NCBI GenBank assembly: GCA_019058245.1
Contig: JAHPZJ010000026.1
Location: 1,671-65,670 of the forward strand
Reading direction: 5' to 3'
DNA length: 64,000 bases
Source: Promethearchaeota archaeon
GTDB taxonomy: Archaea > Asgardarchaeota > Lokiarchaeia > Sigyniarchaeales > SOKP01
Shown: positions 1-64,000 of the stretch, piece after piece
Layout of the letters: every line of letters starts with the position of its first letter
How positions within the stretch are numbered: the stretch's first letter is position 1
Made by a program: the position numbers and the translations under genes
Notes under the pieces: generated by a model
The model's input: the letters and a program-made list of their open reading frames with translations, nothing else
Databases searched by the model: none
Told to the model about the DNA's origin: nothing

Positions 1-906
1 CCAAGTGCATATGATAATAGGCCCCTCACATTTGAGGAATGGGAGAGTAAAATAAAGCATATAATTTTTATGAGTGCAACTCCTGGAGAATATGAATTGG
101 AAAAAAGCGAAGGAGTGTATGCCGAACAAATAATTCGACCAACTGGTCTTGTGGATCCGATGGTAGAAATTAGACCGGCTGAAAATCAAATTGACGATTT
201 ATTAGGAGAAATTCGAAAAGTAATACAAAAAAATGGTAGGATTTTAATAACAACTCTCACGAAACGAATGGCAGAAGATATTGCTGAATATTACAATGAA
301 TTAGGTTTGAAAATAACCTATTTACACTCGGAAGTAGATACTGTTGAGAGATTTGAAATCTTACGTCAATTAAGAGATGGGACTTTTGATGTTTTAGTAG
401 GTATCAATCTTTTAAGAGAAGGTTTAGATCTCCCTGAAGTCCAATTAGTCGCTATTTTAGACGCTGATAAATTAGGATTTTTACGTGATACACGTTCTTT
501 AATACAGACTATTGGAAGGGCGTCTAGAAATGTTGAAGGGAAAGCTATATTATATGGGGATAGAATTTCACCTGCAATGAAAGCAGCTATCGATGAAACA
601 GATAGAAGAAGAAATAAACAGGTAAAGTATAATGAAGAACATAATATTACACCTCAAACAATTAAAAAGAATATTTTAAAATCTCTCTCCGAAGAACAAG
701 AATTTAACGAAAGGGAAGTTAAAAGGTTAAAGCAAAATGTAAAAGATAAAATAAAAGAATTAGAAAAACAAGGAGATATTGAAGTTGCTATTCAATATCT
801 TGAGGATAAAATGTTCATGGCAGCAAAAGAACTAAGATTTGAGGATGCTGCTTATCTACGAGATAAAATAAAAGAATTTAAGCAAACATATAAATTACAA
901 GCGTGA
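1..906 (+). CDS. uvrB: Excinuclease ABC subunit B, 3' part (gene starts before the window)
   Basis: Frame is open from base 1 ([14 protein letters not shown]...MSATPG); motifs [14 protein letters not shown] and [12 protein letters not shown]; C-terminal UVR domain ([15 protein letters not shown]). Confidence 0.97.
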
Positions 907-1202
907 ATAAATTCTTAAATTCTATACCTAAAACTTTGCTAAAAAAATGAAAAAAATAAAAACTAAGATATTCAATACAAAAAAGAACTTATTCTTCATT
1001 AAATAAATGCGATAATCGAGTGTTAATTAACTCAAAAAATTTATATTGGAACTAGAAATTATTCTTCCTATAAGGTTATTTTAATTAACCATAAAAATAA
1101 CTTAAATAATAACTAAAAATACATTTTGGAAATTAACTTTCATTATTAGTTAGTTCAGTAATGAATTATTTCTGAATAAAATGGTAAGAAGGTTGCAAAG
1201 CA

Positions 1203-1430
1203 ATGCCAGATAAATATAATGTTGATATGACATTAAGCGAACTTTTAGAAGATGAAGTTTCGGGGAATTATCTTAGAGAAAAATTAGGAGAACTTCTTAA
1301 TAGTCCTCAAGCGCAGATGGCGATGGGATTTTCATTGCGCCAAATTCAACAATTTGCGGAATCAATGGCTCCTGGTCAATTTCCAGCAGAAAAACTTGAT
1401 GAATTAGATGCTGGATTAAGAGCTCTATAG
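1203..1430 (+). CDS. Small helical hypothetical protein
   Basis: Clean 75 aa ORF. TLSELL...PQAQMAMGFSLRQIQQF...KLDELDAGL resembles a small domain I recall from C-termini of some bacterial glycosidases (unverified). Confidence 0.6.
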   Translation: MPDKYNVDMTLSELLEDEVSGNYLREKLGELLNSPQAQMAMGFSLRQIQQFAESMAPGQFPAEKLDELDAGLRAL

Positions 1431-1660
1431 AAAAATAGTAATTGTAGAAAAAGGATTTAGTGAATTTTAACTTATAAATTATTTATTTTTTTTACTTATT
1501 GTAGTACTCATTGCTCCCTTTTTAATGGTTTAATATTTTGTAGATTTGTAATATAAATAGAGAATTATCTTTAATACAATGGATCTAAAAAAGAACTCAG
1601 TTAAAAATGAGGTTTTTAGGAATCAGTTAGTTTTAATAACATATTATAGAAACAAAATGA

Positions 1661-1896
1661 TAATAATTCATTAATTAAATACCTTGCTTCTGAATATTAT
1701 TTTTTTATTGCAAATATCATCAAAAGGTTTTATATTATCTTAGTAAAATTTTTTTGACTTTCTGAATCAAAAAGATATAGTAGAATATGAATGAATTCAT
1801 TGTCATTAAGGGTGCTAAAGAGAATAATTTAAAAGATATTGATGTAAAAATACCACGTAATAAGCTTATAGTTGTAACTGGCATTAATTGGAGCGG
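1661..1896 (+). repeat. Diverged direct repeat, copy 1 (uvrA upstream region plus first 37 codons)
   Basis: Aligns to ~4447-4681; identical 27-mer gatgtaaaaataccacgtaataagctt at 1841-1867 and 4626-4652. Confidence 0.92.
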
Positions 1897-1909
1897 TTAT
1901 TATAAATAG
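1787..1909 (+). pseudogene. uvrA: Truncated uvrA 5' fragment (40 aa)
   Basis: Manual translation [40 protein letters not shown]; 32 of the first 37 aa identical to UvrA at 4572; breaks within Walker A. Confidence 0.92.
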
Positions 1910-1952
1910 ATTAACAGTGTAATTTAAATAATAAAAAAACTATAATTGAATT

Positions 1953-4382
1953 ATGGTAGTTCAAGATATCAAAATGTCTCCTCTTCAAGGGATTCCATCA
2001 GAGAGGGTTAGAAAAATTAGAGATAATATGTTGTCCCAACCCTTCGAATATGATCTTGAACGAGCCCGATGTTATTCCAGGATTTGGAAACAGATGGAAG
2101 ATGCTCATCCCTACATGAAAAAAGCCAAAGCACTTGAAGAGTTCTTATGCTGTCTTCCTATAAGAATTGATAGTGATGAGCTTCTTGTAGGAGTAAAATC
2201 CAGCAAAATAAGAGCTGATCCTTTTGAAATAGAACTTGGAAGGCATGTTCGAAGTTATGATTTTCTCTTAGATGATTCAATAGATGAAGCAGCTAAAAAT
2301 TATTTCCGTAAACATAATCCTATCCTTAGACGTTATGTTCCTCTTACAGAACAAGAGCTTGACGAATTGAAAAATGATATTATCCCCGTCTGGAAAGGAA
2401 GGACATTAGCTGATCGAAAAGAAGAACTCTGGAAGGAAGCAGGCTTATTTAAGGAGAAAAAGAGTTCTATGGAACGAGCTATAAGTTGGATTAATCCATT
2501 TTATGCCAATATGCAAGGTCATACAATTCCAGGTTATAAACGAGTTCTTAGAATAGGATTTAAAGGAATAGAAAAGAAAGCTACTGAAGAACTTAAAAAA
2601 ATTAAAGAAACTGATAAGGATTACGAAAATCGCAAGACTTTTTATGAATCAATTCTGGTTACTTCTAAAGCTGTTTGTGATTACTCCAATCGATATGCAG
2701 ATCTCGCAATGGAATTGGCTGAAACCGCATCAGAAACAAGAAAGGCAGAACTTTTAGAAATTGCTGAACGTACAAGACAAGTACCTGCCCTCCCACCAAG
2801 AACATTCATGGAAGCACTTCAATCAATATGGATGACGAATGTTGTTATGGAAATGAGCTATGGTGATGGCAATATTTTTTCTCAAGGTCGAGTAGACCAA
2901 TATCTTTATCCTTATTATGTAGTTGATTTAGCTGAAGGACGCATTACTTACGAAGAGGCTTTAGAGTCAATTGAGGAATATTTAGTGAAACTTGCTTCAG
3001 TCGTTATAGCAGGACAGAACAATATTACGATTGGGGGATTAGATAAGGATGGAAATGACGCCACAAATGATATATCATATATGTTTCTTGAAGCTGTTGC
3101 AAATGTAAAAAGTTTATTGAATACAATATCGATACGGATTTCTTCCAACACACCCCGCGATTTTGTGAAAAGAACTATTGAAGCTTTTAGATATACCGGC
3201 GGAATGGGCATTCATAATGATGAAATCTTAGTACCACAGCTTCAAGAAGATGGTTATTCACTAGAACATGCCCGAGATTACTCACTCGTAGGGTGTGTAG
3301 AACCTCATGGTACAGGTTTTGATTTTTCATACACTGCAGGTAATGGTGTTCGATTGTCAGTCGTTTTACATATGGCTTTAAATGAAGGACGAATTCTTAT
3401 AGCAGGTAACCGTCAATTTGGAGCAAAAACGCCTGATCCAAAAACTTTTAAAACTTTCGAAGATGTGAAAAAAGCTTTTGTAGATCAGCTTTCCTTTGGA
3501 GTAGATTTAGTTGTGAAAAAGGCAGAGTTAAAAGATCAAGCCTTTGCAGAATTTTTTCCTTCCCCTTTGCTTTCATCTACAATAGAGGGATGTTTAGAGA
3601 GTGGAAAAGATGTAACTCGAAATGGAGCGCGCTATAATAACAATCCTATTGGTTGTCAAGCATTAGGAACCGTAACCAATTCATTAGCAGCAATTCGCTG
3701 GGCAGTATTCGAAGAAAAATTATTAACAATGGAAGAATTAGTTACGCATCTTAATAATAATTTCAAGGGAGCAGATAAACTTAAAGAACTTTTAAGAAAT
3801 AAGGCTCCAAAATACGGTAATGGTGATGAACGGACAGACGAACTTGCAATATGGGTTGCGAATACTTTATGTGATATTGTGAGAAAATATCCTGCTAGAG
3901 GTGGTGCTGGTATTTATCGCACATATTTTGTATCTTCAGGACTTAATATTCTTGAGGGTAAAATGTTAGGAGCGACTCCCGATGGAAGATTATCTGGTGA
4001 AGCTGTTTCTAATGGCATATCTCCTGCAAATGGAACAGAGAAAAATGGGCTTACTATGACGCTCCGATCAGTAGCTCTAGCAACAAAAGATGCTCTTCTA
4101 ACCGGTGGAGCATCAATGAACATAAGAATCAATCCTAGTTTATTAGAAACAGATGAGGGCTTAGATAAATTAACTTCTATTGTAGAAGCTTATTTAGAAT
4201 TAGGAGGAAGGGAACTTCAGATTAATCCTGTAAGTTCAGAAACATTAAGAGACGCACAAGCTCATCCCGAAAAATATTCTGACTTATCAGTTAAGGTAAC
4301 AGGTTATTCTGCACGTTTTATAGAAATTGGTAGGAGTCTTCAAAATGACATCATAACCCGTACGGTATTTAACGAATTATAA
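1953..4382 (+). CDS. Glycyl radical enzyme (PFL2/dehydratase-like family), substrate unknown
   Basis: Cys loop SLVGCVEP; GRVDQYLYPYY; APKYGN; GATPDGR; C-terminal Gly loop VKVTGYSARF. Confidence 0.93.
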   Translation: MVVQDIKMSPLQGIPSERVRKIRDNMLSQPFEYDLERARCYSRIWKQMEDAHPYMKKAKALEEFLCCLPIRIDSDELLVGVKSSKIRADPFEIELGRHVRSYDFLLDDSIDEAAKNYFRKHNPILRRYVPLTEQELDELKNDIIPVWKGRTLADRKEELWKEAGLFKEKKSSMERAISWINPFYANMQGHTIPGYKRVLRIGFKGIEKKATEELKKIKETDKDYENRKTFYESILVTSKAVCDYSNRYADLAMELAETASETRKAELLEIAERTRQVPALPPRTFMEALQSIWMTNVVMEMSYGDGNIFSQGRVDQYLYPYYVVDLAEGRITYEEALESIEEYLVKLASVVIAGQNNITIGGLDKDGNDATNDISYMFLEAVANVKSLLNTISIRISSNTPRDFVKRTIEAFRYTGGMGIHNDEILVPQLQEDGYSLEHARDYSLVGCVEPHGTGFDFSYTAGNGVRLSVVLHMALNEGRILIAGNRQFGAKTPDPKTFKTFEDVKKAFVDQLSFGVDLVVKKAELKDQAFAEFFPSPLLSSTIEGCLESGKDVTRNGARYNNNPIGCQALGTVTNSLAAIRWAVFEEKLLTMEELVTHLNNNFKGADKLKELLRNKAPKYGNGDERTDELAIWVANTLCDIVRKYPARGGAGIYRTYFVSSGLNILEGKMLGATPDGRLSGEAVSNGISPANGTEKNGLTMTLRSVALATKDALLTGGASMNIRINPSLLETDEGLDKLTSIVEAYLELGGRELQINPVSSETLRDAQAHPEKYSDLSVKVTGYSARFIEIGRSLQNDIITRTVFNEL

Positions 4383-4446
4383 AATTACTATTTATTATTT
4401 TTATTTTTTTATACAGACAATTTTTTCGCAGTTTTAGGATTAAGAT

Positions 4447-4681
4447 TAAAAATTCATAAATTACTTACTCCGATTCTGTATTTTTTTTTTAATTGTTTAT
4501 ATCAGTATAAGGTTTTATAATATCGTAGAAAAATTTTTTTGATTTCCGGAATTAAAAAGAAATAGCAGAATATGAATGATTTTATTGTCATTAAAGGTGC
4601 CAGAGAGAACAATTTAAAAGATATAGATGTAAAAATACCACGTAATAAGCTTGTGGTGGTAACTGGCATTAGTGGGAGCGG
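4447..4681 (+). repeat. Diverged direct repeat, copy 2 (upstream region and 5' end of intact uvrA)
   Basis: Matches 1661-1896 at an offset of about 2785. Confidence 0.92.
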
Positions 4682-7439
4682 AAAAAGTTCCCTCGCAATG
4701 AATACATTATATGCAGAAGGACAAAGAAGATTCTTAGAGTCATTATCAAGTTACGCTAGGCAATTCTTAGGAGAGATGGATAAACCCGATGTAGATTCAA
4801 TAGAAGGATTATCTCCAGCAATTGCAATTGAGCAAAAATCACTCTCGAAAAATCCACGAAGTACAGTTGGGACAGTTACTGAAATCTATGATTATTATAG
4901 ATTACTATATGCTAATATTGGTATCCCTCATTGTCCGAATTGTGGAAAAGAAATAAAACCCCAAACACCACAGCAAATTATTCAACAAATCTTAGGAACG
5001 ATAGAAGAAAATCAAAAATTTATTGTTAAATCTCCAGTTATTAGAGATAGAAAAGGAGAATACAAAGATCTTTTACAAGATTTAAAAAAGCAAGGATATG
5101 TTAGAGTAGAAATTGATGGGATACAATATACATTGGATGAAGATATCTCTATGGAAAAGAATGTTAAGCACAATATAAATGTTATTATTGACAGATTAGT
5201 AATGCGAAAAGATATCAGAACAAGACTAGCTGATTCTATTGAAACAGCATTAGAACTATCAGAAGGCTTAGTAATTGTTGAAATTGTGGGAAAAATGGAA
5301 CAAATTTATTCTGAACATCTTGCTTGTATTGATTGTGGAATTTCATTTCCTCCAATAGACCATAAAATGTTTTCTTTTAATATCCCTCACGGAAGTTGTA
5401 AATATTGTAGTGGTTTAGGTAATGTTATGGAATTTGACTATGGTTTATTATTAGGAAATGACTTAGATGTTCCACTACAAGAGACTCCGATTAGAGATAT
5501 TCCTGGTTTTGGATCTGAAAATGGATATTCTTGGCAAACTATAGTACAAGTTGCGAAACACTATGGATTCGATACTAAGCATACTCCAATTAAAGATATT
5601 GATTCAAAAAAACTCCATAAAGTTTTGTTTGGAACAGAAAATGAATCAATTGATTTTCATTTTGTAAGTGATAATACTGAATTTAAAAATAATAATGGAG
5701 AATTTAAATCTTCCTGGCAAGTTGTAAGACCATTTGAGGGAATAATTCCAATTCTTCACAGAAGATATATGGAAACCCGTTCAGAATGGGCTCGTGATGT
5801 CTATGAAAGTTTTATGAAGAGGATAGATTGTCCTCAATGCAAAGGTAAAAGGTTAAAACCTGAGAGTTTGGCTATAACGATCAAGAATCTTAATATTGCT
5901 GATTTATCTAACCTAGCTGTAAAGGAATCCTTAAAATTCTTCAATGAATTACAATTAAATGAAACTGAAAGGATAATAGTTAAAGAAGTATTAAAAGAAA
6001 TATTAGATAGACTATCTTTTCTTGAAAATGTGGGGTTAGACTACATAACTCTAAACCGTCGTTCAGATACACTATCTGTAGGGGAAGCTGAAAGGATAAG
6101 ATTGGCGACTCAATTAGGTTCTAGCTTAGTAGGGGTTCTATATGTATTAGATGAACCAAGTATAGGATTACATCAAAGAGATATCTCACGTCTCATTAAA
6201 ATGCTAAAAAAATTAAGAGATTTAGGAAATACAGTTATAGTGGTGGAACATGATGAGGCAATAATACGTAGTGCAGATCACATAATTGATTTAGGGCCAT
6301 TAGCGGGTGAAAGAGGGGGCGAAATAGTAGCTGAAGGCCCTATAGAAACCATAGTTAATTCAGATAGTTTAACGGGAGAATATTTGTCAGGGAAAAAGAG
6401 AATTGAAATTCCAGAGGTTAGACGTGAAATTAATCAAGACATTATTGAAATAAAAGGAGCCAAAGAAAATAATTTAAAAGGTATTAATGTAAAAATTCCT
6501 TTAGGAATATTTACTTGTATTACTGGAGTTTCTGGAGCGGGAAAAACAAGTCTTATTATTGATTGTCTATATAAAGGGCTTCATAATATAATAAACACTC
6601 GAAGTTCTAAACTAAATCAAGGAAAATTTGATAAAATAATAGGATATGAAAAAATAGATAAAATTATAAATATTGACCAATCTCCCATAGGAAGAACTCC
6701 AAGATCAGTACCTGCTACTTATACAAAAGCATTAGATTATATTAGAGAAATTTTTGCTGGTTTGCCAGAATCTAGAGAAAGAGGTTATAAGAAGGGAAGA
6801 TTTAGTTTCAATACAAAGGATGGACATTGTAAAAAGTGTAAGGGTACAGGCTATATTTTGAAAGAAATGTATTTCCTACCTGATGTGTATATCAAATGTG
6901 ATTTATGTAAAGGTAAAAGATATAATGCTGAAACATTAGACATAAAATATCGCGGAAAATCAATCTTTGATGTATTAAAGATGACTTTTCATCAAGCTTT
7001 AGAATTCTTTGAAAGTTTTCCGAATTTAAGGAGAACGATTAAAACTGTAGTAGACGTTGGATTAGGTTACTTAGAATTAGGTCAATCTTCGACAACACTT
7101 AGTGGTGGTGAATCACAAAGATTAAAAATTGCGAGAGAATTGAGAAAAATGAGTACTGGAAACACATTGTATATTTTAGATGAGCCAACAACTGGTCTCA
7201 GTTCTTTTGATATTAATTATTTATTAAAAGTACTTCAAAAGTTAGTTGATATAGGAAATACTGTAATCATTATTGAACATAATATGGATATTGTAAAGTC
7301 TGTTGATTATATTATTGATCTTGGTCCAGAAGGTGGTGAAAAAGGAGGCAATATTGTAGCTCAAGGCTATCCTGAGAATATAATTAAGAATAATAAGTCG
7401 TATACTGCTCAATATTTAAAACCATATCTGAAATCTTAA
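4572..7439 (+). CDS. uvrA: Excinuclease ABC subunit A
   Basis: Two ABC ATPase modules (GISGSGKSS, GVSGAGKTS, LSGGESQR, LDEP), CxxC zinc fingers, YAEGQRR. Confidence 0.98.
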   Translation: MNDFIVIKGARENNLKDIDVKIPRNKLVVVTGISGSGKSSLAMNTLYAEGQRRFLESLSSYARQFLGEMDKPDVDSIEGLSPAIAIEQKSLSKNPRSTVGTVTEIYDYYRLLYANIGIPHCPNCGKEIKPQTPQQIIQQILGTIEENQKFIVKSPVIRDRKGEYKDLLQDLKKQGYVRVEIDGIQYTLDEDISMEKNVKHNINVIIDRLVMRKDIRTRLADSIETALELSEGLVIVEIVGKMEQIYSEHLACIDCGISFPPIDHKMFSFNIPHGSCKYCSGLGNVMEFDYGLLLGNDLDVPLQETPIRDIPGFGSENGYSWQTIVQVAKHYGFDTKHTPIKDIDSKKLHKVLFGTENESIDFHFVSDNTEFKNNNGEFKSSWQVVRPFEGIIPILHRRYMETRSEWARDVYESFMKRIDCPQCKGKRLKPESLAITIKNLNIADLSNLAVKESLKFFNELQLNETERIIVKEVLKEILDRLSFLENVGLDYITLNRRSDTLSVGEAERIRLATQLGSSLVGVLYVLDEPSIGLHQRDISRLIKMLKKLRDLGNTVIVVEHDEAIIRSADHIIDLGPLAGERGGEIVAEGPIETIVNSDSLTGEYLSGKKRIEIPEVRREINQDIIEIKGAKENNLKGINVKIPLGIFTCITGVSGAGKTSLIIDCLYKGLHNIINTRSSKLNQGKFDKIIGYEKIDKIINIDQSPIGRTPRSVPATYTKALDYIREIFAGLPESRERGYKKGRFSFNTKDGHCKKCKGTGYILKEMYFLPDVYIKCDLCKGKRYNAETLDIKYRGKSIFDVLKMTFHQALEFFESFPNLRRTIKTVVDVGLGYLELGQSSTTLSGGESQRLKIARELRKMSTGNTLYILDEPTTGLSSFDINYLLKVLQKLVDIGNTVIIIEHNMDIVKSVDYIIDLGPEGGEKGGNIVAQGYPENIIKNNKSYTAQYLKPYLKS

Positions 7440-7568
7440 TGACTTAAGATTTTTCCTTAAAAATCTTTTTAAGGCTTAAAGCAAAATTCTAAACCTATGG
7501 TAAATTAATTTATACTGTAAGTATTGTTAAATTATTATAAATATATTGTTTGAGATTCGTGGCAGAAA

Positions 7569-9374
7569 ATGACAGAAGCTAATAATAAGATAATTAGAGC
7601 TCCGATTGTTTGTATTCTTGGTCATATTGATCATGGAAAAACTACTATACTAGATTATATCAGAGGTACTATGGTTCAACAAAGAGAAGCAGCAGGAATT
7701 ACACAACATATTGGCGCTTCATATTTTCCAACAGAAGATATAAAAGAATTTTTAAGAAAATCAAAACAAGAATTTGCTGAAAAAGAAATTAATCTTCCAG
7801 GAATATTAGTTGTAGATACACCAGGGCATGCCGCCTTTCTAAATCTACGAAGAAGAGGAGGTGCTGTTGCAGATATTGCAATTTTAGTTATAGATGTTAC
7901 TGCTGGAACAATGCCAATAACATGGGAATCAGTACGGATTTTAAGAGAGAGAAAAACACCTTTTGTTATTGCTGCTAATAAAATAGATAGAATATCTGGA
8001 TGGAAGTCAAAAAAGGATGCTGATTTTCTCGATACCTATAACTCTCAAAAACCACATGTAAAAGACTTTTTGGATGAGAAAATTTTAGGTATTATAGGTA
8101 ATTTCTTAGAGGAGGGATTTAAGGGAATAGATCGCTATGATAAAATAAAAGATTTTACTAAGAAAATAGCGATTGTACCTACAAGTGGAAAAACTGGAGA
8201 AGGTATTTCGACGCTTTTAATGATTTTAATGGGGTTAGTACAACAATATCTAACTGCAAATCTCCAATTTTCTGAAGGATCAGCTAAAGGAGTTGTATTA
8301 GAAGTTAAAAAAGAGAAAGGTCAAGGAAAAACAATGGATGTTCTTATTTATGATGGTATTATTAATAAAGGAGATGAATTTATTGTTGGGGGATTAGAAA
8401 AACCCATTAAATCTAAAGTAAGAGCTTTATTAACTCCAAAACCTTTAGATGAAATTCGAGATCCAAGACAAAAATTTGATTCTGTTGACTTTATTAGTGC
8501 AGCAGCTGGTATTAAAATCCTTTCCCCAAATATCGATGATGTTGTAGCAGGCTCTCCATTTAGAGGTATAAAAGATTCTTCCGAAGAGGAAACTATATAT
8601 AAAGAAATAGAGTCTGAAGTGGAAAGTATTAGGATAAAAACTGATAAAGCAGGAGTGGTTTTAAAAGCTGATACTTTGGGTTCACTTGAAGCATTGGAAA
8701 ATCATTTTACAAAAAATGGAGTGAAGATAAGCATTGCTGATGTAGGACCAATTAAAAAAGAAGACATCATTAATGCAAATATAGTCAAAGAATTAGATCC
8801 ATATTCTGCAACAGTTTTGGGATTTAATGTTCCAATATTACCTGAAGCTAATGAACAAGCCATTAAAGATAATATACGGATCTTCACGAATAATGTTATA
8901 TATCGCCTATTAGAAGAATATATAGAATATGCAGAAATAAGAAAAGCTGAAGACACTGCAAAAGGTTTAAGTGAACTCATCTTGCCTGCTAAAATTAAAA
9001 TGCTTCCTGAATTTATATTTAGAAATTCAGATCCCGCTGTTTTTGGTGTTTATGTAGAAGCTGGGACTTTATACCCAAAAGTCCAGTTAATTACTGATAA
9101 AGGTAAAAGAGCTAGGAGAATTCATCAAATTCAAGATAAAGGACAAACACTCGAAAAAGCTCCGAAGGATTCAGAGGTTGCGATTTCTATTCGAGGTATT
9201 GAAATTGGGCGAGATCTTGAAAAGGATGAAACATTATTTGTTAACATCCCAGAATCTCATGTTAGACAATTAATGGGAAAATTTATTGATGAATTAACCA
9301 CAGATCAAAAACAAGCTTTAAGAGAATTCATCCTTTTAATGCGTAAGGTCAATCATCCATGGTGGGGGATGTAA
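7569..9374 (+). CDS. infB: Translation initiation factor aIF5B (IF-2)
   Basis: IRAPIVCILGHIDHGKTT, GITQHIGA, DTPGH, NKID, KADTLGSLEAL. Confidence 0.97.
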   Translation: MTEANNKIIRAPIVCILGHIDHGKTTILDYIRGTMVQQREAAGITQHIGASYFPTEDIKEFLRKSKQEFAEKEINLPGILVVDTPGHAAFLNLRRRGGAVADIAILVIDVTAGTMPITWESVRILRERKTPFVIAANKIDRISGWKSKKDADFLDTYNSQKPHVKDFLDEKILGIIGNFLEEGFKGIDRYDKIKDFTKKIAIVPTSGKTGEGISTLLMILMGLVQQYLTANLQFSEGSAKGVVLEVKKEKGQGKTMDVLIYDGIINKGDEFIVGGLEKPIKSKVRALLTPKPLDEIRDPRQKFDSVDFISAAAGIKILSPNIDDVVAGSPFRGIKDSSEEETIYKEIESEVESIRIKTDKAGVVLKADTLGSLEALENHFTKNGVKISIADVGPIKKEDIINANIVKELDPYSATVLGFNVPILPEANEQAIKDNIRIFTNNVIYRLLEEYIEYAEIRKAEDTAKGLSELILPAKIKMLPEFIFRNSDPAVFGVYVEAGTLYPKVQLITDKGKRARRIHQIQDKGQTLEKAPKDSEVAISIRGIEIGRDLEKDETLFVNIPESHVRQLMGKFIDELTTDQKQALREFILLMRKVNHPWWGM

Positions 9375-9382
9375 TTAACTAA

Positions 9383-10840
9383 ATGTCCTCAATTAATGAC
9401 ATATTTGATGAAATTCTCAATGAAATAACCCCTACCCAAAAAGAAATTGCTAAAATAGAAAATGTTATAGGAAAATTACGTAAATTATTGGATAAGGAAG
9501 CAAAAGAATTACAAATATATTATACAAAAATAGAACCTCAAGGCTCAACCGGTATCAAGCAAACTCAATTAAAAAATGATTTTGATATTGATCTTTTTAT
9601 AGGTTTAGATTATACTCAATTTAAACCTAAATATCAAGGTTTAAGTAAAAGTAAACTAAAAAAGTATTCTAAAAAAGATTTTTTAGCATTATGTAATAAT
9701 TGGATACTACCAAGTTTAACTTTAAATGAATTTAATAATCCTCGCTTATTATATGCAGAGCATCCATATGTTACAGTAGATTACACCCTAAAAGATATAA
9801 AAATAAAGATTGATATCGTTTTGTATTTTGACTTAGATTTAGAATATATTAAGAATAATGGACCTATTACAGCAGTTGATAGATCTCCTTGGCATGGTTG
9901 TTTTATAAGAGATGAATTAACTTCTGAACAAAAAAATGATGTTAGACTTTTAAAGCAATTCTTTAAATCTTGCTATAGTTATGGTGATAAAAGTGCTATA
10001 GGAAAAGTAGGATTTATTGGTTATAGTGCGGAGTTATTAATCTATTATTTTAATAATCTTATTAATCTATTCAAGAATTTCCATAAGTTAGATAAAATCG
10101 CACTTGATTTCTATAAGAGAAATGAAGAAGAATTAAATAAAATTATCCATTTTCAAAAAGATTATCTAATTATCATCGATCCAATTGACAAAAATCGAAA
10201 TGTTGCTTCTGCAATCTCTGAAAGAGCATATAAATATTGTAATAAAAGAGTAAGTGAATTCCTGAGAAATCCAAGTCCAAAATTCTTTAGAATTAGACCA
10301 ATCCCAGAAGTAGATTTATCAAAAAAAGATGATTCTCTCTTATCAAAAATATTTATTATAGAATTTCAAAATACTACTTTTGAAATCCATTATACCATTA
10401 ATAGAGATAAGTTATATTCTCTGGGAGAAAAAATTAAAGCTAATGGAGAAAAAGAATTTTCTCATGTTGAACGTTTTGGAAAAATCATATTTGAAGTCTA
10501 TTTCGAAGAAGAGAAGAATGAGTATAACTTAGCTATTTTTTGTAATAACCCTAAAATTTCTGAATCCTATATTCGAAAAGGACCCCCAATTACAGAAGAA
10601 AGGCATGTTAATAATTTTAAAAGAAAGAATCCGAATTATTTTGAAAAGGATGGTTATTTATGGGTAAAAACTATAAGAGATTTCAATGAATTCTTAGTTT
10701 TTTTAAAAGATTCTGTTAAAAATAAAATTCCTGAGAATTTTAGAACTGTAAATCTGTCACCCGCATATTATGCTATAAAATCTTCTGGAAAAAAAGCAAT
10801 ATATCTCTTGAAAAATATAATTCTTCCTTTATATTTATGA
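9383..10840 (+). CDS. cca: Archaeal class I CCA-adding enzyme
   Basis: GS...DFDIDLF nucleotidyltransferase motif, YAEHPYV, TAVDRSPWH, GFIGYSAELL, DPIDKNRNVASA. Confidence 0.92.
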   Translation: MSSINDIFDEILNEITPTQKEIAKIENVIGKLRKLLDKEAKELQIYYTKIEPQGSTGIKQTQLKNDFDIDLFIGLDYTQFKPKYQGLSKSKLKKYSKKDFLALCNNWILPSLTLNEFNNPRLLYAEHPYVTVDYTLKDIKIKIDIVLYFDLDLEYIKNNGPITAVDRSPWHGCFIRDELTSEQKNDVRLLKQFFKSCYSYGDKSAIGKVGFIGYSAELLIYYFNNLINLFKNFHKLDKIALDFYKRNEEELNKIIHFQKDYLIIIDPIDKNRNVASAISERAYKYCNKRVSEFLRNPSPKFFRIRPIPEVDLSKKDDSLLSKIFIIEFQNTTFEIHYTINRDKLYSLGEKIKANGEKEFSHVERFGKIIFEVYFEEEKNEYNLAIFCNNPKISESYIRKGPPITEERHVNNFKRKNPNYFEKDGYLWVKTIRDFNEFLVFLKDSVKNKIPENFRTVNLSPAYYAIKSSGKKAIYLLKNIILPLYL

Positions 10841-10856
10841 TTTTATAAAAATAAAT

Positions 10857-11789
10857 TTAGCTCAAATTCTTTTTATTCAGATTTAGTCTAAGTATCTGAA
10901 AAGCCATCATTAAAGCGATTCCAATTAGTGTAAATAACATAAAATATTTTCCAAAGGAAATTGTATTATCTTTGAAACCACTCATGATATCATAACTTAA
11001 AGAAACATAATCTTCATAAATTCTTACATTATTCCATTCCCATAAATAACTTTTTCCACCATTGATATTTGAAATTGTACAATTTTTGCCATTAATAATT
11101 ACATCATTTCCGGGTTTTTCTACACTATAAACCCTATCTGGTTGATAACCTTTAACTCTAAATTCAACCATTTCTGTTATATTTCCGTTCCATGTCCGAG
11201 ATGTACCCACGTAATACTCAAAATCGATCTCATAATAATTTGAACTTAATATTGGTGGAGTTACTAGATATGTATTAAAACTGTATTCCAAAACTAAAGA
11301 ATCATTCTTCGGAAGGGTAACATTGCATATTAGATAAATTGATCCCCCAAACATGATCTTATATGGAATAGCACTATTATTGACCATGATTTTTCCATTA
11401 AAATTCAATTCAGAAATTTCTATTGGTATCCAATCAGGATATTTATAATTATGAAGAATTTCATAATAGGTTGTATCATTTATTCCTAACATGCCTGGTG
11501 AAAATGGGGCAAGTATAGTTACATTCTTGCTATTATAAGGATTAAATATCGTATAATTACCATTAAAATAGATATCAAAATGACTACTAGGATGAGTCGC
11601 ATCAACTTCAACTAAAACGTTTGCATTGGGCATAGAATAAGTACCATTTTCTGGCGTTATCAGTCCACTAGAAGATGTTATATAAGGAGATAATGGATCT
11701 GCGAGGGAATCTTTTGTATATACTTCATTACAGGATATTAAAATAAAGGAAATAATTAATAGAAAAATCCTTATTTTGGATGATCTCAT
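10857..11789 (-). CDS. Secreted/surface protein with C-terminal membrane anchor (DUF4424-like)
   Basis: N-terminal signal peptide; FEYYVGTSRTWNGNI motif; Asn/Thr-rich; C-terminal ISFG + TM + basic tail. Confidence 0.6.
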   Translation of the reverse strand: MRSSKIRIFLLIISFILISCNEVYTKDSLADPLSPYITSSSGLITPENGTYSMPNANVLVEVDATHPSSHFDIYFNGNYTIFNPYNSKNVTILAPFSPGMLGINDTTYYEILHNYKYPDWIPIEISELNFNGKIMVNNSAIPYKIMFGGSIYLICNVTLPKNDSLVLEYSFNTYLVTPPILSSNYYEIDFEYYVGTSRTWNGNITEMVEFRVKGYQPDRVYSVEKPGNDVIINGKNCTISNINGGKSYLWEWNNVRIYEDYVSLSYDIMSGFKDNTISFGKYFMLFTLIGIALMMAFQILRLNLNKKNLS

Positions 11790-11920
11790 TTTATCAGAAG
11801 TAGTATTATATTCTTTTTATTTAAATCTTCCTGCTATCAATATTGACTTAAAGAATCTTTCTATTTCATTCTTCAATTCTTTTAAAAATCAATAAAATTC
11901 TACTTTTTTATCTCTAAAAT

Positions 11921-13228
11921 TTAATGAGATTCAGGAAATAAAATTATAATATTAGTGCCTTTTGTATGATCACCTGAAACCTTATCTTCAATCCATATTT
12001 TACCAGAAAAACTTTTTATTACTTCATTTACAAGTAATAATCCTAATCCAATTCTCTTGAAATCTTTTGGCTTCTCATAAATTGGTTGAAAGAGATTCTT
12101 TTTCATAGAATCTGGTATTCCTACACCATTATCTATGAACTCTATTTTAATATTAGAATTACTATCTTTTTTCTCTTTAGAAACTTTAATTATAATTTCT
12201 TTTATAGAATTATTATTATATCTAACTGAATTATTTATTATTATTCGAAATGCATTTAATAATAAATTATTAGCATTGACAAAAATTTCCTCTCTTTTAC
12301 CAACCAATTCAATCTTAATTTGATTTTCATTGAATTTTTCTTTAATTTCATTGATAACATGATCCAAAATATCATACAGTTTTATTGATATGATTCGGAC
12401 TTTTCCCCTCTCTAAATCAGAGAGAATTTTTACGTTTTGACCTAATTCTGCTCCTCGTTTTACTTGACTAACAGCAATATTCATCAACTCATCTAAATCT
12501 CCCTTTATATCATAACTTTCTAAATTATGAGAAATTATTTCTAAAGAAAATTGCAAATTTTGTAATATGTTGTTGATATCGTGGACAAATAGATCCTTGT
12601 AAAATTCCGCTCTATTATAGGATATTCGATATTTACTTTCTGATCTAAGAATTAAATCTTCAATAATAGCAATAACTCCAGTTATAAGCATCATTGTAGC
12701 CATCATCACTCTTGAGAATTCTAGAAAATCATTCCCCCCAGGAAATCCTAGATCTCTTAAAATGCTTGCAATCAATTGCAAAAACCCTGTTATTAAAATG
12801 AAACTCATAAATGCATGTAAGGGTGTTCTTTTTTTAAAATATATTTTTACGCTAAGGAACAATGCTATAAATAAGAAAAGAGCAATTAATAATTGAAGTA
12901 CTAAACTAGTAAATACTTGAATATTTACGAACAATATCAGACTAATTGCAATTTTTTTTGATTTTTTTGAAAATGTCTGGTAATATTCTTTAGCAATAGC
13001 AATTATGAATATTAGAACAGTTAAAGCTGAAAATGTGATAGAAATTAATTCTAAAGAATCATAACGTACTTGAGACAATAATCTAAAAACTTCTGATACA
13101 GAAGCTGCAATATAAGCTAAAAGCCATGAGAATAATTCCTTCCTTCTAAAACATACACTAGCAAGAGTAAAAGTAGCTAAAATTATGACAATTGTTGTTA
13201 ATAAATGGATAATAAAATAGTCGCTCAA
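11921..13228 (-). CDS. Membrane-bound sensor histidine kinase
   Basis: Multiple N-terminal TMs; H-box LFVHDINNILQ; N-box INNSVRYN; DNGVGIP; GLGLLLV; TTG start. Confidence 0.92.
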   Translation of the reverse strand: MSDYFIIHLLTTIVIILATFTLASVCFRRKELFSWLLAYIAASVSEVFRLLSQVRYDSLELISITFSALTVLIFIIAIAKEYYQTFSKKSKKIAISLILFVNIQVFTSLVLQLLIALFLFIALFLSVKIYFKKRTPLHAFMSFILITGFLQLIASILRDLGFPGGNDFLEFSRVMMATMMLITGVIAIIEDLILRSESKYRISYNRAEFYKDLFVHDINNILQNLQFSLEIISHNLESYDIKGDLDELMNIAVSQVKRGAELGQNVKILSDLERGKVRIISIKLYDILDHVINEIKEKFNENQIKIELVGKREEIFVNANNLLLNAFRIIINNSVRYNNNSIKEIIIKVSKEKKDSNSNIKIEFIDNGVGIPDSMKKNLFQPIYEKPKDFKRIGLGLLLVNEVIKSFSGKIWIEDKVSGDHTKGTNIIILFPESH

Positions 13229-13568
13229 TTAAAAAACCAATTAAGTACTCATATTTAGTTTTTAATATCTTAATGGAGTTAAATATTATAAATTTGTACC
13301 TATCATAAAATATTATTCATAGAAATTTATCGTGGAACTTTATAAAAATTTCTATAAATCCTCAAATTCCTTTTTATTAATCACCTGAGTTATTATTTTC
13401 AATATCACGGTAAAAAATAGTAAAAGACCATCGGTTTATCATTTCTTATTAAATTAAGTCAATTTTAGATTCATTTTTTCTACTTCTATAAGTTTTAACA
13501 ATTAGTAATTATTTTAATGGTATACCCGTTAATTGCTAAAAATAAAAGTTGAAGAGTCCAAGAAATGT

Positions 13569-13592
13569 CTAAGAGTCTATACATACTCTTAG
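13569..13592. promoter_or_regulatory. Inverted repeat upstream of the RadA paralog (candidate operator)
   Basis: ctaagagt-N8-actcttag, about 45 bp before the ATG and just upstream of a TATA-like tttat. Confidence 0.35.
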
Positions 13593-13637
13593 TTCTAAAA
13601 CTATTTATGGAGATCTACATATTAATATACATTAATT

Positions 13638-14321
13638 ATGATATCATTACACACGGGATATGAAGAATTAGATTGTCTCTTAGATGGAGGAATTCATCCA
13701 GGAAGAATTACAGAGATTTTTGATCCTAGCTATACGGGAAAGACTCAAATTATACATCAAATAATTGTGAATTCTTATCTTCCAAAAGAGAAAGGGGGCT
13801 TAGATGGAGCGATTCTTCATATTGATACTAATGGAGATTTTTCTCCTGAAAGAATTATTCAGTTATGTGAATCTAAAGGAATTGATCATAAACCCATCTT
13901 AAATAAAATTCTATTATTTAGACTAATTAATGAAGCTCGTTTATTAGATCTTTTTGATATTATAGGAGATATAGTTCAAAACCAGCACGTTAAATTGATT
14001 ATCATTGACTCTTTAACTTGGCCTTTAATTAAAATGATAAATGAAAAAATAATTAATGAATCCAGTCTTGTAAAACTATATAATACTCTTATTTACCTTA
14101 TAGAACGATTCCCTTCTCTTTCAATTGTCTATACCAGTACTTATATGCCAAAAAACCTTCTACCTAATTATCTGACTCATGCTAATTTTACTCGCATAAA
14201 AGTACAATATATTAAAGGTCAACATAAAATTGTAGAAATGAGACATCCTAAAGTAAACTTTAAACAAATCGATTTTTATATCACTAAAGATGAACTTTCT
14301 AATCATGGAATCGATAATTAA
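13638..14321 (+). CDS. RadA/Rad51-family paralog lacking the N-terminal domain, with degenerate ATPase motifs
   Basis: TGYEELDCLLDGGI, ITEIFDPSYTGKTQ, LPKEKGGLDG, IDTNGDFSPERI, LIIIDSL. Confidence 0.88.
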   Translation: MISLHTGYEELDCLLDGGIHPGRITEIFDPSYTGKTQIIHQIIVNSYLPKEKGGLDGAILHIDTNGDFSPERIIQLCESKGIDHKPILNKILLFRLINEARLLDLFDIIGDIVQNQHVKLIIIDSLTWPLIKMINEKIINESSLVKLYNTLIYLIERFPSLSIVYTSTYMPKNLLPNYLTHANFTRIKVQYIKGQHKIVEMRHPKVNFKQIDFYITKDELSNHGIDN

Positions 14322-14564
14322 GAGAATTAAATCGATTTAAAAATGAAATAGATTTTAACTAACTAAAACCAAAATTTTAGAGATAATTAAAAGGATAGTA
14401 TCTTATCATTAATTCGATTTTTATAAATAAAAAAGTCTAATAAGAGTATTATTTTAACGTTATAGATTATTTTTCAATAACTCATAAAATTTTTATGATT
14501 TCCCGTATTCCTTTCTTTAATTATATTATGATGATATTTAAAATTTATACTAAGTGAAACATTT

Positions 14565-16817
14565 ATGGTTAAAGTAAAAAACCCAGACGAAATCGCTAAA
14601 CTGGTTACATCTGGTTCATACGAAAAAAAAAGGATTTTCAGCATCACAGCTCATATTGATCATGGCAAAACTACAGCTACAGATTACTTATTACGTAGAG
14701 CTGGACTGATGAGACCTGAAGATGCAGGACAACTTCAAATGACCGATTCAGATGATGAGGAGCAAGAACGAGGCATTACAATTTTCACAAGTGTAGTACT
14801 CCTTGCATTCAATGATCCAAGAAAACCTGATGATGAAGAACCTTATATTATCCAACTTAACGATACTCCAGGCCATATAAGTTTTACAGGAGAAGTATCT
14901 CGAGCTCTTAGAGGCTCAGATGGTGCTATTGTTTTAGTAGATGCTCTAGAAGGAGTAATGACACAAACAGAAACTAACATTCGATTATCTGTAGGTGAAG
15001 AGTTCTGCAAACCGGTTCTTTTTATCAATAAAGTAGACAGATTAATTAGTGAATTGAAACTTAGTCCTCAAGAAACATTTGCTAAGATAGATAAAATCAC
15101 AAGAGAAGTCAATGATTTAATTAAAAAAGTTAGACCTGAAGGGTCGGATTGGAGTATTGATTTTGCCAAGAATTCTGTTGCTGTTGGATCAGCTAAGCAT
15201 GGTTGGGGATTTACCTATGAAATTCTTTTGGAAAAGAATTTGACACCTCAGGATGTCTTTGCAAAGTATAATGAAGGTGATATTCAATGGTTAAGAGATA
15301 ATTTACCATTAGATGAGCCAATGTTAAGGATGATTGTAGACCATCTTCCGGATCCAATAACTGCTTCTAAATATAGAATTCCTCATATTTGGGGTCATGA
15401 TTTAAATTCCGAACTTGGTCAAGCGCTTCAAAAAAGTGACCCAAATGGACCATTATATGGTATGATTACTAAAATTTTTCTCGATCCTAAGAGAAATTAT
15501 CAAGCAACATTAATCGGTCGTGTTTTTTCAGGTACATTTGATCAATCTGATTCAATTTATCTTATTAATAGTGATTCAACAAATCGAGTAAAAAGATTAG
15601 GAGTGATGGAGATAACAGATATTCTAGATATTCCAAAAATACCTGCAGGTAACTTATTTGCATTATTTGGCTTTATCTGTCCTTCTGGCGAAACATTTAT
15701 GTTTGCTAATGATGTCCCTAAAGATAAAGAAGAAAAGAGAAGATTACCTTCATTTGAAAAAATCCACTATGCTTGTGAAGCAGTTGTCTCTAGAAGCATT
15801 AAACCAAAAGATCCACATGAAATTGATAAATTAGATGACGTTGTTAGTAAATGGCTTAAAGCAGATCCTACTGCAGAATACAGAAGAGATGAAGAATCAG
15901 GAGAATTCATCTTATCTGGAATTGATCCATTACAGATTGAGATTTTAGTAAAAAGGATAAATAATCAAGTTAACATTAATATTGGAGAACCAATAATCGT
16001 ATATCGAGAAAAAATTACTCAAAGGAGTCCAGAATATTATACTAAATCGGCAAATACACACAACCGAATTTTATTGCACATAGAACCTTTAGATGAAATA
16101 TCAGAACACCTTATTGAGACTGGAAAAGTCAATGATTTACAAAATGAGAAAGATCGAGCCCAAGTGCTTAGAGAAGAAGCTGGATGGGACGCAAAAGAGG
16201 CAAGGCGTATTGTTGATGTATATCAAGGAAGTGCACTTGTAAATGGTACAACTGGATTACAAAGATTTGATCGTGTAAAATCATATTTGAGTGCGGCTTT
16301 TAGAGACTGGTTAGGTAATTGTATAATCGCAAAAGAACCAGCTACAGGGATTAAAGTAGTTTTCACAGATATGACGATTCATGAGGACACCAGACATACA
16401 TCTTATGGACAAATTGCAGGAATGTTCTTTTCAGGTGTTTCCTTAGCCATGTTAGATGCAGATCCTCATCTTTTTGAACCAATTCAGAAAATAGATATAA
16501 AATCACCTCAAGGAAGTGAGGGTGGAGTTAGTGCTGTTATAACAAAACGACGTGGTCGTATTACTAATGTAATTCCAGAAGGAGAATATGTAAGAATCCA
16601 AGGTCAGATCCCCGCAGCAGAAACTATCGGTATTGCTGATGATATTAGAGGATCAACTCAAGGAAGAGCGTTTTTTGGCTATGAATTCTTAGGATTTGAA
16701 AAAGTACCTGGATCCTTAGAAGAAAATCTAATTATGGAGATTCGAAGAAGAAAAGGTATGCCTGAAGAAATGCCTTCCAGAAAAAGTTGGGAGCGATTTA
16801 TATACAAACGTACGTAA
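14565..16817 (+). CDS. Elongation factor EF-2 homolog (probably the Asgard aEF-2 paralog)
   Basis: AHIDHGKTT, QERGITI, DTPGH, INKVDR, DIRGSTQGRA; divergent diphthamide loop HEDTRHTSYGQI; not next to S7/S12 genes. Confidence 0.9.
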   Translation: MVKVKNPDEIAKLVTSGSYEKKRIFSITAHIDHGKTTATDYLLRRAGLMRPEDAGQLQMTDSDDEEQERGITIFTSVVLLAFNDPRKPDDEEPYIIQLNDTPGHISFTGEVSRALRGSDGAIVLVDALEGVMTQTETNIRLSVGEEFCKPVLFINKVDRLISELKLSPQETFAKIDKITREVNDLIKKVRPEGSDWSIDFAKNSVAVGSAKHGWGFTYEILLEKNLTPQDVFAKYNEGDIQWLRDNLPLDEPMLRMIVDHLPDPITASKYRIPHIWGHDLNSELGQALQKSDPNGPLYGMITKIFLDPKRNYQATLIGRVFSGTFDQSDSIYLINSDSTNRVKRLGVMEITDILDIPKIPAGNLFALFGFICPSGETFMFANDVPKDKEEKRRLPSFEKIHYACEAVVSRSIKPKDPHEIDKLDDVVSKWLKADPTAEYRRDEESGEFILSGIDPLQIEILVKRINNQVNINIGEPIIVYREKITQRSPEYYTKSANTHNRILLHIEPLDEISEHLIETGKVNDLQNEKDRAQVLREEAGWDAKEARRIVDVYQGSALVNGTTGLQRFDRVKSYLSAAFRDWLGNCIIAKEPATGIKVVFTDMTIHEDTRHTSYGQIAGMFFSGVSLAMLDADPHLFEPIQKIDIKSPQGSEGGVSAVITKRRGRITNVIPEGEYVRIQGQIPAAETIGIADDIRGSTQGRAFFGYEFLGFEKVPGSLEENLIMEIRRRKGMPEEMPSRKSWERFIYKRT

Positions 16818-16863
16818 TTTTTATATTTCTTTTTTTAATTCTAATTGAAAATATAGATTTAGT

Positions 16864-17436
16864 CTAAGAAAAATCTGAAATTTTAGCAATTTGATATAAT
16901 TTTTTAACAAGTACTTCAAAAGCATCAGTTACTCCTTGGCCTGTCAATGCACTTGTTTTATAATATCCTAAAAATCTATTCTCTTTTGCAAAATGAACTA
17001 CATTTGCATCTGCAGTTGGCAAACTAGAATCTGATGCTAATGTTCCATCATCAACTAAATCCACTTTATTTCCAAATAAAACCATTGGTATATTTCCACA
17101 ATGTTTTTTAAGATCATCAAGCCATCGGGGAACGTGATCATAAGATTGTGGCTGTCCTGAATCGAGAGAAAAAACGATTATTGCCCCAGCACTTCCAATA
17201 TAAAAACGTTGCCGCAACGCTTGAAACTGATCTTGCCCAGCAATATCCCAAAGAAACAATTCAACTTTCTCTCCATTAATTTCCTCTTCATATTTCGAGA
17301 ATTGCGTCCCTAAAGTTGCTATGTATTCCTTCTGAAAAGATCCTTGAGTATATTTTTTAATTAAGGATGTTTTCCCTACAGCACCATCTCCTATAATCAC
17401 TACTTTAAACCCGTATCCTTGACCTTCTCCACTCAT
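16864..17436 (-). CDS. Ras-superfamily small GTPase (Rab-like)
   Basis: GDGAVGKT, WDIAGQ, GNKVD, TSAL. Confidence 0.95.
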   Translation of the reverse strand: MSGEGQGYGFKVVIIGDGAVGKTSLIKKYTQGSFQKEYIATLGTQFSKYEEEINGEKVELFLWDIAGQDQFQALRQRFYIGSAGAIIVFSLDSGQPQSYDHVPRWLDDLKKHCGNIPMVLFGNKVDLVDDGTLASDSSLPTADANVVHFAKENRFLGYYKTSALTGQGVTDAFEVLVKKLYQIAKISDFS

Positions 17437-17618
17437 TATTTTAAATCATCCTAAAAAATAAATATCCCTTTCTTAAATTATAAAAATCACATATTTTAAA
17501 TTTTTACTAAACATAAACCCAATAGAAGTTAATTAACACTTTAAAGAATTAAAATTAAAAGAATTATAATATCTAAATATTTTAAGAAAATATTTTCATT
17601 TTGAATAAAAAACGATAA

Positions 17619-18173
17619 TTATATAGTGGCTTGTCGATATAATTTTAGTACTAATCTTTGAAACCCTTCTTTTACGCCTTGCCCGCTTAAAGCACTTGTT
17701 TTATAATATTCCATTAAATTATTTTCTTGAGCAAATTTCTGAACATGAACATCTGAAGTAGCATAATCAGAGCTAATCGCTAGGGCATTTTGATCAACTA
17801 GATCGGCTTTATTTCCAAATAATATCACAGGAATATTACCACAAGCTTCTTTTATATTTGATCTCCACTTATCAATATGATGATATGTGTCAATTTGCTC
17901 GGGAGCAAGAGAAAACACAATTATAGCACCACTACTACCTTTATAAAATTTATCACGTAATATACTGAATGATTCTTGCCCTGCTAAATCCCACAATAAC
18001 AACTCAACAATTTCTCCATCCAGGTCTTCTTCAAATTTCGAAAACTGCATTCCTAAAGTAGAAATATAGTCTTTTTCAAATGAATTTGTAGTATATCTTT
18101 TAATTAGCGATGTTTTTCCGACTGCTGCATCACCAACAATCACTATTTTAAAACTAAACGCTCTTTCACTCAT
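17619..18173 (-). CDS. Ras-superfamily small GTPase (Rab-like), tandem paralog
   Basis: GDAAVGKT, WDLAGQ, GNKAD, TSAL; colinear with 16864-17436. Confidence 0.95.
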   Translation of the reverse strand: MSERAFSFKIVIVGDAAVGKTSLIKRYTTNSFEKDYISTLGMQFSKFEEDLDGEIVELLLWDLAGQESFSILRDKFYKGSSGAIIVFSLAPEQIDTYHHIDKWRSNIKEACGNIPVILFGNKADLVDQNALAISSDYATSDVHVQKFAQENNLMEYYKTSALSGQGVKEGFQRLVLKLYRQATI

Positions 18174-18459
18174 TATTAAGATATTAGTTTTTTTGTTTTC
18201 TTAGTTAGTAAAAATATGAATTTTTAAGCCTTACTAAAAGGAAAATAAAAATAAAAAATTAGAATAATAATTTTTATATTGATTAAAATTGTATAAAAGT
18301 GAAGGCATATAGAATATTTATCACATTAGTCTAAAAGATTTCGATATAAATTTACTGTAGCAAGTTTTAAATTGATCAAACTTAAATATTTAATAATTTA
18401 TGTATTTCTAAAGAAAAAAATTAAAAATTCAATTAGTATCATTTAACTTTTTAAAAATT

Positions 18460-19383
18460 ATGCCCTCTCCCTATGAAGAGGATGGTTTTTTTGAGGATAA
18501 TACCGAAGAGGATGCCTCTTGTTGCGATAGTCCTAAAATTAGTGAAGAAGATGGTTTTTATGTATGTCTAAATTGTGGATTTGTTTATTCACGTATTCTT
18601 GATGATAGTCCTCGAAGAGCATTTACACAGGAAGAAATAACAAAAAGGAAGAGTAATGAGAGAGTGTATAGTCCTATTGGTCCAAGGACAATTATTAGAG
18701 GATCACGAGATGCAAGAGGTACACTATTAAGTCCAAAATATAAATCTAAATTTAACCGTTTAGCAAAAATTCATAGATCTTTGACAACTAGCTATGAAAG
18801 GAATTTATGGATTGCATTACCTAATTTACAACGTTTACAAAAGAGATTAGGAATTCCAGATGCCGTTGCTGATGATGCACTTAGAATATATACACAAACG
18901 GTTAAAAAAAAGTTAACTATGGGGCGAAGTATTGATACTTTATTATCCGCTTCGATTTTTGCTGCCTTAAGAGTTCATGGGATACCTAGAACTGCTGAAG
19001 AGATCACAAAAGTAGCTCAAATTCCAAAAAAGAAAGTTATTAAAAGTTATAGATTGATTTTAATGGAGGTTCTACCTAAATTAAATCTTAAAGTCCAACA
19101 TTTTAGTGCAGATCGTTATGTAGATAAATTTAACGAAGAATTAAAACTTTCAATGAAATGTCGTAATATAGCAGTCAAAATTATTACAAAAGCAAAAGAA
19201 AGTGGATTTAATTCAGCAGGAAAAGACCCTAAAGGAATCGCAGCAGCAGCGATTTATATTGGTTCAAAAATTTGCAATGAAAACCGAACTCAAAAGGAAA
19301 TTAGTAAGCTTGCGAGAGTTACAGAAGTAACGCTTCGTATGCGAGTAAAAGATTTACAACGATATGCGAATGTAGTTGAATAA
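18460..19383 (+). CDS. tfb: Transcription initiation factor TFB (paralog)
   Basis: N-terminal Zn ribbon (VCLNCG), cyclin repeats GRSIDTLLSASIFAALR, GKDPKGIAAAAIY, RTQKEIS, VTEVTLR. Confidence 0.93.
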   Translation: MPSPYEEDGFFEDNTEEDASCCDSPKISEEDGFYVCLNCGFVYSRILDDSPRRAFTQEEITKRKSNERVYSPIGPRTIIRGSRDARGTLLSPKYKSKFNRLAKIHRSLTTSYERNLWIALPNLQRLQKRLGIPDAVADDALRIYTQTVKKKLTMGRSIDTLLSASIFAALRVHGIPRTAEEITKVAQIPKKKVIKSYRLILMEVLPKLNLKVQHFSADRYVDKFNEELKLSMKCRNIAVKIITKAKESGFNSAGKDPKGIAAAAIYIGSKICNENRTQKEISKLARVTEVTLRMRVKDLQRYANVVE

Positions 19384-19398
19384 AAAGAGTGGAAAAGA

Positions 19399-22300
19399 TT
19401 AATCTTCAATTTCAATTAATATTTCCTCTTCTTCAAATAAAGGGAGCATTTCGAGTATTTCTTTAATTTTTGGCAAATATGTATTCAAATTATATTGTCT
19501 AATATCAATCAGAAAGAGAATTAGCATTATATATAATGTTTCCTCAAGCATTTTCTTGTTCATACCTAAATTATTCAAAAAATCATTAATATTCTTTCTG
19601 ATTGATTCTAAAGGTTCTCCAACCTTTAGAAGTGTTAATCCATGTAAAAGGATCATTAATGAACTACTCCCAAAATCTTTTCTTTTTAAAAATGAAGTTC
19701 CTAATTTTAAATATTCGATTGCTGCGTTTTTTAATTCCTGTGCTTTTAATAGATTCAATATTGATGAATAATAGCGTTTTCTCATTGGTTTTCTCTTACT
19801 ATATATGATATCTTTTTCTCTTTGAGCCTCTCCCTTTCTTGTTTGTATTTTTCCAAATCTTTGATCAATTTCTATTTGTAGTTTAGATTTTTCTCCAAAT
19901 TTCTTCCGAAATATTTTATCCGTGACTTTTTCTTCTTCAGTAATTATTTCATCTTTTATAATTTCTGCCTTTTCTTCTTTTAAAATCTCTTCTCCCATGT
20001 ATTCATTTAATAATTCCAATTCTTCTTCGAATAAAGGAAGTACTTTAAAAAAATGTAGTGAATCTTTAAAATTTACCTCATCCTGAATTTCTTTTAATCC
20101 AATAATATATTCCAACAAGGTTACAGCAAATGACTCCGAAAATAACTTTCCTAAACCAGATAATGGTTTTATAATTTGTTCTAATAGTTTTTTAGCATCA
20201 TTAAATTTATCTTGCTTAATAAGGATTAGTGCTGCTACAGCTAAAGAAACACCTGCTAATCTATATTTATTCCTTAAATTAAATCGACTTATAGTATTCT
20301 TGTATATTTCAAATGCTTTATCATACTCTTCGTTCTTTAAATTACTTAAACCTTCACTAAAATATCTCTTCCTTAGTCCATTTCGTTCCTTTTTATCATT
20401 TTCTTTATCCAATAATGATTCTCGAGCCCTTGTTTCAATGATTGAACCTTTCTCTTTTAATACTTCTTCTCTACGTGTTTCTTTAGCTTTTTCAGATCTG
20501 ATGGCACTTTTTTCAGCTTCTAAAACCTCTATTTTCTTATGAATTTCTGTTTTATATTCTTTTTTTACAATTTTATCGTTATAAATTTGTGCTAGATGCA
20601 AATTATCTAGTTCTATATAAATTTCGGCAATTTTCTTATAAATTTTATTAAAAGTAATACCAATGCTTTCTTCCTTTTCCAAATATGAAGTATTTATATT
20701 TAATACTTTTTTTATAAACATTTCTGCTTTATTAATTGACGATAGACTTCCTTCTTTTTCTAGAATACTCAAGACTTCACTCTTAATCACTTTAATGAAT
20801 AATGCACTTATTTTTTTAGATTGATCATATAGCATTTCATTTCGATATAACCTAATTGAATTATCAAATATCTTTTCTTTTAATATAAAATCCTCTGATT
20901 TTCTTAGTGCTTGTAATTTCTGATTAAATTTTGGGAAAATTCTTGTTAAATATCTTTTCTTCATATCTCTTGAAAGTTCTATAAAAAATGAAAAGAAGTC
21001 TTCAAATTTTAAACCTTCTAATAGCTTATCTAAAGATATTGTAAGAATTTGATCGCTAATATCTTCTTTTCCAATCTTTTTAAGGTATTCAGCTCGATCT
21101 TTTAAGAGTTTTGCAGATTTAAAATATTTTTTCTGTTTTACAAGTTCTTCTGCTTTATTGATTTCTAAACTATTTTCTTCTGCAATTATATCAATTTCAG
21201 TTTTAACAAAATCTCTTAAAATTTCAATTCCCTTATTTACATAATCTTCTACTTCTTTCTTTTTTAAGGCATTATATTTATCTTCTAATTCATCTCGAAT
21301 TTTAGCAATTTGTTGTTTTAATTCTCTTGAGATTAATTTTTCTATTAAAGTGGTAGCCACTTTAAAGTTATTGCTATCAAAAAAATTATTAATTAGTTTT
21401 TCCAAAGTAGAATCTAAATTTACCTTTTTTACTTTATAAGAAACCCATAAATTTTCTAGTTCATCGTAAGTATTTTTAGCAGCATGGTTTTTACGTTCAC
21501 TTACTTGTATTTTTAAAATAGAGATCAATATTTCAGTTAACTTTTCAGTCAAAATTTTTAATTCTTCAAAAAGATCTTCTCGTTGGTATCGATTAACTGC
21601 CATATACAGTTGTTCTTTTGCTAATTCAATATTATTAATGCTAACTAAGTATTCAGCAGCTGCAGCAATTTTTTCTGCAATTTCTCTTAATATTACTAAC
21701 ACGTCTTTATGAGGAATGCTTTGAAGAATTCTAAAAGCATCTTCTATTTTACAGGCGGAGATCCAAGAATTTATTGCCAACTCAAAAGCTTCATTTATAA
21801 ATTCCTTATCTAGTGATTCTATACTTGACCATTGGGCTGCTCTCTCATAGTTTCTAGCGGCACGTTCATATTCATTCCGATTGAATAATTGATTCCCTTC
21901 TCTTATTATTGCCTCAGCATATAATTTTTTAAAATTTGATGATTTATTTCTATCAACTTTCTCTAGTATTTGACTTGCTTCTAAATATAAATTCATTTTA
22001 GAATATAGATATGCAGCTTGTTCACAAATTATGAAAAATTCCTCTTTATTGTAGATTTCAGCAATTAGAGCAGCTTTTCTAACCGCTTGGGCAGCATAAT
22101 AATAATTTTGATTAGTAAAGTAGATATTAGCCATTTGAATGAATATAGGAAATCTCATCCAAGCGTTCTCTATATTTAATGGAGTATCACCGTTAATCAT
22201 TGCTGAACATAATGATTGGAGTGCTTGATGAAAATATTTTGGAGAGAGATTAACAAAAGCCTCTAAGCTAGGAAAATTAACCCATATGTGCGTCAATAGC

Positions 22301-22665
22301 TCATTAACAGAGATTGGGAGTATTCCTTTGTTATCATAAAATATGATAATTGTGGGTATATCTCGCTTTACTGAAAAAATATCCGGAATTATCATTTCAA
22401 ATAGTTCAGATTCTCCAATGATGGTTGGATTTAAAAAATAAATGATTCCATCAACCATAGGAATAATTTCATCTAAATCAAAAGTAATATCTTTAATAGT
22501 GTCAATTTCTAATTCACATATATTATCTAAAACTTTAACTTCTTTATACCATTTATAATAACTTTCTTGATCTTCACCCTCATCATCGAATGCACTTGAA
22601 ACGTAAAAATTTATTAAATCAGGATCAAATCCAAGAATCAAACATCGAAAATAGAATGTTGACAT
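19399..22665 (-). CDS. Large TPR/alpha-solenoid protein with a degenerate small-GTPase-like N-terminal domain
   Basis: Long ORF; TPR-like YERAARNYERAA segments; N-terminal strand pattern FRCLILG / ELEIDT / DGIIYFLNP / IPTIIIF; two C-terminal repeats ending LPLFEEE. Confidence 0.7.
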   Translation of the reverse strand: MSTFYFRCLILGFDPDLINFYVSSAFDDEGEDQESYYKWYKEVKVLDNICELEIDTIKDITFDLDEIIPMVDGIIYFLNPTIIGESELFEMIIPDIFSVKRDIPTIIIFYDNKGILPISVNELLTHIWVNFPSLEAFVNLSPKYFHQALQSLCSAMINGDTPLNIENAWMRFPIFIQMANIYFTNQNYYYAAQAVRKAALIAEIYNKEEFFIICEQAAYLYSKMNLYLEASQILEKVDRNKSSNFKKLYAEAIIREGNQLFNRNEYERAARNYERAAQWSSIESLDKEFINEAFELAINSWISACKIEDAFRILQSIPHKDVLVILREIAEKIAAAAEYLVSINNIELAKEQLYMAVNRYQREDLFEELKILTEKLTEILISILKIQVSERKNHAAKNTYDELENLWVSYKVKKVNLDSTLEKLINNFFDSNNFKVATTLIEKLISRELKQQIAKIRDELEDKYNALKKKEVEDYVNKGIEILRDFVKTEIDIIAEENSLEINKAEELVKQKKYFKSAKLLKDRAEYLKKIGKEDISDQILTISLDKLLEGLKFEDFFSFFIELSRDMKKRYLTRIFPKFNQKLQALRKSEDFILKEKIFDNSIRLYRNEMLYDQSKKISALFIKVIKSEVLSILEKEGSLSSINKAEMFIKKVLNINTSYLEKEESIGITFNKIYKKIAEIYIELDNLHLAQIYNDKIVKKEYKTEIHKKIEVLEAEKSAIRSEKAKETRREEVLKEKGSIIETRARESLLDKENDKKERNGLRKRYFSEGLSNLKNEEYDKAFEIYKNTISRFNLRNKYRLAGVSLAVAALILIKQDKFNDAKKLLEQIIKPLSGLGKLFSESFAVTLLEYIIGLKEIQDEVNFKDSLHFFKVLPLFEEELELLNEYMGEEILKEEKAEIIKDEIITEEEKVTDKIFRKKFGEKSKLQIEIDQRFGKIQTRKGEAQREKDIIYSKRKPMRKRYYSSILNLLKAQELKNAAIEYLKLGTSFLKRKDFGSSSLMILLHGLTLLKVGEPLESIRKNINDFLNNLGMNKKMLEETLYIMLILFLIDIRQYNLNTYLPKIKEILEMLPLFEEEEILIEIED

Positions 22666-22860
22666 TTTTTCAATAAATCAATTATGTTTTTCACTTTATA
22701 TTGTTTGATTAATTCTAGCTTGGTTATAAAGATTTTTTAACACATAAAATTAATATTATAAAACTTATGAAATTATTTTAAAAGAAAAGAAATCTTTTAA
22801 TAATAATTAATTGAGTTTGGGAATTTATATTTTTGTTTCTAACATTTCGGTGATTACACA

Positions 22861-23523
22861 TTGAATTATGTAGAAAGGAATTATCAACTGATAAAAGCAA
22901 GAATGATTGAACAAATGGAGAAATCTATTGTATTAGGGAGAAAACTTATTGATACAGAATTAGATACGGGGTTTTTAAACTTTATAATTAATCCAATTGT
23001 AAAGGGTTTTTATGATTATTGGGCGAAAAACGAAGCAAAATCTGGGACATTAAAGCAAATTAAGATTACACTAGATGCAGGTAAGCATTTAGTTATTAAT
23101 GGAAACACAGATCAAAAATTTAATAAAATTGTTGAGGAATATTTTCCTAAATATTTTAAAAATGATCAAACATCTCGTATGGGAGATAAAAAGCACAAGA
23201 ATTTTGAAAGGTTTAGACAGAATGCTAAAGAAACTTTTATAAACTATTTAGAAGAACTTGTAACACTTTTAAGAGTAGAAGAAAGCGTTGATAATTATGG
23301 GGATTTATGTCGAATTGCTTTTAAATCAAAGGAAGTTGCTGAAGTGAATTTAATGAGACAATTAGATTTTACAGAAAAAGGAATTAAAATAGTTGAAGAA
23401 GACCCCTCAATTCTTAAAATTCCAATAGGAAAGAAAATTATTGTAAAAGCACTTAGAAAAGGCTTTGAATTGACTAAAAAAGAATTTATTCACGGGCTCA
23501 CTGATACGTACAACCAAAAATGA
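22861..23523 (+). CDS. Hypothetical helical protein (paralog A)
   Basis: TTG start; colinear similarity with the next gene. Confidence 0.8.
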   Translation: MNYVERNYQLIKARMIEQMEKSIVLGRKLIDTELDTGFLNFIINPIVKGFYDYWAKNEAKSGTLKQIKITLDAGKHLVINGNTDQKFNKIVEEYFPKYFKNDQTSRMGDKKHKNFERFRQNAKETFINYLEELVTLLRVEESVDNYGDLCRIAFKSKEVAEVNLMRQLDFTEKGIKIVEEDPSILKIPIGKKIIVKALRKGFELTKKEFIHGLTDTYNQK

Positions 23524-23580
23524 TTAAATTTATAAAAAATTCTATTAATTATATATATTTTTTATTTTGGAGAATTAAGC

Positions 23581-24240
23581 ATGGAACTTATCGAGAGAAA
23601 TTATAAAATATTAGAGAATAGAATGGTTGAACAGATGAATGTTTCCTTTAATGATGGAAAATCATTAATCGAATCAGAATTAGATGCCGGAGTTATTAAT
23701 GCAATTGTGAAACCTATTGTAAAATCTTTTTATAAATATTGGACAGACAAAGATGCACGGTCTGGTACACTTGGACAAATTAAGATAACTTTAGATTCTG
23801 CTAAAGAAATATTGATGAATGGGGATCGATCAAAAGAGCATTTCGAAAGGATTATTAATAGAAATTTTCCCATTTATTTAGAAAATGACCAAACTGATAG
23901 ACAATGTAAAAAAAATCATGACAAATATATAAAATTGAAGGATATAACAAAAAGAAGTTTTATAACTCAAGTAGAAGAAAGTATCTTATTCTTAAAAGTT
24001 GATGAGGATGTTAAAGATTATGCTGAATTGTCAAGAGCAACATTTAAAACTAAAGAAAAGGCATACGAAGCTTTAAAGCGACAATTAGATTATAATGAAG
24101 AGGGAATATCAATCGTGGAAAAAGATGATTCAATATTAAAAGTTCCAGTAGGAAAAAATCTTATTCTAAAAGTTCTCAGAAAAGGATTTGAATTAACAAA
24201 ACAAAAGCTAATTAAAGAACTAGATCAAATTTTTAATTAA
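23581..24240 (+). CDS. Hypothetical helical protein (paralog B)
   Basis: Shares ERNY, SGTLxQIKITLD, NDQT, RQLD, SILKxPxGK and LRKGFELTK with paralog A. Confidence 0.8.
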   Translation: MELIERNYKILENRMVEQMNVSFNDGKSLIESELDAGVINAIVKPIVKSFYKYWTDKDARSGTLGQIKITLDSAKEILMNGDRSKEHFERIINRNFPIYLENDQTDRQCKKNHDKYIKLKDITKRSFITQVEESILFLKVDEDVKDYAELSRATFKTKEKAYEALKRQLDYNEEGISIVEKDDSILKVPVGKNLILKVLRKGFELTKQKLIKELDQIFN

Positions 24241-24287
24241 GAAGATTCCTTATTTAAATTTTAGACAAAAAAGAGTAATAAATTATA

Positions 24288-25358
24288 TTGAATGAAATTC
24301 CTCAAAATCGAGAGGGAAAAAACTATTTACGCTTTATTTTTTTAAATTTATTGATTATAATTTTTATAATAATCTCCTATGTATATATTTCTGAATCTTT
24401 TGGTTCAATATCCAGTATTTTCATAAATAATCAAGAATTTTCTGTTCAATTTGGAATAACTCTTTTATTATTTACTTTATTTTCGATTTTAGCAGGACCT
24501 ATACATGGAGTAATTTCAGGTTTCCTAGGTGAATTACTCTTTCAACTTGCATATTATAACAAAATTTATTTTGAATGGTGTTTCATTGTAGCTATATTAG
24601 GATTATTATCTGGAATCTATAAATATCGTCCTATGAAATATTTTAATCCTCTTAACGTTTATTATACTTTTATAGTTTTAATTCTTGTATCTTGTATTAT
24701 TTTTGGATTAATTGTATTAATTCAATTTTCCCTATATTCAGGTCAAGAATCTGTGGAAGTTATAATAATCAATTATGGATTTAAATTTTTTCTCCAATCA
24801 CTTATTTCAATTATATTTATTGTTCCTATTTTATTGTTAATATATGATAGAATTTTCTCTAAAGAAGAAAAACATCTGTATTATATGATCTTAACCCACC
24901 ATCCCGTTTCTGTCAGCGATCACACATTCTATTTTAAATTTGGAAGAACAAAAATTTATTTCTGTTCAAGATGTTCAGGTGTAATTCTTGGAGGATTAAT
25001 ATCTATGTTTTCGACAGATATGCTTTATAAAATATTACAGGTAGAAATTAGTGCAGAATTTTCTTTATTTCTCTGTATTGTTCTTCCAATACCTGGCTTA
25101 ATTGACTGGGGCACACAAAGACTCTTATTAAGAAAAAGTACTACCTCGTATCGTTTATTTACTGGATTTTTTATTGGATCAGCTTTACATTTCATGGGTT
25201 ATACTTATAAATATTATTACTATACATTTCTCATTTTGGTAATTTATTTCACAATATTTGGTATCTTAGTATTTTTTGGACACAAGAAGGAATTAAAATT
25301 GTTGAAAGAAGAAATGAATAATTTTCCTAAAGAGATAGAATATAGAAAAGATGTCTGA
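24288..25358 (+). CDS. ECF S-component-like domain fused to a DUF2085-like membrane domain
   Basis: SILAGPIHGVISGFLGELL (S-component pattern); HH...HTF...FCSRCSG...IDWGTQ...RLFTG (DUF2085 pattern). Confidence 0.7.
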   Translation: MNEIPQNREGKNYLRFIFLNLLIIIFIIISYVYISESFGSISSIFINNQEFSVQFGITLLLFTLFSILAGPIHGVISGFLGELLFQLAYYNKIYFEWCFIVAILGLLSGIYKYRPMKYFNPLNVYYTFIVLILVSCIIFGLIVLIQFSLYSGQESVEVIIINYGFKFFLQSLISIIFIVPILLLIYDRIFSKEEKHLYYMILTHHPVSVSDHTFYFKFGRTKIYFCSRCSGVILGGLISMFSTDMLYKILQVEISAEFSLFLCIVLPIPGLIDWGTQRLLLRKSTTSYRLFTGFFIGSALHFMGYTYKYYYYTFLILVIYFTIFGILVFFGHKKELKLLKEEMNNFPKEIEYRKDV

Positions 25359-25866
25359 TAAAATGCATAATATAATTTTTATTCATGGTCTTATCAGCTC
25401 GGGTGATGGTTTTAAAGGACAACTATTAAGAAAAACATTACCTGGATGTTTAACTCCAAATTTTACACCATATAGTCCAGAAAAACCACTCAAAATATTA
25501 TTCAAAGAACGTATGGCGCAACTAATTCCAATCATTGAAGAAAAAATTAAGTGGATAATTATTGGCTCCAGTTTTGGAGGTTTAATGGCTACAATATTTA
25601 CTTTAGAAAATCCAAAAAAGATTTCTAAATTAATTTTACTCGCCCCTTATTTATCAACTCCTTTATTAAATCCAAAGATATATTCTCCTGTAAATATTCC
25701 AGTTGAGATTTTCCATGGAAAGAATGATAAAGTTGTTCCAGTTAAGCAAGCTCAGAAAGTAGCAGAAAAGCTATTTACAAATTTAATATATAAAAGGGTA
25801 AATGATGATCACACACTTAAAAAAACAGTTAAAGCTTTAAATTGGGAAAATATAATAAAAAATTAA
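25351..25866 (+). CDS. Alpha/beta hydrolase (YqiA-like esterase)
   Basis: FIHG, GSSFGG nucleophile elbow, HGKNDKVVP, DDH. Confidence 0.88.
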   Translation: MSDKMHNIIFIHGLISSGDGFKGQLLRKTLPGCLTPNFTPYSPEKPLKILFKERMAQLIPIIEEKIKWIIIGSSFGGLMATIFTLENPKKISKLILLAPYLSTPLLNPKIYSPVNIPVEIFHGKNDKVVPVKQAQKVAEKLFTNLIYKRVNDDHTLKKTVKALNWENIIKN

Positions 25867-25982
25867 TATCTTAACAATATTCTATTTTCAGATCATTTAA
25901 AAATTGGACTCCATTTTTTTTAAAATCATTTGTTAATATCTTTTAATTAGTAAATAATTATGAAAAAATTGGTGCTTTTAAT

Positions 25983-26468
25983 TTGGATTGGGAGAATGTT
26001 TTTAATAATATTGGATTCTGGTATGATGTATTTATCGAGTGGTATTTAGACCAGCCTATATATGGGCAAGTGTTGGCAATAATTGGTCTAATTGCATTAT
26101 GTGCATTAGCAATAACTCTTGTTTATTATATGATTAAAGGAATTGCATATTTGCTGTATTATATGTTCAAGGGAATATACTTGCTTCTTAAGTATATTGG
26201 TTATGGCTTTTATAAGCTAACTGAAGGTTTTTATTATTTGGTATCTGGAAAACCAAAACCATCGAAAAAGGAAAGTTCACAAAAAGATGTTCAAAATGAT
26301 TATACAAGCGAATATCAATATAATTTGGAATATTGTAGTGAATGTGGGAGAAAGATGTCTCAAAGAATGAAATATTATTTTGAAAAAAATGGAATAGCAT
26401 ATTGTGAGAAATGTGGAACACGTCTTACCCAAAATCATGCCCTCAGAATTATATCTATCTCCCATTAA
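25983..26468 (+). CDS. Membrane protein with C-terminal zinc ribbon
   Basis: Hydrophobic N-terminal half; CSECG...CEKCG; TTG start. Confidence 0.75.
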   Translation: MDWENVFNNIGFWYDVFIEWYLDQPIYGQVLAIIGLIALCALAITLVYYMIKGIAYLLYYMFKGIYLLLKYIGYGFYKLTEGFYYLVSGKPKPSKKESSQKDVQNDYTSEYQYNLEYCSECGRKMSQRMKYYFEKNGIAYCEKCGTRLTQNHALRIISISH

Positions 26469-26547
26469 TTAAGTTAAACATATTTTTAATCAAAAATAAT
26501 TAAAGCAATAGAACAAAAATATAATTATAAAGGTGTAGTTAAACAAT

Positions 26548-28131
26548 ATGTCAAAAGTTTATGTTTGTAGAGAATGTGGATATGCATTCCCAGATGAACT
26601 TATTCACTTAATAGAAAATAATATCCAAGTTTATTGTGAACGATGTGGATCACCTTTTATTATGGAAGGAGTTTCATTTAAACCCGCGACAACCCCATAT
26701 CGAAGAATAAAAAAGTCCTCTATTCGAATATCTGAAAGCAAATCTTCTAAGATAGAAAAAGTTATTCAAGCTTTAAACAAAATATCTTTTATACCTTTTT
26801 TTATCTTTACAGTTATTATACTTGGATTTTTAGCAGAATTAACTATTTCATGGGATATTAGGATCCTATTTAAGCGTCTTATACTTGGTCTAATAGGACT
26901 ATCTTTCATAATTTATGATAGAACACGTATAACTCGAAAAGTAAGGGAGAAAAAATACAATGATATTTTTCTTGATGCATTCTGTTGGGGAATCTTAGGT
27001 TGCGTTCTATATGGGCTTGGTGTTATTCTTCTCATTAAGGGAATCTTTATTATTATCTATGTGATTACAGATTCTGAGAATGAATCTTTAAAAAAGTATG
27101 ACTATGGATTACTTGCGAAAAACTCTTTGAATTACTTCTCTGCTAAAGCAGGCTTAGTAATCATACTTTTTGGATTATTTGGAATATATGCAAGTAGACT
27201 TTATTTACCTGAATTCGATACTATAAATATAGATTTACCATTTGATATCCAAGTACCTGCAAGAATCTTCATTTTTCTTGGTTTCTTGATTATTTCATTA
27301 ACAATTTTAATTATTGATAGTAGTTTAAAAAAGAAAACTGATGAAAAACAAGAATTTAAGGCTCTGGATGCAATTAAATATTTTATTTTGGGGATTTTTG
27401 GAGTATTCTTCTATTCAGCTGGTGTCTTCATATTATTCAAAGGGATCCTAATATTCTTTTTAATTTTTGGTAAACCAACAGAAGAGATTAAAAAAATACC
27501 AATAGAAGAAAAACAAATATATTATACTCCAACAGCTTCAACTCCACCAATAACTTCAAAACCTCCAATAACCTCTTATGAAAAAGTAGAAGAATTACAA
27601 AAAGAGAAAACAGAAGAGCAAATAGCTCAAATAACTAAAACAGAAGAAAAACTAATCAGTGTAGAACCTCAAAAAATTGAAGAAACCACAGTTAAAGAGT
27701 CTGAAAAAAGCCCGATAAATATAGATAAAAAAGAAAAGGCAAAGAGGGAAGAGGAATATAAATTAAAATTACATGATTCCCTATTACCTGTCAAAGATGA
27801 AAAGGATAAGAAATTAGTTAAAGAATATTTTTCAAAAATATTTTCAGTTCTTTCAAAGGACTTAAGGAAACAAATTCTCGATCTAAAAATTTCTAAAAAG
27901 GAAAAGAAAGAACTTTTGGAAGAACTTGCGTTCTTAACAAAAGAAGAACAAGTAAAATACATTGAAGCTGTTGTTAATTTATATAAAGAAATTCCAAAAA
28001 GATTAATTGCCAGAATTCGCAAACTTCCTAATGTTCGCCCAAAACATTATGATAAAATTTTAGATCAATTAAAATATATGGATTATGAAGAACAAATCAA
28101 ATTTGTTCAATTCTTAGAGGAAAACGTCTAA
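26548..28131 (+). CDS. Zinc ribbon + multi-TM protein with C-terminal helical domain
   Basis: CRECG...CERCG; duplicated TM module; Pro/Thr/Glu-rich linker. Confidence 0.75.
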   Translation: MSKVYVCRECGYAFPDELIHLIENNIQVYCERCGSPFIMEGVSFKPATTPYRRIKKSSIRISESKSSKIEKVIQALNKISFIPFFIFTVIILGFLAELTISWDIRILFKRLILGLIGLSFIIYDRTRITRKVREKKYNDIFLDAFCWGILGCVLYGLGVILLIKGIFIIIYVITDSENESLKKYDYGLLAKNSLNYFSAKAGLVIILFGLFGIYASRLYLPEFDTINIDLPFDIQVPARIFIFLGFLIISLTILIIDSSLKKKTDEKQEFKALDAIKYFILGIFGVFFYSAGVFILFKGILIFFLIFGKPTEEIKKIPIEEKQIYYTPTASTPPITSKPPITSYEKVEELQKEKTEEQIAQITKTEEKLISVEPQKIEETTVKESEKSPINIDKKEKAKREEEYKLKLHDSLLPVKDEKDKKLVKEYFSKIFSVLSKDLRKQILDLKISKKEKKELLEELAFLTKEEQVKYIEAVVNLYKEIPKRLIARIRKLPNVRPKHYDKILDQLKYMDYEEQIKFVQFLEENV

Positions 28132-28133
28132 AA

Positions 28134-29027
28134 ATGTCGATGGAAAAAAGAAGAGAGCCCAGAGAAGATAAGAAAAAAGAAAAACTCCGAGATAGCTCAT
28201 TTAGGCGTTTAGATTTTACACCATTACAGGAAACAATTGAAGTAGAAAAAAGAGTATTAGAAAAAGAAGAAATTGTTGAAGAGCTAACTGAAATTGAAAA
28301 AGAAGTCTTAGATATTGCAACTGAAATTTTGAAGTTAAAAAGATATGATACTGAATTTGAAATTGAATCAGAAAGTCAAATACAAAAGTATCCAATAATT
28401 GAGAAATTATATGCTAAATGTATTGCTAAACTTTCCTATAAGAAAGGATATAGCAAAGAGGAAATATTTTTAAATATTCGGAGTTTAGATGAAAAGAACT
28501 GGATAGTAACAAACGAAAGGCGTACTAAACTAGAAATCCTTACCAATGAAAAACTTGTTTCCATCCTTGAATTTATAAAAATTAATCCCGGAATTCATGC
28601 AAGAGATGATAAAATTGAGGCTGAACTAAACATAACTAGAACACCTTTTTTAAAACATGTAATGACTTTAGAACGCTTTGATCTTATTAGATCTAAGAAA
28701 ATTGGCAAAACTCTTCATTATTTTTTAAGTGATGTACCAGATGATTATGATAAATTCAAAGTTATTTTTCTGAATCCCTTGATCCCTAAAATATTGGAAG
28801 AAATCTTTAGGGATGAAGAGATAACAGTCTCAAAAATAGGGGAAAATCTTGACATATACTCAGGTACTATTCTTTATCATATTAAAAAACTTAAGGATCT
28901 AAACCTTTTAAGAAGTGCTAATAATAAAACTGGAAAAAAAATCTTTTTGATCAATATAGAACTCTTAAAAAAATATAATACGTTTTTTGATGAACCAGAC
29001 TTTTCTCAACTCTTAAAAGGGCTCTAA
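28134..29027 (+). CDS. Tandem winged-helix transcription regulator
   Basis: ILEFIKINPGIH...LERFDLIRSKKIGKTLHYF and ITVSKIGENLDIYSGTILYHIKKL. Confidence 0.8.
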   Translation: MSMEKRREPREDKKKEKLRDSSFRRLDFTPLQETIEVEKRVLEKEEIVEELTEIEKEVLDIATEILKLKRYDTEFEIESESQIQKYPIIEKLYAKCIAKLSYKKGYSKEEIFLNIRSLDEKNWIVTNERRTKLEILTNEKLVSILEFIKINPGIHARDDKIEAELNITRTPFLKHVMTLERFDLIRSKKIGKTLHYFLSDVPDDYDKFKVIFLNPLIPKILEEIFRDEEITVSKIGENLDIYSGTILYHIKKLKDLNLLRSANNKTGKKIFLINIELLKKYNTFFDEPDFSQLLKGL

Positions 29028-29046
29028 ATTCTAATCAATTTTATAA

Positions 29047-29928
29047 TTACCTTTTTAATGCATTATTTATTAGAGGTAATACCTTTATCAATAATTTTAT
29101 TGAGTTATCAATTCCATTCTCCATATCAGGATGAATTTCATTTGAATGGAGCAAATCATATTTAGGATTCCCTGGTAAATCCGAAACCGATAATACTGAA
29201 ATTGTTTTTAAATTGTAGATTTTACCAAGCAAAAATAATATAGATGATTCCATGTCTACGGATTGAACATTTATTGAAGATAATGCTCTTACAAAATCTA
29301 AACTTTCACAAAATAAAGCATCAGTAGTCCATAAATTAGTTTCTTTAACCTTATTTGAAAAAAGGGTATTACCTTCATTTACAAACAATTCTCTTAACAT
29401 TTCATTAGGTTTAGATATGAAAATAGTTTGATTTCCTGTAAATATATTTTGAAATTTACCCAATGGATTTGTAATTGACTGTAATTCATTAACTAATGAT
29501 GGATTTTCTCTTAAATATTGAGGACTTGTTCCATCATCGCAAAAAGCGAATTTTGGAATTAAAATATCTCCTATATTAATTGAAGAGTTAACATTTTCAA
29601 TTCCACCACACACATCAATTCTAATAATTATTGTTGTCTTACATCTTCTTAATGCTTCTACAGCCATCGCACAATTTGGAGCTCCAACTAAAGAACGAAC
29701 TATGCTAACTTTGACATTATTCAATTCCCCATTATAAACTCTTCCATAATTTCTTTTGTTCTGCAATTTTTGCAATAGTTTTTTCATTAAAGGCTTTATT
29801 GCAGGTAGAATTACTATTTCATTAAGATTTGAGGGACTTGTCTCAAGTATCATCCTTACGATCTTTTCATCTACACTAATGAATTTTAATCCCACATTCA
29901 ATAATTCACTTTTTATTCTGTTTAGCAT
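29047..29928 (-). CDS. Nucleoside phosphorylase family protein (PNP/UDP)
   Basis: VGAPNCAMAVEAL, IIRIDVCGGI, WTTDALFCE, SVDMESS, SVSD. Confidence 0.85.
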   Translation of the reverse strand: MLNRIKSELLNVGLKFISVDEKIVRMILETSPSNLNEIVILPAIKPLMKKLLQKLQNKRNYGRVYNGELNNVKVSIVRSLVGAPNCAMAVEALRRCKTTIIIRIDVCGGIENVNSSINIGDILIPKFAFCDDGTSPQYLRENPSLVNELQSITNPLGKFQNIFTGNQTIFISKPNEMLRELFVNEGNTLFSNKVKETNLWTTDALFCESLDFVRALSSINVQSVDMESSILFLLGKIYNLKTISVLSVSDLPGNPKYDLLHSNEIHPDMENGIDNSIKLLIKVLPLINNALKR

Positions 29929-30105
29929 TTTAGATCATCTCATCATTTATTCTAATTAACCAAAATAATAATTTTAGTTATAATCTAAAAGTAGTATACT
30001 AATTACTTATATACTTATAAATATAAAGAATATAATTTAATATCTTAATAAAATACATTTATTTATATAAACTAGTGAGAACATTGAGTTCATTGTGGTA
30101 GCTTT

Positions 30106-31398
30106 ATGAAAAATAGGTTTATTATTGATAACAAAATCACAAATGAATTTGTTGAGACTTATACAAAAACAACTTATAGAATTGTTGGAGAACATAAACA
30201 CTCTTCCATTAAACCATGTCATTGGCTTGAACAGAGATTGATGACTGGAAGGGATAATCGAAATTGCTATAAAGGAGTTTTTGGAATAAAAAGCCATAGA
30301 TGCCTGCAAAATACACCTTCATTGCCCTTTTGTAACCATCAATGTGTTTTTTGTTGGAGAGATCTAGAATCTGGATCTCTCGGAAGTGAATTCATTGGAG
30401 AACCAGATGATCCAAAATTACTTATTGATGAAATGCTACGACATCATAAAGATATAATTGAGAATCACTTACCTTTGAGACGTTATCTCGATAATTATGA
30501 AATAATGATTGATACCCTCTATTATATGCTTATGAATAATCAACAAGAGCATACCATAAATTCTCTTAGTAATAAGATTCATGTATCAAAAAGTAAAATT
30601 GAACGAGCAATTATACTTCTAAAAAACCAAAAATATGTTAAAAGTATCGATGAAACCTTCAACAGTTTTAGATTAGAAGATGATATTAATTGTTGTATCC
30701 AATCTAGAGATGAACTCGAAGTATTAATTAATAGAACATTAACAACACCTGATGAGATAATACAAGCACATAGTGAAGCAATAATGCCAAATCATGCTGC
30801 AATTTCGCTGGATGGAGAACCACTATTATATCCAAGATTATCTCAATTGGTCGAAGAATTTAAAAGAAGAAATATGACCACATTCATAGTTACCAATGGA
30901 ACATTACCAGAAAAAATTGAATTATTAGACCCTCTACCATCTCAATTATATATTACCTTACCAGCATCTAACGAAAATGTTTATAAAAAAGTTTGTAGAC
31001 CTATGATAAGAGATGGATGGAATAAAATAAGAAATAGTCTAGAATTAGTAGATTCTTTATCATCTAGAACATTGGTTAGGCTAACAGCAATAAAGGATTT
31101 AAATTTAAATGATGAATTTATACGTGAATACGCTAAGATTATAGAAAAGACAAACCCAAACTTTTTTGAAATCAAGGGGTTTACTTTACAAGCAAAAGCT
31201 TTATTAATTAGTGAAAGATTGAAATCATATAAAGAGGTTCAAGATTATTTTCCAGAATATGAATATTTAGAAAACTTTGCTGAAAAATTTGAAGAAATTA
31301 GTGGTTTTCCATTAATTTATCGAAATAAACCAAGCAGAGATTTCTTATTTGCAGTAAATTGGGATCCTAATAAAGATCCTAAAATAACCAATCCATAA
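30106..31398 (+). CDS. taw1: 4-demethylwyosine synthase Taw1/TYW1 (radical SAM) with internal insertion
   Basis: HSSIKPCHW, CYK...GIKSHRCLQNTP, CNHQCVFCWR, HAAISLDGEPLLYP, TFIVTNG. Confidence 0.93.
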   Translation: MKNRFIIDNKITNEFVETYTKTTYRIVGEHKHSSIKPCHWLEQRLMTGRDNRNCYKGVFGIKSHRCLQNTPSLPFCNHQCVFCWRDLESGSLGSEFIGEPDDPKLLIDEMLRHHKDIIENHLPLRRYLDNYEIMIDTLYYMLMNNQQEHTINSLSNKIHVSKSKIERAIILLKNQKYVKSIDETFNSFRLEDDINCCIQSRDELEVLINRTLTTPDEIIQAHSEAIMPNHAAISLDGEPLLYPRLSQLVEEFKRRNMTTFIVTNGTLPEKIELLDPLPSQLYITLPASNENVYKKVCRPMIRDGWNKIRNSLELVDSLSSRTLVRLTAIKDLNLNDEFIREYAKIIEKTNPNFFEIKGFTLQAKALLISERLKSYKEVQDYFPEYEYLENFAEKFEEISGFPLIYRNKPSRDFLFAVNWDPNKDPKITNP

Positions 31399-31434
31399 TA
31401 AGTGTAAGTTTACTAACAATGAGTTATTAATTTG

Positions 31435-32064
31435 TTAGCTTTTTTTGATGGCTTGTTCTACGATTTTATTATATTGTTCTTTAAAATCTTCAATGTTTTC
31501 TACCATCTCTTTAAAAAATTCTAACCATCTTATTTCCGCTTCATTATGAAATCTCCAGTGTTTTAAAGGAAGTAAATAGAAAGGACTTAATTCATATAGA
31601 TAATGAGATTGAACGAACTGTTCCCCTTCATCTGCCCTTTTGAACATTTTTTGTCTTTCTTCAATTTGATTCTCTATAGAATCCAATATGAATTTTTTTC
31701 CCTTAATCATACCAAATAGTATTATAAAAGGAGTTAAGGCATCTATATCAAAAAAAATATCTTGTGTATAATTAAGAAAATAAGAAATTTGCTCTTGGAA
31801 TTCTTTCTTACCCTTATTTAACAATTTATAGATTGTTTGTTCGGGTCTATTACCTTTTTGTTTAGATCCTACTTCTCTGATAAATCCATCATTTTCGAGT
31901 TTTTTTAAAGTATAATAGAATGATGCATTTGTGGCTTTAATATAGTGGTCATATCGCCATTCTTTTGCTTGGGAAATGAGCTCATAACCGCTCATAGGTT
32001 TAGGAATTGTATACATTACCCCTAATATGAACGTTTTAAGTGATGTAAACCTCTTTTTAGGCAT
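31435..32064 (-). CDS. PadR-family transcriptional regulator
   Basis: PMSGYEL, SFYYTLKKLENDGFI, RPEQTIYKL...GK; C-terminal AEIRWL helix. Confidence 0.88.
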   Translation of the reverse strand: MPKKRFTSLKTFILGVMYTIPKPMSGYELISQAKEWRYDHYIKATNASFYYTLKKLENDGFIREVGSKQKGNRPEQTIYKLLNKGKKEFQEQISYFLNYTQDIFFDIDALTPFIILFGMIKGKKFILDSIENQIEERQKMFKRADEGEQFVQSHYLYELSPFYLLPLKHWRFHNEAEIRWLEFFKEMVENIEDFKEQYNKIVEQAIKKS

Positions 32065-32236
32065 ATTTTTGAACCAATATCTTATTCGAATCTATTATAG
32101 TTGATATTAAAAGAATGATTAATTTTAAATAGTTAAATTTAAATATTTAACTTTAATTATATAATATGATTAAAAATATTTAAAATTTTAGGCGATAAAT
32201 TAGAAATGATAGAAAATGGTGGTGTTTTTTTAAAGT

Positions 32237-32773
32237 ATGGAAAAAAATCAAGATAGCACGAAAGAAAAGAATAAAAAATTCAGTATCAAAGATATAATAT
32301 TTACAACTGTATTTACGCTAAGTTTTATTATTCAAATTGTTTTAATGTTCCTATTTTTTAACGAATTACAATTGATTGCATTAGTATATATTGGTTACAT
32401 TATTTGGGGATTTAGTCTTTATTTTGCCCTTATATCTTTTTGGACGTTCAAGAAGAGAGGAGGTGTAGAAAAGGGAAAGAGTTATCTAAATACAACAAAA
32501 GTAGTTGATAAGGGTCCATATGCTATAATTCGCCATCCCCAATATTTAGGAGGAATACTCTTTAGCATTACTATTACCTTATGGACTCAGTTATTGATAA
32601 GTCTAATCCTTAGTATTATCATTATAATATTAACTTATCAATGGACTTATTCCGAGGATAAAAAACTTATCGAAAAATTCGGCGAAGAATATAGAATTTA
32701 TAGAGAAAAAGTACCTCGTCTTAATCCAATATTAGGTATAATTAAATATTTTTCTCAACAAAAGCTGAGCTAA
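32237..32773 (+). CDS. Isoprenylcysteine carboxyl methyltransferase/PEMT-family membrane protein
   Basis: GPYAIIRHPQYLG; EDKKLIEKFGEEYRIYREKVPR. Confidence 0.9.
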   Translation: MEKNQDSTKEKNKKFSIKDIIFTTVFTLSFIIQIVLMFLFFNELQLIALVYIGYIIWGFSLYFALISFWTFKKRGGVEKGKSYLNTTKVVDKGPYAIIRHPQYLGGILFSITITLWTQLLISLILSIIIIILTYQWTYSEDKKLIEKFGEEYRIYREKVPRLNPILGIIKYFSQQKLS

Positions 32774-32797
32774 TATAATATAATTGACTTTATAATT

Positions 32798-33304
32798 TTG
32801 ATTATTTGGATCGTTTTGATGATATATTTTATGCGTTGGCTTATTTGGGCGATTAAGGCGAAAAGCAAATATGAAGTTGCTATGTGTTTAGCAATGACAC
32901 TATATTTTACTAGTTTCCTATTAAGTTTCTATTTTAAACAGTTTTATGATAACATATTATTATTTGTTTCCGGAATGATTTTGTGTGGCTTCGGAATATT
33001 CATTTTCATGAGTCAACTTATAATTATGAAAAAGTTAGGTCAAGGTGAGCACTGGGAGGATACAAAAGTCCTTATTATAAAGGGATGGTTTAAATATATG
33101 CGTCATCCTATGTATTTTGGTTTAGCTATAGCAAATATTGGAATTATATTGGGAATGCCTACGCTTCTAACTTTAATTCTTACACCAATATCAATATTAT
33201 TTTGTTTATTAAGTTCAATTTGGGAAGATTAGGCGAATTTGGAAAAATTTGGTAATGACTATGAAGAATATAAGAAAAACGTTAAATTATGGGGAATTAT
33301 ATAA
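32798..33304 (+). pseudogene. Second ICMT/PEMT-family gene interrupted by an in-frame TAG at 33230-33232
   Basis: GWFKYMRHPMYFG; after TAG the frame continues ANLEKFGNDYEEYKKNVKLWGII* (TAA 33302-33304), the conserved family C-terminus. Confidence 0.82.
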
Positions 33305-33318
33305 CCTCTAAATTTCCT

Positions 33319-33948
33319 TTATTTTATTAAATGTTTCTGTATTATCTGATTTAATTTTCCCAGATTTGTTTTCTTTAAAGCTGAAAATTCTAAATATGGG
33401 TTGTTTATTTTATCTCCAAATTTATGATTCTCAAGAGAAACAAGATTCAACCCAGATTGCTTAGCTGAATCGGCAAAGAGAGTAATAATTTTATTTTTAT
33501 CAGAATTAGATAATTTATCAATCTTGTTTATGATTATTAAGAGAGGAATCTTAAACTCTCTAAGAAAGCTAATTAATTCAAAGCTTAACGGAATAGTTTT
33601 CTTATTCTCAATAAGATATTTATTCATCTCATCTTCTATTCTGAGAATATTAATTACAACTAACCCAAAAAAGTAATCTGCATGGTTTTTCTCAATATGT
33701 AGTACAATCTGTTTTTTTACATGCTCTTCTCTCCGACGACTTGAGTGTGTCATGTATCCGAATCCTGGAAGGTCGACAATCTGATATGGAAGATTTCTAT
33801 GTATAACTGGTTTAATTAATAAAGTGCTACCGGGAGTTTTGCCAATTTTACCTTTAAATTTTCTAGGATTTGGCACCAGCAATCTTGTTATTGAGCTCTT
33901 TCCTACATTAGAATTTCCGATCACTAAAAGTGTAGGTTTTGGGTTCAT
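33319..33948 (-). CDS. engB: GTP-binding protein EngB/YihA family
   Basis: GNSNVGKSS, GKTPGST, DLPGFGY, NKIDK, FSALK. Confidence 0.9.
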   Translation of the reverse strand: MNPKPTLLVIGNSNVGKSSITRLLVPNPRKFKGKIGKTPGSTLLIKPVIHRNLPYQIVDLPGFGYMTHSSRRREEHVKKQIVLHIEKNHADYFFGLVVINILRIEDEMNKYLIENKKTIPLSFELISFLREFKIPLLIIINKIDKLSNSDKNKIITLFADSAKQSGLNLVSLENHKFGDKINNPYLEFSALKKTNLGKLNQIIQKHLIK

Positions 33949-33972
33949 TTTTTCTGTTATTAAAAATCAAAA

Positions 33973-34863
33973 TTAAATATCAAGAAAATCCTCATCAAGA
34001 AAATCCTTAAACATTTTTTTTTTCTCTTTTTCTTTTATAACTGGTCTTGTGCTAATAGGTTCCCCTGCTTCTTCTAATATGTTCTTTAATGATTCAACAT
34101 TAATATTAACTTTAAATTTTCCGTCTTTTAAAAATCGTACGATTTGCTTATTGTTTAAGTTCAATCTTAAAATATAACCTAAACCGAAGTAAAATTGATG
34201 TTCTGGAATTGGATCAATAGGTGATTTGCTTGTAACTTCTTTTAATACATCAAATAATAGCTGTTTTGAAGCAATATGGTCTTCAATATTGAATACTAAA
34301 TAATAGAGGGCATGATACCAAATCTTATCACGTTTATTTTTGATATAATCTAAAAACTTCTCTGGTGTAATAACTTCTTCTGCTTCAAGCTCTTTTCTTT
34401 TTAATAGCTCCTGTTTTATTCTTTCTTCTAATTCCTTAGGAATACTCTGAGACGTTTCAATTTTTCCTTCTTGTTCAAATTCCGCTTCAACATCCTCATG
34501 TTTGACTGTTTCAATAGCTTCTTGCATTTCTCTCAATTCATCAAAATCAATCTCATCCATATCGGAAAAATCTGATATCATAGCTTCTTTAAATTCCTGT
34601 TCTTCTTTAAGTTCATCAATAATTTCTGCTTCTTCAGATATATCTTCACTAATTATATTAACTTCAGATAATTCTTCACCTACTTTTACTTTCTCAATCG
34701 CTTCTTGTATTTCTTGAAGTTCTTCCATATCTAAATCCTCTAAATCAGAAAAGTCAGTTTCAAGTGCTTTCATATCTTTAATGTAAGTTTCTAAATCATC
34801 ATTTTGGTCTTCACTTTCTTCACTTTCTTGTTTTTCACTTTCTTTTTCTTGATTTTCGTTCAT
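33973..34863 (-). CDS. Hypothetical protein with acidic repeated N-terminus and globular C-terminus
   Basis: Long ORF co-oriented with engB; internal repeat DFSDxxxxDxxELxExQEAIExVK. Confidence 0.75.
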   Translation of the reverse strand: MNENQEKESEKQESEESEDQNDDLETYIKDMKALETDFSDLEDLDMEELQEIQEAIEKVKVGEELSEVNIISEDISEEAEIIDELKEEQEFKEAMISDFSDMDEIDFDELREMQEAIETVKHEDVEAEFEQEGKIETSQSIPKELEERIKQELLKRKELEAEEVITPEKFLDYIKNKRDKIWYHALYYLVFNIEDHIASKQLLFDVLKEVTSKSPIDPIPEHQFYFGLGYILRLNLNNKQIVRFLKDGKFKVNINVESLKNILEEAGEPISTRPVIKEKEKKKMFKDFLDEDFLDI

Positions 34864-34965
34864 ATTAATTTATTTAAGGTTTTTGATTACAATTTGTAAT
34901 AACTATATAATTAAAGTATTAAATTCGTATAATTAAAATTGTTCTAAATATTAATAGACTTTAGT

Positions 34966-35676
34966 ATGGATAAAATTAACCTAGATAATTATAAAGGAAT
35001 TATCTTTGATATGGATGGAGTTATATTTAATATTTCTGATGCAATTAGGAAAGCAGTCGATGATTCAGTGAATAAGTATCAACTCAATGTTAAACAAAAT
35101 GAAGTAATGGAAGAGATAGCCCTCCTAATCGAAGAACTTCAAAATTATCCTGTACCAAAAATAATTCTTAATTCCTATAACCTATTAAAGGTACAATTCT
35201 TAGAAGGACTGAATTATTTTAAGAAATTGCGAATTGCAATTTTTATGTTTAATCAATTTAATAAGTATAAAGATGCAGAATCCTCAATATATGATGGAAT
35301 AGATAAATTAGTATCAACATTATCGAAACATAGGAAATTAGCTATATTAACAAACAATAAGAGTCAATATGCAGAAGAAATTCTAGATAAATTTGATTTA
35401 TCAGATTTTTTCGGTACAATAATAGGTTTTAATGATGTCTCAGAAGTAAAACCTAATCCTGAAGGAATTCTTAAAATTCTTGACAAATGGAATATAAAAC
35501 CTGAAGAGGCAATTTTCATTGGCGATATGACAACTGATATCGATGCAGGTAAGGCAGCAAATGTCACAATGATTTGTGTTGCCAGCGGACTTGCTCAAAA
35601 ACAAACTTTAAAGCAGCATAAACCCGATATTTTAGTAGATAATACAAAAGAATTGATTAAGCTTTTTTCTCTTTAA
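34966..35676 (+). CDS. HAD-family hydrolase (phosphoglycolate phosphatase-like)
   Basis: IIFDMDGV, LTNN, KPNPEG, IGDMTTDIDAG. Confidence 0.92.
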   Translation: MDKINLDNYKGIIFDMDGVIFNISDAIRKAVDDSVNKYQLNVKQNEVMEEIALLIEELQNYPVPKIILNSYNLLKVQFLEGLNYFKKLRIAIFMFNQFNKYKDAESSIYDGIDKLVSTLSKHRKLAILTNNKSQYAEEILDKFDLSDFFGTIIGFNDVSEVKPNPEGILKILDKWNIKPEEAIFIGDMTTDIDAGKAANVTMICVASGLAQKQTLKQHKPDILVDNTKELIKLFSL

Positions 35677-35931
35677 TTAAAAACTTTAATATAGTTTTCA
35701 AAAAGAATTATTTTAATAAATCTATTGTAGATATATCCAATGAAAAATTGAGTTAGTTTTTGAAGTAAAACGATTAATAATATTTATTAGGAATGTCAAC
35801 AGAATATATTAAATAAAGAAAATCAGAGTATACAAAGATTTTTAAGACGTTTAAAAAGTATCATAAAAGTTTCATAAATAATAATAAAAACTATCTCCCT
35901 ATATTAGTATTAAAGAATAATCGATGATTCT

Positions 35932-37170
35932 ATGTCTTCAGACATTTCTAGTTTTATAAAAGTTATTTCAAAATTTTTAGATTTAAAATCTACAAAAATT
36001 GATAAATTACAAAAGATTGACGATGTCCTAAAATTACATATCAACTCCTATAAATTTATTGATAAAGAAGAGGCAACTATAATTAAACAATTATTAGAAG
36101 TTACTACGATTTTAGATGCTTCTAAATTAAATAAAGAAAATCCATTTGAAGTCTTAACTGAAATTGAGGAAACTGATGATTCTATCGAGTTAACAGCTAA
36201 CTTGGAGCAAAAAATTGAGGAACTTAAAGTAAAATATCCAAAACTTGAGGAGAAATTAAAAAAAACAGCGACAATTAGCTCACTTATCGCAAGTGTAAAA
36301 GAAGATAAAGAAGGAATTGATATAGAAGCTCAAAAAGTACTTGTGGCAGGGCTCGATAATGCAGGTAAAACCGCTACCTTGTCGAAATTTGGAGGGCGTT
36401 TAGGAATAAGTGATATGATTACTACTCACCCTACTAAAGGGGTTGTTCGAATGAAGTTTGGTACTTCTAATCTCTCACTCTATATATGGGATCTTGGGGG
36501 TCAACAAGAATACAGAGAAAGATACTTAGAAAATCCAGAGCAATATTTTCTACAACTTGATTTGTTAATTTATGTAATTGATGTTCAAGATCCAGAAAGA
36601 TTTGAAGAATCTCTTGAATATTTTGAAAAAATTATTGATGAAATTATTTTATTAGAGGAGAATCCATATATTATAATTTTTATTCATAAGTATGACCCTG
36701 ACATAAAAAATGACCCAAAAATACTCTTGAATATTGAACTGTTAAAAGATAATTTAAATGAATTATTCAAAAACAAAAAAAATGATTTTAATAATGAAAC
36801 ATATTTAACTTCTATATACTCATTAATTTCTCGAGAGCCTCAGTTCGCTAAGTATATTAAAAATCTTATGAGTGCTAATCATTCACTTTCAGATCCTACT
36901 GTACGAAAAGTTGAGGGTTTAGGAAAAACACTTGAAGAGACCTTAAATGCGGTCATTAGATTATCTGAAAGTATTTCATCACAACTCAATGATCTTGATA
37001 GTCGTCTTAGAGCGATAGAATCGGGAGCATTTCAAGTCGCGCAAAGTGGAATTCCCATTGAAATCGCAAATCCAAATCAAACTGGAATTAGACCCCAAGA
37101 AAATACTCGATTAAGAGTCCTAAATGAATTGAAAGATTTATTTAGTAAGAGAAAAAGCTTAGATTTTTAA
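35932..37170 (+). CDS. Arf-like GTPase with N-terminal extension and C-terminal coiled coil
   Basis: GLDNAGKT, PTKG, WDLGGQ, HKYD, TSIY. Confidence 0.88.
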   Translation: MSSDISSFIKVISKFLDLKSTKIDKLQKIDDVLKLHINSYKFIDKEEATIIKQLLEVTTILDASKLNKENPFEVLTEIEETDDSIELTANLEQKIEELKVKYPKLEEKLKKTATISSLIASVKEDKEGIDIEAQKVLVAGLDNAGKTATLSKFGGRLGISDMITTHPTKGVVRMKFGTSNLSLYIWDLGGQQEYRERYLENPEQYFLQLDLLIYVIDVQDPERFEESLEYFEKIIDEIILLEENPYIIIFIHKYDPDIKNDPKILLNIELLKDNLNELFKNKKNDFNNETYLTSIYSLISREPQFAKYIKNLMSANHSLSDPTVRKVEGLGKTLEETLNAVIRLSESISSQLNDLDSRLRAIESGAFQVAQSGIPIEIANPNQTGIRPQENTRLRVLNELKDLFSKRKSLDF

Positions 37171-37174
37171 TTTT

Positions 37175-37900
37175 TTACTTTTTGTTCTCTCTTAAAATAC
37201 TCCTTAATTGTTTTTCAATTGCAAGCAAAAAAATTAAAACAAAAATAATTAATGAGAGTAAAAAATATCCTAAATTACTAATTAATAAAGGATTTATTTG
37301 TTGATAATGAATTTCATACGTTGAAAATTGTTCTAAGTAAGAAAGAAATAGAACTAGTAGTGGTCCCATCAGATAAATAGCAATTAAAAATCCTATTATC
37401 CCAAATATACTACCAAAAATAACATCCGAAGGATAATGAACACCAAGCTGAATTCTTGAAAAACATACGATACATGCAAATCCTAAAAAAAGAATTGTAA
37501 TGAATAGTGAATTTAGAAAAAAGAATCCAATCAAAAGTCCATTTGCTACAATATTATAAGCATGCCAAGATGGAAAGCTTCTTGAAATTGGCCTTCGTTC
37601 AAAAACTATAATTTTATCTTCTTTAAAACTTTCAAATGGTCTTTTTCTTTTTACAGCTTGTTTGATCACTAATATTAAGACTAAACCAATAAGAAATGTG
37701 GTAGAGATATAAGATAGCAAAAATGGATCATACCAGATTAACAAATAAAAGGCAATTAAATATAGCCAAATAGTTTCTCTTCCGAAAAAAGAAAAAAATT
37801 TTAAAATATAGGTAATTGGTTTGCCTCCCATTCCGTTGTATTTTAAAATAATTTTCTGATCCCATTGGTCAATTTTCTTTAAAATATTTGATATTTTCAT
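37175..37900 (-). CDS. PAP2-family membrane phosphatase
   Basis: KxxxxxxRP, SFPSWH, SRIQLGVHYPSDV. Confidence 0.92.
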   Translation of the reverse strand: MKISNILKKIDQWDQKIILKYNGMGGKPITYILKFFSFFGRETIWLYLIAFYLLIWYDPFLLSYISTTFLIGLVLILVIKQAVKRKRPFESFKEDKIIVFERRPISRSFPSWHAYNIVANGLLIGFFFLNSLFITILFLGFACIVCFSRIQLGVHYPSDVIFGSIFGIIGFLIAIYLMGPLLVLFLSYLEQFSTYEIHYQQINPLLISNLGYFLLSLIIFVLIFLLAIEKQLRSILRENKK

Positions 37901-37925
37901 TACAATCTAAAAAAAAGCTTCTATT

Positions 37926-38720
37926 TTAAATACTATCTAAATATGAATACATCTCTAACAGTTTTGGGATCTTATTTTCAAAATATTGTAAAGAATGCGA
38001 ATCGGATCCTACAAAAAAACTTGCACCCTCATTCTTTAACTTTTTTACAACATTCAGAGAAGGAAAAGTTCTCTTTATAGGAAATTTTAATCCTGATATA
38101 TTTACCTCTATTTTGATATTATTTTTTATACATAACCGCCCTAAATCTATTACACGATTATCAGAGACATCGCAATCATCTTCTGGTTTAAATTCATTAT
38201 TATTTATATATCGGAAAATTGTATCTATATGACATATGTTCTTAAAAATTTTAGAATTAATCATCTTTCTACTAACTTCAAAATAGTCGTCAATAATTTT
38301 TTTCATTGGCACTTTATCTAATAAGCTTGATAACCGTTCTTTACTTGTAATCGGATATCCTTTAATCCACTCATGAATGGTTCCTCCAATAAAATCCAAT
38401 TCTTTTTCATAATCATCCATAAATTCCATTAATAGAATTTCTCTATCCTCATAATAATCCACTTCTAATCCACTTAAAATAAAATCGTATGTCTCTTTTA
38501 ACTTATCAATTTCTTCAAGATAATCATTAACTCTCCCATTGTGAAATGGATTATTCTTATTAATTTCTATGTAATAAAGCTCATAATGATTAAGAAAACA
38601 GACATTAATTTGATGCTCTTCAGCGACTAGAATGTAATCTTCAAAAGTAGGACCATCATCGGCAACATCCTCACTCCAACCCTTCGAGTGAACATGATAA
38701 TCAGTATATTTATACTTCAT
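37926..38720 (-). CDS. PHP-domain phosphatase (HisJ/HisK-like)
   Basis: DYHVHS, GLEVDY, CHID, EVN, GSDSH; start reset to the ATG at 38720 to avoid overlap with the upstream gene. Confidence 0.88.
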   Translation of the reverse strand: MKYKYTDYHVHSKGWSEDVADDGPTFEDYILVAEEHQINVCFLNHYELYYIEINKNNPFHNGRVNDYLEEIDKLKETYDFILSGLEVDYYEDREILLMEFMDDYEKELDFIGGTIHEWIKGYPITSKERLSSLLDKVPMKKIIDDYFEVSRKMINSKIFKNICHIDTIFRYINNNEFKPEDDCDVSDNRVIDLGRLCIKNNIKIEVNISGLKFPIKRTFPSLNVVKKLKNEGASFFVGSDSHSLQYFENKIPKLLEMYSYLDSI

Positions 38721-38769
38721 AAATAAACAAGATGAATAATTTAGGAAAAGAAATAAAAATTTAGATATG

Positions 38770-40677
38770 CTAATTAATTGAATCTTCTTTATCAAAAAAT
38801 ACACGATAAAATAGCTCTCTTTCTCCCTCTTCTGGAGGAGTTATCTTAGTATATCCCCCTTTGTGAATAACACGAATTGTACCTTTGTTTTGAATATGGA
38901 TATTCCCATAAAATCCTTTAATCCCTTTTTCTTTAGCAATAATAATTAAGTGCTGGTAGAGAAAAGTTCCAATTCCTTTCTTCCTATAGTCTTCTCTAAC
39001 TACGAAACTATATTCTGCCATGTTAGTTTTAGGATTTAAATAATATGTTGCGCTTCCAATCATTTCCTCATTATCAATTTCCCCAATGAATGCTCCTAGT
39101 GAGAAGACATTATCATAATCAATATTTACTTCATTTTGAGTTTTTGAGTGTGTGAATTCTTTTCGAAGTTCAAAAAAACGTAAATATCTATCTCTTTCAT
39201 TTAATGAGTAATATAACTCTTTAAGTGCCTGCTCATCAGTCGTTTTTACAGGACGAATGTTAACTTTTTCATTATCCCTTATTGTAAAAATAGTTTCATA
39301 TTCAAAAGGATATAAGCAAATTCGACCTTCCTCATCGCATGGAAGCATTTGATCTGAAAATATATAATTTAATCTCTTAGCCTCATCTAATAATGATTGT
39401 CGGAATTTTGGGTGTGCTATGCAAATTAATTCAAGAACTCTTTCACGAATAGTTTTTCCATGAAGATAAGCAACGCCCCATTCAGTTACAACATAATGCA
39501 CATCTCCACGAGACAGCAATATACCCGCTCCTTCATCTAAGTGAGGAACTATACGTGATTTTTCACCATCTCTAGATGTTGAGGGTATGATAATTATAGG
39601 TTTTCCTCCTTTAGAAAAAGCCGCGCCTCTCATAAAATCGATAGTTTCTCCTAAACCTGAATAAAAACTATAACCTTCTGTTGCGGCGTTTACTTGACCT
39701 GTTAAATCTATTTGTCTGGCAGAATTAATAGAAACCATCTTTTTATTCCTCCCAATTAATATTGGATTGCATACATAGTCAGATGGATAAAATTCTATAT
39801 AGGGATTATTATCAACAAACTTATATAATTTATGTGTTCCTAAAGCAAAACTAGTAATAATTTTTTCAGGATGAAAATTTTTCTTTCTACAAGTTAAAAA
39901 ACCATCTTCAATAAGAGGTATTATATTATCGGTAATGTAATGAGAGTGCATACCCAAATCTTTTTTATCCGATAAGAATGGTAAAACTGCATTTGGTAAA
40001 TCACCAAATCCAATATGAATTGTTGATTTATTTTCCACTAAATTCGCAACATTTCTTCCTATTCTTTCTGCAATTTCATCTGGTTTATCAAATTGAAACT
40101 CTAGTAGAGGAGTATCATTATAAACAAAAAAATCAATTTCTTTCATATGTATAAAACTGTTCCCTAGTGTTCTGGGCATTTGAGGGTTAATTTCAGCAAT
40201 AGTAATATAAGATGATTGAGCAATTGGTTTTGCTATATCTATATTTAGACCTAGAGAACAGAACCCATAAGGATCGGGAGGTGAAACTTGTATTAATGCT
40301 ACATCGACATGTTTTTTTCCAGTTAAAAATAGAGATGGAATTTCACTAGTGAAAATTGGGGTATAATCCGCTTGGCCTTTGTTAATTTCCTCACGAAGAG
40401 TTTTACCTATAAATAAAGCATTGTGTCTAAAAAGATCTTCAGCTTTATCCTTAAAATATTTCTCTGGGCCTATTGTTAAAAAGTGAAGAATCTCGGTATC
40501 AATTAGCTTTTCTGACTGTTTAATCAATTCTGATGTCAGTATTTGAGGTTCTGAACAACCAGAATCAATAAATACTCTATTTCCTGGAATAATTTTCTTT
40601 ATTGCTTCCTCAGCTGTAATTTCCTTGTCTTTCCACTTTTTTCTCCACTCTTCTACTATCACTTCAGAATTCATCAT
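38770..40677 (-). CDS. Acetyl-CoA hydrolase/CoA-transferase-like domains fused to a C-terminal GNAT acetyltransferase
   Basis: DVALIQVSPPDPYGFCSLG, EINPQMPRTLG, IDLTGQV, VVTEWGVAYLHGK, IAHPKFR; GNAT IRPV...YLRFF...AEYSFVVREDYRKKGIG. Confidence 0.92.
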   Translation of the reverse strand: MMNSEVIVEEWRKKWKDKEITAEEAIKKIIPGNRVFIDSGCSEPQILTSELIKQSEKLIDTEILHFLTIGPEKYFKDKAEDLFRHNALFIGKTLREEINKGQADYTPIFTSEIPSLFLTGKKHVDVALIQVSPPDPYGFCSLGLNIDIAKPIAQSSYITIAEINPQMPRTLGNSFIHMKEIDFFVYNDTPLLEFQFDKPDEIAERIGRNVANLVENKSTIHIGFGDLPNAVLPFLSDKKDLGMHSHYITDNIIPLIEDGFLTCRKKNFHPEKIITSFALGTHKLYKFVDNNPYIEFYPSDYVCNPILIGRNKKMVSINSARQIDLTGQVNAATEGYSFYSGLGETIDFMRGAAFSKGGKPIIIIPSTSRDGEKSRIVPHLDEGAGILLSRGDVHYVVTEWGVAYLHGKTIRERVLELICIAHPKFRQSLLDEAKRLNYIFSDQMLPCDEEGRICLYPFEYETIFTIRDNEKVNIRPVKTTDEQALKELYYSLNERDRYLRFFELRKEFTHSKTQNEVNIDYDNVFSLGAFIGEIDNEEMIGSATYYLNPKTNMAEYSFVVREDYRKKGIGTFLYQHLIIIAKEKGIKGFYGNIHIQNKGTIRVIHKGGYTKITPPEEGERELFYRVFFDKEDSIN

Positions 40678-41103
40678 AATTATATCTCAAAATTAAATTT
40701 TTTAATTATAAGTGCAATATCTAATCTTTTTTTTAATTATTTCCCAACAATATAATGTTTTTGAAATTATAAATATATAATTTTTGGTAGAATTAATGAC
40801 TTTAGCTTAATATAATGATCAGTAAAGACCAAATAGTTCAATTTGATACATAAAAAACATACCTATATACTTCTATTATCAGTTAGTCGAAGAAAAATTT
40901 CTATAATTATAATTAAATTATAAGTAAAATGTTTAAATGGAATTATATACATTTCCCAATTGATTAAATTCTAATCATTTACACTAGAAAAATTTAAATG
41001 TAATGCATCAAAAAAAAAAAATCTTTAAAATTATTGAAGAATTTATTAAAATTAGATATTTTAACAATTAAAATAAAAAGAAAATTTATTTAAGTGAAGA
41101 AAT

Positions 41104-43086
41104 TTGTCAAATAAAGATAAGAAAATGGAAAGCATTCTAACTGAGAATAGAATATTCGACCCAGTAAAACTGAACGAGAATTTTGCGAAGACTGGAATGT
41201 CTTTTGAAGAATATAAAAACCTTTACAAAAGATCAATCGAAGATTTAGAAGGTTTTTGGGGAGAACAAGCTAATTCTCTTGATTGGTTTACTCCATATGA
41301 AAAAGTTTGGGAAAAAACCGATTTATTTCCTGGCAAGTGGTTTAGTGGTGGTAAACTTAATGTTGCTTATAATTGTCTTGATAGGCATGTAAAAAATGGA
41401 AAAGGAGATCAAGTAGCTCTTATTTGGGAAGCTGATGAACCCGGACAAGTTAAATCTTATACTTATAAAGAATTACTTGCTGAAGTAAGTAAAACTGCTA
41501 ATGCAATGAAAAAAGCGGGATTAAAAAAAGGGGATAGAGTTACCATTTGGCTTCCTATGATTCCTGAATTAGCAATAATCATGTTAGCATGTGCTCGGAT
41601 TGGTGTTATTCATTCAATAGTATTTGGTGGATTCTCAAAAGAAGCAGTGAAAGATAGAATTGAAGATTCAAATTCTCGATTATTATTTACTAGCGATGAA
41701 ACCGCACGAGCTGGAAAATTTTATCCAAAAATGTCCGATGTAGTCCAGATTATCAATGATGTACCTACAATTGAACATGTAATTGTTGTAAAACGAACTG
41801 GAAGAGAAGTACCCCATACTGATAAAGATATTTGGTATCATGATTTTATAGAAGGAATGAGTGAGGAATGCGAACCTGAAATAATGGATTCTGAAGATAC
41901 CCTATTCATTCTTTATACTAGTGGTACAACGGGAAAACCAAAGGGAGTAAATCATACAACAGCAGGATATATATTATATACATCTTTTACTCACAAACTT
42001 GTATTCAATTATCAAGATGGAGATATCTGGTACTGTACTGCTGATATTGGATGGATCACTGGACATTCTTATATTACATATGGACCTTTAGCTAATGGTG
42101 CTACAACTCTTATGTTTGAGGGAGTTCCAACTTACCCTGATGTTGATCGATTCTGGGATATTGTTGAGCGTCATAAAGTAACTCATTTCTATACGGCCCC
42201 TACTGCAATTCGTGCTTTAATGAGATATGGTGATGAACCTGTAAAAAAACATGATCTTAGTTCCTTAAAAGTTTTAGGTACTGTTGGTGAACCTATTAAT
42301 CCAGAAGCATGGACGTGGTATCATCGTATAGTAGGTAAAGAACGTTGTCCAATTGTTGATACTTACTGGCAAACGGAGACTGGAGGTTTCATCATGACTC
42401 CTATAGCAACAGCCACACCCACTAAACCAGGATCATGCTGTCTACCATTCTTAGGTATTAAACCTGTTATTTTCGATTTGGAAGGGGAAGAAGTTACAGA
42501 ACCTCATGAAGGCGGATATTTTGCAATAGCAAGTCCTTGGCCTGGAATGTTAAGGGATGTTTGGGGCGATACTGAAAGATTTAAATCGACTTACCTTGAA
42601 CGATATCCCGGTTATTATTACACTGGTGATGGAGCACGACGAGATGAAGATGGATATTATTGGATTTTAGGTAGGTTAGATGATGTTATTAAAGTATCTG
42701 GGCATAGAATTGGTACAATGGAAGTAGAATCCGCTCTTGTGAGCCATCCTAGTGTTGCAGAAGCTGCTGTTGCGCCATTTCCACATAAAATCAAAGGACA
42801 GGCAATTTGGGCTTATGTAACTCTTATGCAGGGCGTTGAGAAATCAGCTAAATTATCTAAAGAAATAAGAATGCATGTACGGCAAGAAATCGGACCAGTT
42901 TTTCAACCTGATGTTATTCAGTTCGCTGATGCATTACCTAAAACGAGAAGTGGTAAGATTATGCGTAGAATCTTAAAAGCTATCGCAGCAGGAACGGATA
43001 TTGGAAATGTAACCACTCTAGCGGATCCCTCTGTAGTAGATGACCTACTGGAAGAACGGAAGAAAATGGATATTGAGACGGATTAA
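41104..43086 (+). CDS. acs: Acetate--CoA ligase (AMP-forming)
   Basis: YTSGTTGKPKG, DTYWQTETGG, GRLDDVIKVSGHRIG, LPKTRSGKIMRR; start is TTG 41104 or ATG 41125. Confidence 0.96.
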   Translation: MSNKDKKMESILTENRIFDPVKLNENFAKTGMSFEEYKNLYKRSIEDLEGFWGEQANSLDWFTPYEKVWEKTDLFPGKWFSGGKLNVAYNCLDRHVKNGKGDQVALIWEADEPGQVKSYTYKELLAEVSKTANAMKKAGLKKGDRVTIWLPMIPELAIIMLACARIGVIHSIVFGGFSKEAVKDRIEDSNSRLLFTSDETARAGKFYPKMSDVVQIINDVPTIEHVIVVKRTGREVPHTDKDIWYHDFIEGMSEECEPEIMDSEDTLFILYTSGTTGKPKGVNHTTAGYILYTSFTHKLVFNYQDGDIWYCTADIGWITGHSYITYGPLANGATTLMFEGVPTYPDVDRFWDIVERHKVTHFYTAPTAIRALMRYGDEPVKKHDLSSLKVLGTVGEPINPEAWTWYHRIVGKERCPIVDTYWQTETGGFIMTPIATATPTKPGSCCLPFLGIKPVIFDLEGEEVTEPHEGGYFAIASPWPGMLRDVWGDTERFKSTYLERYPGYYYTGDGARRDEDGYYWILGRLDDVIKVSGHRIGTMEVESALVSHPSVAEAAVAPFPHKIKGQAIWAYVTLMQGVEKSAKLSKEIRMHVRQEIGPVFQPDVIQFADALPKTRSGKIMRRILKAIAAGTDIGNVTTLADPSVVDDLLEERKKMDIETD

Positions 43087-43267
43087 CTCTATTTTTGTTT
43101 ATTTTTTTCATTTTTTTAAAATTCGATCATTAAAATTACATCATTATTTAGCACTTTTAGTTTATTAAGTCTCATAAAAAATAGCTATTCAAATATTTTT
43201 AGTTAGAGATATTTCTAATTTATAATAGAAAGAATAAAAAAAAATCAAAGGAATTTCGAAATATTTT

Positions 43268-44677
43268 TTACTTTCGACGATTTACAATCCTTTCAATAAG
43301 AATAATAATAATAACTATTATCGCAATTGGAGGGAATATTAATAGAAATAACCTAAATACCCATAATTCTGCTATATGTTCAGCAAGTACAAACATCAAT
43401 CCATCTATAAAAGTACTAATCAAGGAAATACATGTAAATAGAAATAAAATATTGTTCATTTTATTATCGCTTAATTCCTGCAATCTTTCTTTACCTCTAT
43501 TATGTAAATATTCAAATACATCCAATTTTTCCATAAAAAAAGCTTCCATTTGAGAATTCCTCCAACTTTCAATAGATTGTTGGTATATAAAATGGGCAAA
43601 TGGGGCTAAATTTTGTAAATAATTCGATTTATTTACAGAATACAATTCCATTTCCATTCTTAATTTATTTATCCATCTAACAGCTTTTCTTACACGTCGC
43701 TTTTGTAATCCTTGATAAGATGCAAGCTGATTCAAACGTCTATATAATATTTCATTAAAAACCTGCAGAGTACGCCATTCAATTTCCAAATATCTCAGTA
43801 TCTCTTTAGCATAATTAAATTCTTTATCATTTAATCCAGCCCATAAACTATTTCCCCATCCAATATGGACAAATCCATCTGTATCTTTTGCAAAATTTAT
43901 ACGACCTTCAGGATGACTAACTTCGATAATTTTTCTCATAATCTCATCTATAGGCAATATATCCTGTTGATTTTTTTTGTTTTTTATAAGGACTATATGA
44001 CCCCATAAGGGAATATCAGATTGTTGATTACTAAACAATTCCTCATAGTTAATTATGGGTTTTCCAATATCTAATTCATCAAAAATCTCCTTAGATATTC
44101 TAAAAACATTTTTTCCAATCGATTCAGTTTCTTTTAATAGATCCGGAAATCGTACAATTTTATCTAGTAATTTTGCCATTATTTTTTTTGGTTCTTCCTC
44201 CTGTATTTTTATGAAATCTTGTGTAAATTCTATTTCTAGCTTACAATAAATCATTCCAATACCATATTCATGAAAACTCATGGATTCAAAAATAAGTAAT
44301 GGAGGTGCTTTAAATATGTTCATTCCAATTATATCTAAAGGTAAAGTATATTTTTTTTTAACTTGAATGGTAATAATACTTTTATCTCTTTGAGTAGCAC
44401 CACTTCCTCCTGTACCTGTAAATAAAAGCTCATCTATCTCACCATGGATCATTTTTTCATCTGTTTTCGCCCACTTTTTTATACTTTCGATTGGATTAAC
44501 CTCATCCTTAAACTTTTCAATTAAAATCTGGTCAGGATAAATTTTTTCTAGTTTTAAAAAGAGAAGTTTTCTTATTTTTTCATATTTTCCAATTAAAGTA
44601 GAATAATCAAAAACCATTCTTGAATTGAAAGGAGTGATAACATAAAAAGTATCTTTTCTATCATCTACCATTTCCAT
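43268..44677 (-). CDS. Hypothetical protein with helical stalk and two C-terminal TMs (CorA/RMD1-like layout)
   Basis: Long ORF; KMNNILFLFTCISL TM entry but no GMN motif. Confidence 0.65.
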   Translation of the reverse strand: MEMVDDRKDTFYVITPFNSRMVFDYSTLIGKYEKIRKLLFLKLEKIYPDQILIEKFKDEVNPIESIKKWAKTDEKMIHGEIDELLFTGTGGSGATQRDKSIITIQVKKKYTLPLDIIGMNIFKAPPLLIFESMSFHEYGIGMIYCKLEIEFTQDFIKIQEEEPKKIMAKLLDKIVRFPDLLKETESIGKNVFRISKEIFDELDIGKPIINYEELFSNQQSDIPLWGHIVLIKNKKNQQDILPIDEIMRKIIEVSHPEGRINFAKDTDGFVHIGWGNSLWAGLNDKEFNYAKEILRYLEIEWRTLQVFNEILYRRLNQLASYQGLQKRRVRKAVRWINKLRMEMELYSVNKSNYLQNLAPFAHFIYQQSIESWRNSQMEAFFMEKLDVFEYLHNRGKERLQELSDNKMNNILFLFTCISLISTFIDGLMFVLAEHIAELWVFRLFLLIFPPIAIIVIIIILIERIVNRRK

Positions 44678-44932
44678 TATTGATTCACAATATTATAGTA
44701 TATCTAAAATTTATTATTAATAATTATATTTCTAATTAGTAAAATAATTTTGGAAAAAGAAAAGCACAAATTAATTAGAGTATTAATGAAAATTAGTAAT
44801 AAGCAATCCCAAATTTCTTTATAGATTTAGAACTATCTTTTTCATTAATATTAATAATTAATAAGGTCATAAATCTAATTTCTCAATTTAACAAAAAAAA
44901 AATGAAAATGGAAAGGTTCTTTTCTTATAAAA

Positions 44933-45481
44933 CTATGGTATTAAAAGGGGTCCTAAAAGAAAATACCATAAAAAGTATCCGAAAATACTACCTGAAAGAG
45001 CACCTACTAAGAAAGTTAACCTAACATTCTTAGGAATTTTATAAAGAGATACTAAAAGTATAGCTATACTAATAAGAGCAAATAATATTAAAAATGTTTC
45101 TGGATGAATCTTAATTATATCTGCCATTATATATTCATCGATAGTATTTGATGGAGTAATTAAATAGCTTATTAAGTTAAATATGAATCTTGCTCCCATT
45201 GATATGAAAATTAGACAGATTAAGAAATTTATATTAAAGAAGTTATTTTCAAGAATTTTTCTACTATGGTTTTTATTATAACTAACTAATAGTATAATAA
45301 AAGGAATTATACATTGGATCCAAGTTGATAAAGGACCCCCTAGAATAAAAAAGAAATATAGTGATTCTTCATTAGCAGGATTGATGGAAGTAGTTGTATA
45401 TGAATAATGGATTTGTGCTTCATATCCATTTATTATCGCAACTAGAAAATGCCCTACTTCATGGAGTAGAGTTCCAATCAT
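44933..45481 (-). CDS. Membrane protein with HExxH (peptidase M50-like); start uncertain
   Basis: LLHEVGH, LGGPLST, DE; the frame stays open about 35 codons upstream without an ATG. Confidence 0.7.
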   Translation of the reverse strand: MIGTLLHEVGHFLVAIINGYEAQIHYSYTTTSINPANEESLYFFFILGGPLSTWIQCIIPFIILLVSYNKNHSRKILENNFFNINFLICLIFISMGARFIFNLISYLITPSNTIDEYIMADIIKIHPETFLILFALISIAILLVSLYKIPKNVRLTFLVGALSGSIFGYFLWYFLLGPLLIP

Positions 45482-45942
45482 AGGAATAAATATAAAAATG
45501 CAGAATATTTTTACTATTAAAATTATATACTCATTATTCTCTATAGTTCTACTTGATATAGTTAAATTTATTTTTGAATCACTTTTTTACCCAAGTTCCA
45601 ATATCATATAATAAATTTAATTTTTCATAAACTTTTTTCCCATAAATCATCTTAACGTTAATTTTATTTTCCAATTTTCCATTCTATTGGTGCTTTCCAG
45701 ATTCATTTTTTCTTTAATACTCTCTGGAGGTGTTCAACCAAAAGCAATATGCAATGCCTCTATCCGCTTTGAAAACTTTCCACCCTCAGGTGTTCTAATA
45801 ATATATTTAGTTCATATATATCTAGTAGTAATAGTTTTTTTTTAAAAGTATAAACATAAATAAATCAATTTTTTTAAATATTTCAGAGATTTTTTGATTT
45901 TTCTTATTAGATATTCATTTTATTAATAGAAAGGTTTTAAAA

Positions 45943-47613
45943 TTGAATTTAGAGATTGAAGAATTATCTGAAAAAGTAAGAGGAATGGAATCTAAAGAAG
46001 CTGTGGAAATGCTAGTTTCATTATTTTCTACATCAAAGAATGTAGAATTGAAAATAAAGGCCGTAGATCTTTTAAATGAGCATAATGATATTGGAAATAA
46101 AAGTTTTCAAGAAATAAAAACTGTTTTTATAAAAGATCATCATCCTCGATTAAGGCTTAAATTAATTAACTTAATAGCACAATATCATCAATATGAAGGA
46201 AGTGATTTTTTAAAGGAACAGTATAAAAATTGTAAAGATGGAACAGTTCGAAAACATCTAATCAATAAAGTTGGAGAGAATAGTCTAAATGATTCAATAT
46301 CGTTTCTTATCGAATCATTAAGTGATTCTGATTTTGAAGCAAAAAGAGAAGCAATAACCCTCTTAGGAAAAACTAATGCGGCTGAAGCACTAAAACCATT
46401 GATAGATATGTTTCATTTCAGGAATGCTGATATTTATAATGCTCTGATTAATTCTATTGTAAAAATTGGAAAGAAAGGAAACTTAAAACCAATACTTGAG
46501 TATGTAGATATAGAAGATCTTTATATTAAAAGAGAGATTCCTGTGATACTTGGAAAGATAAAAAATAAGGAGAGTGAAAAAGTTTTAATAAACCTTTTAA
46601 AAGATAGAGATGCAATAATACGGAAAAATTCTGCAACGGCTTTAGAAAAAATAGTTGAATTGAAAAATATAAGGCATATTTTAGAATTATTAAAAGATGA
46701 AAATATTGAAGTAAAGAAAGAAGCTATACGAGTATTGGGTAATGTAGAGAGTAAGAGGGCTATCTCCCCTTTATTTGAAATACTCAAAGAAAATGACGTA
46801 AAACTAAGAAATCTTGCTAAAAATGCTCTTTTTAAAATTTTTGAAAAATATAAATCCTTTGATCCTATTTATGAAATAGTAAAGGGAAGAAACATTAATG
46901 CTAGGAGGGAAGCAATAAAACTATTAGGAATATTAAAAGATGTTAATGCTATTGACTTTTTGATATCTATTTTCAATAGTAAAGTAGCAAGTTTACGAGG
47001 CTCTGCTTATAGATCACTTTTAAAAATTTTAGATAACAAAATTGACAATAAAATTCTTAATGCATTATCAGACAAATCTTGGCAAGTAAGAATGTTTTGT
47101 GTCAAAATCCTAGGTGAAATTAAAGATTCACAAACATTAGATCAGATTTTTAGTTTAATTGAGGATGAACACGGGAGCGTTAGAAAATCAGCTGTTGATG
47201 CATTAATCAAATTTGAACATGAAGAAGTATTAAATTTTGCAAACAACGCTCTGAAGAGTCCAAACTGGAAGACTAGAAGAGCCGCAGTTAAAATATTATT
47301 AAGAACTGGAAGTCAGGATTCATTAAACTCTCTGATTTCATGTTTAAATGATGATGATGTATATATAAAAAGCTGGGCTGCTATGGCATTAGGAAATCTT
47401 AAGGATATAGATACTATTGAACCTTTTATCCAGCTTTTGAAAGAAAATGATGAAAAAATAAGAATATCTGCCGTAAAGGCTTTAGGTGAGATTGCAAATA
47501 AAGAATCAATTAAACCTCTCATACAAGCATTAGGAGACGATAATTGGAATGTAAGAAAAGAAATTGAGAAAGCTCTAAATAAAATTGATCCTGATTGGAT
47601 GAGCTATTTATAA
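45943..47613 (+). CDS. HEAT (PBS lyase-type) repeat protein
   Basis: Repeated LLKDxxxxVRxxAxxALG units throughout. Confidence 0.92.
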   Translation: MNLEIEELSEKVRGMESKEAVEMLVSLFSTSKNVELKIKAVDLLNEHNDIGNKSFQEIKTVFIKDHHPRLRLKLINLIAQYHQYEGSDFLKEQYKNCKDGTVRKHLINKVGENSLNDSISFLIESLSDSDFEAKREAITLLGKTNAAEALKPLIDMFHFRNADIYNALINSIVKIGKKGNLKPILEYVDIEDLYIKREIPVILGKIKNKESEKVLINLLKDRDAIIRKNSATALEKIVELKNIRHILELLKDENIEVKKEAIRVLGNVESKRAISPLFEILKENDVKLRNLAKNALFKIFEKYKSFDPIYEIVKGRNINARREAIKLLGILKDVNAIDFLISIFNSKVASLRGSAYRSLLKILDNKIDNKILNALSDKSWQVRMFCVKILGEIKDSQTLDQIFSLIEDEHGSVRKSAVDALIKFEHEEVLNFANNALKSPNWKTRRAAVKILLRTGSQDSLNSLISCLNDDDVYIKSWAAMALGNLKDIDTIEPFIQLLKENDEKIRISAVKALGEIANKESIKPLIQALGDDNWNVRKEIEKALNKIDPDWMSYL

Positions 47614-47669
47614 AGAAATTAAAAAACTTAAAAATAAATAGTAATTTTAAGACGGTTCACTACAAATTA

Positions 47670-48053
47670 TTATAATTTAATTAAGTTTTGAATGACTTCT
47701 TCTAATTGATTGAATATTAAGTTTATATTAGAAGTTTTTTTCACAATCAAAATTAAAAATGTTTTATCGTCACATTCATAGATTAGAATTGTTTTTTCTT
47801 CTAATTCGGTAATAATCTTAAGAATTCTTCTATTACCCATTGTTTCGCCAATACCTAATGCACTTTCTAAAACTGAAGCACACATAGAAGTGAAATTTTT
47901 GTTCTTAAATCCGTCTTCTGTAATTTCTGTAATTATACCCCCATCTCTATATGCATAAATTATGCATTCTAGATTTCCTTTTTGATTGAACTCAGTAAGA
48001 AGATCTTTTGCTTCTTTAGACTTTTCCAGATTTGAATTACTCATAAAATTCAT
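47670..48053 (-). CDS. Roadblock/LC7 domain protein (divergent)
   Basis: IYAYRDGGII, FTSMCASVLESA, ~120 aa. Confidence 0.8.
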   Translation of the reverse strand: MNFMSNSNLEKSKEAKDLLTEFNQKGNLECIIYAYRDGGIITEITEDGFKNKNFTSMCASVLESALGIGETMGNRRILKIITELEEKTILIYECDDKTFLILIVKKTSNINLIFNQLEEVIQNLIKL

Positions 48054-48121
48054 TAAATTATATATTTCAGTTTCTGTAAATATAGATAATTAAATAAAAC
48101 TATTTATTTATAGTAATATAT

Positions 48122-49537
48122 ATGGAAAAAGCGAATTCTCATAAAAAAATAATTCAATTAATAAAAAATTCGAATGATGAATTTATTGAAAACGAATTAC
48201 GCCCATTTTTAAGAATTCCAAGTTATACACTTAATCAGGAAGGTATTAAGCAAACTAAAAACTTTCTAGTTTCTTATATCTCCGAATTTTGCGAAGATAT
48301 AAAGGAATTTAAAGGTGAAATTAATCCTTTAATCATTGCTAACGTTGAAGGAAAAATCAAAAATCCATTACTAATTTATATGATGTATGATACTCAGCCT
48401 ATTAGTCAAGAAAATGAATGGCTTAGTAAACCTTTTGATGCAGATATTAAGATCTTATCATCTCCACTTGAGGAATTGGGCAATTGTATTATAGCTAGAG
48501 GAGCATACAATTCAAAATCTCCATTATTATGTTTTCTAAATATAATTAAAATTTTAAAAAATCAGAAAACTCTTCCTATCTCTTTATTACTACTATTTGA
48601 TGGTGATGAAGAAAATGGCTCACCTTCTTTATTAAAATTCATTGAAAATGAGAAATATAAAAAAATTTTTAAAAATTGTAGAGATGCATATTATCCTGCC
48701 AATAAACAAGATCTCAAACAAAAGTCGGTATTAAAATTAGGTTATAAAGGAATTTTATCATTGACAATAAAAATTTCATCAGAAAATAAAGAACCGCATT
48801 CCGCATTTAGTGGAATGATTCCTAATCCCGCCATCGATTTAATTTCTCTACTTAATACCATTTATTCTAATAATCAATTCAATATTGATAGTTTGAGACA
48901 TGTTTATATACCTACAAGTGAAGAACAATCTCTGTTGGAAGATCTCTATAAGAAAATTAACATTGAAGATATAAAAAAAAAAGCTGGTATAATACAAACG
49001 ATTGAAAAAGATCCTAAGAAAGCATTCACTAATTATCTGTTTAATCCCACTTTTAATATATCTACCTTAAAATCGGGATTTTTAGAAGAAGGAATAAAAA
49101 ATTATGTACCTAATCAAGCTATATGTAATATCGATATTAGATTTGCTCACGATATTTCAAATAAAATAATTTTTAAGGAAATTAAGGACAAGATTGAGAT
49201 TTTTGCTAATAGGACAAATTCTCAAATTGAAATATCTAAAAATATTGGATATGATAGGTCTCGAGTAAGGATTAATTCTCCTCTTGTTAAGAGTCTTATT
49301 AAAAGCGCAGAGTCTTTAGGATTTTCAACTGAAGTATGGCCTATAAGTGCCGCAGCAGCACCTTTGAGTAAAATTCAAAAAGAATTAGGATTAGATTTTA
49401 TTACAGGCGGATTAGGGATTGGGGGGTTCGCCCATTCAGCGAATGAATTTATTCAATATGACTCAATTATTAACACACGAATTTCAAATTATCATTTCCT
49501 TAATATATATTCAAATCTTATTACACAACAATTATAA
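48122..49537 (+). CDS. M20/M25/M40-family metallohydrolase
   Basis: YMMYDTQP, ARGAYNSKS, DGDEENGSP, AHSANE. Confidence 0.88.
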   Translation: MEKANSHKKIIQLIKNSNDEFIENELRPFLRIPSYTLNQEGIKQTKNFLVSYISEFCEDIKEFKGEINPLIIANVEGKIKNPLLIYMMYDTQPISQENEWLSKPFDADIKILSSPLEELGNCIIARGAYNSKSPLLCFLNIIKILKNQKTLPISLLLLFDGDEENGSPSLLKFIENEKYKKIFKNCRDAYYPANKQDLKQKSVLKLGYKGILSLTIKISSENKEPHSAFSGMIPNPAIDLISLLNTIYSNNQFNIDSLRHVYIPTSEEQSLLEDLYKKINIEDIKKKAGIIQTIEKDPKKAFTNYLFNPTFNISTLKSGFLEEGIKNYVPNQAICNIDIRFAHDISNKIIFKEIKDKIEIFANRTNSQIEISKNIGYDRSRVRINSPLVKSLIKSAESLGFSTEVWPISAAAAPLSKIQKELGLDFITGGLGIGGFAHSANEFIQYDSIINTRISNYHFLNIYSNLITQQL

Positions 49538-49538
49538 T

Positions 49539-50705
49539 TCAATCAAATAATCCTGCTATTCCCCTCATTTTTGTTTTTATTGCATTATTAGGACATAATT
49601 CCGAACAACATAGACAAGAAATGCATTTTTTCCTTAAGAATATAGGATAATTGCCTTTTATAAATTTTATTGCTTCTGCAGGACAAATTTCAGCGCATTG
49701 ACCACATTTTACGCATCTCTCCTTTATTAGATTGGGTATTTTTTTTATTATTTTATATCCTACATGTCCCGTCATGAAACTAATAACACTTGTAAAGTTA
49801 TTTCCAGGGACATTAAATTTAGGAGTCTGATTCTTAGCCTTTTCAAGTGGAACTCCTAAGATTTCTATTTCCTTCAAATTTCCAACCCCTAATTTTCGGT
49901 CCATCGCATTTTTAACATGAGATACGATTTTTGTTTTAACCTTACCAATTTCCAGCGCTACACAATCTAAAGCTAACTCATCTGTTCCCGCAAGAATTAA
50001 ATCCCATTGTTTCATCGATCCTCCTCCTGGACCAAACCTTCCCTCCATTATGTTTTGCAAATCATATATGATCAATCTATTTGGTTTGTTTTTTACAACC
50101 CATGAAAAATTATCCGCAAGAACTTCTCCAAATTGTTCAGCAGTTTTCCCTAATAAATGGTATTGAGCTTTTAGCCCTCCCTGAATAATTCCCCAATAAT
50201 TTTTAATTGCTCCTGTCATTGTTGCTTCTATATGAGATTTTAAGCGGGGTAAATTAATTAATATATCACATTCTTTAACAGCCTTAGCAACATGTATTTG
50301 TTTCAAACGTAAAGCACCCTCTATCTTTTCAATTATCGGTGTATCACTTTCGAAATCAACGAGTTTTATACCATATTTCTGACAAATTTCAAGTAAACCA
50401 ATTTTTTCTCCTACATCAGTAGCAGATTTTCCCTGTTGTCCCGGAGAATCTCCAACAGAAACATTCTCCATAGAAACTCCCTTCTCCTTCAGATAAGAAA
50501 TTACACCTTCTACAAAACTTGGTTGAGTACATGCGTTTTTCTTTGAAGTAAGCAAGTTTGGCTTAAGAAGTATTTGCTTTGAATTTTTAAAATTAAATGA
50601 TAAATTATCTTCTATTAATTTAATAGCCTCAACTACTGCTTTAGGAATTGAATCAAAATCTTTTACATTTACAATACTTACTTTAGTTAACATCGTTAGA
50701 CTCAC
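49539..50705 (-). CDS. DUF362 protein with C-terminal 2x[4Fe-4S] ferredoxin domain
   Basis: LLKPNLL, GDSPG, INLPRLKSH...TGAIKN; CVKCGQCAEICP, CISCLCCSELCP. Confidence 0.9.
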   Translation of the reverse strand: MSLTMLTKVSIVNVKDFDSIPKAVVEAIKLIEDNLSFNFKNSKQILLKPNLLTSKKNACTQPSFVEGVISYLKEKGVSMENVSVGDSPGQQGKSATDVGEKIGLLEICQKYGIKLVDFESDTPIIEKIEGALRLKQIHVAKAVKECDILINLPRLKSHIEATMTGAIKNYWGIIQGGLKAQYHLLGKTAEQFGEVLADNFSWVVKNKPNRLIIYDLQNIMEGRFGPGGGSMKQWDLILAGTDELALDCVALEIGKVKTKIVSHVKNAMDRKLGVGNLKEIEILGVPLEKAKNQTPKFNVPGNNFTSVISFMTGHVGYKIIKKIPNLIKERCVKCGQCAEICPAEAIKFIKGNYPIFLRKKCISCLCCSELCPNNAIKTKMRGIAGLFD

Positions 50706-51145
50706 TAAATCTCTTTTCCATAAATATCATAATTAACTTTATTAACCTTGTTTAAAATTATTAAAGAATTTTATAAAATTTTATTTATTTAATAAAAATG
50801 GTATTTTATTAGATTATATTAGTATAAAATAGATTTCTCCTTTAAATTAAAACTTTTGAATCTGGGAAAAAATCTCAGAAGATTAAAAATATATTAGAAA
50901 AGAGATAAAAATTAGTTTTTTCATTTCATCTTTAATCATTATTAGATTAATTTTTCTTTATAATGATTTTTTAATATTTTCAAGTAAAATCTTATTCATT
51001 ATTATAATTATCTAATAACAATTATTTTTATAATTCTAATATATTATATTTATTAAAAAAAAATCTATTATTTCAAAAAAAAGAATTAAGATCTATCTTT
51101 TATTATAGATTTAATATATATATATTCAAAAAAAATTTTAAACGT

Positions 51146-51688
51146 ATGATAAAACCTTCAAAATTCCTATTTAAGATTGTGTTTTTCGGGGATGGAGGCG
51201 TTGGTAAAACTACGCTAATAAACCGATATTTAACTGGTGTTTTTAGAGGTGATTCGGAAATTACGATAGGAGTTGACTTTCACGTAAAAAAAATCGATAT
51301 TGATGGAAAACGAGTTAGTTTGCAAATATGGGATTTTGCTGGTGAAGATAGGTTTAGATTTCTTATGCCTAGCTATGTTGTAGGTGCTGCTGGAGGTATC
51401 TTTTTATTTGATATAACAAGATACACCAGTCTAAAGAATTTTACCGATTGGATTGAAATTTTTAAGCAAGGTTATAAAGGAGATACAAATCAATACCCAG
51501 TTCTTATGGTAGGAAGTAAATTAGATCTAGAATATAAAAGAGCAGTTTCTAGGGAAGAAGCGTTTGAATTAGCTAAAAAGAATAATCTTTTTGGTTATCT
51601 TGAATGTTCTGCGAAGAGTGGTGAAAATGTTAAGGATATATTTGAAGAAATTACTAGATTAGCAATGATGAAATCGGGATTATTATAA
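51146..51688 (+). CDS. Rab-like small GTPase
   Basis: GDGGVGKT, TIGVDF, LQIWDFAGEDRFR, GSKLD, ECSAK. Confidence 0.95.
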   Translation: MIKPSKFLFKIVFFGDGGVGKTTLINRYLTGVFRGDSEITIGVDFHVKKIDIDGKRVSLQIWDFAGEDRFRFLMPSYVVGAAGGIFLFDITRYTSLKNFTDWIEIFKQGYKGDTNQYPVLMVGSKLDLEYKRAVSREEAFELAKKNNLFGYLECSAKSGENVKDIFEEITRLAMMKSGLL

Positions 51689-51710
51689 CAAAACCTATAA
51701 CAAAAATAAA

Positions 51711-52556
51711 TTAATTTTTAATAATTTCACTTAAATCATTAATGACTAAATCAGGAATTAAGTTTATATCAAAATTTTCAGAATTTCTTGACTTAATTTT
51801 TAAATCTTCAATCATTTTTTGAGAAGTTACCCCTGTTAATACTGCTATAGATATAATCCCAGCGCGATTTCCTGCCAAAATATCGGTATTCAACCTATCC
51901 CCAAAAATACACGCATTTTTAGCAGATACACGAGTATCATTTAATATCATCTTTATGCCAAATGGTTCGGGTTTTCCAAATATTCTTTCTGGATTCGTAT
52001 TTGTACAAGTTATTAGAGCATTTACCATTGCACCTGATCCAGGTTTGAGTCCCCGGGCAACAGGTAATGTAGAATCTGTATTTGTGGCATAAAATTTAGC
52101 TTTTCCTTCTAAAATACATTTTTGAGCAATTGCTAATTTATGATAGTTAAAATCTCTATCAAGTCCAACAATTACAAAATCAATTTCCTTAATGTTTAAT
52201 GGTTCAGTAATAATCTTATGACCAAATGATTGTAATTCCTCTCGTAAACCTCTCTCTCCAATAACAAAAATTTTCGCATTCCTTTTCAATTTTGTAATTT
52301 CCGCAGAAGTAATTGAAGCACTTGTATAAAAATCAGAAGCATTAGTATTTATCTTAAATTTTTTTAATTTCTCTACATATGTCTTCCTTGTTGCCGTAGA
52401 ATTATTAGAGTTATAGATAACTCTAATAGATTGTTCTTTAAGTTCATAAATTATTTTGTCTGCGTGAGGGATCAATGCATCCCCTCGGTAAATTACACCA
52501 TCTAAATCAAATATGGCCAGTTTTATATTTGAAAGTTTATCAATTAATTTTGGCAT
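51711..52556 (-). CDS. HAD-IIA hydrolase (NagD-like)
   Basis: FDLDGVIY, SNNS, GKPEP, GDRLNTDI, VLTGV; likely start MPKL at 52556. Confidence 0.92.
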   Translation of the reverse strand: MPKLIDKLSNIKLAIFDLDGVIYRGDALIPHADKIIYELKEQSIRVIYNSNNSTATRKTYVEKLKKFKINTNASDFYTSASITSAEITKLKRNAKIFVIGERGLREELQSFGHKIITEPLNIKEIDFVIVGLDRDFNYHKLAIAQKCILEGKAKFYATNTDSTLPVARGLKPGSGAMVNALITCTNTNPERIFGKPEPFGIKMILNDTRVSAKNACIFGDRLNTDILAGNRAGIISIAVLTGVTSQKMIEDLKIKSRNSENFDINLIPDLVINDLSEIIKN

Positions 52557-52564
52557 AGGGCAAA

Positions 52565-53713
52565 CTAAAACCATCCTACTGGTAATCCTAATAAAAATAT
52601 AAATAATTGTATGCCTATAGGTATAAAAATCGGATTTAAAATATTATCAGCCACATATTTTGGAAAATAATCAGTAATGAAGAAAATGATAGCCCCGATT
52701 ATTGCATAGATGGGGCCTACGAGAATTAAACCGATGACATATGCTACAATCATTCCTGCTAAAAATCCTTCAATGGATTTAGTATCCTTACTTCTTACAG
52801 TCACTTTATGCTTTCCATACCTTTTTCCAATTAAAGCTGCTGCTGCGTCCGAAAGACATGCTATAAGAAGCCCTGCAAAGAAAGCCAAGATAACTATTAT
52901 CTTTGCCATATAAAGCATATATGAAAAGATGATTCCCGTAAGAATATATATTTGTGGTCCAGTTGCATTTATCTCTTTATTTCTTAACATAGAATGTGTT
53001 AAATAGTTGAAAACTGAGTATTCTGGGCCCCATATAATTCTAATAATGTCAGATATTATTGCAAACATTAATGAACCAATTAATCCCATCATTATTAGAT
53101 AATCTATAGCTTGAAAGTCTCCTGAACTAAATGGATATAACGAAAGTGGACCCCATATAATTTCATAAACTGGAGGAAATTGATTGAATACAACGATTAC
53201 AGTATCATTAATTATACGAGCTATTGGATGCAGAAGTGTAAAAAAACCGAAATAACCTAAAATAAGGAGAAAACCCATCAAATGAAAGCTTTTTCTTATC
53301 ATTTCTTTTTTAACAGGTAATTCTTCACGATATGGGCTTGTATTAGATAGTTTTTCGATATACCGTTGTAAAGAATGTTTTTTTCCTACATTACTCTCCA
53401 CTTTATTTTTATCAAAATCCATTTTCTTTATTAATTTCTTAACTATCGTAAAAAAGATAAAATTGATCATTAAATTAATCCAAATCCACCATACCATAAA
53501 CCCATTATATGGATATGGAAAAAATCTAACAAGAGAATTATAATATCCAAAAATTAAAAAACAAACTCCACAAATTATTGTAGAAATTCCCCCATATCTA
53601 TTTTTTCCTTTAAATCCCTTTCGACCAATATAAATCATTATAATCATTAAAATAAAGAAAGAAAGAGATAATGTTATATTATAAAGATTATCTATAACAG
53701 CCCAATAGTCCAT
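52565..53713 (-). CDS. CTP-dependent lipid kinase family protein (dolichol/phytol/DAG kinase-like)
   Basis: RKSFH, SDAAAALIGKRYGKHK, KSIEGFLAG, DNILNP; multi-TM. Confidence 0.85.
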   Translation of the reverse strand: MDYWAVIDNLYNITLSLSFFILMIIMIYIGRKGFKGKNRYGGISTIICGVCFLIFGYYNSLVRFFPYPYNGFMVWWIWINLMINFIFFTIVKKLIKKMDFDKNKVESNVGKKHSLQRYIEKLSNTSPYREELPVKKEMIRKSFHLMGFLLILGYFGFFTLLHPIARIINDTVIVVFNQFPPVYEIIWGPLSLYPFSSGDFQAIDYLIMMGLIGSLMFAIISDIIRIIWGPEYSVFNYLTHSMLRNKEINATGPQIYILTGIIFSYMLYMAKIIVILAFFAGLLIACLSDAAAALIGKRYGKHKVTVRSKDTKSIEGFLAGMIVAYVIGLILVGPIYAIIGAIIFFITDYFPKYVADNILNPIFIPIGIQLFIFLLGLPVGWF

Positions 53714-53778
53714 GATTAATTCAATATAGAATTTTCTTAATTAAATAAATAATTAATAATCTAATAATTATTTTAGCT

Positions 53779-54837
53779 TTGATAATGACTCCTCAAAATA
53801 ATAATTTCGTTAATGTATTATTAAAAGAATCACACTCACCCATTCCAATATATTGCACTGGATACCCTGAGATAGAATTTATCGATAAATATATCAAATG
53901 TTATAAAATAGAAACTAACGATAAGGAGCATTTGTTAAATTTTAAAAATTATGATATCATTAAAAAAATGGGCTTTGATGCTATTTCTCTCTGGGATTTT
54001 CGACGGGGAGAAGGTGGGTATTTATTAGATGATCAGAGAAAAGTAGATGGATGGGGACGAATTTATAAAAGAGATTGGTATTCATGGGATGGCGTTTTTA
54101 AAGATGAGAAAACTTTAGAAGATTGGCAGTATTTAAAAATTCCCTCTAAAGAAAAATTAAAAAATTTAAAAGACTTTTTAGCTAAGGAAAAACAGGATTT
54201 AGCATACGTTATCTCATTACCCGGTCTTTTTGAAAAAACTTGGCAATCAATGGGGTTTTATTATTTCGCTAAATGCCTAAAGAAAAATATTAAATTTGTG
54301 GAAAGTGTAGTTTCATTTTTCTCGGATTATCTGCAGAAATTAATTAGAGCACTTCAAAGTACTGGAGTTGAAAATTTTTTAATAGCTGACGACTATGGTT
54401 ATAAAAATAGAACTTTTATTTCTAAAGAAAGATGGCTTCATCTATTTTTTGAAAAATATAATAACATTGTTAACATTATTCAAAAAGAAAAACAGAATTT
54501 AATATTACATTCTGATGGGTATATCTCTGAAATGATTAGAATATTTATAGATTTAGGATTTAATGGCGTTCAAAGCCTAGAACCTAATTCGGGAGTAGAT
54601 ATTTTTTCTCTTTTTAAAAAATTTAAAGATCAGATCTGCTTTATTGGTAATTTAGATATCTCTCTATTATCTTTTGGAACTCCAGAACAGGTAAGAAATT
54701 ATATTATTAAATTAATTAAAAAATCAAAAAAATATAATTGTTTTTTAGCAATTTCTCCAACACAACAAATTAATTCAAAATGTAAGTCTGATAATATAAA
54801 GACAATGATAGAAACAACTAAAAATTTTTATTCATAA
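53779..54837 (+). CDS. Uroporphyrinogen decarboxylase/MtaA-CmuA family protein
   Basis: DGWGR, ADDYG, LHSDG, LEP, FIGNLDI. Confidence 0.85.
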   Translation: MIMTPQNNNFVNVLLKESHSPIPIYCTGYPEIEFIDKYIKCYKIETNDKEHLLNFKNYDIIKKMGFDAISLWDFRRGEGGYLLDDQRKVDGWGRIYKRDWYSWDGVFKDEKTLEDWQYLKIPSKEKLKNLKDFLAKEKQDLAYVISLPGLFEKTWQSMGFYYFAKCLKKNIKFVESVVSFFSDYLQKLIRALQSTGVENFLIADDYGYKNRTFISKERWLHLFFEKYNNIVNIIQKEKQNLILHSDGYISEMIRIFIDLGFNGVQSLEPNSGVDIFSLFKKFKDQICFIGNLDISLLSFGTPEQVRNYIIKLIKKSKKYNCFLAISPTQQINSKCKSDNIKTMIETTKNFYS

Positions 54838-54934
54838 TTTAAAAAGGAACTAATATAGTTATATATATTAACAATCTTATATTTTTTTAAGTTGTATTTA
54901 ATTCAGAAATTCAATTATAGAAAGGATTATTATC

Positions 54935-55351
54935 ATGATTATATCTAAAAACGAGATAAATATCCTCGCTATTGTTAACATAATTTTAGTATTTGTATAT
55001 TGGATAATTGATATTTTACATATAATTTTTAGTTCTTTGGATTTTTTTATTCCTATTCCACCATTTTATTTTATATTCATGTTTGCTTCTTCATTGTTAG
55101 TATTTCTTAAACATGTAGAAGCTGCGGTGACATTACAAATAGTGGGAAGTATTATACATATATTCGGAACTTTAGGTTTAGTAGGCGTTTATTCGGCGTT
55201 TTCGAACCAAACTTTTTTGGAATATATATTGAATAATCCATTAAGTATATATTCAATTTTTTTAATTTTTGGATTTTGGATTATTGTTGTTGGATTTATA
55301 ATATTCTTAAGAAATCAAAATCCTCCTTTAGATCAATATACATCAATTTGA
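54935..55351 (+). CDS. Small 4-TM hypothetical membrane protein (inserted cargo)
   Basis: Four hydrophobic segments; lies between duplicated URO-D 3' ends. Confidence 0.7.
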   Translation: MIISKNEINILAIVNIILVFVYWIIDILHIIFSSLDFFIPIPPFYFIFMFASSLLVFLKHVEAAVTLQIVGSIIHIFGTLGLVGVYSAFSNQTFLEYILNNPLSIYSIFLIFGFWIIVVGFIIFLRNQNPPLDQYTSI

Positions 55352-55357
55352 AAAAAT

Positions 55358-55543
55358 AATCTTAATATCTCTTTTCTAGCATTTGAAATCCCATATCAAG
55401 TAAAGCAATCTATTATCAAATTGATAAAAAAGTCAAAAAAGTATAATTGCTTTTTAGCTATTTCTCCAACACAACAAATTAATCAACACTGTATACTCCA
55501 AAATATTAATGCCATGATAGAAACCACTAAAATATTTAAATAA
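55358..55543 (+). pseudogene. Orphan 3' fragment of the URO-D-family gene (direct repeat of 54649-54837)
   Basis: Manual translation NLNISFLAFEIPYQVKQSIIKLIKKSKKYNCFLAISPTQQINQHCILQNINAMIETTKIFK*; 43/61 aa identical to the C-terminus of 53779-54837; identical 24-mer at 54751-54774 and 55460-55483. Confidence 0.92.
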
Positions 55544-55765
55544 TAATTATGATAATTACTACAAATAGAGACTTTTTAAAAATAATAACAGTTCTTAAGG
55601 TATTTTTTTACAAAAATTTCAAAAATTAATTAATAAAGAAATAATAATATAATTTATTAGAATTTACAAAATAAAAAAAAATAAATAAAATTAAAATAAG
55701 TTAATTATATCTAATATTATATAAGGAAATATACCTTTCGTATATCCTCAAAATTATTAAAAAAA

Positions 55766-56143
55766 ATGATGAATTTGGAACCAACTACTGAGAACTTAGA
55801 TGATATATTGAAAAAACTGCTAGCAGCAATACCAGAAGTAAAAGCTGCTGCAATTGTTTCTGCTGAGGGTTTACCCATCGCATCCGCATTACCTCAAGGA
55901 GTAGATGAGACGAGGATAGCCGCTATGACTGCTGCATTACTCTCCTTAGCTGAAAGGTCAGTTATCGAGATGGAGAAAGGTGAGTTCGATCAATTATATG
56001 TTAAGGGGAGCGACGGGTACCTTTTAGTCTTACAAGCTGGTCCCAATGCTGTATTAACTGTTTCTACAACGAAAGATGTACGATTGGGCTTAATATTTTT
56101 AGACTGTAAACGAACCTGCGAAAAGATCGCAAAATTAATCTAA
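55766..56143 (+). CDS. Roadblock/LC7 (MglB-like) protein
   Basis: AIVSAEGLPIASALP, RIAAMTAALLSLAER, LGLIFLD. Confidence 0.95.
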   Translation: MMNLEPTTENLDDILKKLLAAIPEVKAAAIVSAEGLPIASALPQGVDETRIAAMTAALLSLAERSVIEMEKGEFDQLYVKGSDGYLLVLQAGPNAVLTVSTTKDVRLGLIFLDCKRTCEKIAKLI

Positions 56144-56290
56144 TTAAATTACAATCACATTTTCACTTTTTGAGATTTTTTAATAAATTTTATCATATTT
56201 CTCCAATTCTTTTTATGAAAAAAGCCTTAAATTGGTCTTAATAAAATACAATTTAAATAGATATGTATATTATAATCTTTTGAGATCTAA

Positions 56291-56569
56291 ATGCCAAAAA
56301 AAATATGGAAGTACCCAATTAATACTCAGGAAGTAAATTTTGTACTTGAAATGCCAGAAGGAGCGAAACTATTAAACTTTGATGTTCAAAGAGGTATTCC
56401 TACATTATGGGTATTAGTAAATCCAAATAATAAGTATGAGAATAGATTTTTCCGATTTATTGGTACTGGAGATATTATCGAAGAAGAAGATGATTTAAAC
56501 TTTATTGGGACAATCCAAATGGCTGATGGTACCCTAATTTTTCATTTATTTGAGGACATAAAAGATTAA
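56291..56569 (+). CDS. Small beta-rich protein of a family I recall from phage genomes (DUF7352-like)
   Basis: KIWKY...MPEGAK...LWVLVNP...GTG...IGTIQ...FHLFE. Confidence 0.65.
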   Translation: MPKKIWKYPINTQEVNFVLEMPEGAKLLNFDVQRGIPTLWVLVNPNNKYENRFFRFIGTGDIIEEEDDLNFIGTIQMADGTLIFHLFEDIKD

Positions 56570-56637
56570 AACATAATGACAAAAAAAAAAAGATATTCAA
56601 ATTCCTTTTACATGCTTTCTTCTTAATATCACTAGAA

Positions 56638-57441
56638 CTATAGATTTAATTCTTTTATTACTTCATTTACTTCATAATTTTCATGGACAATCATATACAG
56701 ACCTTTAACAAATTTCGTAGGATCATCTGCTTGAAAAACATTTCTCCCATATGCAACACCAGCTCCTCCTACCTCTATTGATTGTTTGGTTATTTCCAAG
56801 ATTCCTTTAATATCTTTTTTTTCTCCTCCTGCAATTATGACTGGAGCCATACACCCATCAACAACTTCTTTAAAAGAGTCCGGATCACCGGTCCAATTTG
56901 TTTTTACGATATCTGCTCCTAATTCCGCTGCGATTCTTGCAACTATCTTAACTAATTCGACATCATGCTCATTTTCTATATTTTCACCTCGTGGGTACAT
57001 CATAGCTATGAGTGGCATTCCAAGATCTCTACATTCTCTTGATACACTTCCTAGTATTTCAAGCATTTCGGGATCTGATTTGGTTCCAATATTAATATGG
57101 ATTGAAACTCCATCTGCCCCAAATTTGACTGCCTCTAGCACTGAATTTACCAAAATTTTATAATTTGAATCAGGACTTAATGCAGTTGAACCTGATAAAT
57201 GCAGAATTAAGCCAATATCTGGACCATAACCCCTATGGGCATATAAAGGGATGCCAACATGTCCTAAAACAGCGTTAGCACCACCTAGAGCTACTTTATT
57301 TACTATCTCACCTAAGCCTTTATCGAGTCCCTTAATAGGGCCCAAAGTTAATCCATGATCCATTGCTATTATAATAGTCCTTTTTGTCTCTCTATTGATT
57401 ATTCTTTCTAACCTAATTTTTTTACCTATATATCCAGACAT
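56638..57441 (-). CDS. Class I DhnA-type aldolase (ADH synthase AroA' or FBP aldolase)
   Basis: IAMDHG, IAMMYPRG, AELGADIVKT, IAGG, YGRNVFQ. Confidence 0.9.
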   Translation of the reverse strand: MSGYIGKKIRLERIINRETKRTIIIAMDHGLTLGPIKGLDKGLGEIVNKVALGGANAVLGHVGIPLYAHRGYGPDIGLILHLSGSTALSPDSNYKILVNSVLEAVKFGADGVSIHINIGTKSDPEMLEILGSVSRECRDLGMPLIAMMYPRGENIENEHDVELVKIVARIAAELGADIVKTNWTGDPDSFKEVVDGCMAPVIIAGGEKKDIKGILEITKQSIEVGGAGVAYGRNVFQADDPTKFVKGLYMIVHENYEVNEVIKELNL

Positions 57442-57657
57442 TTTAAATTCAACTCATATTTAAATTCCATCAGTAAAGAATATTAAAAAAAGTATTAGTA
57501 TCTTTAATAACTCTCTCTTTTCAATTTTAAGTTTAGTACTAAAATTAATTATTTTTCAGATTTATATTAAAGCAAAACCACAAACTATTAATTTTTTATT
57601 TCATTTGTACAATTACTAAACTTCAATAAAATTCACAAATTATGCGGTTATATTCAT

Positions 57658-58260
57658 ATGTTTAGACTCTACACCATCGAAGGAAAGATTGAGATCCCCC
57701 CCTTTTTATTTGACCAAGAAAAAGATGTCAGTGCAAGGATAATACTTTCAGAAGATTATGAAGGGATAATTACTCATGATTATGGATTTATAATAGCAGT
57801 TGTAGATGTTCTTGAGGTAGGAAAGGGGATCATCATACCTGGTAACGCCAATACTTTTCATGAGGTAATTTTTACTATCCTTACTTTCAAGCCAACAGTG
57901 TCAGAAGTAGTAGAAGGAACTGTTGTTGAAATTGTTGATTTCGGTAGTTTTGTACGTTTAGGGCCGTTAGATGGATTAGTCCATGTGTCTCAAATTTGTG
58001 ACGATTATATCTCTTATGAACAAGTGGGAAATCGATTTATTGGAAAAGAAACAGGAAAAATCTTAGAAGTTAATGATCAAGTTAGAGCAAAGATAATCGC
58101 GGTTTCTTTAGGTACAGGAAGAAGCGGAAAACTTGGCTTAACTATGAGGCAAAAATTCTTAGGAAAAGAAGAGTGGATTGAAAATGATATTGAAGAAACT
58201 TATAGTGAAAAGGAAATGAAACCCGCTGAATCAAATCAAGATGAAGATGATTCAACATAA
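57658..58260 (+). CDS. rpoE1: RNA polymerase subunit Rpo7 (E')
   Basis: EVVEGTVVEIVDFGSFVRLGPLDGLVHVSQI, GLTMRQ. Confidence 0.96.
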   Translation: MFRLYTIEGKIEIPPFLFDQEKDVSARIILSEDYEGIITHDYGFIIAVVDVLEVGKGIIIPGNANTFHEVIFTILTFKPTVSEVVEGTVVEIVDFGSFVRLGPLDGLVHVSQICDDYISYEQVGNRFIGKETGKILEVNDQVRAKIIAVSLGTGRSGKLGLTMRQKFLGKEEWIENDIEETYSEKEMKPAESNQDEDDST

Positions 58261-58286
58261 TTAAAATACAAATGGAGTGAATAATT

Positions 58287-58475
58287 TTGAAAGAAAAAGC
58301 ATGCAAAAATTGCCATTTAATTACTAAAAACGAAACTATTTGCCCTAAGTGCAAAACACATACTCTAAGCGAAGACTATACTGGAGAGGTAATTATAATT
58401 AATCCTCAAGAGTCTAAGTTCGCTGAGTATCTCAAGATTCATTTTCCCGGTAAGTACGCTTTAAGGGTGCGTTAA
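58287..58475 (+). CDS. spt4: Transcription elongation factor Spt4 (RpoE'')
   Basis: ACKNCH...CPKC...PGKYALRVR; operon position. Confidence 0.95.
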   Translation: MKEKACKNCHLITKNETICPKCKTHTLSEDYTGEVIIINPQESKFAEYLKIHFPGKYALRVR

Positions 58476-58573
58476 ATTTTAACTAAAAGCAACGGGTTAT
58501 TCGTTATAATTGTACTTATAAAAATTCTAAAGTAAATGTTATATAACACTCTTTCTTTATATTCTTGATTTAA

Positions 58574-59161
58574 ATGGAATATAATTTACGAATTCCTCAT
58601 GAAAAAAGGCATTTATTTACAGAGCCTCTTGATATTTTAATTGCAGGTTCTCGAAAGGAAACTATTTCTCAAGTGGAAAATATTTTCCAGGATTATGCAA
58701 GAACCAAAAAAGTATTTAACTTTTATATTGTGGGGGATATTGTTGCTAAAGATTTTTTATCTAACTCTTTTTTAAAAAAATTCATAAAAATTTGTATTAT
58801 TGATGAAAAAACACAGAGAACTCATATTAACTTAGAATTTGAGGAATTTTTTGAACATACTATTGAATTTCAAAATCCTGATGGAACTATAAATAAAGAC
58901 TGCTGGAAACTATTTAGAGAGGTTATAAAATCTGAGAAAAAAACTTTAATTAAAGTAATAGATGGAGAAGAAGATTTATTAATACTCCCTCTCATCCTCG
59001 AAATTCCTCTTTTAGTGGGAATTAAAAATTTTGCTTTCTATGGTCAACCTCCTATTACAGATTCTAATTTTATGATTCCTGAAGGAATTGTAATTGTTGA
59101 TATTGATGAAAATAGCCAAGAAAAAGTTAAAAAGATTATTTCTACAATGGATCAATTCTAA
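58574..59161 (+). CDS. GTP-dependent dephospho-CoA kinase (DUF359)
   Basis: VGDIV, IDEKTQR, NPDGTI, DGEEDLL, YGQP; conserved position. Confidence 0.9.
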   Translation: MEYNLRIPHEKRHLFTEPLDILIAGSRKETISQVENIFQDYARTKKVFNFYIVGDIVAKDFLSNSFLKKFIKICIIDEKTQRTHINLEFEEFFEHTIEFQNPDGTINKDCWKLFREVIKSEKKTLIKVIDGEEDLLILPLILEIPLLVGIKNFAFYGQPPITDSNFMIPEGIVIVDIDENSQEKVKKIISTMDQF

Positions 59162-59311
59162 CATTTTAATTATCTTTCAAAAATTATTATATAGGTCAAA
59201 TTTACATTAAAAACCAAAATTTTATTTTTTATATATTCTTTTGAATGTTATATTATAGTAATTTTTGTTTTTTGTAGAAATAATTTGCTGTAAGAAGGCA
59301 GTACGTTTAAA

Positions 59312-59665
59312 ATGACGTTAAATATTGAAATATTGGATGAAAAAAAAAACCCGTTAATTGACCGAACAGAATTAACAGTTAGAATCGATCATTTTGGAGA
59401 AGGAACTCCAAATAGGTTAGAAGTGAAGAAAAAGATTGCTGCCTTACAAGGTAGTGATGAAAAATTAACAATAATAAAAAAACTCGATACCCATTTTGGA
59501 GCATCTCATGCTATTGGTAAAGTATATATATATGAAAACTCAAAAGATCTAGCCTATTTTGAACCGTTTCATATTCAAGTGCGGAATCTTGAAAAAGAAA
59601 AAAGAACAGAAATTTATCAATTGAAAAAAAGACATGAATCTTACAAACATCTATTTGAATATTAA
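59312..59665 (+). CDS. rps24e: 30S ribosomal protein S24e
   Basis: NPLIDRTE, TPNRLEV, THFG. Confidence 0.95.
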   Translation: MTLNIEILDEKKNPLIDRTELTVRIDHFGEGTPNRLEVKKKIAALQGSDEKLTIIKKLDTHFGASHAIGKVYIYENSKDLAYFEPFHIQVRNLEKEKRTEIYQLKKRHESYKHLFEY

Positions 59666-59679
59666 TTATAATGTATTAA

Positions 59680-59898
59680 GTGAAAAATGAAATGAATTCT
59701 TCAGATTATTATAAAATTGAAGGGGGAAAGTTAGTTAGAACTCATAGGTCTTGCCCAAAATGTGGACCAAGCTATTTCCTTGCAGATCATTATGATAGAT
59801 GGTCATGTGGAAAATGTGGATACGCTGTATTCAAAAGAAAAGGACAAACGAAAGCAAAAGCTACAAGAAGATCTCCTCGAAAACGCTCAAAAGCGTAA
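59680..59898 (+). CDS. rps27ae: 30S ribosomal protein S27ae
   Basis: YYKIEG...CPKCG...FLADHYDRWSCGKCGY. Confidence 0.96.
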   Translation: MKNEMNSSDYYKIEGGKLVRTHRSCPKCGPSYFLADHYDRWSCGKCGYAVFKRKGQTKAKATRRSPRKRSKA

Positions 59899-60004
59899 AA
59901 AAAGATTGGATAATTTATAAAATCTATAGTTGAAAATTCTTCCCCCTACATTTCAAAGATATACCTTACCTTTACCTTAAAACCTAATAGTCTAAATTGA
60001 AAAT

Positions 60005-61021
60005 TTGGCGAAATTAATGAAGAAGTTATGTTTAGGTATTGAATCCACTGCTCACACCTTTTCAATAGGAATTATAGATTTTGAAGGAAATGTTTATAGT
60101 CTGATAAATGATATTTATGTCCCTGAAGAAGGTGGACTCCATCCTGGATTAGTTAGGGATCAACATTTAAACAATTTTATGAAAATAGTGAATAGAGCTT
60201 TGACAGAAGCTAAAATATCTATAAAAGACATTAATTTGATTGCATTCAGTCAAAGTCCTGGTTTAGGACCTGTTTTAAAAATTGGTGCTTGGGTTGCACG
60301 TATGTTAAGTCAATTAGTTAACATTGAAATCGTAGGAGTAAATCATTGTATTGCTCACATTGAAATTGGACGTTTAAAATGTAATATTAAAGATCCCCTT
60401 AGTTTATACGTATCAGGTGGGAATACTATAGTTAGTGCTTTTGAATCCGGAAGATATCAGATTTTTGGTGAAACTCTTGATTTAGCTATTGGCAATATGA
60501 TAGACTCTTTTGCTCGTGATGCAGGTCTAAACCATCCTGGTGGTCCAAAAATAGAAAAACTAGCATTGAATTCAAATAACTATATTCAATTACCTTATGT
60601 TGTAAAAGGTATGGATCTATCATTTTCTGGTCTTTATACTGCTGCAAAATATCTTCTCCAATCTGAAGACTATGGTATCAAATATAACTTAAATGACGTT
60701 GCCTATTCTTTGCAAGAAACTGCTTTTGGAATGTTAACTGAGGTTACTGAAAGAGCTTTGGCTCATACAGAAAAAAAAGAGGTACTTCTTACAGGAGGCG
60801 TAGCAGCAAATAAAAGGTTACAATCTATGATAAAATATATCAGTAAGGAGCATGATGCGAGGTTTGAGGTGGTACCTTTAAAATTTGCAGGAGATAATGG
60901 AGCAATGATTGGTTGGACAGGAATTTTGAGATATCAAGCAGAGGGAAGGCATGAAATCAATGAAACTTTTATCAAACCTAAGGAAAGAATGGATCATTTT
61001 ACAATTCCATGGAGGACTTAA
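60005..61021 (+). CDS. kae1: KEOPS t6A transferase Kae1
   Basis: LGIESTAHT, VNHCIAHIEIG, LYVSGGNT, GGVAANKRL, DNGAMI. Confidence 0.96.
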   Translation: MAKLMKKLCLGIESTAHTFSIGIIDFEGNVYSLINDIYVPEEGGLHPGLVRDQHLNNFMKIVNRALTEAKISIKDINLIAFSQSPGLGPVLKIGAWVARMLSQLVNIEIVGVNHCIAHIEIGRLKCNIKDPLSLYVSGGNTIVSAFESGRYQIFGETLDLAIGNMIDSFARDAGLNHPGGPKIEKLALNSNNYIQLPYVVKGMDLSFSGLYTAAKYLLQSEDYGIKYNLNDVAYSLQETAFGMLTEVTERALAHTEKKEVLLTGGVAANKRLQSMIKYISKEHDARFEVVPLKFAGDNGAMIGWTGILRYQAEGRHEINETFIKPKERMDHFTIPWRT

Positions 61022-61027
61022 AAGATA

Positions 61028-61702
61028 TTGAGTTCTGATATTAAAAAAGAAAAAGTCATTAAGAAAGGAGCTGAAGCAACTCTTTATTACGGGCATTGGT
61101 TTGGGAAAGAAGTAATATTTAAGTATAGAATTCCAAAGAATTATCGCATAAAAGAATTGGATAAGGCAATAAGAACGGAGAGAACATTAAACGAAGCCAG
61201 AGCATTAATAAAAGTAAAAACATATGGGATTAATGTACCTCAAGTTTTTGAGATTGATTTCGTTAATTCCACAATAGTTATGAAATATATTAAAGGTAAT
61301 AGATTAAAAGATATTTTATCAAATTTGGATGATAATATGAAAAAAAATTATTTTAATGATATTGGCAAAGCAATTGCAACTCTACATAGAAATGGTCATG
61401 TACATGGTGATATAACAACAAGTAATATAATAATATCTCCTGAAAATCAAATTTTTCTCATAGATTTTGGGTTGCATGAGTATTCAGATACAATAGAGGA
61501 TAAAAGTGTAGATTTACATCTCCTAAAAAGAGTTTTAATCTCGTCTCATGGCAAAAATTATAAATATTGCTTTAATGCCTTTCTTGAAGGATATAAGTTA
61601 GAATATGAAAAGATAAAGAATAAAGAATATGAAAAGATAATTAAAAACATTGATATTGTTGAATCTCGTGGAAGGTATATAAGACCAGAAGCTAGATTAT
61701 AA
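61028..61702 (+). CDS. bud32: KEOPS kinase/ATPase Bud32
   Basis: KGAEA, HGDITTSN, IDFGL, VDLHLL, RGRY. Confidence 0.96.
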   Translation: MSSDIKKEKVIKKGAEATLYYGHWFGKEVIFKYRIPKNYRIKELDKAIRTERTLNEARALIKVKTYGINVPQVFEIDFVNSTIVMKYIKGNRLKDILSNLDDNMKKNYFNDIGKAIATLHRNGHVHGDITTSNIIISPENQIFLIDFGLHEYSDTIEDKSVDLHLLKRVLISSHGKNYKYCFNAFLEGYKLEYEKIKNKEYEKIIKNIDIVESRGRYIRPEARL

Positions 61703-61820
61703 AAATTATCTATTATAGTTAATTTTATCTAAAAGAAGGAAAAATTCTTAAAATATTTTCAACTAGCCTATTAATTTAGGTTAGAAAGTGTTCATCAAAT
61801 TAAATAAATTAACTAAATAG

Positions 61821-61837
61821 TGTATATCTGATATACA
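61821..61837. promoter_or_regulatory. Perfect inverted repeat upstream of the RHH gene (candidate operator)
   Basis: tgtatatc-t-gatataca. Confidence 0.4.
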
Positions 61838-62008
61838 ATGCTTTAAATACTCTAACTCATACCAATTAAGTTTATATACATGCTTTACTTATATTATTAT
61901 ATTGGAAAGAGTAAATATGTAAAGGGTACGGAATATTTCTACATTCTAATTTATTTTTGCCATATAAAATAAGAGGATTTTAGAAAGAATATTCGTGGAG
62001 GTAATTAA

Positions 62009-62218
62009 ATGACAGACACAGAAAAATCAAGCAAAAAGAAGAAAATGGTTAACATTACCATTAATTTACCCGAGATTTATGATGAAAATATTAAGAAACT
62101 AATTGGTATGAAGATTTGTGCATCCCGTAGTGAGGCAATAAGGACCGCATTGCGTGATTTTCTTCACAATGAATATAAAAATCTTAAATTATTAGGATTC
62201 TTTAGAGAAACCTCCTAA
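62009..62218 (+). CDS. Ribbon-helix-helix (CopG/Arc/MetJ) protein
   Basis: MVNITINLP...SRSEAIRTALRDFL; ggaggt SD-like motif upstream. Confidence 0.92.
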   Translation: MTDTEKSSKKKKMVNITINLPEIYDENIKKLIGMKICASRSEAIRTALRDFLHNEYKNLKLLGFFRETS

Positions 62219-62312
62219 ATATTCAATCTTTCTATATTTACTCTTAGTTAAGATTTATAACACTAGTTTACTTACTAATTTATTATCCTTAAGAACTGCT
62301 AGGAGAATTCAA

Positions 62313-62900
62313 ATGCTATTATATCTCGTAACTGAATCTGGATCTTTAAGAAAAATTAATAAAGTAGATTTTAATGAAACTAAAGTTTTTCTAATTGATG
62401 ATATTAAAACTTTATATTTATGGTTCGGATTAAAAGCTTCTGAGAAAAAAAGAAAATTAAGTATCGAGAAAATAGAAAAGTTAAAAGTTCAGAAAAAAAA
62501 ATCTCCAGAACTTATAGTTTTAAATCAAAATGAAGAATATGGTTCCTTTTTAGCAATTATGGACATTTTAAAAAAAGGCTTGAAAACTGGTGAAACTATT
62601 GAAAAGAGACCAGAATTAAAAATTCGCTTTAAGGATACCCAGGAGCTCATAGAAGCGGGAATGGATCCAGATTTTGAAGGTGAAGTTACTATTGCAGCAC
62701 ATGATCTTGCTCAAGAAAACCATACTTATGAGGATTTGTGTAGAAAACTTGCGGAAATACAAATGAAGTTTATAAAAGAGAATGCTTCTGAAAAAGAAAT
62801 AAAGAAAAAAACAGAGGATATTTATAAATCCTCCTCAACTTACGAAGAACTTTGCTGGTTGATTGCTGAATTAAGTAATTTATTAGATAGAAAATCCTGA
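62313..62900 (+). CDS. Single gelsolin-like domain plus repeated helical domain (1DGelX-like)
   Basis: KVFLIDD...LYLWFGLKAS...QNEE gelsolin pattern; repeat TYEDLCRKLAE / TYEELCWLIAE. Confidence 0.75.
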   Translation: MLLYLVTESGSLRKINKVDFNETKVFLIDDIKTLYLWFGLKASEKKRKLSIEKIEKLKVQKKKSPELIVLNQNEEYGSFLAIMDILKKGLKTGETIEKRPELKIRFKDTQELIEAGMDPDFEGEVTIAAHDLAQENHTYEDLCRKLAEIQMKFIKENASEKEIKKKTEDIYKSSSTYEELCWLIAELSNLLDRKS

Positions 62901-63415
62901 TTTGAATTGACTGTTTTACATTTTATCGTAATTGATGTATCTTCTTTATAAAAATTGATATGTTTATTAAAAAGTTCATTAATAGCTTTTATATAAATTC
63001 CATTTCTCCCAACTGCTATATGATATATATTTAAATCCTTCAAGAAACAAATGATAATCTCATATTTTCCTTCTTTATTATTTATTTCTATTCCAATATC
63101 ATATATACACAAATCTGGAAATAGATTGAAAAGTAAATTTAATAAAATGTTATCAAACCTAATTATTGAGATTTTTTTTACAATTTTATGTCTTAAGGAG
63201 TTTAAATAGGTTCTTGCTTCAAAATAATTATCCTGTTTTACAAAAAGAAATATAAACTCATTATCTTCCACTTTTATGATAACTATATGTGAAGGCTCTA
63301 TTTTTGTCTTATCATAGAAATATTTGTATAAGTTGAGCTCATAATTAGAATATTTTATATTATCAAAAGTTAATACTTGATAGAGAATTAAATCATCGAG
63401 AATCGTGTAAAACAT
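62840..63415 (-). CDS. Divergent NusA-like KH-domain protein
   Basis: NLFPD...IAVGRNGIYIKAIN resembles the second KH domain of archaeal NusA. Confidence 0.6.
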   Translation of the reverse strand: MFYTILDDLILYQVLTFDNIKYSNYELNLYKYFYDKTKIEPSHIVIIKVEDNEFIFLFVKQDNYFEARTYLNSLRHKIVKKISIIRFDNILLNLLFNLFPDLCIYDIGIEINNKEGKYEIIICFLKDLNIYHIAVGRNGIYIKAINELFNKHINFYKEDTSITIKCKTVNSNQDFLSNKLLNSAINQQSSS

Positions 63416-63517
63416 ATAATAGTATTTTAGAATGTATTTTTAAAGTACGAGAAAATCCATAACAACAGCTTATTCAAAAAAAACTTAAATTTAAGTTTTA
63501 TATTATGATAAGTTCAT

Positions 63518-64000
63518 CTATTTAATCAAATTATAAAATTTAGCAAGTAAAAAAGCATTAATAGTTGAGCTATGTATAATATCACCATTATTGATCAATT
63601 TATGTATTTCTTCAATGGAGAATTCATATACTGAAATTATTTCATTTGGATCTATAGGTTTTGAATTCTTTTTTTCCACCTTAGCAAAATATAAGTAATT
63701 CCAAACAGTATTAAGAAAAGATATTCTTGTTTTTCCTAAAAAAGTAATGCTTTCAACCTTATATCCTGTTTCTTCTTCTGTTTCTCTTATTGCTGCTTCC
63801 TCAGGTTTCTCACCTTCATCGATCATACCACCAACAGTAGTTTTTGTTTTTAATTGCCAAGGATAAGGATAAGCATCCACAAGAATAATTTTACCATCAG
63901 CAGTTTGGCAAATAATTGTGACAAAATCCCTTCCTTCAATAACAACATATTCTACTTGCTGACCGTCTGGTCTTAAAACTAAATCATTTCTCAAACCAAT
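63518..64000 (-). CDS. NUDIX hydrolase (ADP-ribose pyrophosphatase-like), 5' end outside the window
   Basis: Nudix box GMIDEGEKPEEAAIRETEEETGY. Confidence 0.92.
   Translation of the reverse strand: MGLRNDLVLRPDGQQVEYVVIEGRDFVTIICQTADGKIILVDAYPYPWQLKTKTTVGGMIDEGEKPEEAAIRETEEETGYKVESITFLGKTRISFLNTVWNYLYFAKVEKKNSKPIDPNEIISVYEFSIEEIHKLINNGDIIHSSTINAFLLAKFYNLIK

Follow-up and report, generated by a model that had tools for sequence, protein, structure and literature searches.

Gene organization of the uvrA and URO-D-family loci

The window, a stretch of 64,000 nucleotides, comes from the genome (G000) of an uncultured Promethearchaeota archaeon. Self-comparison of its sequence revealed two pairs of direct repeats, both located where they were first described. 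The pair at uvrA (D1) spans 1697-1896 and 4482-4681, with 86% ungapped identity and a spacing of 2785 nt, and was extended by gapped BLAST to 1661-1896 and 4447-4681 (83-85% identical). The pair at a URO-D-family gene (D2) spans 54648-54839 and 55357-55548, with 76% identity and a spacing of 709 nt. D1 covers about 125 nt 5′ of uvrA, including a TATA-like sequence (AAGGTTTTATA, 1724-1734), and the first 37 codons of the gene, and D2 consists of the last 63 codons and the stop codon of the URO-D-family gene. Perfect cores of 27 bp (1841-1867 and 4626-4652) and 24 bp (54751-54774 and 55460-55483) were found in D1 and D2, respectively. The original prediction that the two loci share one architecture was thus reproduced in its repeat pairs, spacings, and cores. 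The features of the two loci are as follows.

1..906, + strand, 3′ part of uvrB, the left neighbor (Pfam UvrB/Helicase_C/UVR; adjacency in relatives)
907..1660, + strand, non-native spacer between uvrB and fragment A, holding a 75-aa ORF at 1203-1430
1661..1896, + strand, fragment A, the uvrA upstream region and codons 1-37 (repeat comparison)
1841..1867, + strand, copy of the 27-bp core in fragment A, identical to 4626-4652
1900..4410, + strand, cargo 1 segment, comprising the CDS at 1953-4382, about 50 nt upstream, and 28 nt downstream
4447..4681, + strand, copy B, comprising the promoter and the initial ~110 nt of intact uvrA (similarity to G005)
4572..7439, + strand, intact uvrA, 955 aa (Pfam; 60-nt window identities)
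53779..54837, + strand, intact URO-D-family gene, 352 aa (Pfam; comparison with G077)
54741..55449, + strand, 709-bp insert (marker string, switch point, and empty site in relatives)
54935..55351, + strand, cargo 2, encoding a 138-aa hydrophobic protein (no Pfam family)
55357..55548, + strand, fragment F of the URO-D 3′ end (comparison with G077)
55766..56143, + strand, Roadblock/LC7 gene, the native right neighbor of URO-D in relatives (Pfam; synteny)

Reciprocal mosaic at the URO-D-family locus

The 709-bp insert was specific to the studied genome; in its two closest relatives, G077 and G081, and in G063 and 13 other members of the genus, the URO-D-family gene is directly followed by the Roadblock gene. 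When compared with the G077 sequence, the intact copy and the fragment matched at 99 and 75 of 105 positions to the left of the core, and at 41 and 53 of 60 positions to its right, respectively. The functional right part of the gene differed from G077 at 14 of 49 sites, whereas the left part differed at 6 of 105. A single breakpoint explained 43 of the 46 sites informative against G077 (0 of 20,000 permutations, p < 5e-5), and the intact and fragment copies switched ancestry within one common 9-nt interval. The exchange point lies in the middle of the repeat, at 54740/54741 and 55449/55450, about 10-18 nt to the left of the core. Judged from these sites, the intact gene is native up to 54740 and foreign from 54741 to the stop codon, and fragment F is foreign at 55357-55449 and native at 55450-55548, running on into the native downstream region. 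Such a swap of ancestry at one common point is the expected signature of a single reciprocal crossover.

The insert begins with the foreign right part of the gene end (with the core at 54751-54774 and the stop codon); this is followed by a spacer of 97 nt and then the cargo ORF, and the foreign left part comes last, the two gene-end parts being circularly permuted. The cargo 2 product is probably a multi-pass membrane protein (candidate assignment), and a search of 135 genomes of the family gave only one relative, 33% identical and located in an unrelated context, and one marginal match. The spacer and the cargo were absent from all 61 related URO-D loci, and so was any sequence closely matching the foreign gene end. 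A 2.3-kb metagenome contig with 93.5% identity to nt 55011-55350 was considered as a donor candidate for cargo 2 and was rejected as probably chimeric, because this matching stretch adjoins an internal piece of a GC-rich purL-like gene.

Chimeric structure of the uvrA locus

In 11 relatives (G063, G070, and nine others), uvrB and uvrA adjoin with a gap of about 50-60 nt, which represents the empty site. The synteny check that had been proposed thus yielded empty sites in close relatives at both loci. Cargo 1 encodes an 809-aa PFL-like glycyl radical enzyme (Pfam). The gene shares 90% identity with GRE1 in the G002 island and 86% with its counterparts in G004 and G088; for the nearer relatives G063 and G070, the comparison reported no match to the segment.

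Identities in 60-nt windows showed that nt 1-120 of uvrA were 95-98% identical to G005 and 63-72% identical to G001/G063. In the gene body, nt 121-660 were about 87% identical to G005, a distant species, and, in comparison with nearer relatives, nt 121-360 were about 90% identical to G001. By these identities, the intact uvrA is a predicted chimera of a foreign promoter and first ~115 nt with a native body. Fragment A, about 86% identical to G005 and hence at the same level as the gene body, is probably the displaced native 5′ end of uvrA. Copy B is foreign up to about nt 115, and fragment A ends close by, at nt 110, with about 16 nt of filler at the junction of fragment A and the cargo (1897-1899 onward). 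The right junction of the insertion was identical in G000, G081, and G077, and this common junction therefore points to a single event, which is older than the split of these three sister genomes.

The ORF in fragment A (1787-1909) ends at a stop after 40 codons and carries a Gly-to-Trp change in Walker A. The 27-bp core was nearly invariant in close copies (G081, G077, and G005) and more diverged in farther U-type relatives. When the fragment A copies were compared across genomes, they were 92% identical from the promoter to the core and 70-76% identical in the coding tail; the copies decay independently in three genomes, and A-type sequence was restricted to the clade of the studied genome. 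From this pattern, fragment A is seen as decaying in its coding tail and conserved in its promoter part, and the promoter may drive the glycyl radical enzyme cargo. The original prediction of an intact host gene beside a dead fragment was correct for both host genes, but the uvrA fragment keeps a conserved promoter. Likewise, many of the repeat differences had been described as third-position synonymous changes; this was only partly right, as it agreed with about 7 of 13 coding differences in D1 (manual reading of alignments) and with 10 of 22 changed codons to the left of the URO-D core, mostly near the core, which were purely synonymous (manual count), but the changes private to fragment A were mostly non-synonymous (manual reading of alignments). 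Synonymous differences therefore do not serve as proof of xenology at uvrA, where the changes of the fragment itself look like decay.

Genome-wide occurrence and other loci

Gene-end fragments near their parent genes were counted genome-wide in non-coding DNA within 10 kb. Fifteen were in direct and one in inverted orientation, and interior control windows of genes gave one direct match in the same census, in line with the recurrence in this lineage that had been expected from the two loci. Across loci, the repeats are 70-340 bp long with graded similarity, the inserts (0.7-5 kb) hold one gene each, and the exchange positions vary between the far left, the middle, and the far right of the repeat. 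At C28 208466, C22 55529, and C28 11275, synteny was rearranged or not clear-cut in the five relatives searched, and these were left unclassified.

At the lpdA-like locus (C6), the two copies of G081 compared with the single copy of G077 fit one breakpoint at 41 of 41 sites, and the copies of G000 fit one breakpoint at 25 of 25 sites (p < 5e-5 for both). The fragment matched G077 at 86 of 114 positions in its cargo-proximal part and at 51 of 51 in its distal part, and was nearer to other species (88-91%) than the intact copy was (74-78%). A 65-nt core at this locus is a later gene-conversion tract and is absent from the sister genome G081. The same site holds larger islands of 11-21 kb in G082 and G012. 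At the helicase locus (C3), the site was empty in four relatives, and the fragment and the intact copy were 79% and 92.5% identical to G077, respectively; the copy assigned as foreign is located 5′ of the cargo and ends in a truncated gene. The uvrA and helicase loci have no internal breakpoint, and the exchange lies at the repeat edge. At URO-D, helicase, and yyaL, the two copies are 20-24% different, although the nearest sister genomes, at 87-93% identity, have empty sites.

The shared-base test of foreign ancestry is confounded if one reference defines "native"; with sites limited to those at which G077 and the other copy agree, bases found in other lineages were carried at 25 of 28 and 10 of 13 sites in the non-native parts of lpdA (P ≤ 5e-4) and at 36 of 64 fragment-specific sites of the helicase locus (P = 1e-4), and the foreign parts at URO-D were not significantly nearer to any sampled lineage (P = 0.18 and 0.14). 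Taken by locus, the foreign copy would be part of each copy at URO-D and lpdA, the fragment at the helicase locus, and probably the end of the intact gene at uvrA. A donor with a continuous foreign gene end beside the cargo was found neither in 61 related genomes nor in the metagenome scan.

The genome-wide search for recombinases covered tyrosine recombinases only, in six genomes. G000 contained one, of 311 aa, which is probably XerA. XerA-like matches to PF00589 numbered one each in G000, G082, G012, G002, and G081, with a second, weaker match in G081, and none in G003. No tyrosine recombinase was found within the islands checked, and the cargo proteins had no match to a recombinase or transposase family or domain in Pfam, as expected from the earlier statement that no integrase or transposase was visible.

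Proposed mechanism

The sequence comparisons largely support the view that accessory genes repeatedly entered the chromosome of this archaeon at the tips of housekeeping genes with no integrase. They also largely support the prediction that the cargo came with a xenologous copy of the gene end, through the empty sites, the reciprocal mosaic at URO-D, and the foreign 5′ module of uvrA. We consider it likely that both loci arose when incoming DNA carrying an accessory gene and a foreign gene terminus underwent homologous (homeologous) recombination with the chromosome. The incoming DNA would consist of one accessory gene joined to the terminus of another lineage's copy of the neighboring housekeeping gene, either as a small Campbell-type circle or as linear DNA whose ends point inward, and a single reciprocal exchange would insert the whole molecule. 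Recombination at 70-85% identity requires short identical patches, and the exchange would be placed in whichever patch close to the gene end is conserved best. The result would be a duplicated gene end, one copy completing an intact chimeric gene and the other being a truncated leftover. Only tips would be used because only pieces with a gene start or stop leave an intact copy after insertion, which is the logic of insertion-duplication mutagenesis. The form of the incoming DNA, a dependence on RadA, and the way in which the DNA passed from cell to cell are inferred.

At uvrA, the exchange would have taken place at the far right, near the Walker-A codons, and the intact gene would therefore have the incoming promoter and about 115 nt, with the fragment as the old native end. 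The promoter of the fragment now lies 5′ of the glycyl radical enzyme gene and has stayed conserved. After insertion, the repeats would keep recombining, resulting in gene conversion and possibly precise loss.

Alternative explanations

One-sided homology-facilitated illegitimate recombination of a linear donor, in which the gene-end side pairs and the cargo side is joined illegitimately in or beside the resident end, would leave that end as a fragment and require neither a circle nor a permuted substrate. Such events are documented in bacteria (PMC3240628; also cited in PMC5361080). At uvrA, the donor order of glycyl radical enzyme gene, promoter, and uvrA would be natural, the foreign tract end adjoins the fragment end, and filler is present at the junction; at uvrA and the helicase locus, this explanation fits equally well, as neither has an internal breakpoint. 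However, it predicts a wholly native fragment, and the cargo-proximal parts at URO-D and lpdA are non-native (75/105 and 86/114 to G077), while the distal parts are native (53/60 and 51/51) and both copies switch at one point. At the helicase locus, the foreign copy before the cargo and the truncated gene would require an unnatural donor order. This explanation is judged unlikely.

In-situ tandem duplication of the gene end with neutral decay of the spare copy, the cargo being ancestral or separately inserted, is very unlikely. The mostly non-synonymous coding changes of fragment A, with destruction of the Walker-A glycine, the independent decay of its copies in three genomes, and the clade-confined A-type sequence are as expected from duplication and decay. 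This reading conflicts with the empty sites in sisters that are 87-93% identical at loci whose copies differ by 20-24% (URO-D, helicase, and yyaL), with the concentration of differences from G077 in the functional right part of URO-D (14/49, against 6/105 on the left), with the greater similarity of the lpdA fragment than of the intact copy to other species, with the reciprocal mosaics at URO-D and lpdA, and with the different ancestries of the copy B 5′ module and the gene body at uvrA. On these comparisons, duplication and decay is refuted at URO-D, lpdA, and the helicase locus. For uvrA only, in-situ duplication followed by later allele replacement of copy B is a possible explanation.

The inserts could also be remnants or satellites of site-specific integrative elements with att sites in gene ends, whose integrase acts in trans or has been lost. 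A rebuilt gene end with a displaced fragment is what integrase islands produce in tRNA and protein genes, and islands of 11-21 kb occupy the lpdA site in G082 and G012. Nevertheless, the exchange points differ by locus and lie anywhere in the repeat, no sequence common to the cores or switch points was seen by eye, the repeats show graded similarity over 70-340 bp in place of a short identical core, tyrosine recombinases were few (XerA-like, in five of six genomes) and absent from the islands checked, and the inserts are as small as 709 bp. No fixed short identical exchange core was found, since the URO-D switch lies outside the 24-bp core and the 65-bp core of lpdA is absent from G081. For the same reasons, the switch lying to the left of the core at URO-D and the lpdA core being a later conversion tract, the perfect cores were rejected as att-like sites. 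Scans of the window for tRNAs and RNA families found nothing, and therefore no tRNA target is involved. An origin from such elements is highly improbable.

Public runs were compared as short assembled contigs, in which joints with 21-24-nt sides were disregarded and uncovered parts gave no information. Among these assembled contigs, neither a circular junction nor an empty allele turned up. Contigs from other samples bridged the intact end to the cargo, and also the cargo through the fragment to the downstream region, with 0 mismatches, and a unitig of run X7 covered 55226-55655, on the fragment F side of URO-D, in one piece. The uvrA architecture was also present in the independent assemblies G081 and G077 and is therefore not an assembly artefact. 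Although the genome is a MAG of 76% completeness with 31 scaffolds and N gaps, an assembly or binning artefact joining strain or species chimeras at conserved stretches is scarcely credible, because independent assemblies, among them G081 with contigs as long as 1.05 Mb, show the same architectures at uvrA, lpdA, and CDF, the junctions are crossed without mismatch by unitigs of other samples, and repeats only 76-86% alike do not collapse during assembly.

Comparison with known systems

In Campbell-type (ends-in) integration, one reciprocal exchange inserts a whole molecule and duplicates the surrounding homology. If the homology piece contains a gene terminus, one intact gene and one truncated copy are produced, and the repeats can recombine again, popping the insert out. 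This type of integration is familiar chiefly from laboratory use or from plasmids that have IS copies in common. The studied inserts resemble it in their direct repeats of the homology segment (15 direct versus 1 inverted), in the reciprocal chimeras with a common switch point at URO-D (43/46) and lpdA (41/41 and 25/25), and in the unoccupied single-copy sites in relatives of the studied genome. They differ in appearing as a natural and recurrent route, in the 70-85% identity of the homology, in the single-gene inserts of 0.7-5 kb, and in occurring between species of an Asgard genus.

In naturally transformable bacteria, homology-facilitated illegitimate recombination (HFIR) uses one homologous anchor to admit otherwise non-homologous DNA with no mobility enzyme (PMC3240628; de Vries and Wackernagel 2002, as cited in PMC5361080). 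The single anchor and the dispensable mobility enzyme are shared with the studied loci, but in HFIR the far end is joined illegitimately and recipient DNA is usually deleted, and it predicts neither the reciprocal mosaic nor the permuted foreign gene end, both of which were seen at URO-D and lpdA. At Rhs, CDI, and T6SS effector-immunity loci, an incoming module recombines in the conserved part and displaces the old toxin tip as a downstream orphan (PMC5361080). There too, a new end is supplied, the old end is pushed downstream, and no integrase is found. However, these are polymorphic-toxin loci at which the new end itself is the selected cargo, whereas the studied loci have housekeeping targets (uvrA, lpdA-like, helicase, and URO-D family), involve either gene end, and carry unrelated neighboring cargo.

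Integrase islands and proviruses in gene ends likewise rebuild the gene end and leave a displaced partial copy at the far border, but at the studied loci neither an integrase nor a fixed core was found, the position of the exchange is variable, and the repeats are long and of graded similarity. Aloposons, described in Heimdallarchaeum, were ruled out, as they integrate at tRNA sites and carry giant genes (PMC8813620). A homing-nuclease model was ruled out for the two loci in the window, the cargos being a metabolic enzyme and a small hydrophobic protein.

Implications for gene gain in Asgard archaea

No known prokaryotes are more closely related to eukaryotes than the Asgard archaea, whose gene gain is debated and has been discussed mostly via viruses, plasmids, and integrases. 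The mechanism itself is textbook insertion-duplication; its recurrence as a natural route of gene gain in Asgard archaea appears to be undescribed. Such a gene-by-gene route would need just host recombination and a short conserved patch near a gene terminus. It would make core genes chimeric, as proposed for uvrA, the URO-D-family gene, and the lpdA-like gene, and could give the incoming gene a housekeeping promoter. The leftover fragments would be diagnostic and countable in any genome, providing a computable marker of integrase-independent gene flow, and tractable archaea offer a way to test the route as a concrete hypothesis.

More tentatively, and with some doubt, the gene-end repeats might also act as a vehicle, with host recombination popping the bracketed gene out as a small circle that enters related genomes sharing the same tip. 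If so, single genes would be mobile across species with no element-encoded enzyme. This would be one of the main ways in which a lineage whose searched genomes carry little besides an XerA-like tyrosine recombinase gains genes and has the promoters and ends of its housekeeping genes replaced.

Spacer between uvrB and fragment A

The spacer at 907-1660 was present in G077, and G081 had about 1.9 kb extra there. Its 75-aa ORF (1203-1430) occurred at other loci in relatives. A 93-nt stretch (1455-1547) with a weak fold was single-copy in the studied genome and had several matches in G018.

Layout of the two loci

The genome holding the window (G000, contig C26, 1671-65670) is a MAG of 3.09 Mb with 29% GC and 76% completeness. 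Both loci are flanked by direct repeats made of a gene end, and the repeat pairs were as originally described, with identities of 86% and 76%, spacings of 2785 and 709 bp, and perfect cores of 27 and 24 bp at the uvrA and URO-D loci, respectively.

Features of the two loci (window positions)
up to 906: uvrB, left neighbour of the uvrA locus
754-nt spacer between uvrB and fragment A
1661-1896: fragment A, repeat copy
1953-4382: glycyl radical enzyme gene (GRE), cargo
4447-4681: copy B, repeat copy overlapping the start of uvrA
4572-7439: uvrA, intact
53779-54837: URO-D-family gene
97-nt spacer between URO-D and cargo 2
54935-55351: hydrophobic protein gene (138 aa), cargo 2
55357-55548: fragment F, repeat copy
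right of fragment F: Roadblock/LC7 gene

Fragment A and copy B each span about 125 nt upstream of uvrA, including a TATA-like box (1724-1734 in fragment A), followed by uvrA codons 1-37, and the reading frame of fragment A stops after 40 codons. In the uvrB-uvrA spacer, a 75-aa ORF (1203-1430) had nucleotide matches of 71-77% at unrelated loci of five relatives (G004, G018, G013, G002, and G088) and may be a small gene moving on its own. Elsewhere in the window, two minus-strand neighbours that are tandem paralogues (190 and 184 aa) have a 65-nt stretch in common with 78% identity (17050-17114 and 17793-17857).

Reciprocal mosaic at the URO-D locus

Both G000 copies of the URO-D gene end were compared with the single copy of G077, one of the two closest sisters, as a reference. 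Left of the core, the intact copy matched G077 at 99/105 positions and the fragment at 75/105, and right of the core the values were 41/60 and 53/60, respectively; fragment F continues into near-identical native downstream DNA. Read from left to right, 26 consecutive differing sites pointed to the intact copy as the native one, and nearly all later sites to the fragment. A single breakpoint fitted 43 of the 46 sites, and none of 20,000 shuffles was as good. Both copies switch within one common 9-nt interval, which ends at 54740 in the intact copy and at 55449 in the fragment and lies about 10-18 nt to the left of the 24-bp core; the foreign DNA is therefore 54741-55449. It opens with the right part of a foreign gene end, stop codon included; the spacer and the cargo follow, and the left part of the foreign gene end comes last.

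This circular permutation with one common switch point is the outcome predicted for a single reciprocal crossover with either a circle or an ends-in linear fragment. Coincidence at one switch point is not to be expected from two independent crossovers. In-situ duplication cannot explain the numbers, because the functional right end of the URO-D gene differs from G077 at 14/49 positions and the left part at 6/105. In an alignment read by eye, the 12-nt SKCK-coding block of the right gene end was identical to that of G010 and near the G063 type. The foreign left part differs from the native sequence mostly by synonymous changes near the exchange point and is heavily changed further out, which suggests that earlier hosts already carried it as a dead fragment.

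Chimeric uvrA and a probably retained promoter

The intact uvrA is itself chimeric. Its nt 1-120 are 95-98% identical to G005, 63-72% to G001, and 67-68% to G063, and from nt 121 onward the identities are about 87%, about 90%, and 80-88%, respectively. G001 and G063 are closer kin to G000 than G005 is, and they have a different uvrA N-terminus and no conserved upstream element. The ancestry break falls at the repeat end. Fragment A and G005 share about 86% identity, which equals the level of the gene body, and no intact A-type uvrA allele was found among genus members. In the simplest scenario, an incoming molecule carrying GRE together with a G005-like promoter and 5′ module recombined near the Walker-A codons; this would hand the gene a foreign 5′ end and push the native one aside. 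Alternatively, the uvrA end may have been duplicated in place and copy B replaced later, which requires an extra event and a border matching the repeat end by chance. The copy B of G081, the other closest sister, contains an internal A-type patch, and thus the repeats also undergo gene conversion.

The fragment A copies of G000, G081, and G077 have decayed independently in their coding tails (70-76% pairwise identity, with the ATG gone in G077), whereas the part from the TATA box to the core is 85-92% alike, similar to coding DNA. This difference indicates that fragment A is dead as uvrA and probably serves as the promoter of GRE. The cargo GRE and GRE1 of G002 share 90% identity, and the flanks are only 81-83% identical to that genome; searches of G063 and G070 reported no match to the cargo. 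Outside the window, three tandem GRE paralogues (G000:C13:402560-410264) are 75-78% identical to the window's GRE.

Empty sites, assembly support, and donor search

Synteny in relatives revealed empty sites, in which a single copy occurs without cargo, at both loci. The uvrB-uvrA gap is about 50-60 nt in 11 members of the same genus (G001, G003, G006, G007, G011, G012, G014, G016, G017, G063, and G070). Different inserts occupy it elsewhere, namely a 434-aa gene in G005 and a GRE1-GRE2 island in G002, G004, G013, and G088. A candidate activase gene (300 aa) adjoins GRE2 in the G002 and G004 islands, and no activase gene lies beside the window's GRE. The uvrA insert represents one older event, since it is common to G000, G081, and G077 with an identical right junction. 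The Roadblock gene directly follows URO-D in 16 relatives, including G077 and G081, whose flanks are 86-92% identical to those of G000, and the 709-bp insert is therefore specific to G000.

The architectures were not assembly artefacts: unitigs of two further samples in a single study cover 54780-54944 and 55226-55655 with zero mismatches, and the older architectures repeat in assemblies made independently, among them G081, which has a 1.05-Mb contig. These empty sites, together with the URO-D and lpdA mosaics and the chimeric uvrA, support, with corrections, the original prediction that the cargo arrived with a foreign copy of the target gene end.

A donor genome for the captured cargo was not found among 61 related URO-D loci or in a metagenome scan, nor was a circle or an empty allele found in short assembled contigs of public runs. 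We infer the form of the incoming DNA and its passage between cells. The last 340 nt of cargo 2 have 93.5% identity to metagenome contig Ga0209536_100239312 (L095, 110-449), where homology stops exactly at the cargo 2 stop codon and the stretch abuts an internal piece of a purL-like gene with 45% GC; either the contig is chimeric or the same cassette boundary occurs here in a different context.

Genome-wide recurrence

From both ends of every G000 gene of at least 600 nt (3,690 ends), windows of 200 terminal nt and 100 nt of flank were compared with non-coding DNA up to 10 kb away, and matches covering at least 40 coding nt were counted. Gene-end windows gave 15 direct matches (nine at 3′ ends and six at 5′ ends) vs one inverted match, and interior control windows gave one direct and two inverted matches, the latter at one locus. 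The pattern recurs. The cargo is diverse and includes GRE, small hydrophobic, HXXEE, and beta-lactamase-like proteins, an ABC/FtsX pair, a P-type ATPase, and large proteins that match no Pfam family.

At the lpdA-like locus (contig C6), the intact genes of G018, G093, G070, and G085 share 88-91% identity with the fragment and 74-78% with the end of the intact copy. The architecture is common to G081, whose intact copy and fragment match the single copy of G077 at 114/114 and 38/51, and at 86/114 and 51/51 positions, respectively, a perfect reciprocal swap. The non-native parts have bases that occur in other lineages. The 65-bp perfect core in G000 is a later conversion tract, because it is missing in G081. 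The single G077 copy (L076, G077:C278:1-300), on a contig that stops 22 nt past the stop codon, equals the intact-left plus fragment-right parts of G081 (114/114 and 51/51) and represents either a never-occupied site or precise loss via recombination between the repeats. The lpdA-like 3′ end occurs three times within about 2.5 kb in G003 (L072, G003:C7:85200-95200), and islands of 11 kb in G082 and 21 kb in G012 lie between the intact gene and the fragment. The lpdA-like site is a multi-species hotspot.

The helicase locus (contig C3) is empty in four relatives; its intact copy is native and its fragment is foreign along the whole length, with 36 of 64 private bases found in other lineages (P = 1e-4). 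Empty sites also occur in relatives at the yyaL-like and CDF loci. In G081, the aIF5B 5′ end (window 7581-7799, a 219-nt duplication) flanks a 5.7-kb insert (L083, G081:C7:915500-932900, locus coordinates 9816-15537) that holds an inverted third uvrA promoter module together with a copy of the uvrA 3′ end (window 7243-7511); the arrangement resembles nested captures. Two pairs of direct repeats, 100-120 nt long and 98-99% identical, at G000:C5:27511-27629 and 28422-28540 (0.9 kb apart) and at G000:C6:136492-136593 and 139038-139139 (2.5 kb apart) may be very recent captures.

Known systems and recombinases

Campbell-type insertion-duplication, or ends-in recombination, gives the same outcome as the capture loci. 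Homology-facilitated illegitimate recombination (PMC3240628) and gene-tip displacement at Rhs, CDI, and T6SS loci (PMC5361080) are among the nearest natural parallels, and described Asgard mobile elements such as aloposons (PMC8813620) differ in kind. The literature searched gave no account of recurrent single-gene capture at housekeeping-gene termini without an integrase in Asgard archaea. Capture at gene ends is a mechanism already known, here in a natural setting that is new and in which it recurs.

The searches agreed with the predicted lack of an integrase: no recombinase was found among the cargo genes of the capture loci, and no tyrosine recombinase in the islands at uvrA, lpdA, and aIF5B. 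Genome-wide, G000 has one match to PF00589 (tyrosine recombinase), a 311-aa frame (144 bits) that is most likely XerA. One match each was present in G082, G012, and G002, a second, weaker one in G081, and none in G003. Depending on the locus, the exchange point lies at the left edge, in the middle, or at the right edge of the repeat, and no motif common to the exchange points was seen by eye. Such variability is in line with homologous recombination seeded in whichever patch is best conserved locally, and not with a site-specific enzyme.

Follow-up and report, generated by a model that had tools for sequence, protein, structure and literature searches.

At this locus, a gene encoding a CoA-transferase-like domain fused to a Pat-type GNAT domain (P0001) is divergent from acs (P0002), the sole true acs in this Lokiarchaeial genome (Table 1). 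The fusion ORF and the motifs described in a sequence-only reading of the DNA are present and line up at the residue level, and the lysine motif PKTRSGK, which that reading reported as kept in the divergent Acs, is found with K618. The genome encodes 14 further AMP-binding ligases, which are possible acetylation substrates as well and speak against Acs as the target. The spacer between the two genes contains two blocks that are conserved in 24 loci, one of them TATA-like. A 151-nt stretch occurs only in this locus; it has a single copy in the assembly, which rules out a repeated mobile element. No deacetylase gene is found in the window (the whole 64-kb stretch of DNA analysed), and elsewhere the genome encodes four homologues of SIR2 and two of HDAC. 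The idea that P0003 is a stand-in deacetylase is unsupported, since its homologues are labelled PHP/HisJ phosphatases; Pfam gives no match for P0003.

Table 1 Features of the fusion–acs locus, in positions of the window
Feature	Position	Strand	Remark
PAP2-family membrane phosphatase gene	37175..37900	-	second conserved downstream neighbour
P0003, PHP/HisJ-family phosphoesterase-like gene	37926..38720	-	next downstream of fusion, clade-conserved; homologue labels
P0001, fusion gene, CoA-transferase-like domain + Pat-type GNAT	38770..40677	-	635 aa ORF
Pat-type GNAT domain, residues 472-611	38845..39264	-	with YLRFF segment
Motif A RKKGIG (R565-K-K-G-I-G570)	38968..38985
Catalytic Glu555 codon	39013..39015
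AbfT/Cat2-type CoA-transferase fold, residues 9-433	39379..40653	-	without class I catalytic residues
SGLGETIDF	39634..39660
Glu344-Thr345 codons	39643..39648	-	for G-Q of GGQ loop
Cys303 codon	39769..39771	-	for internal oxyanion-hole Asn (AarC N347)
DLGMHSHY	39937..39960
His246 codon	39940..39942	-	for nucleophile Glu (AbfT E238, RipA E249, AarC E294); alignment
His221 codon	40015..40017	-	for conserved Gln (AarC Q267), 3 residues ahead of gate loop
Divergent spacer P0001/acs	40678..41103	.	426 bp
Conserved spacer block	40745..40766
Spacer stretch, 151 nt	40767..40917
Conserved spacer block, TATA-like	40918..40940
acs, P0002, AMP-forming acetyl-CoA synthetase	41104..43086	+	660 aa; TIGR02188, 959 bits
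Acs PKTRSGK	42937..42957
Acs Lys618 codon	42955..42957

The N-domain of P0001 has the two-domain α/β fold of class I CoA-transferases (AbfT/Cat2 group) and is homologous to them. Pfam assigns AcetylCoA_hydro N to residues 9-188 (1.3e-26), AcetylCoA_hyd_C to residues 280-433 (4e-60), and GNAT (PF00583) to residues 509-606 (1.2e-12), and the AlphaFold2 model has a pLDDT of 91 and a pTM of 0.87. The N-domain matches 9vag (E = 1e-119) and AbfT (3gk7, 9e-100) in sequence and superimposes on 3gk7 and 2oas with TM scores of 0.92-0.95 and rmsds of 1.5-1.9 Å (Foldseek). It retains 62 of the 69 family-conserved columns and shares its fold and 38-40% identity with AbfT (3GK7), 2OAS, RipA (3QLI), and AarC (4EU3); unlike in these proteins, the fold is fused to a GNAT domain.

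Alignment to AbfT places LGIHSE238 over LGMHSH246 and SGVGGQVDF over SGLGETIDF. The predicted loss of the nucleophile is thereby borne out, the Glu being replaced by His246 and GGQ by G-E344-T. In total, five residues of the catalytic centre are changed jointly: Q221H, E246H, N303C, G344E/D, and Q345T. In AarC, whose numbering is mapped via an AarC-like ORF in locus L087, N347 and G388 form the internal and external oxyanion hole, respectively; N347 hydrogen-bonds E294, the N-H of G388 contacts E294, and Q267, E294, and G388 each lie ~4 Å from one ligand atom (PMC4876117). Glu344 of P0001 aligns with G388. Compared with AarC and the 4-hydroxybutyrate/butyryl-CoA:acetate CoA-transferases, P0001 has substitutions at the Glu nucleophile, at both oxyanion-hole residues (the internal Asn and the external Gly), and at the Gln residues nearby. 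In particular, the Glu that forms the glutamyl-CoA thioester in class I enzymes is absent, and so are the oxyanion-hole Gly and Asn, with His246, Glu344, and Cys303 in their places.

These replacements are conserved. All 121 clade members have His at 221 and Cys at 303, position 344 is Glu in 66 and Asp in 55, and position 246 is His in 116, Tyr in four, and Leu in one. The combination H/Y246, E/D344, and T345 is retained in 120 homologues (74-91% identity) and 41 genomic loci, indicating that the loss of the Glu and GGQ in P0001 is not due to chance. The sequence-only reading called the domain catalytically dead. The nucleophile is indeed gone, but deadness does not hold up as well: a conserved Glu/Asp344 sits at the oxyanion-hole Gly, beside the old nucleophile, together with a new His, His, and Cys. 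Because of this conserved acid, another Glu in the active site, which that reading had named as evidence against itself, is in part what we find. The joint change of five catalytic-centre residues suggests that the domain may be rewired rather than dead. As a separate observation, His221, His246, Cys303, and Glu/Asp344 are near-invariant and reactive, which exceeds what merely disabling a pocket would require.

This genome encodes an intact fusion as well, and the Glu-less form is its Lokiarchaeial paralogue. Across 210 genome pairs, the pairwise identity of the N-domain is 0.827 for the Glu-less form and 0.820 for the intact paralogue, indicating that the Glu-less N-domain is constrained as much as the intact copy and is not decaying. 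Together with an open frame in 40 of the 41 loci, this equal conservation rules out a pseudogene. A genome scan with a 10-sequence alignment as the query finds the CoA-transferase–GNAT fusion at no fewer than 598 loci spread over numerous phyla of bacteria and archaea; the majority of these loci retain the Glu and GGQ. P0001 is thus one paralogue within a widespread family, which rules out a one-off invention. The majority of family members, among them the acs-linked fusions from other Asgard families, still have the catalytic Glu. Because most relatives, the paralogue in the same genome, and the acs-linked Asgard fusions keep the Glu, Asn, and GGQ, the ancestral N-domain may have been an active enzyme and not a sensor. 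The cultured Lokiarchaeum ossiferum does not provide a counterpart: of its three fusion paralogues (E, D, and E at position 246), none carries the His/His/Cys/acid set and none adjoins acs.

The Glu is absent in 36 of 82 fusion representatives versus 2 of the 51 stand-alone proteins that do not belong to a separate Gly subfamily, and CoA-transferase catalysis appears often to be dispensable when the domain is fused to GNAT. The Glu-less members also bear on what the replaced pocket might do. Cys303, His221, and Glu/Asp344, perhaps with His246, could form a new nucleophile–base–acid centre at the old thioester site, which would react with acyl-CoA to give an S-acyl-cysteine intermediate and thereby act as a thioesterase, an acyl relay, or a covalent sensor. 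Positions 221, 303, and 344 (E/D) are invariant in all 121 clade members, whereas position 246 admits Tyr or Leu, and the replaced AarC residues Q267, N347, and G388 converge on the nucleophile (PMC4876117). An acid at 344 (7/36 Glu-less versus 0/95 other members) and a His at 221 (13/36 versus 3/95) are nearly confined to Glu-less members, and a sister lineage, P0125, carries His, Ser, and Asp at the positions of 221, 303, and 344. However, the other Glu-less lineages compared at these positions share no replacement pattern, a side chain at the oxyanion-hole Gly may simply fill the pocket, and the literature consulted offers no example of a Cys triad in such a fold. We regard such a centre as unlikely.

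The GNAT domain is of the Pat type, judged from its sequence. The sequence-only reading described motif A as intact; RKKGIG matches the acetyl-CoA-binding consensus Q/R-x-x-G-x-G/A, and the catalytic Glu555 is intact too, aligning with E809 of PatZ/SePat and E123 of S. lividans PatA and being conserved in 21 of the 21 clade genomes checked. The Pat-type YxRFF segment is present. The best PDB matches are PatZ (9it0/9isq), S. lividans PatA (4nxy), Sulfolobus Pat (3f8k), and 4orf, and the top NCBIfam GNAT model is mycobacterial Pat (NF058543), with 49.8 bits, far under its 460-bit cut-off.

Linkage to acs extends to other genomes, as the sequence-only reading suggested should be looked for. Within the Glu-less clade, acs lies at most 3 kb from the fusion in 24 of 30 genomes, a linkage that is in part inherited synteny. 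Outside the clade, 69 fusion loci were compared for neighbours within 7 kb: acs is present in 11, an HDAC-type deacetylase in 18, and at least one of the two in 23, and the loci with such neighbours come from at least eight phyla. In L085 and in the clade member L042, a deacetylase immediately downstream is confirmed by Pfam. A further Asgard family has the fusion gene divergent from that of an MFS or SatP-type transporter, which is followed by acs. The recurrence of acs, HDAC-type deacetylases, and acetate transporters beside the fusion in unrelated phyla is consistent with an Acs writer/eraser module.

The GNAT domain could nevertheless act on a small molecule or on a protein other than Acs, such as a chromatin protein or one of the 14 other AMP-forming ligases, with the adjacency to acs reflecting a shared acetate/acetyl-CoA metabolism. 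Sulfolobus Pat, a relative, acts on Alba; the genome has many AMP-binding paralogues; and neither P0125 nor the intact paralogue is adjacent to acs. Against this, the linkage to acs and a deacetylase recurs across phyla, the lysine motif of Acs is intact, and this active-site lysine is the classical target of Pat-type GNATs (PMC8556138). A target other than Acs is accordingly improbable. It is likewise improbable that His221, His246, Cys303, and Glu344 form a metal site (e.g. Zn or Fe) that either stabilises the vacated pocket or binds CoA through its free thiol and so discriminates CoA-SH from acyl-CoA: the ligand set is typical for metals, the residues are conserved and presumably converge, and the location is that of the CoA sulfur in class I transferases (PMC4876117), but position 246 is Tyr or Leu in 5 of 121 members.

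Our preferred reading is that P0001 is a Pat-type lysine acetyltransferase that turns off the adjacent Acs and uses its N-domain as a non-catalytic module, and on balance we consider it probable. We infer that Acs is the target, that the effect is an off-switch, and that CoA or acyl-CoA is the sensed ligand. The C-terminal GNAT domain would transfer an acetyl group from acetyl-CoA to Lys618 of Acs, acetylation would block adenylation by Acs and so shut off acetate activation, and one of the sirtuin or HDAC homologues of the genome would reverse the modification. The N-domain, having the CoA-transferase fold in which a glutamyl-CoA thioester would no longer be possible, would serve regulation, ligand binding, or oligomerisation, in parallel with the inactive acyl-CoA-synthetase-like domain of Pat/PatZ. 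The large domain of Pat is inactive, yet binds acetyl-CoA and is regulatory (PMC8556138). The parallel with Pat drawn in the sequence-only reading stands for the architecture, a large CoA-related domain joined to a Pat-type GNAT.

Known acetyltransferases resemble P0001 in part. Type I/II Pats (S. enterica Pat, E. coli PatZ/YfiQ 9IT0/9ISQ, and S. lividans PatA 4NXY, with the partner CobB) have a homologous GNAT that shares the catalytic Glu, motif A, and YxRFF, likewise join it to a large CoA-related domain without the ancestral catalysis, and have Acs as a classical target. However, their accessory domain is NDP-forming acyl-CoA-synthetase-like, whereas P0001 lacks such a domain and has an AbfT-type class I CoA-transferase fold (PF02550 and PF13336). 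Type III Pats (mycobacterial cAMP-Pat 4ORF, ACT-GNAT, and M. xanthus NADP-GNAT) have Acs as a substrate and sensor folds unlike that of P0001. The type I-V scheme of acetyltransferases does not include a CoA-transferase-type accessory domain (PMC8556138), and a literature search for the CoA-transferase–GNAT architecture finds no relevant paper. In Bacillus subtilis acsA/acuABC, acs is divergent from the gene of its own acetyltransferase, as it is from the fusion gene here, and an HDAC/AcuC-type deacetylase lies in the same operon, as in L042 and many bacterial fusion loci. Yet AcuA is a stand-alone GNAT of a different subtype, and the downstream gene here is PHP/HisJ-like rather than a deacetylase. 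A bolder reading is that the N-domain, rather than being a pseudoenzyme, is a re-tooled site in which the carboxylate has shifted to Glu/Asp344, with His221 and Cys303, forming a Cys–His–acid acyl-enzyme centre or a metal–thiolate reader of free CoA versus acyl-CoA coupled to the lysine acetyltransferase; in the literature consulted, such chemistry is without precedent among class I CoA-transferase folds, and we consider this reading improbable.

Lysine acetylation of Acs is a textbook example of a metabolic switch, and the known Acs acetyltransferases use, to our knowledge, few kinds of sensor module. The fusion family contributes a further module, derived from a CoA-transferase, that is common in bacteria and archaea and lies outside the published type I-V scheme. 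The Lokiarchaeial pair is a natural experiment, with an intact and a rebuilt paralogue in one genome and the rebuilt one still linked to acs, so that it becomes testable which ligand the module senses and whether its catalysis disappeared or arose anew. Asgard archaea lead a fermentative, syntrophic life, and the fusion bears on how they control acetate and acetyl-CoA flux.

P0001, the CoA-transferase-like–GNAT fusion protein of the window, was aligned with HMMER to the solved AbfT-type transferases (9vag, 1e-119; also 3eh7 and 3gk7). His246 takes the place of the nucleophile Glu (3gk7 E238), and G-E344-T345 replaces the GGQ of SGxGGQxDF, confirming the Glu loss and the altered motif noticed in the sequence-only reading. 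In AarC, the nucleophile E294 is hydrogen-bonded and oriented by the carboxamide of N347, the internal oxyanion hole, and its carboxylate is touched by the N-H of G388, the external oxyanion hole; Q267, E294, G388, and F392 are each ~4 Å from one ligand methyl (PMC4876117). Aligning the sequences by way of a third protein (the AarC-like ORF of locus L087, with a PDB-numbered AarC alignment) pairs the AarC segments LPLQ267SGV270G, GYSE294, DVSN347SP, and GIGG388SGDF392 with STIH221IGF224G, GMHSH246, DYVC303NP, and GLGE344TIDF348 of P0001, respectively. The gate loop G-V227-G of RipA, whose equivalent Glu is E249 (PMC3180442), corresponds to G223-F224-G225. From this mapping and the roles of the AarC residues, we infer that four new side chains, His221, His246, Cys303, and Glu344, converge on the former thioester site. 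Together, the invariant His221, Cys303, and acidic residue 344 resemble a triad or a metal site. The sequence-only reading called the domain catalytically dead and named another active-site Glu, together with transferase activity, as evidence against itself. The loss of the nucleophile stands, but the inactivity is not established; Glu/Asp344 answers in part to that condition as another carboxylate in the active site.

The replacement is coordinated and conserved, and decay of the rebuilt CoA-transferase domain is ruled out. The rebuilt clade, which comprises close homologues of P0001 with the His/His/Cys/acid set, retains 62 of the 69 columns that are at least 85% conserved among 61 Glu/GGQ-bearing relatives, and each of the seven altered columns is nearly fixed (D216N, G217K, Q221H, E246H, N303C, G344E/D, and Q345T). 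Of 121 clade proteins, 109 show the pattern N-K-H-H-C-[E/D]-T-F. All carry H221, C303, and an acid at 344, and five have Tyr or Leu at residue 246. Across 210 genome pairs, the transferase-like domain is 82.7% identical in the rebuilt copy versus 82.0% in the intact paralogue of these genomes, which keeps Glu, Asn, and GGQ, and the GNAT domain 77.3% versus 71.7%. The AlphaFold2 model of P0001 has a pLDDT of 91 and a pTM of 0.87, and its N-domain overlays 3gk7 and 2oas at TM 0.92-0.95 (rmsd 1.5-1.9 Å).

The motif positions read from the sequence alone are all exact, and the intact GNAT motif A and the retained Acs motif are borne out. The window has a G+C content of ~28%, and the nearest homologues are labelled as Asgard archaea (Loki-, Prometh-, Hod-, and Hermodarchaeota).

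Features of the fusion–acs locus (window coordinates unless residues are given)
Feature	Position	Strand	Description
Arf/Rag-like GTPase gene	35932-37170	+	412 aa
PAP2 phosphatase gene	37175-37900	-	
PHP/HisJ-family phosphoesterase-like gene	37926-38720	-	DYHVHS, GLE, GSDSHS
Fusion gene (P0001)	38770-40677	-	ORF, 635 aa
AcetylCoA_hydro N domain	res 9-188		Pfam
AcetylCoA_hyd_C domain	res 280-433		Pfam
GNAT domain	res ~472-611		Pfam
GNAT motif A	38968-38985		RKKGIG
Altered GGQ motif	39634-39660		SGLGETIDF
Altered Glu motif	39937-39960		DLGMHSHY
Promoter-like conserved block	40745-40766		
151-nt stretch	40767-40917		
Promoter-like conserved block	40918-40940		
acs, AMP-forming acetyl-CoA synthetase	41104-43086	+	TIGR02188, 959 bits
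Acs motif	42937-42957		PKTRSGK, Lys618
ORF convergent with acs	43268-44677	-	469 aa
HEAT/ARM-repeat protein gene	45943-47613	+	556 aa

The divergent pair is separated by 426 bp. The 151-nt stretch in this spacer, flanked by TTATAAAT and TTATAAGT, is missing from the 23 other aligned loci and is single-copy within the assembly; it separates the two conserved blocks, otherwise adjacent, which share an AATGTTT core. The PHP/HisJ-like and PAP2 genes follow the fusion in most rebuilt-clade loci. Pfam gives no match for the window's PHP/HisJ-like gene or for the 469-aa ORF, which ends in a C-terminal hydrophobic helix. The flanking HEAT/ARM-repeat and Arf/Rag-like GTPase genes are typical Asgard 'eukaryotic signature' genes.

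The window's genome encodes a second fusion (L002:1450-3372; G000:C10:89123-90937), 53% identical to P0001 and intact (LGVHSEV, YVN, and SGIGGQVDF). In its GNAT motif A (RSLGIS), the last position is Ser/Thr rather than Gly/Ala; the gene is not near acs, and its neighbours are a TatD-like hydrolase gene and an HhH-GPD-like gene. In the phylum sample, copies at least 70% identical to P0001 are confined to the family of the window, in genomes that also hold an intact fusion (~50% identity). In the maximum-likelihood tree, a single Lokiarchaeial clade (SH-aLRT 100) branches from within a set of mostly bacterial fusions. Its members are the intact paralogues, an E246D group of the Lokiarchaeum ossiferum type, and the rebuilt clade together with P0125, a lone representative with His/Phe/Ser/Asp. 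This placement indicates that the rebuilt form is a paralogue born by duplication within the archaeal family.

The fusion architecture is widespread, with at least 598 loci in GTDB representative genomes, including Planctomycetota, Chloroflexota, Myxococcota, Thermodesulfobacteriota, Verrucomicrobiota, Acidobacteriota, Thermoplasmata, Methanoliparum, and others. The proteins form dozens of clusters at 50% identity and are named 'GNAT family N-acetyltransferase' or 'acyl-CoA hydrolase/GNAT' in databases. Most of the closest bacterial and archaeal members retain Glu and GGQ. Glu is absent in 36 of 82 fusion cluster representatives (Asp in 16, then Gln, Pro, Ala, Phe, and others) versus 2 of 51 stand-alone representatives, a separate Gly subfamily being set aside. 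Therefore, catalysis seems often dispensable once the CoA-transferase domain is fused. The acid at 344 is found only in Glu-less members (7/36 versus 0/95), in which His221 is enriched (13/36 versus 3/95). In the stand-alone Gly subfamily (~425 aa; e.g. P0229, P0238, P0241, and P0260), Gly stands in for the nucleophile and His for the Asn (D-G-Q-G-H-G-Q-F), and the arrangement of the catalytic site may be shifted or different.

The window's genome has one true acs, the neighbour of P0001, besides 14 other AMP-binding ligases, four SIR2 homologues, and two HDAC homologues. Linkage in other genomes, suggested as a check, holds in the rebuilt clade, where 24 of 30 genomes have acs within 3 kb of the fusion on the same contig, mostly in divergent orientation; such counts inside one archaeal family are not independent observations. 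In one further genome the distance is 13 kb, and the rest have contig ends or no acs match at threshold. One genus has a membrane-protein gene inserted between the two. At clade locus L042, an HDAC-type deacetylase gene (Hist_deacetyl by Pfam, 279 bits) starts 42 nt after the fusion, in the slot of the PHP/HisJ-like and PAP2 genes.

Of 69 loci outside the clade (flanks up to 7 kb), 11 have a gene for an Acs at least 49% identical nearby, 18 an HDAC-type gene (in most cases immediately downstream and in the same orientation), and 23 one or the other, in at least eight phyla; the bacterial matches are tblastn calls, with two Pfam confirmations. In an Anaerolineae genome (L085), the 3' end of the CoA-transferase–GNAT gene is overlapped by a gene (5215-6702, Pfam-confirmed) for an HDAC-type deacetylase with a fused response-regulator receiver domain; acs follows after another 1.7 kb. 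In a second Asgard family, an MFS or GPR1/FUN34/YaaH (SatP-type acetate channel) gene stands head to head with the intact fusion, and acs comes after the transporter gene; in a third, the intact fusions and acs converge. Two tandem intact fusions sit beside an MFS-transporter gene, with acs next, in some genomes of another Asgard family (L151, G170:C64, 3741-7810; L152, G152:C7, 204-4105). Since intact fusions of other Asgard families are acs-linked, the link is ancestral to Asgard fusions and independent of Glu loss. In the window's family, the rebuilt copy is the acs-linked one and the intact copy is located elsewhere.

The closest solved relatives of the P0001 GNAT domain are PatZ (9it0 and 9isq), S. 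lividans PatA (4nxy), Sulfolobus Pat (3f8k), and mycobacterial Pat. The domain retains motif A and the YLRFF segment, and Glu555 aligns with E809 of PatZ and E123 of S. lividans PatA; by homology, it is of the Pat type. The accessory domains of acetyltransferase types I to V are NDP-forming synthetase-like, cAMP, ACT, NADP Rossmann, none, and tandem (PMC8556138); unlike any of these, P0001 has a CoA-transferase accessory domain, and our literature search for the CoA-transferase–GNAT architecture found no study. Guilt by association and homology make a Pat-like writer that switches Acs off the best-supported mechanism. P0001 would acetylate Lys618 and thereby inactivate Acs, sirtuin or HDAC erasers would undo the acetylation, and the CoA-transferase-derived domain would serve as the regulatory module.
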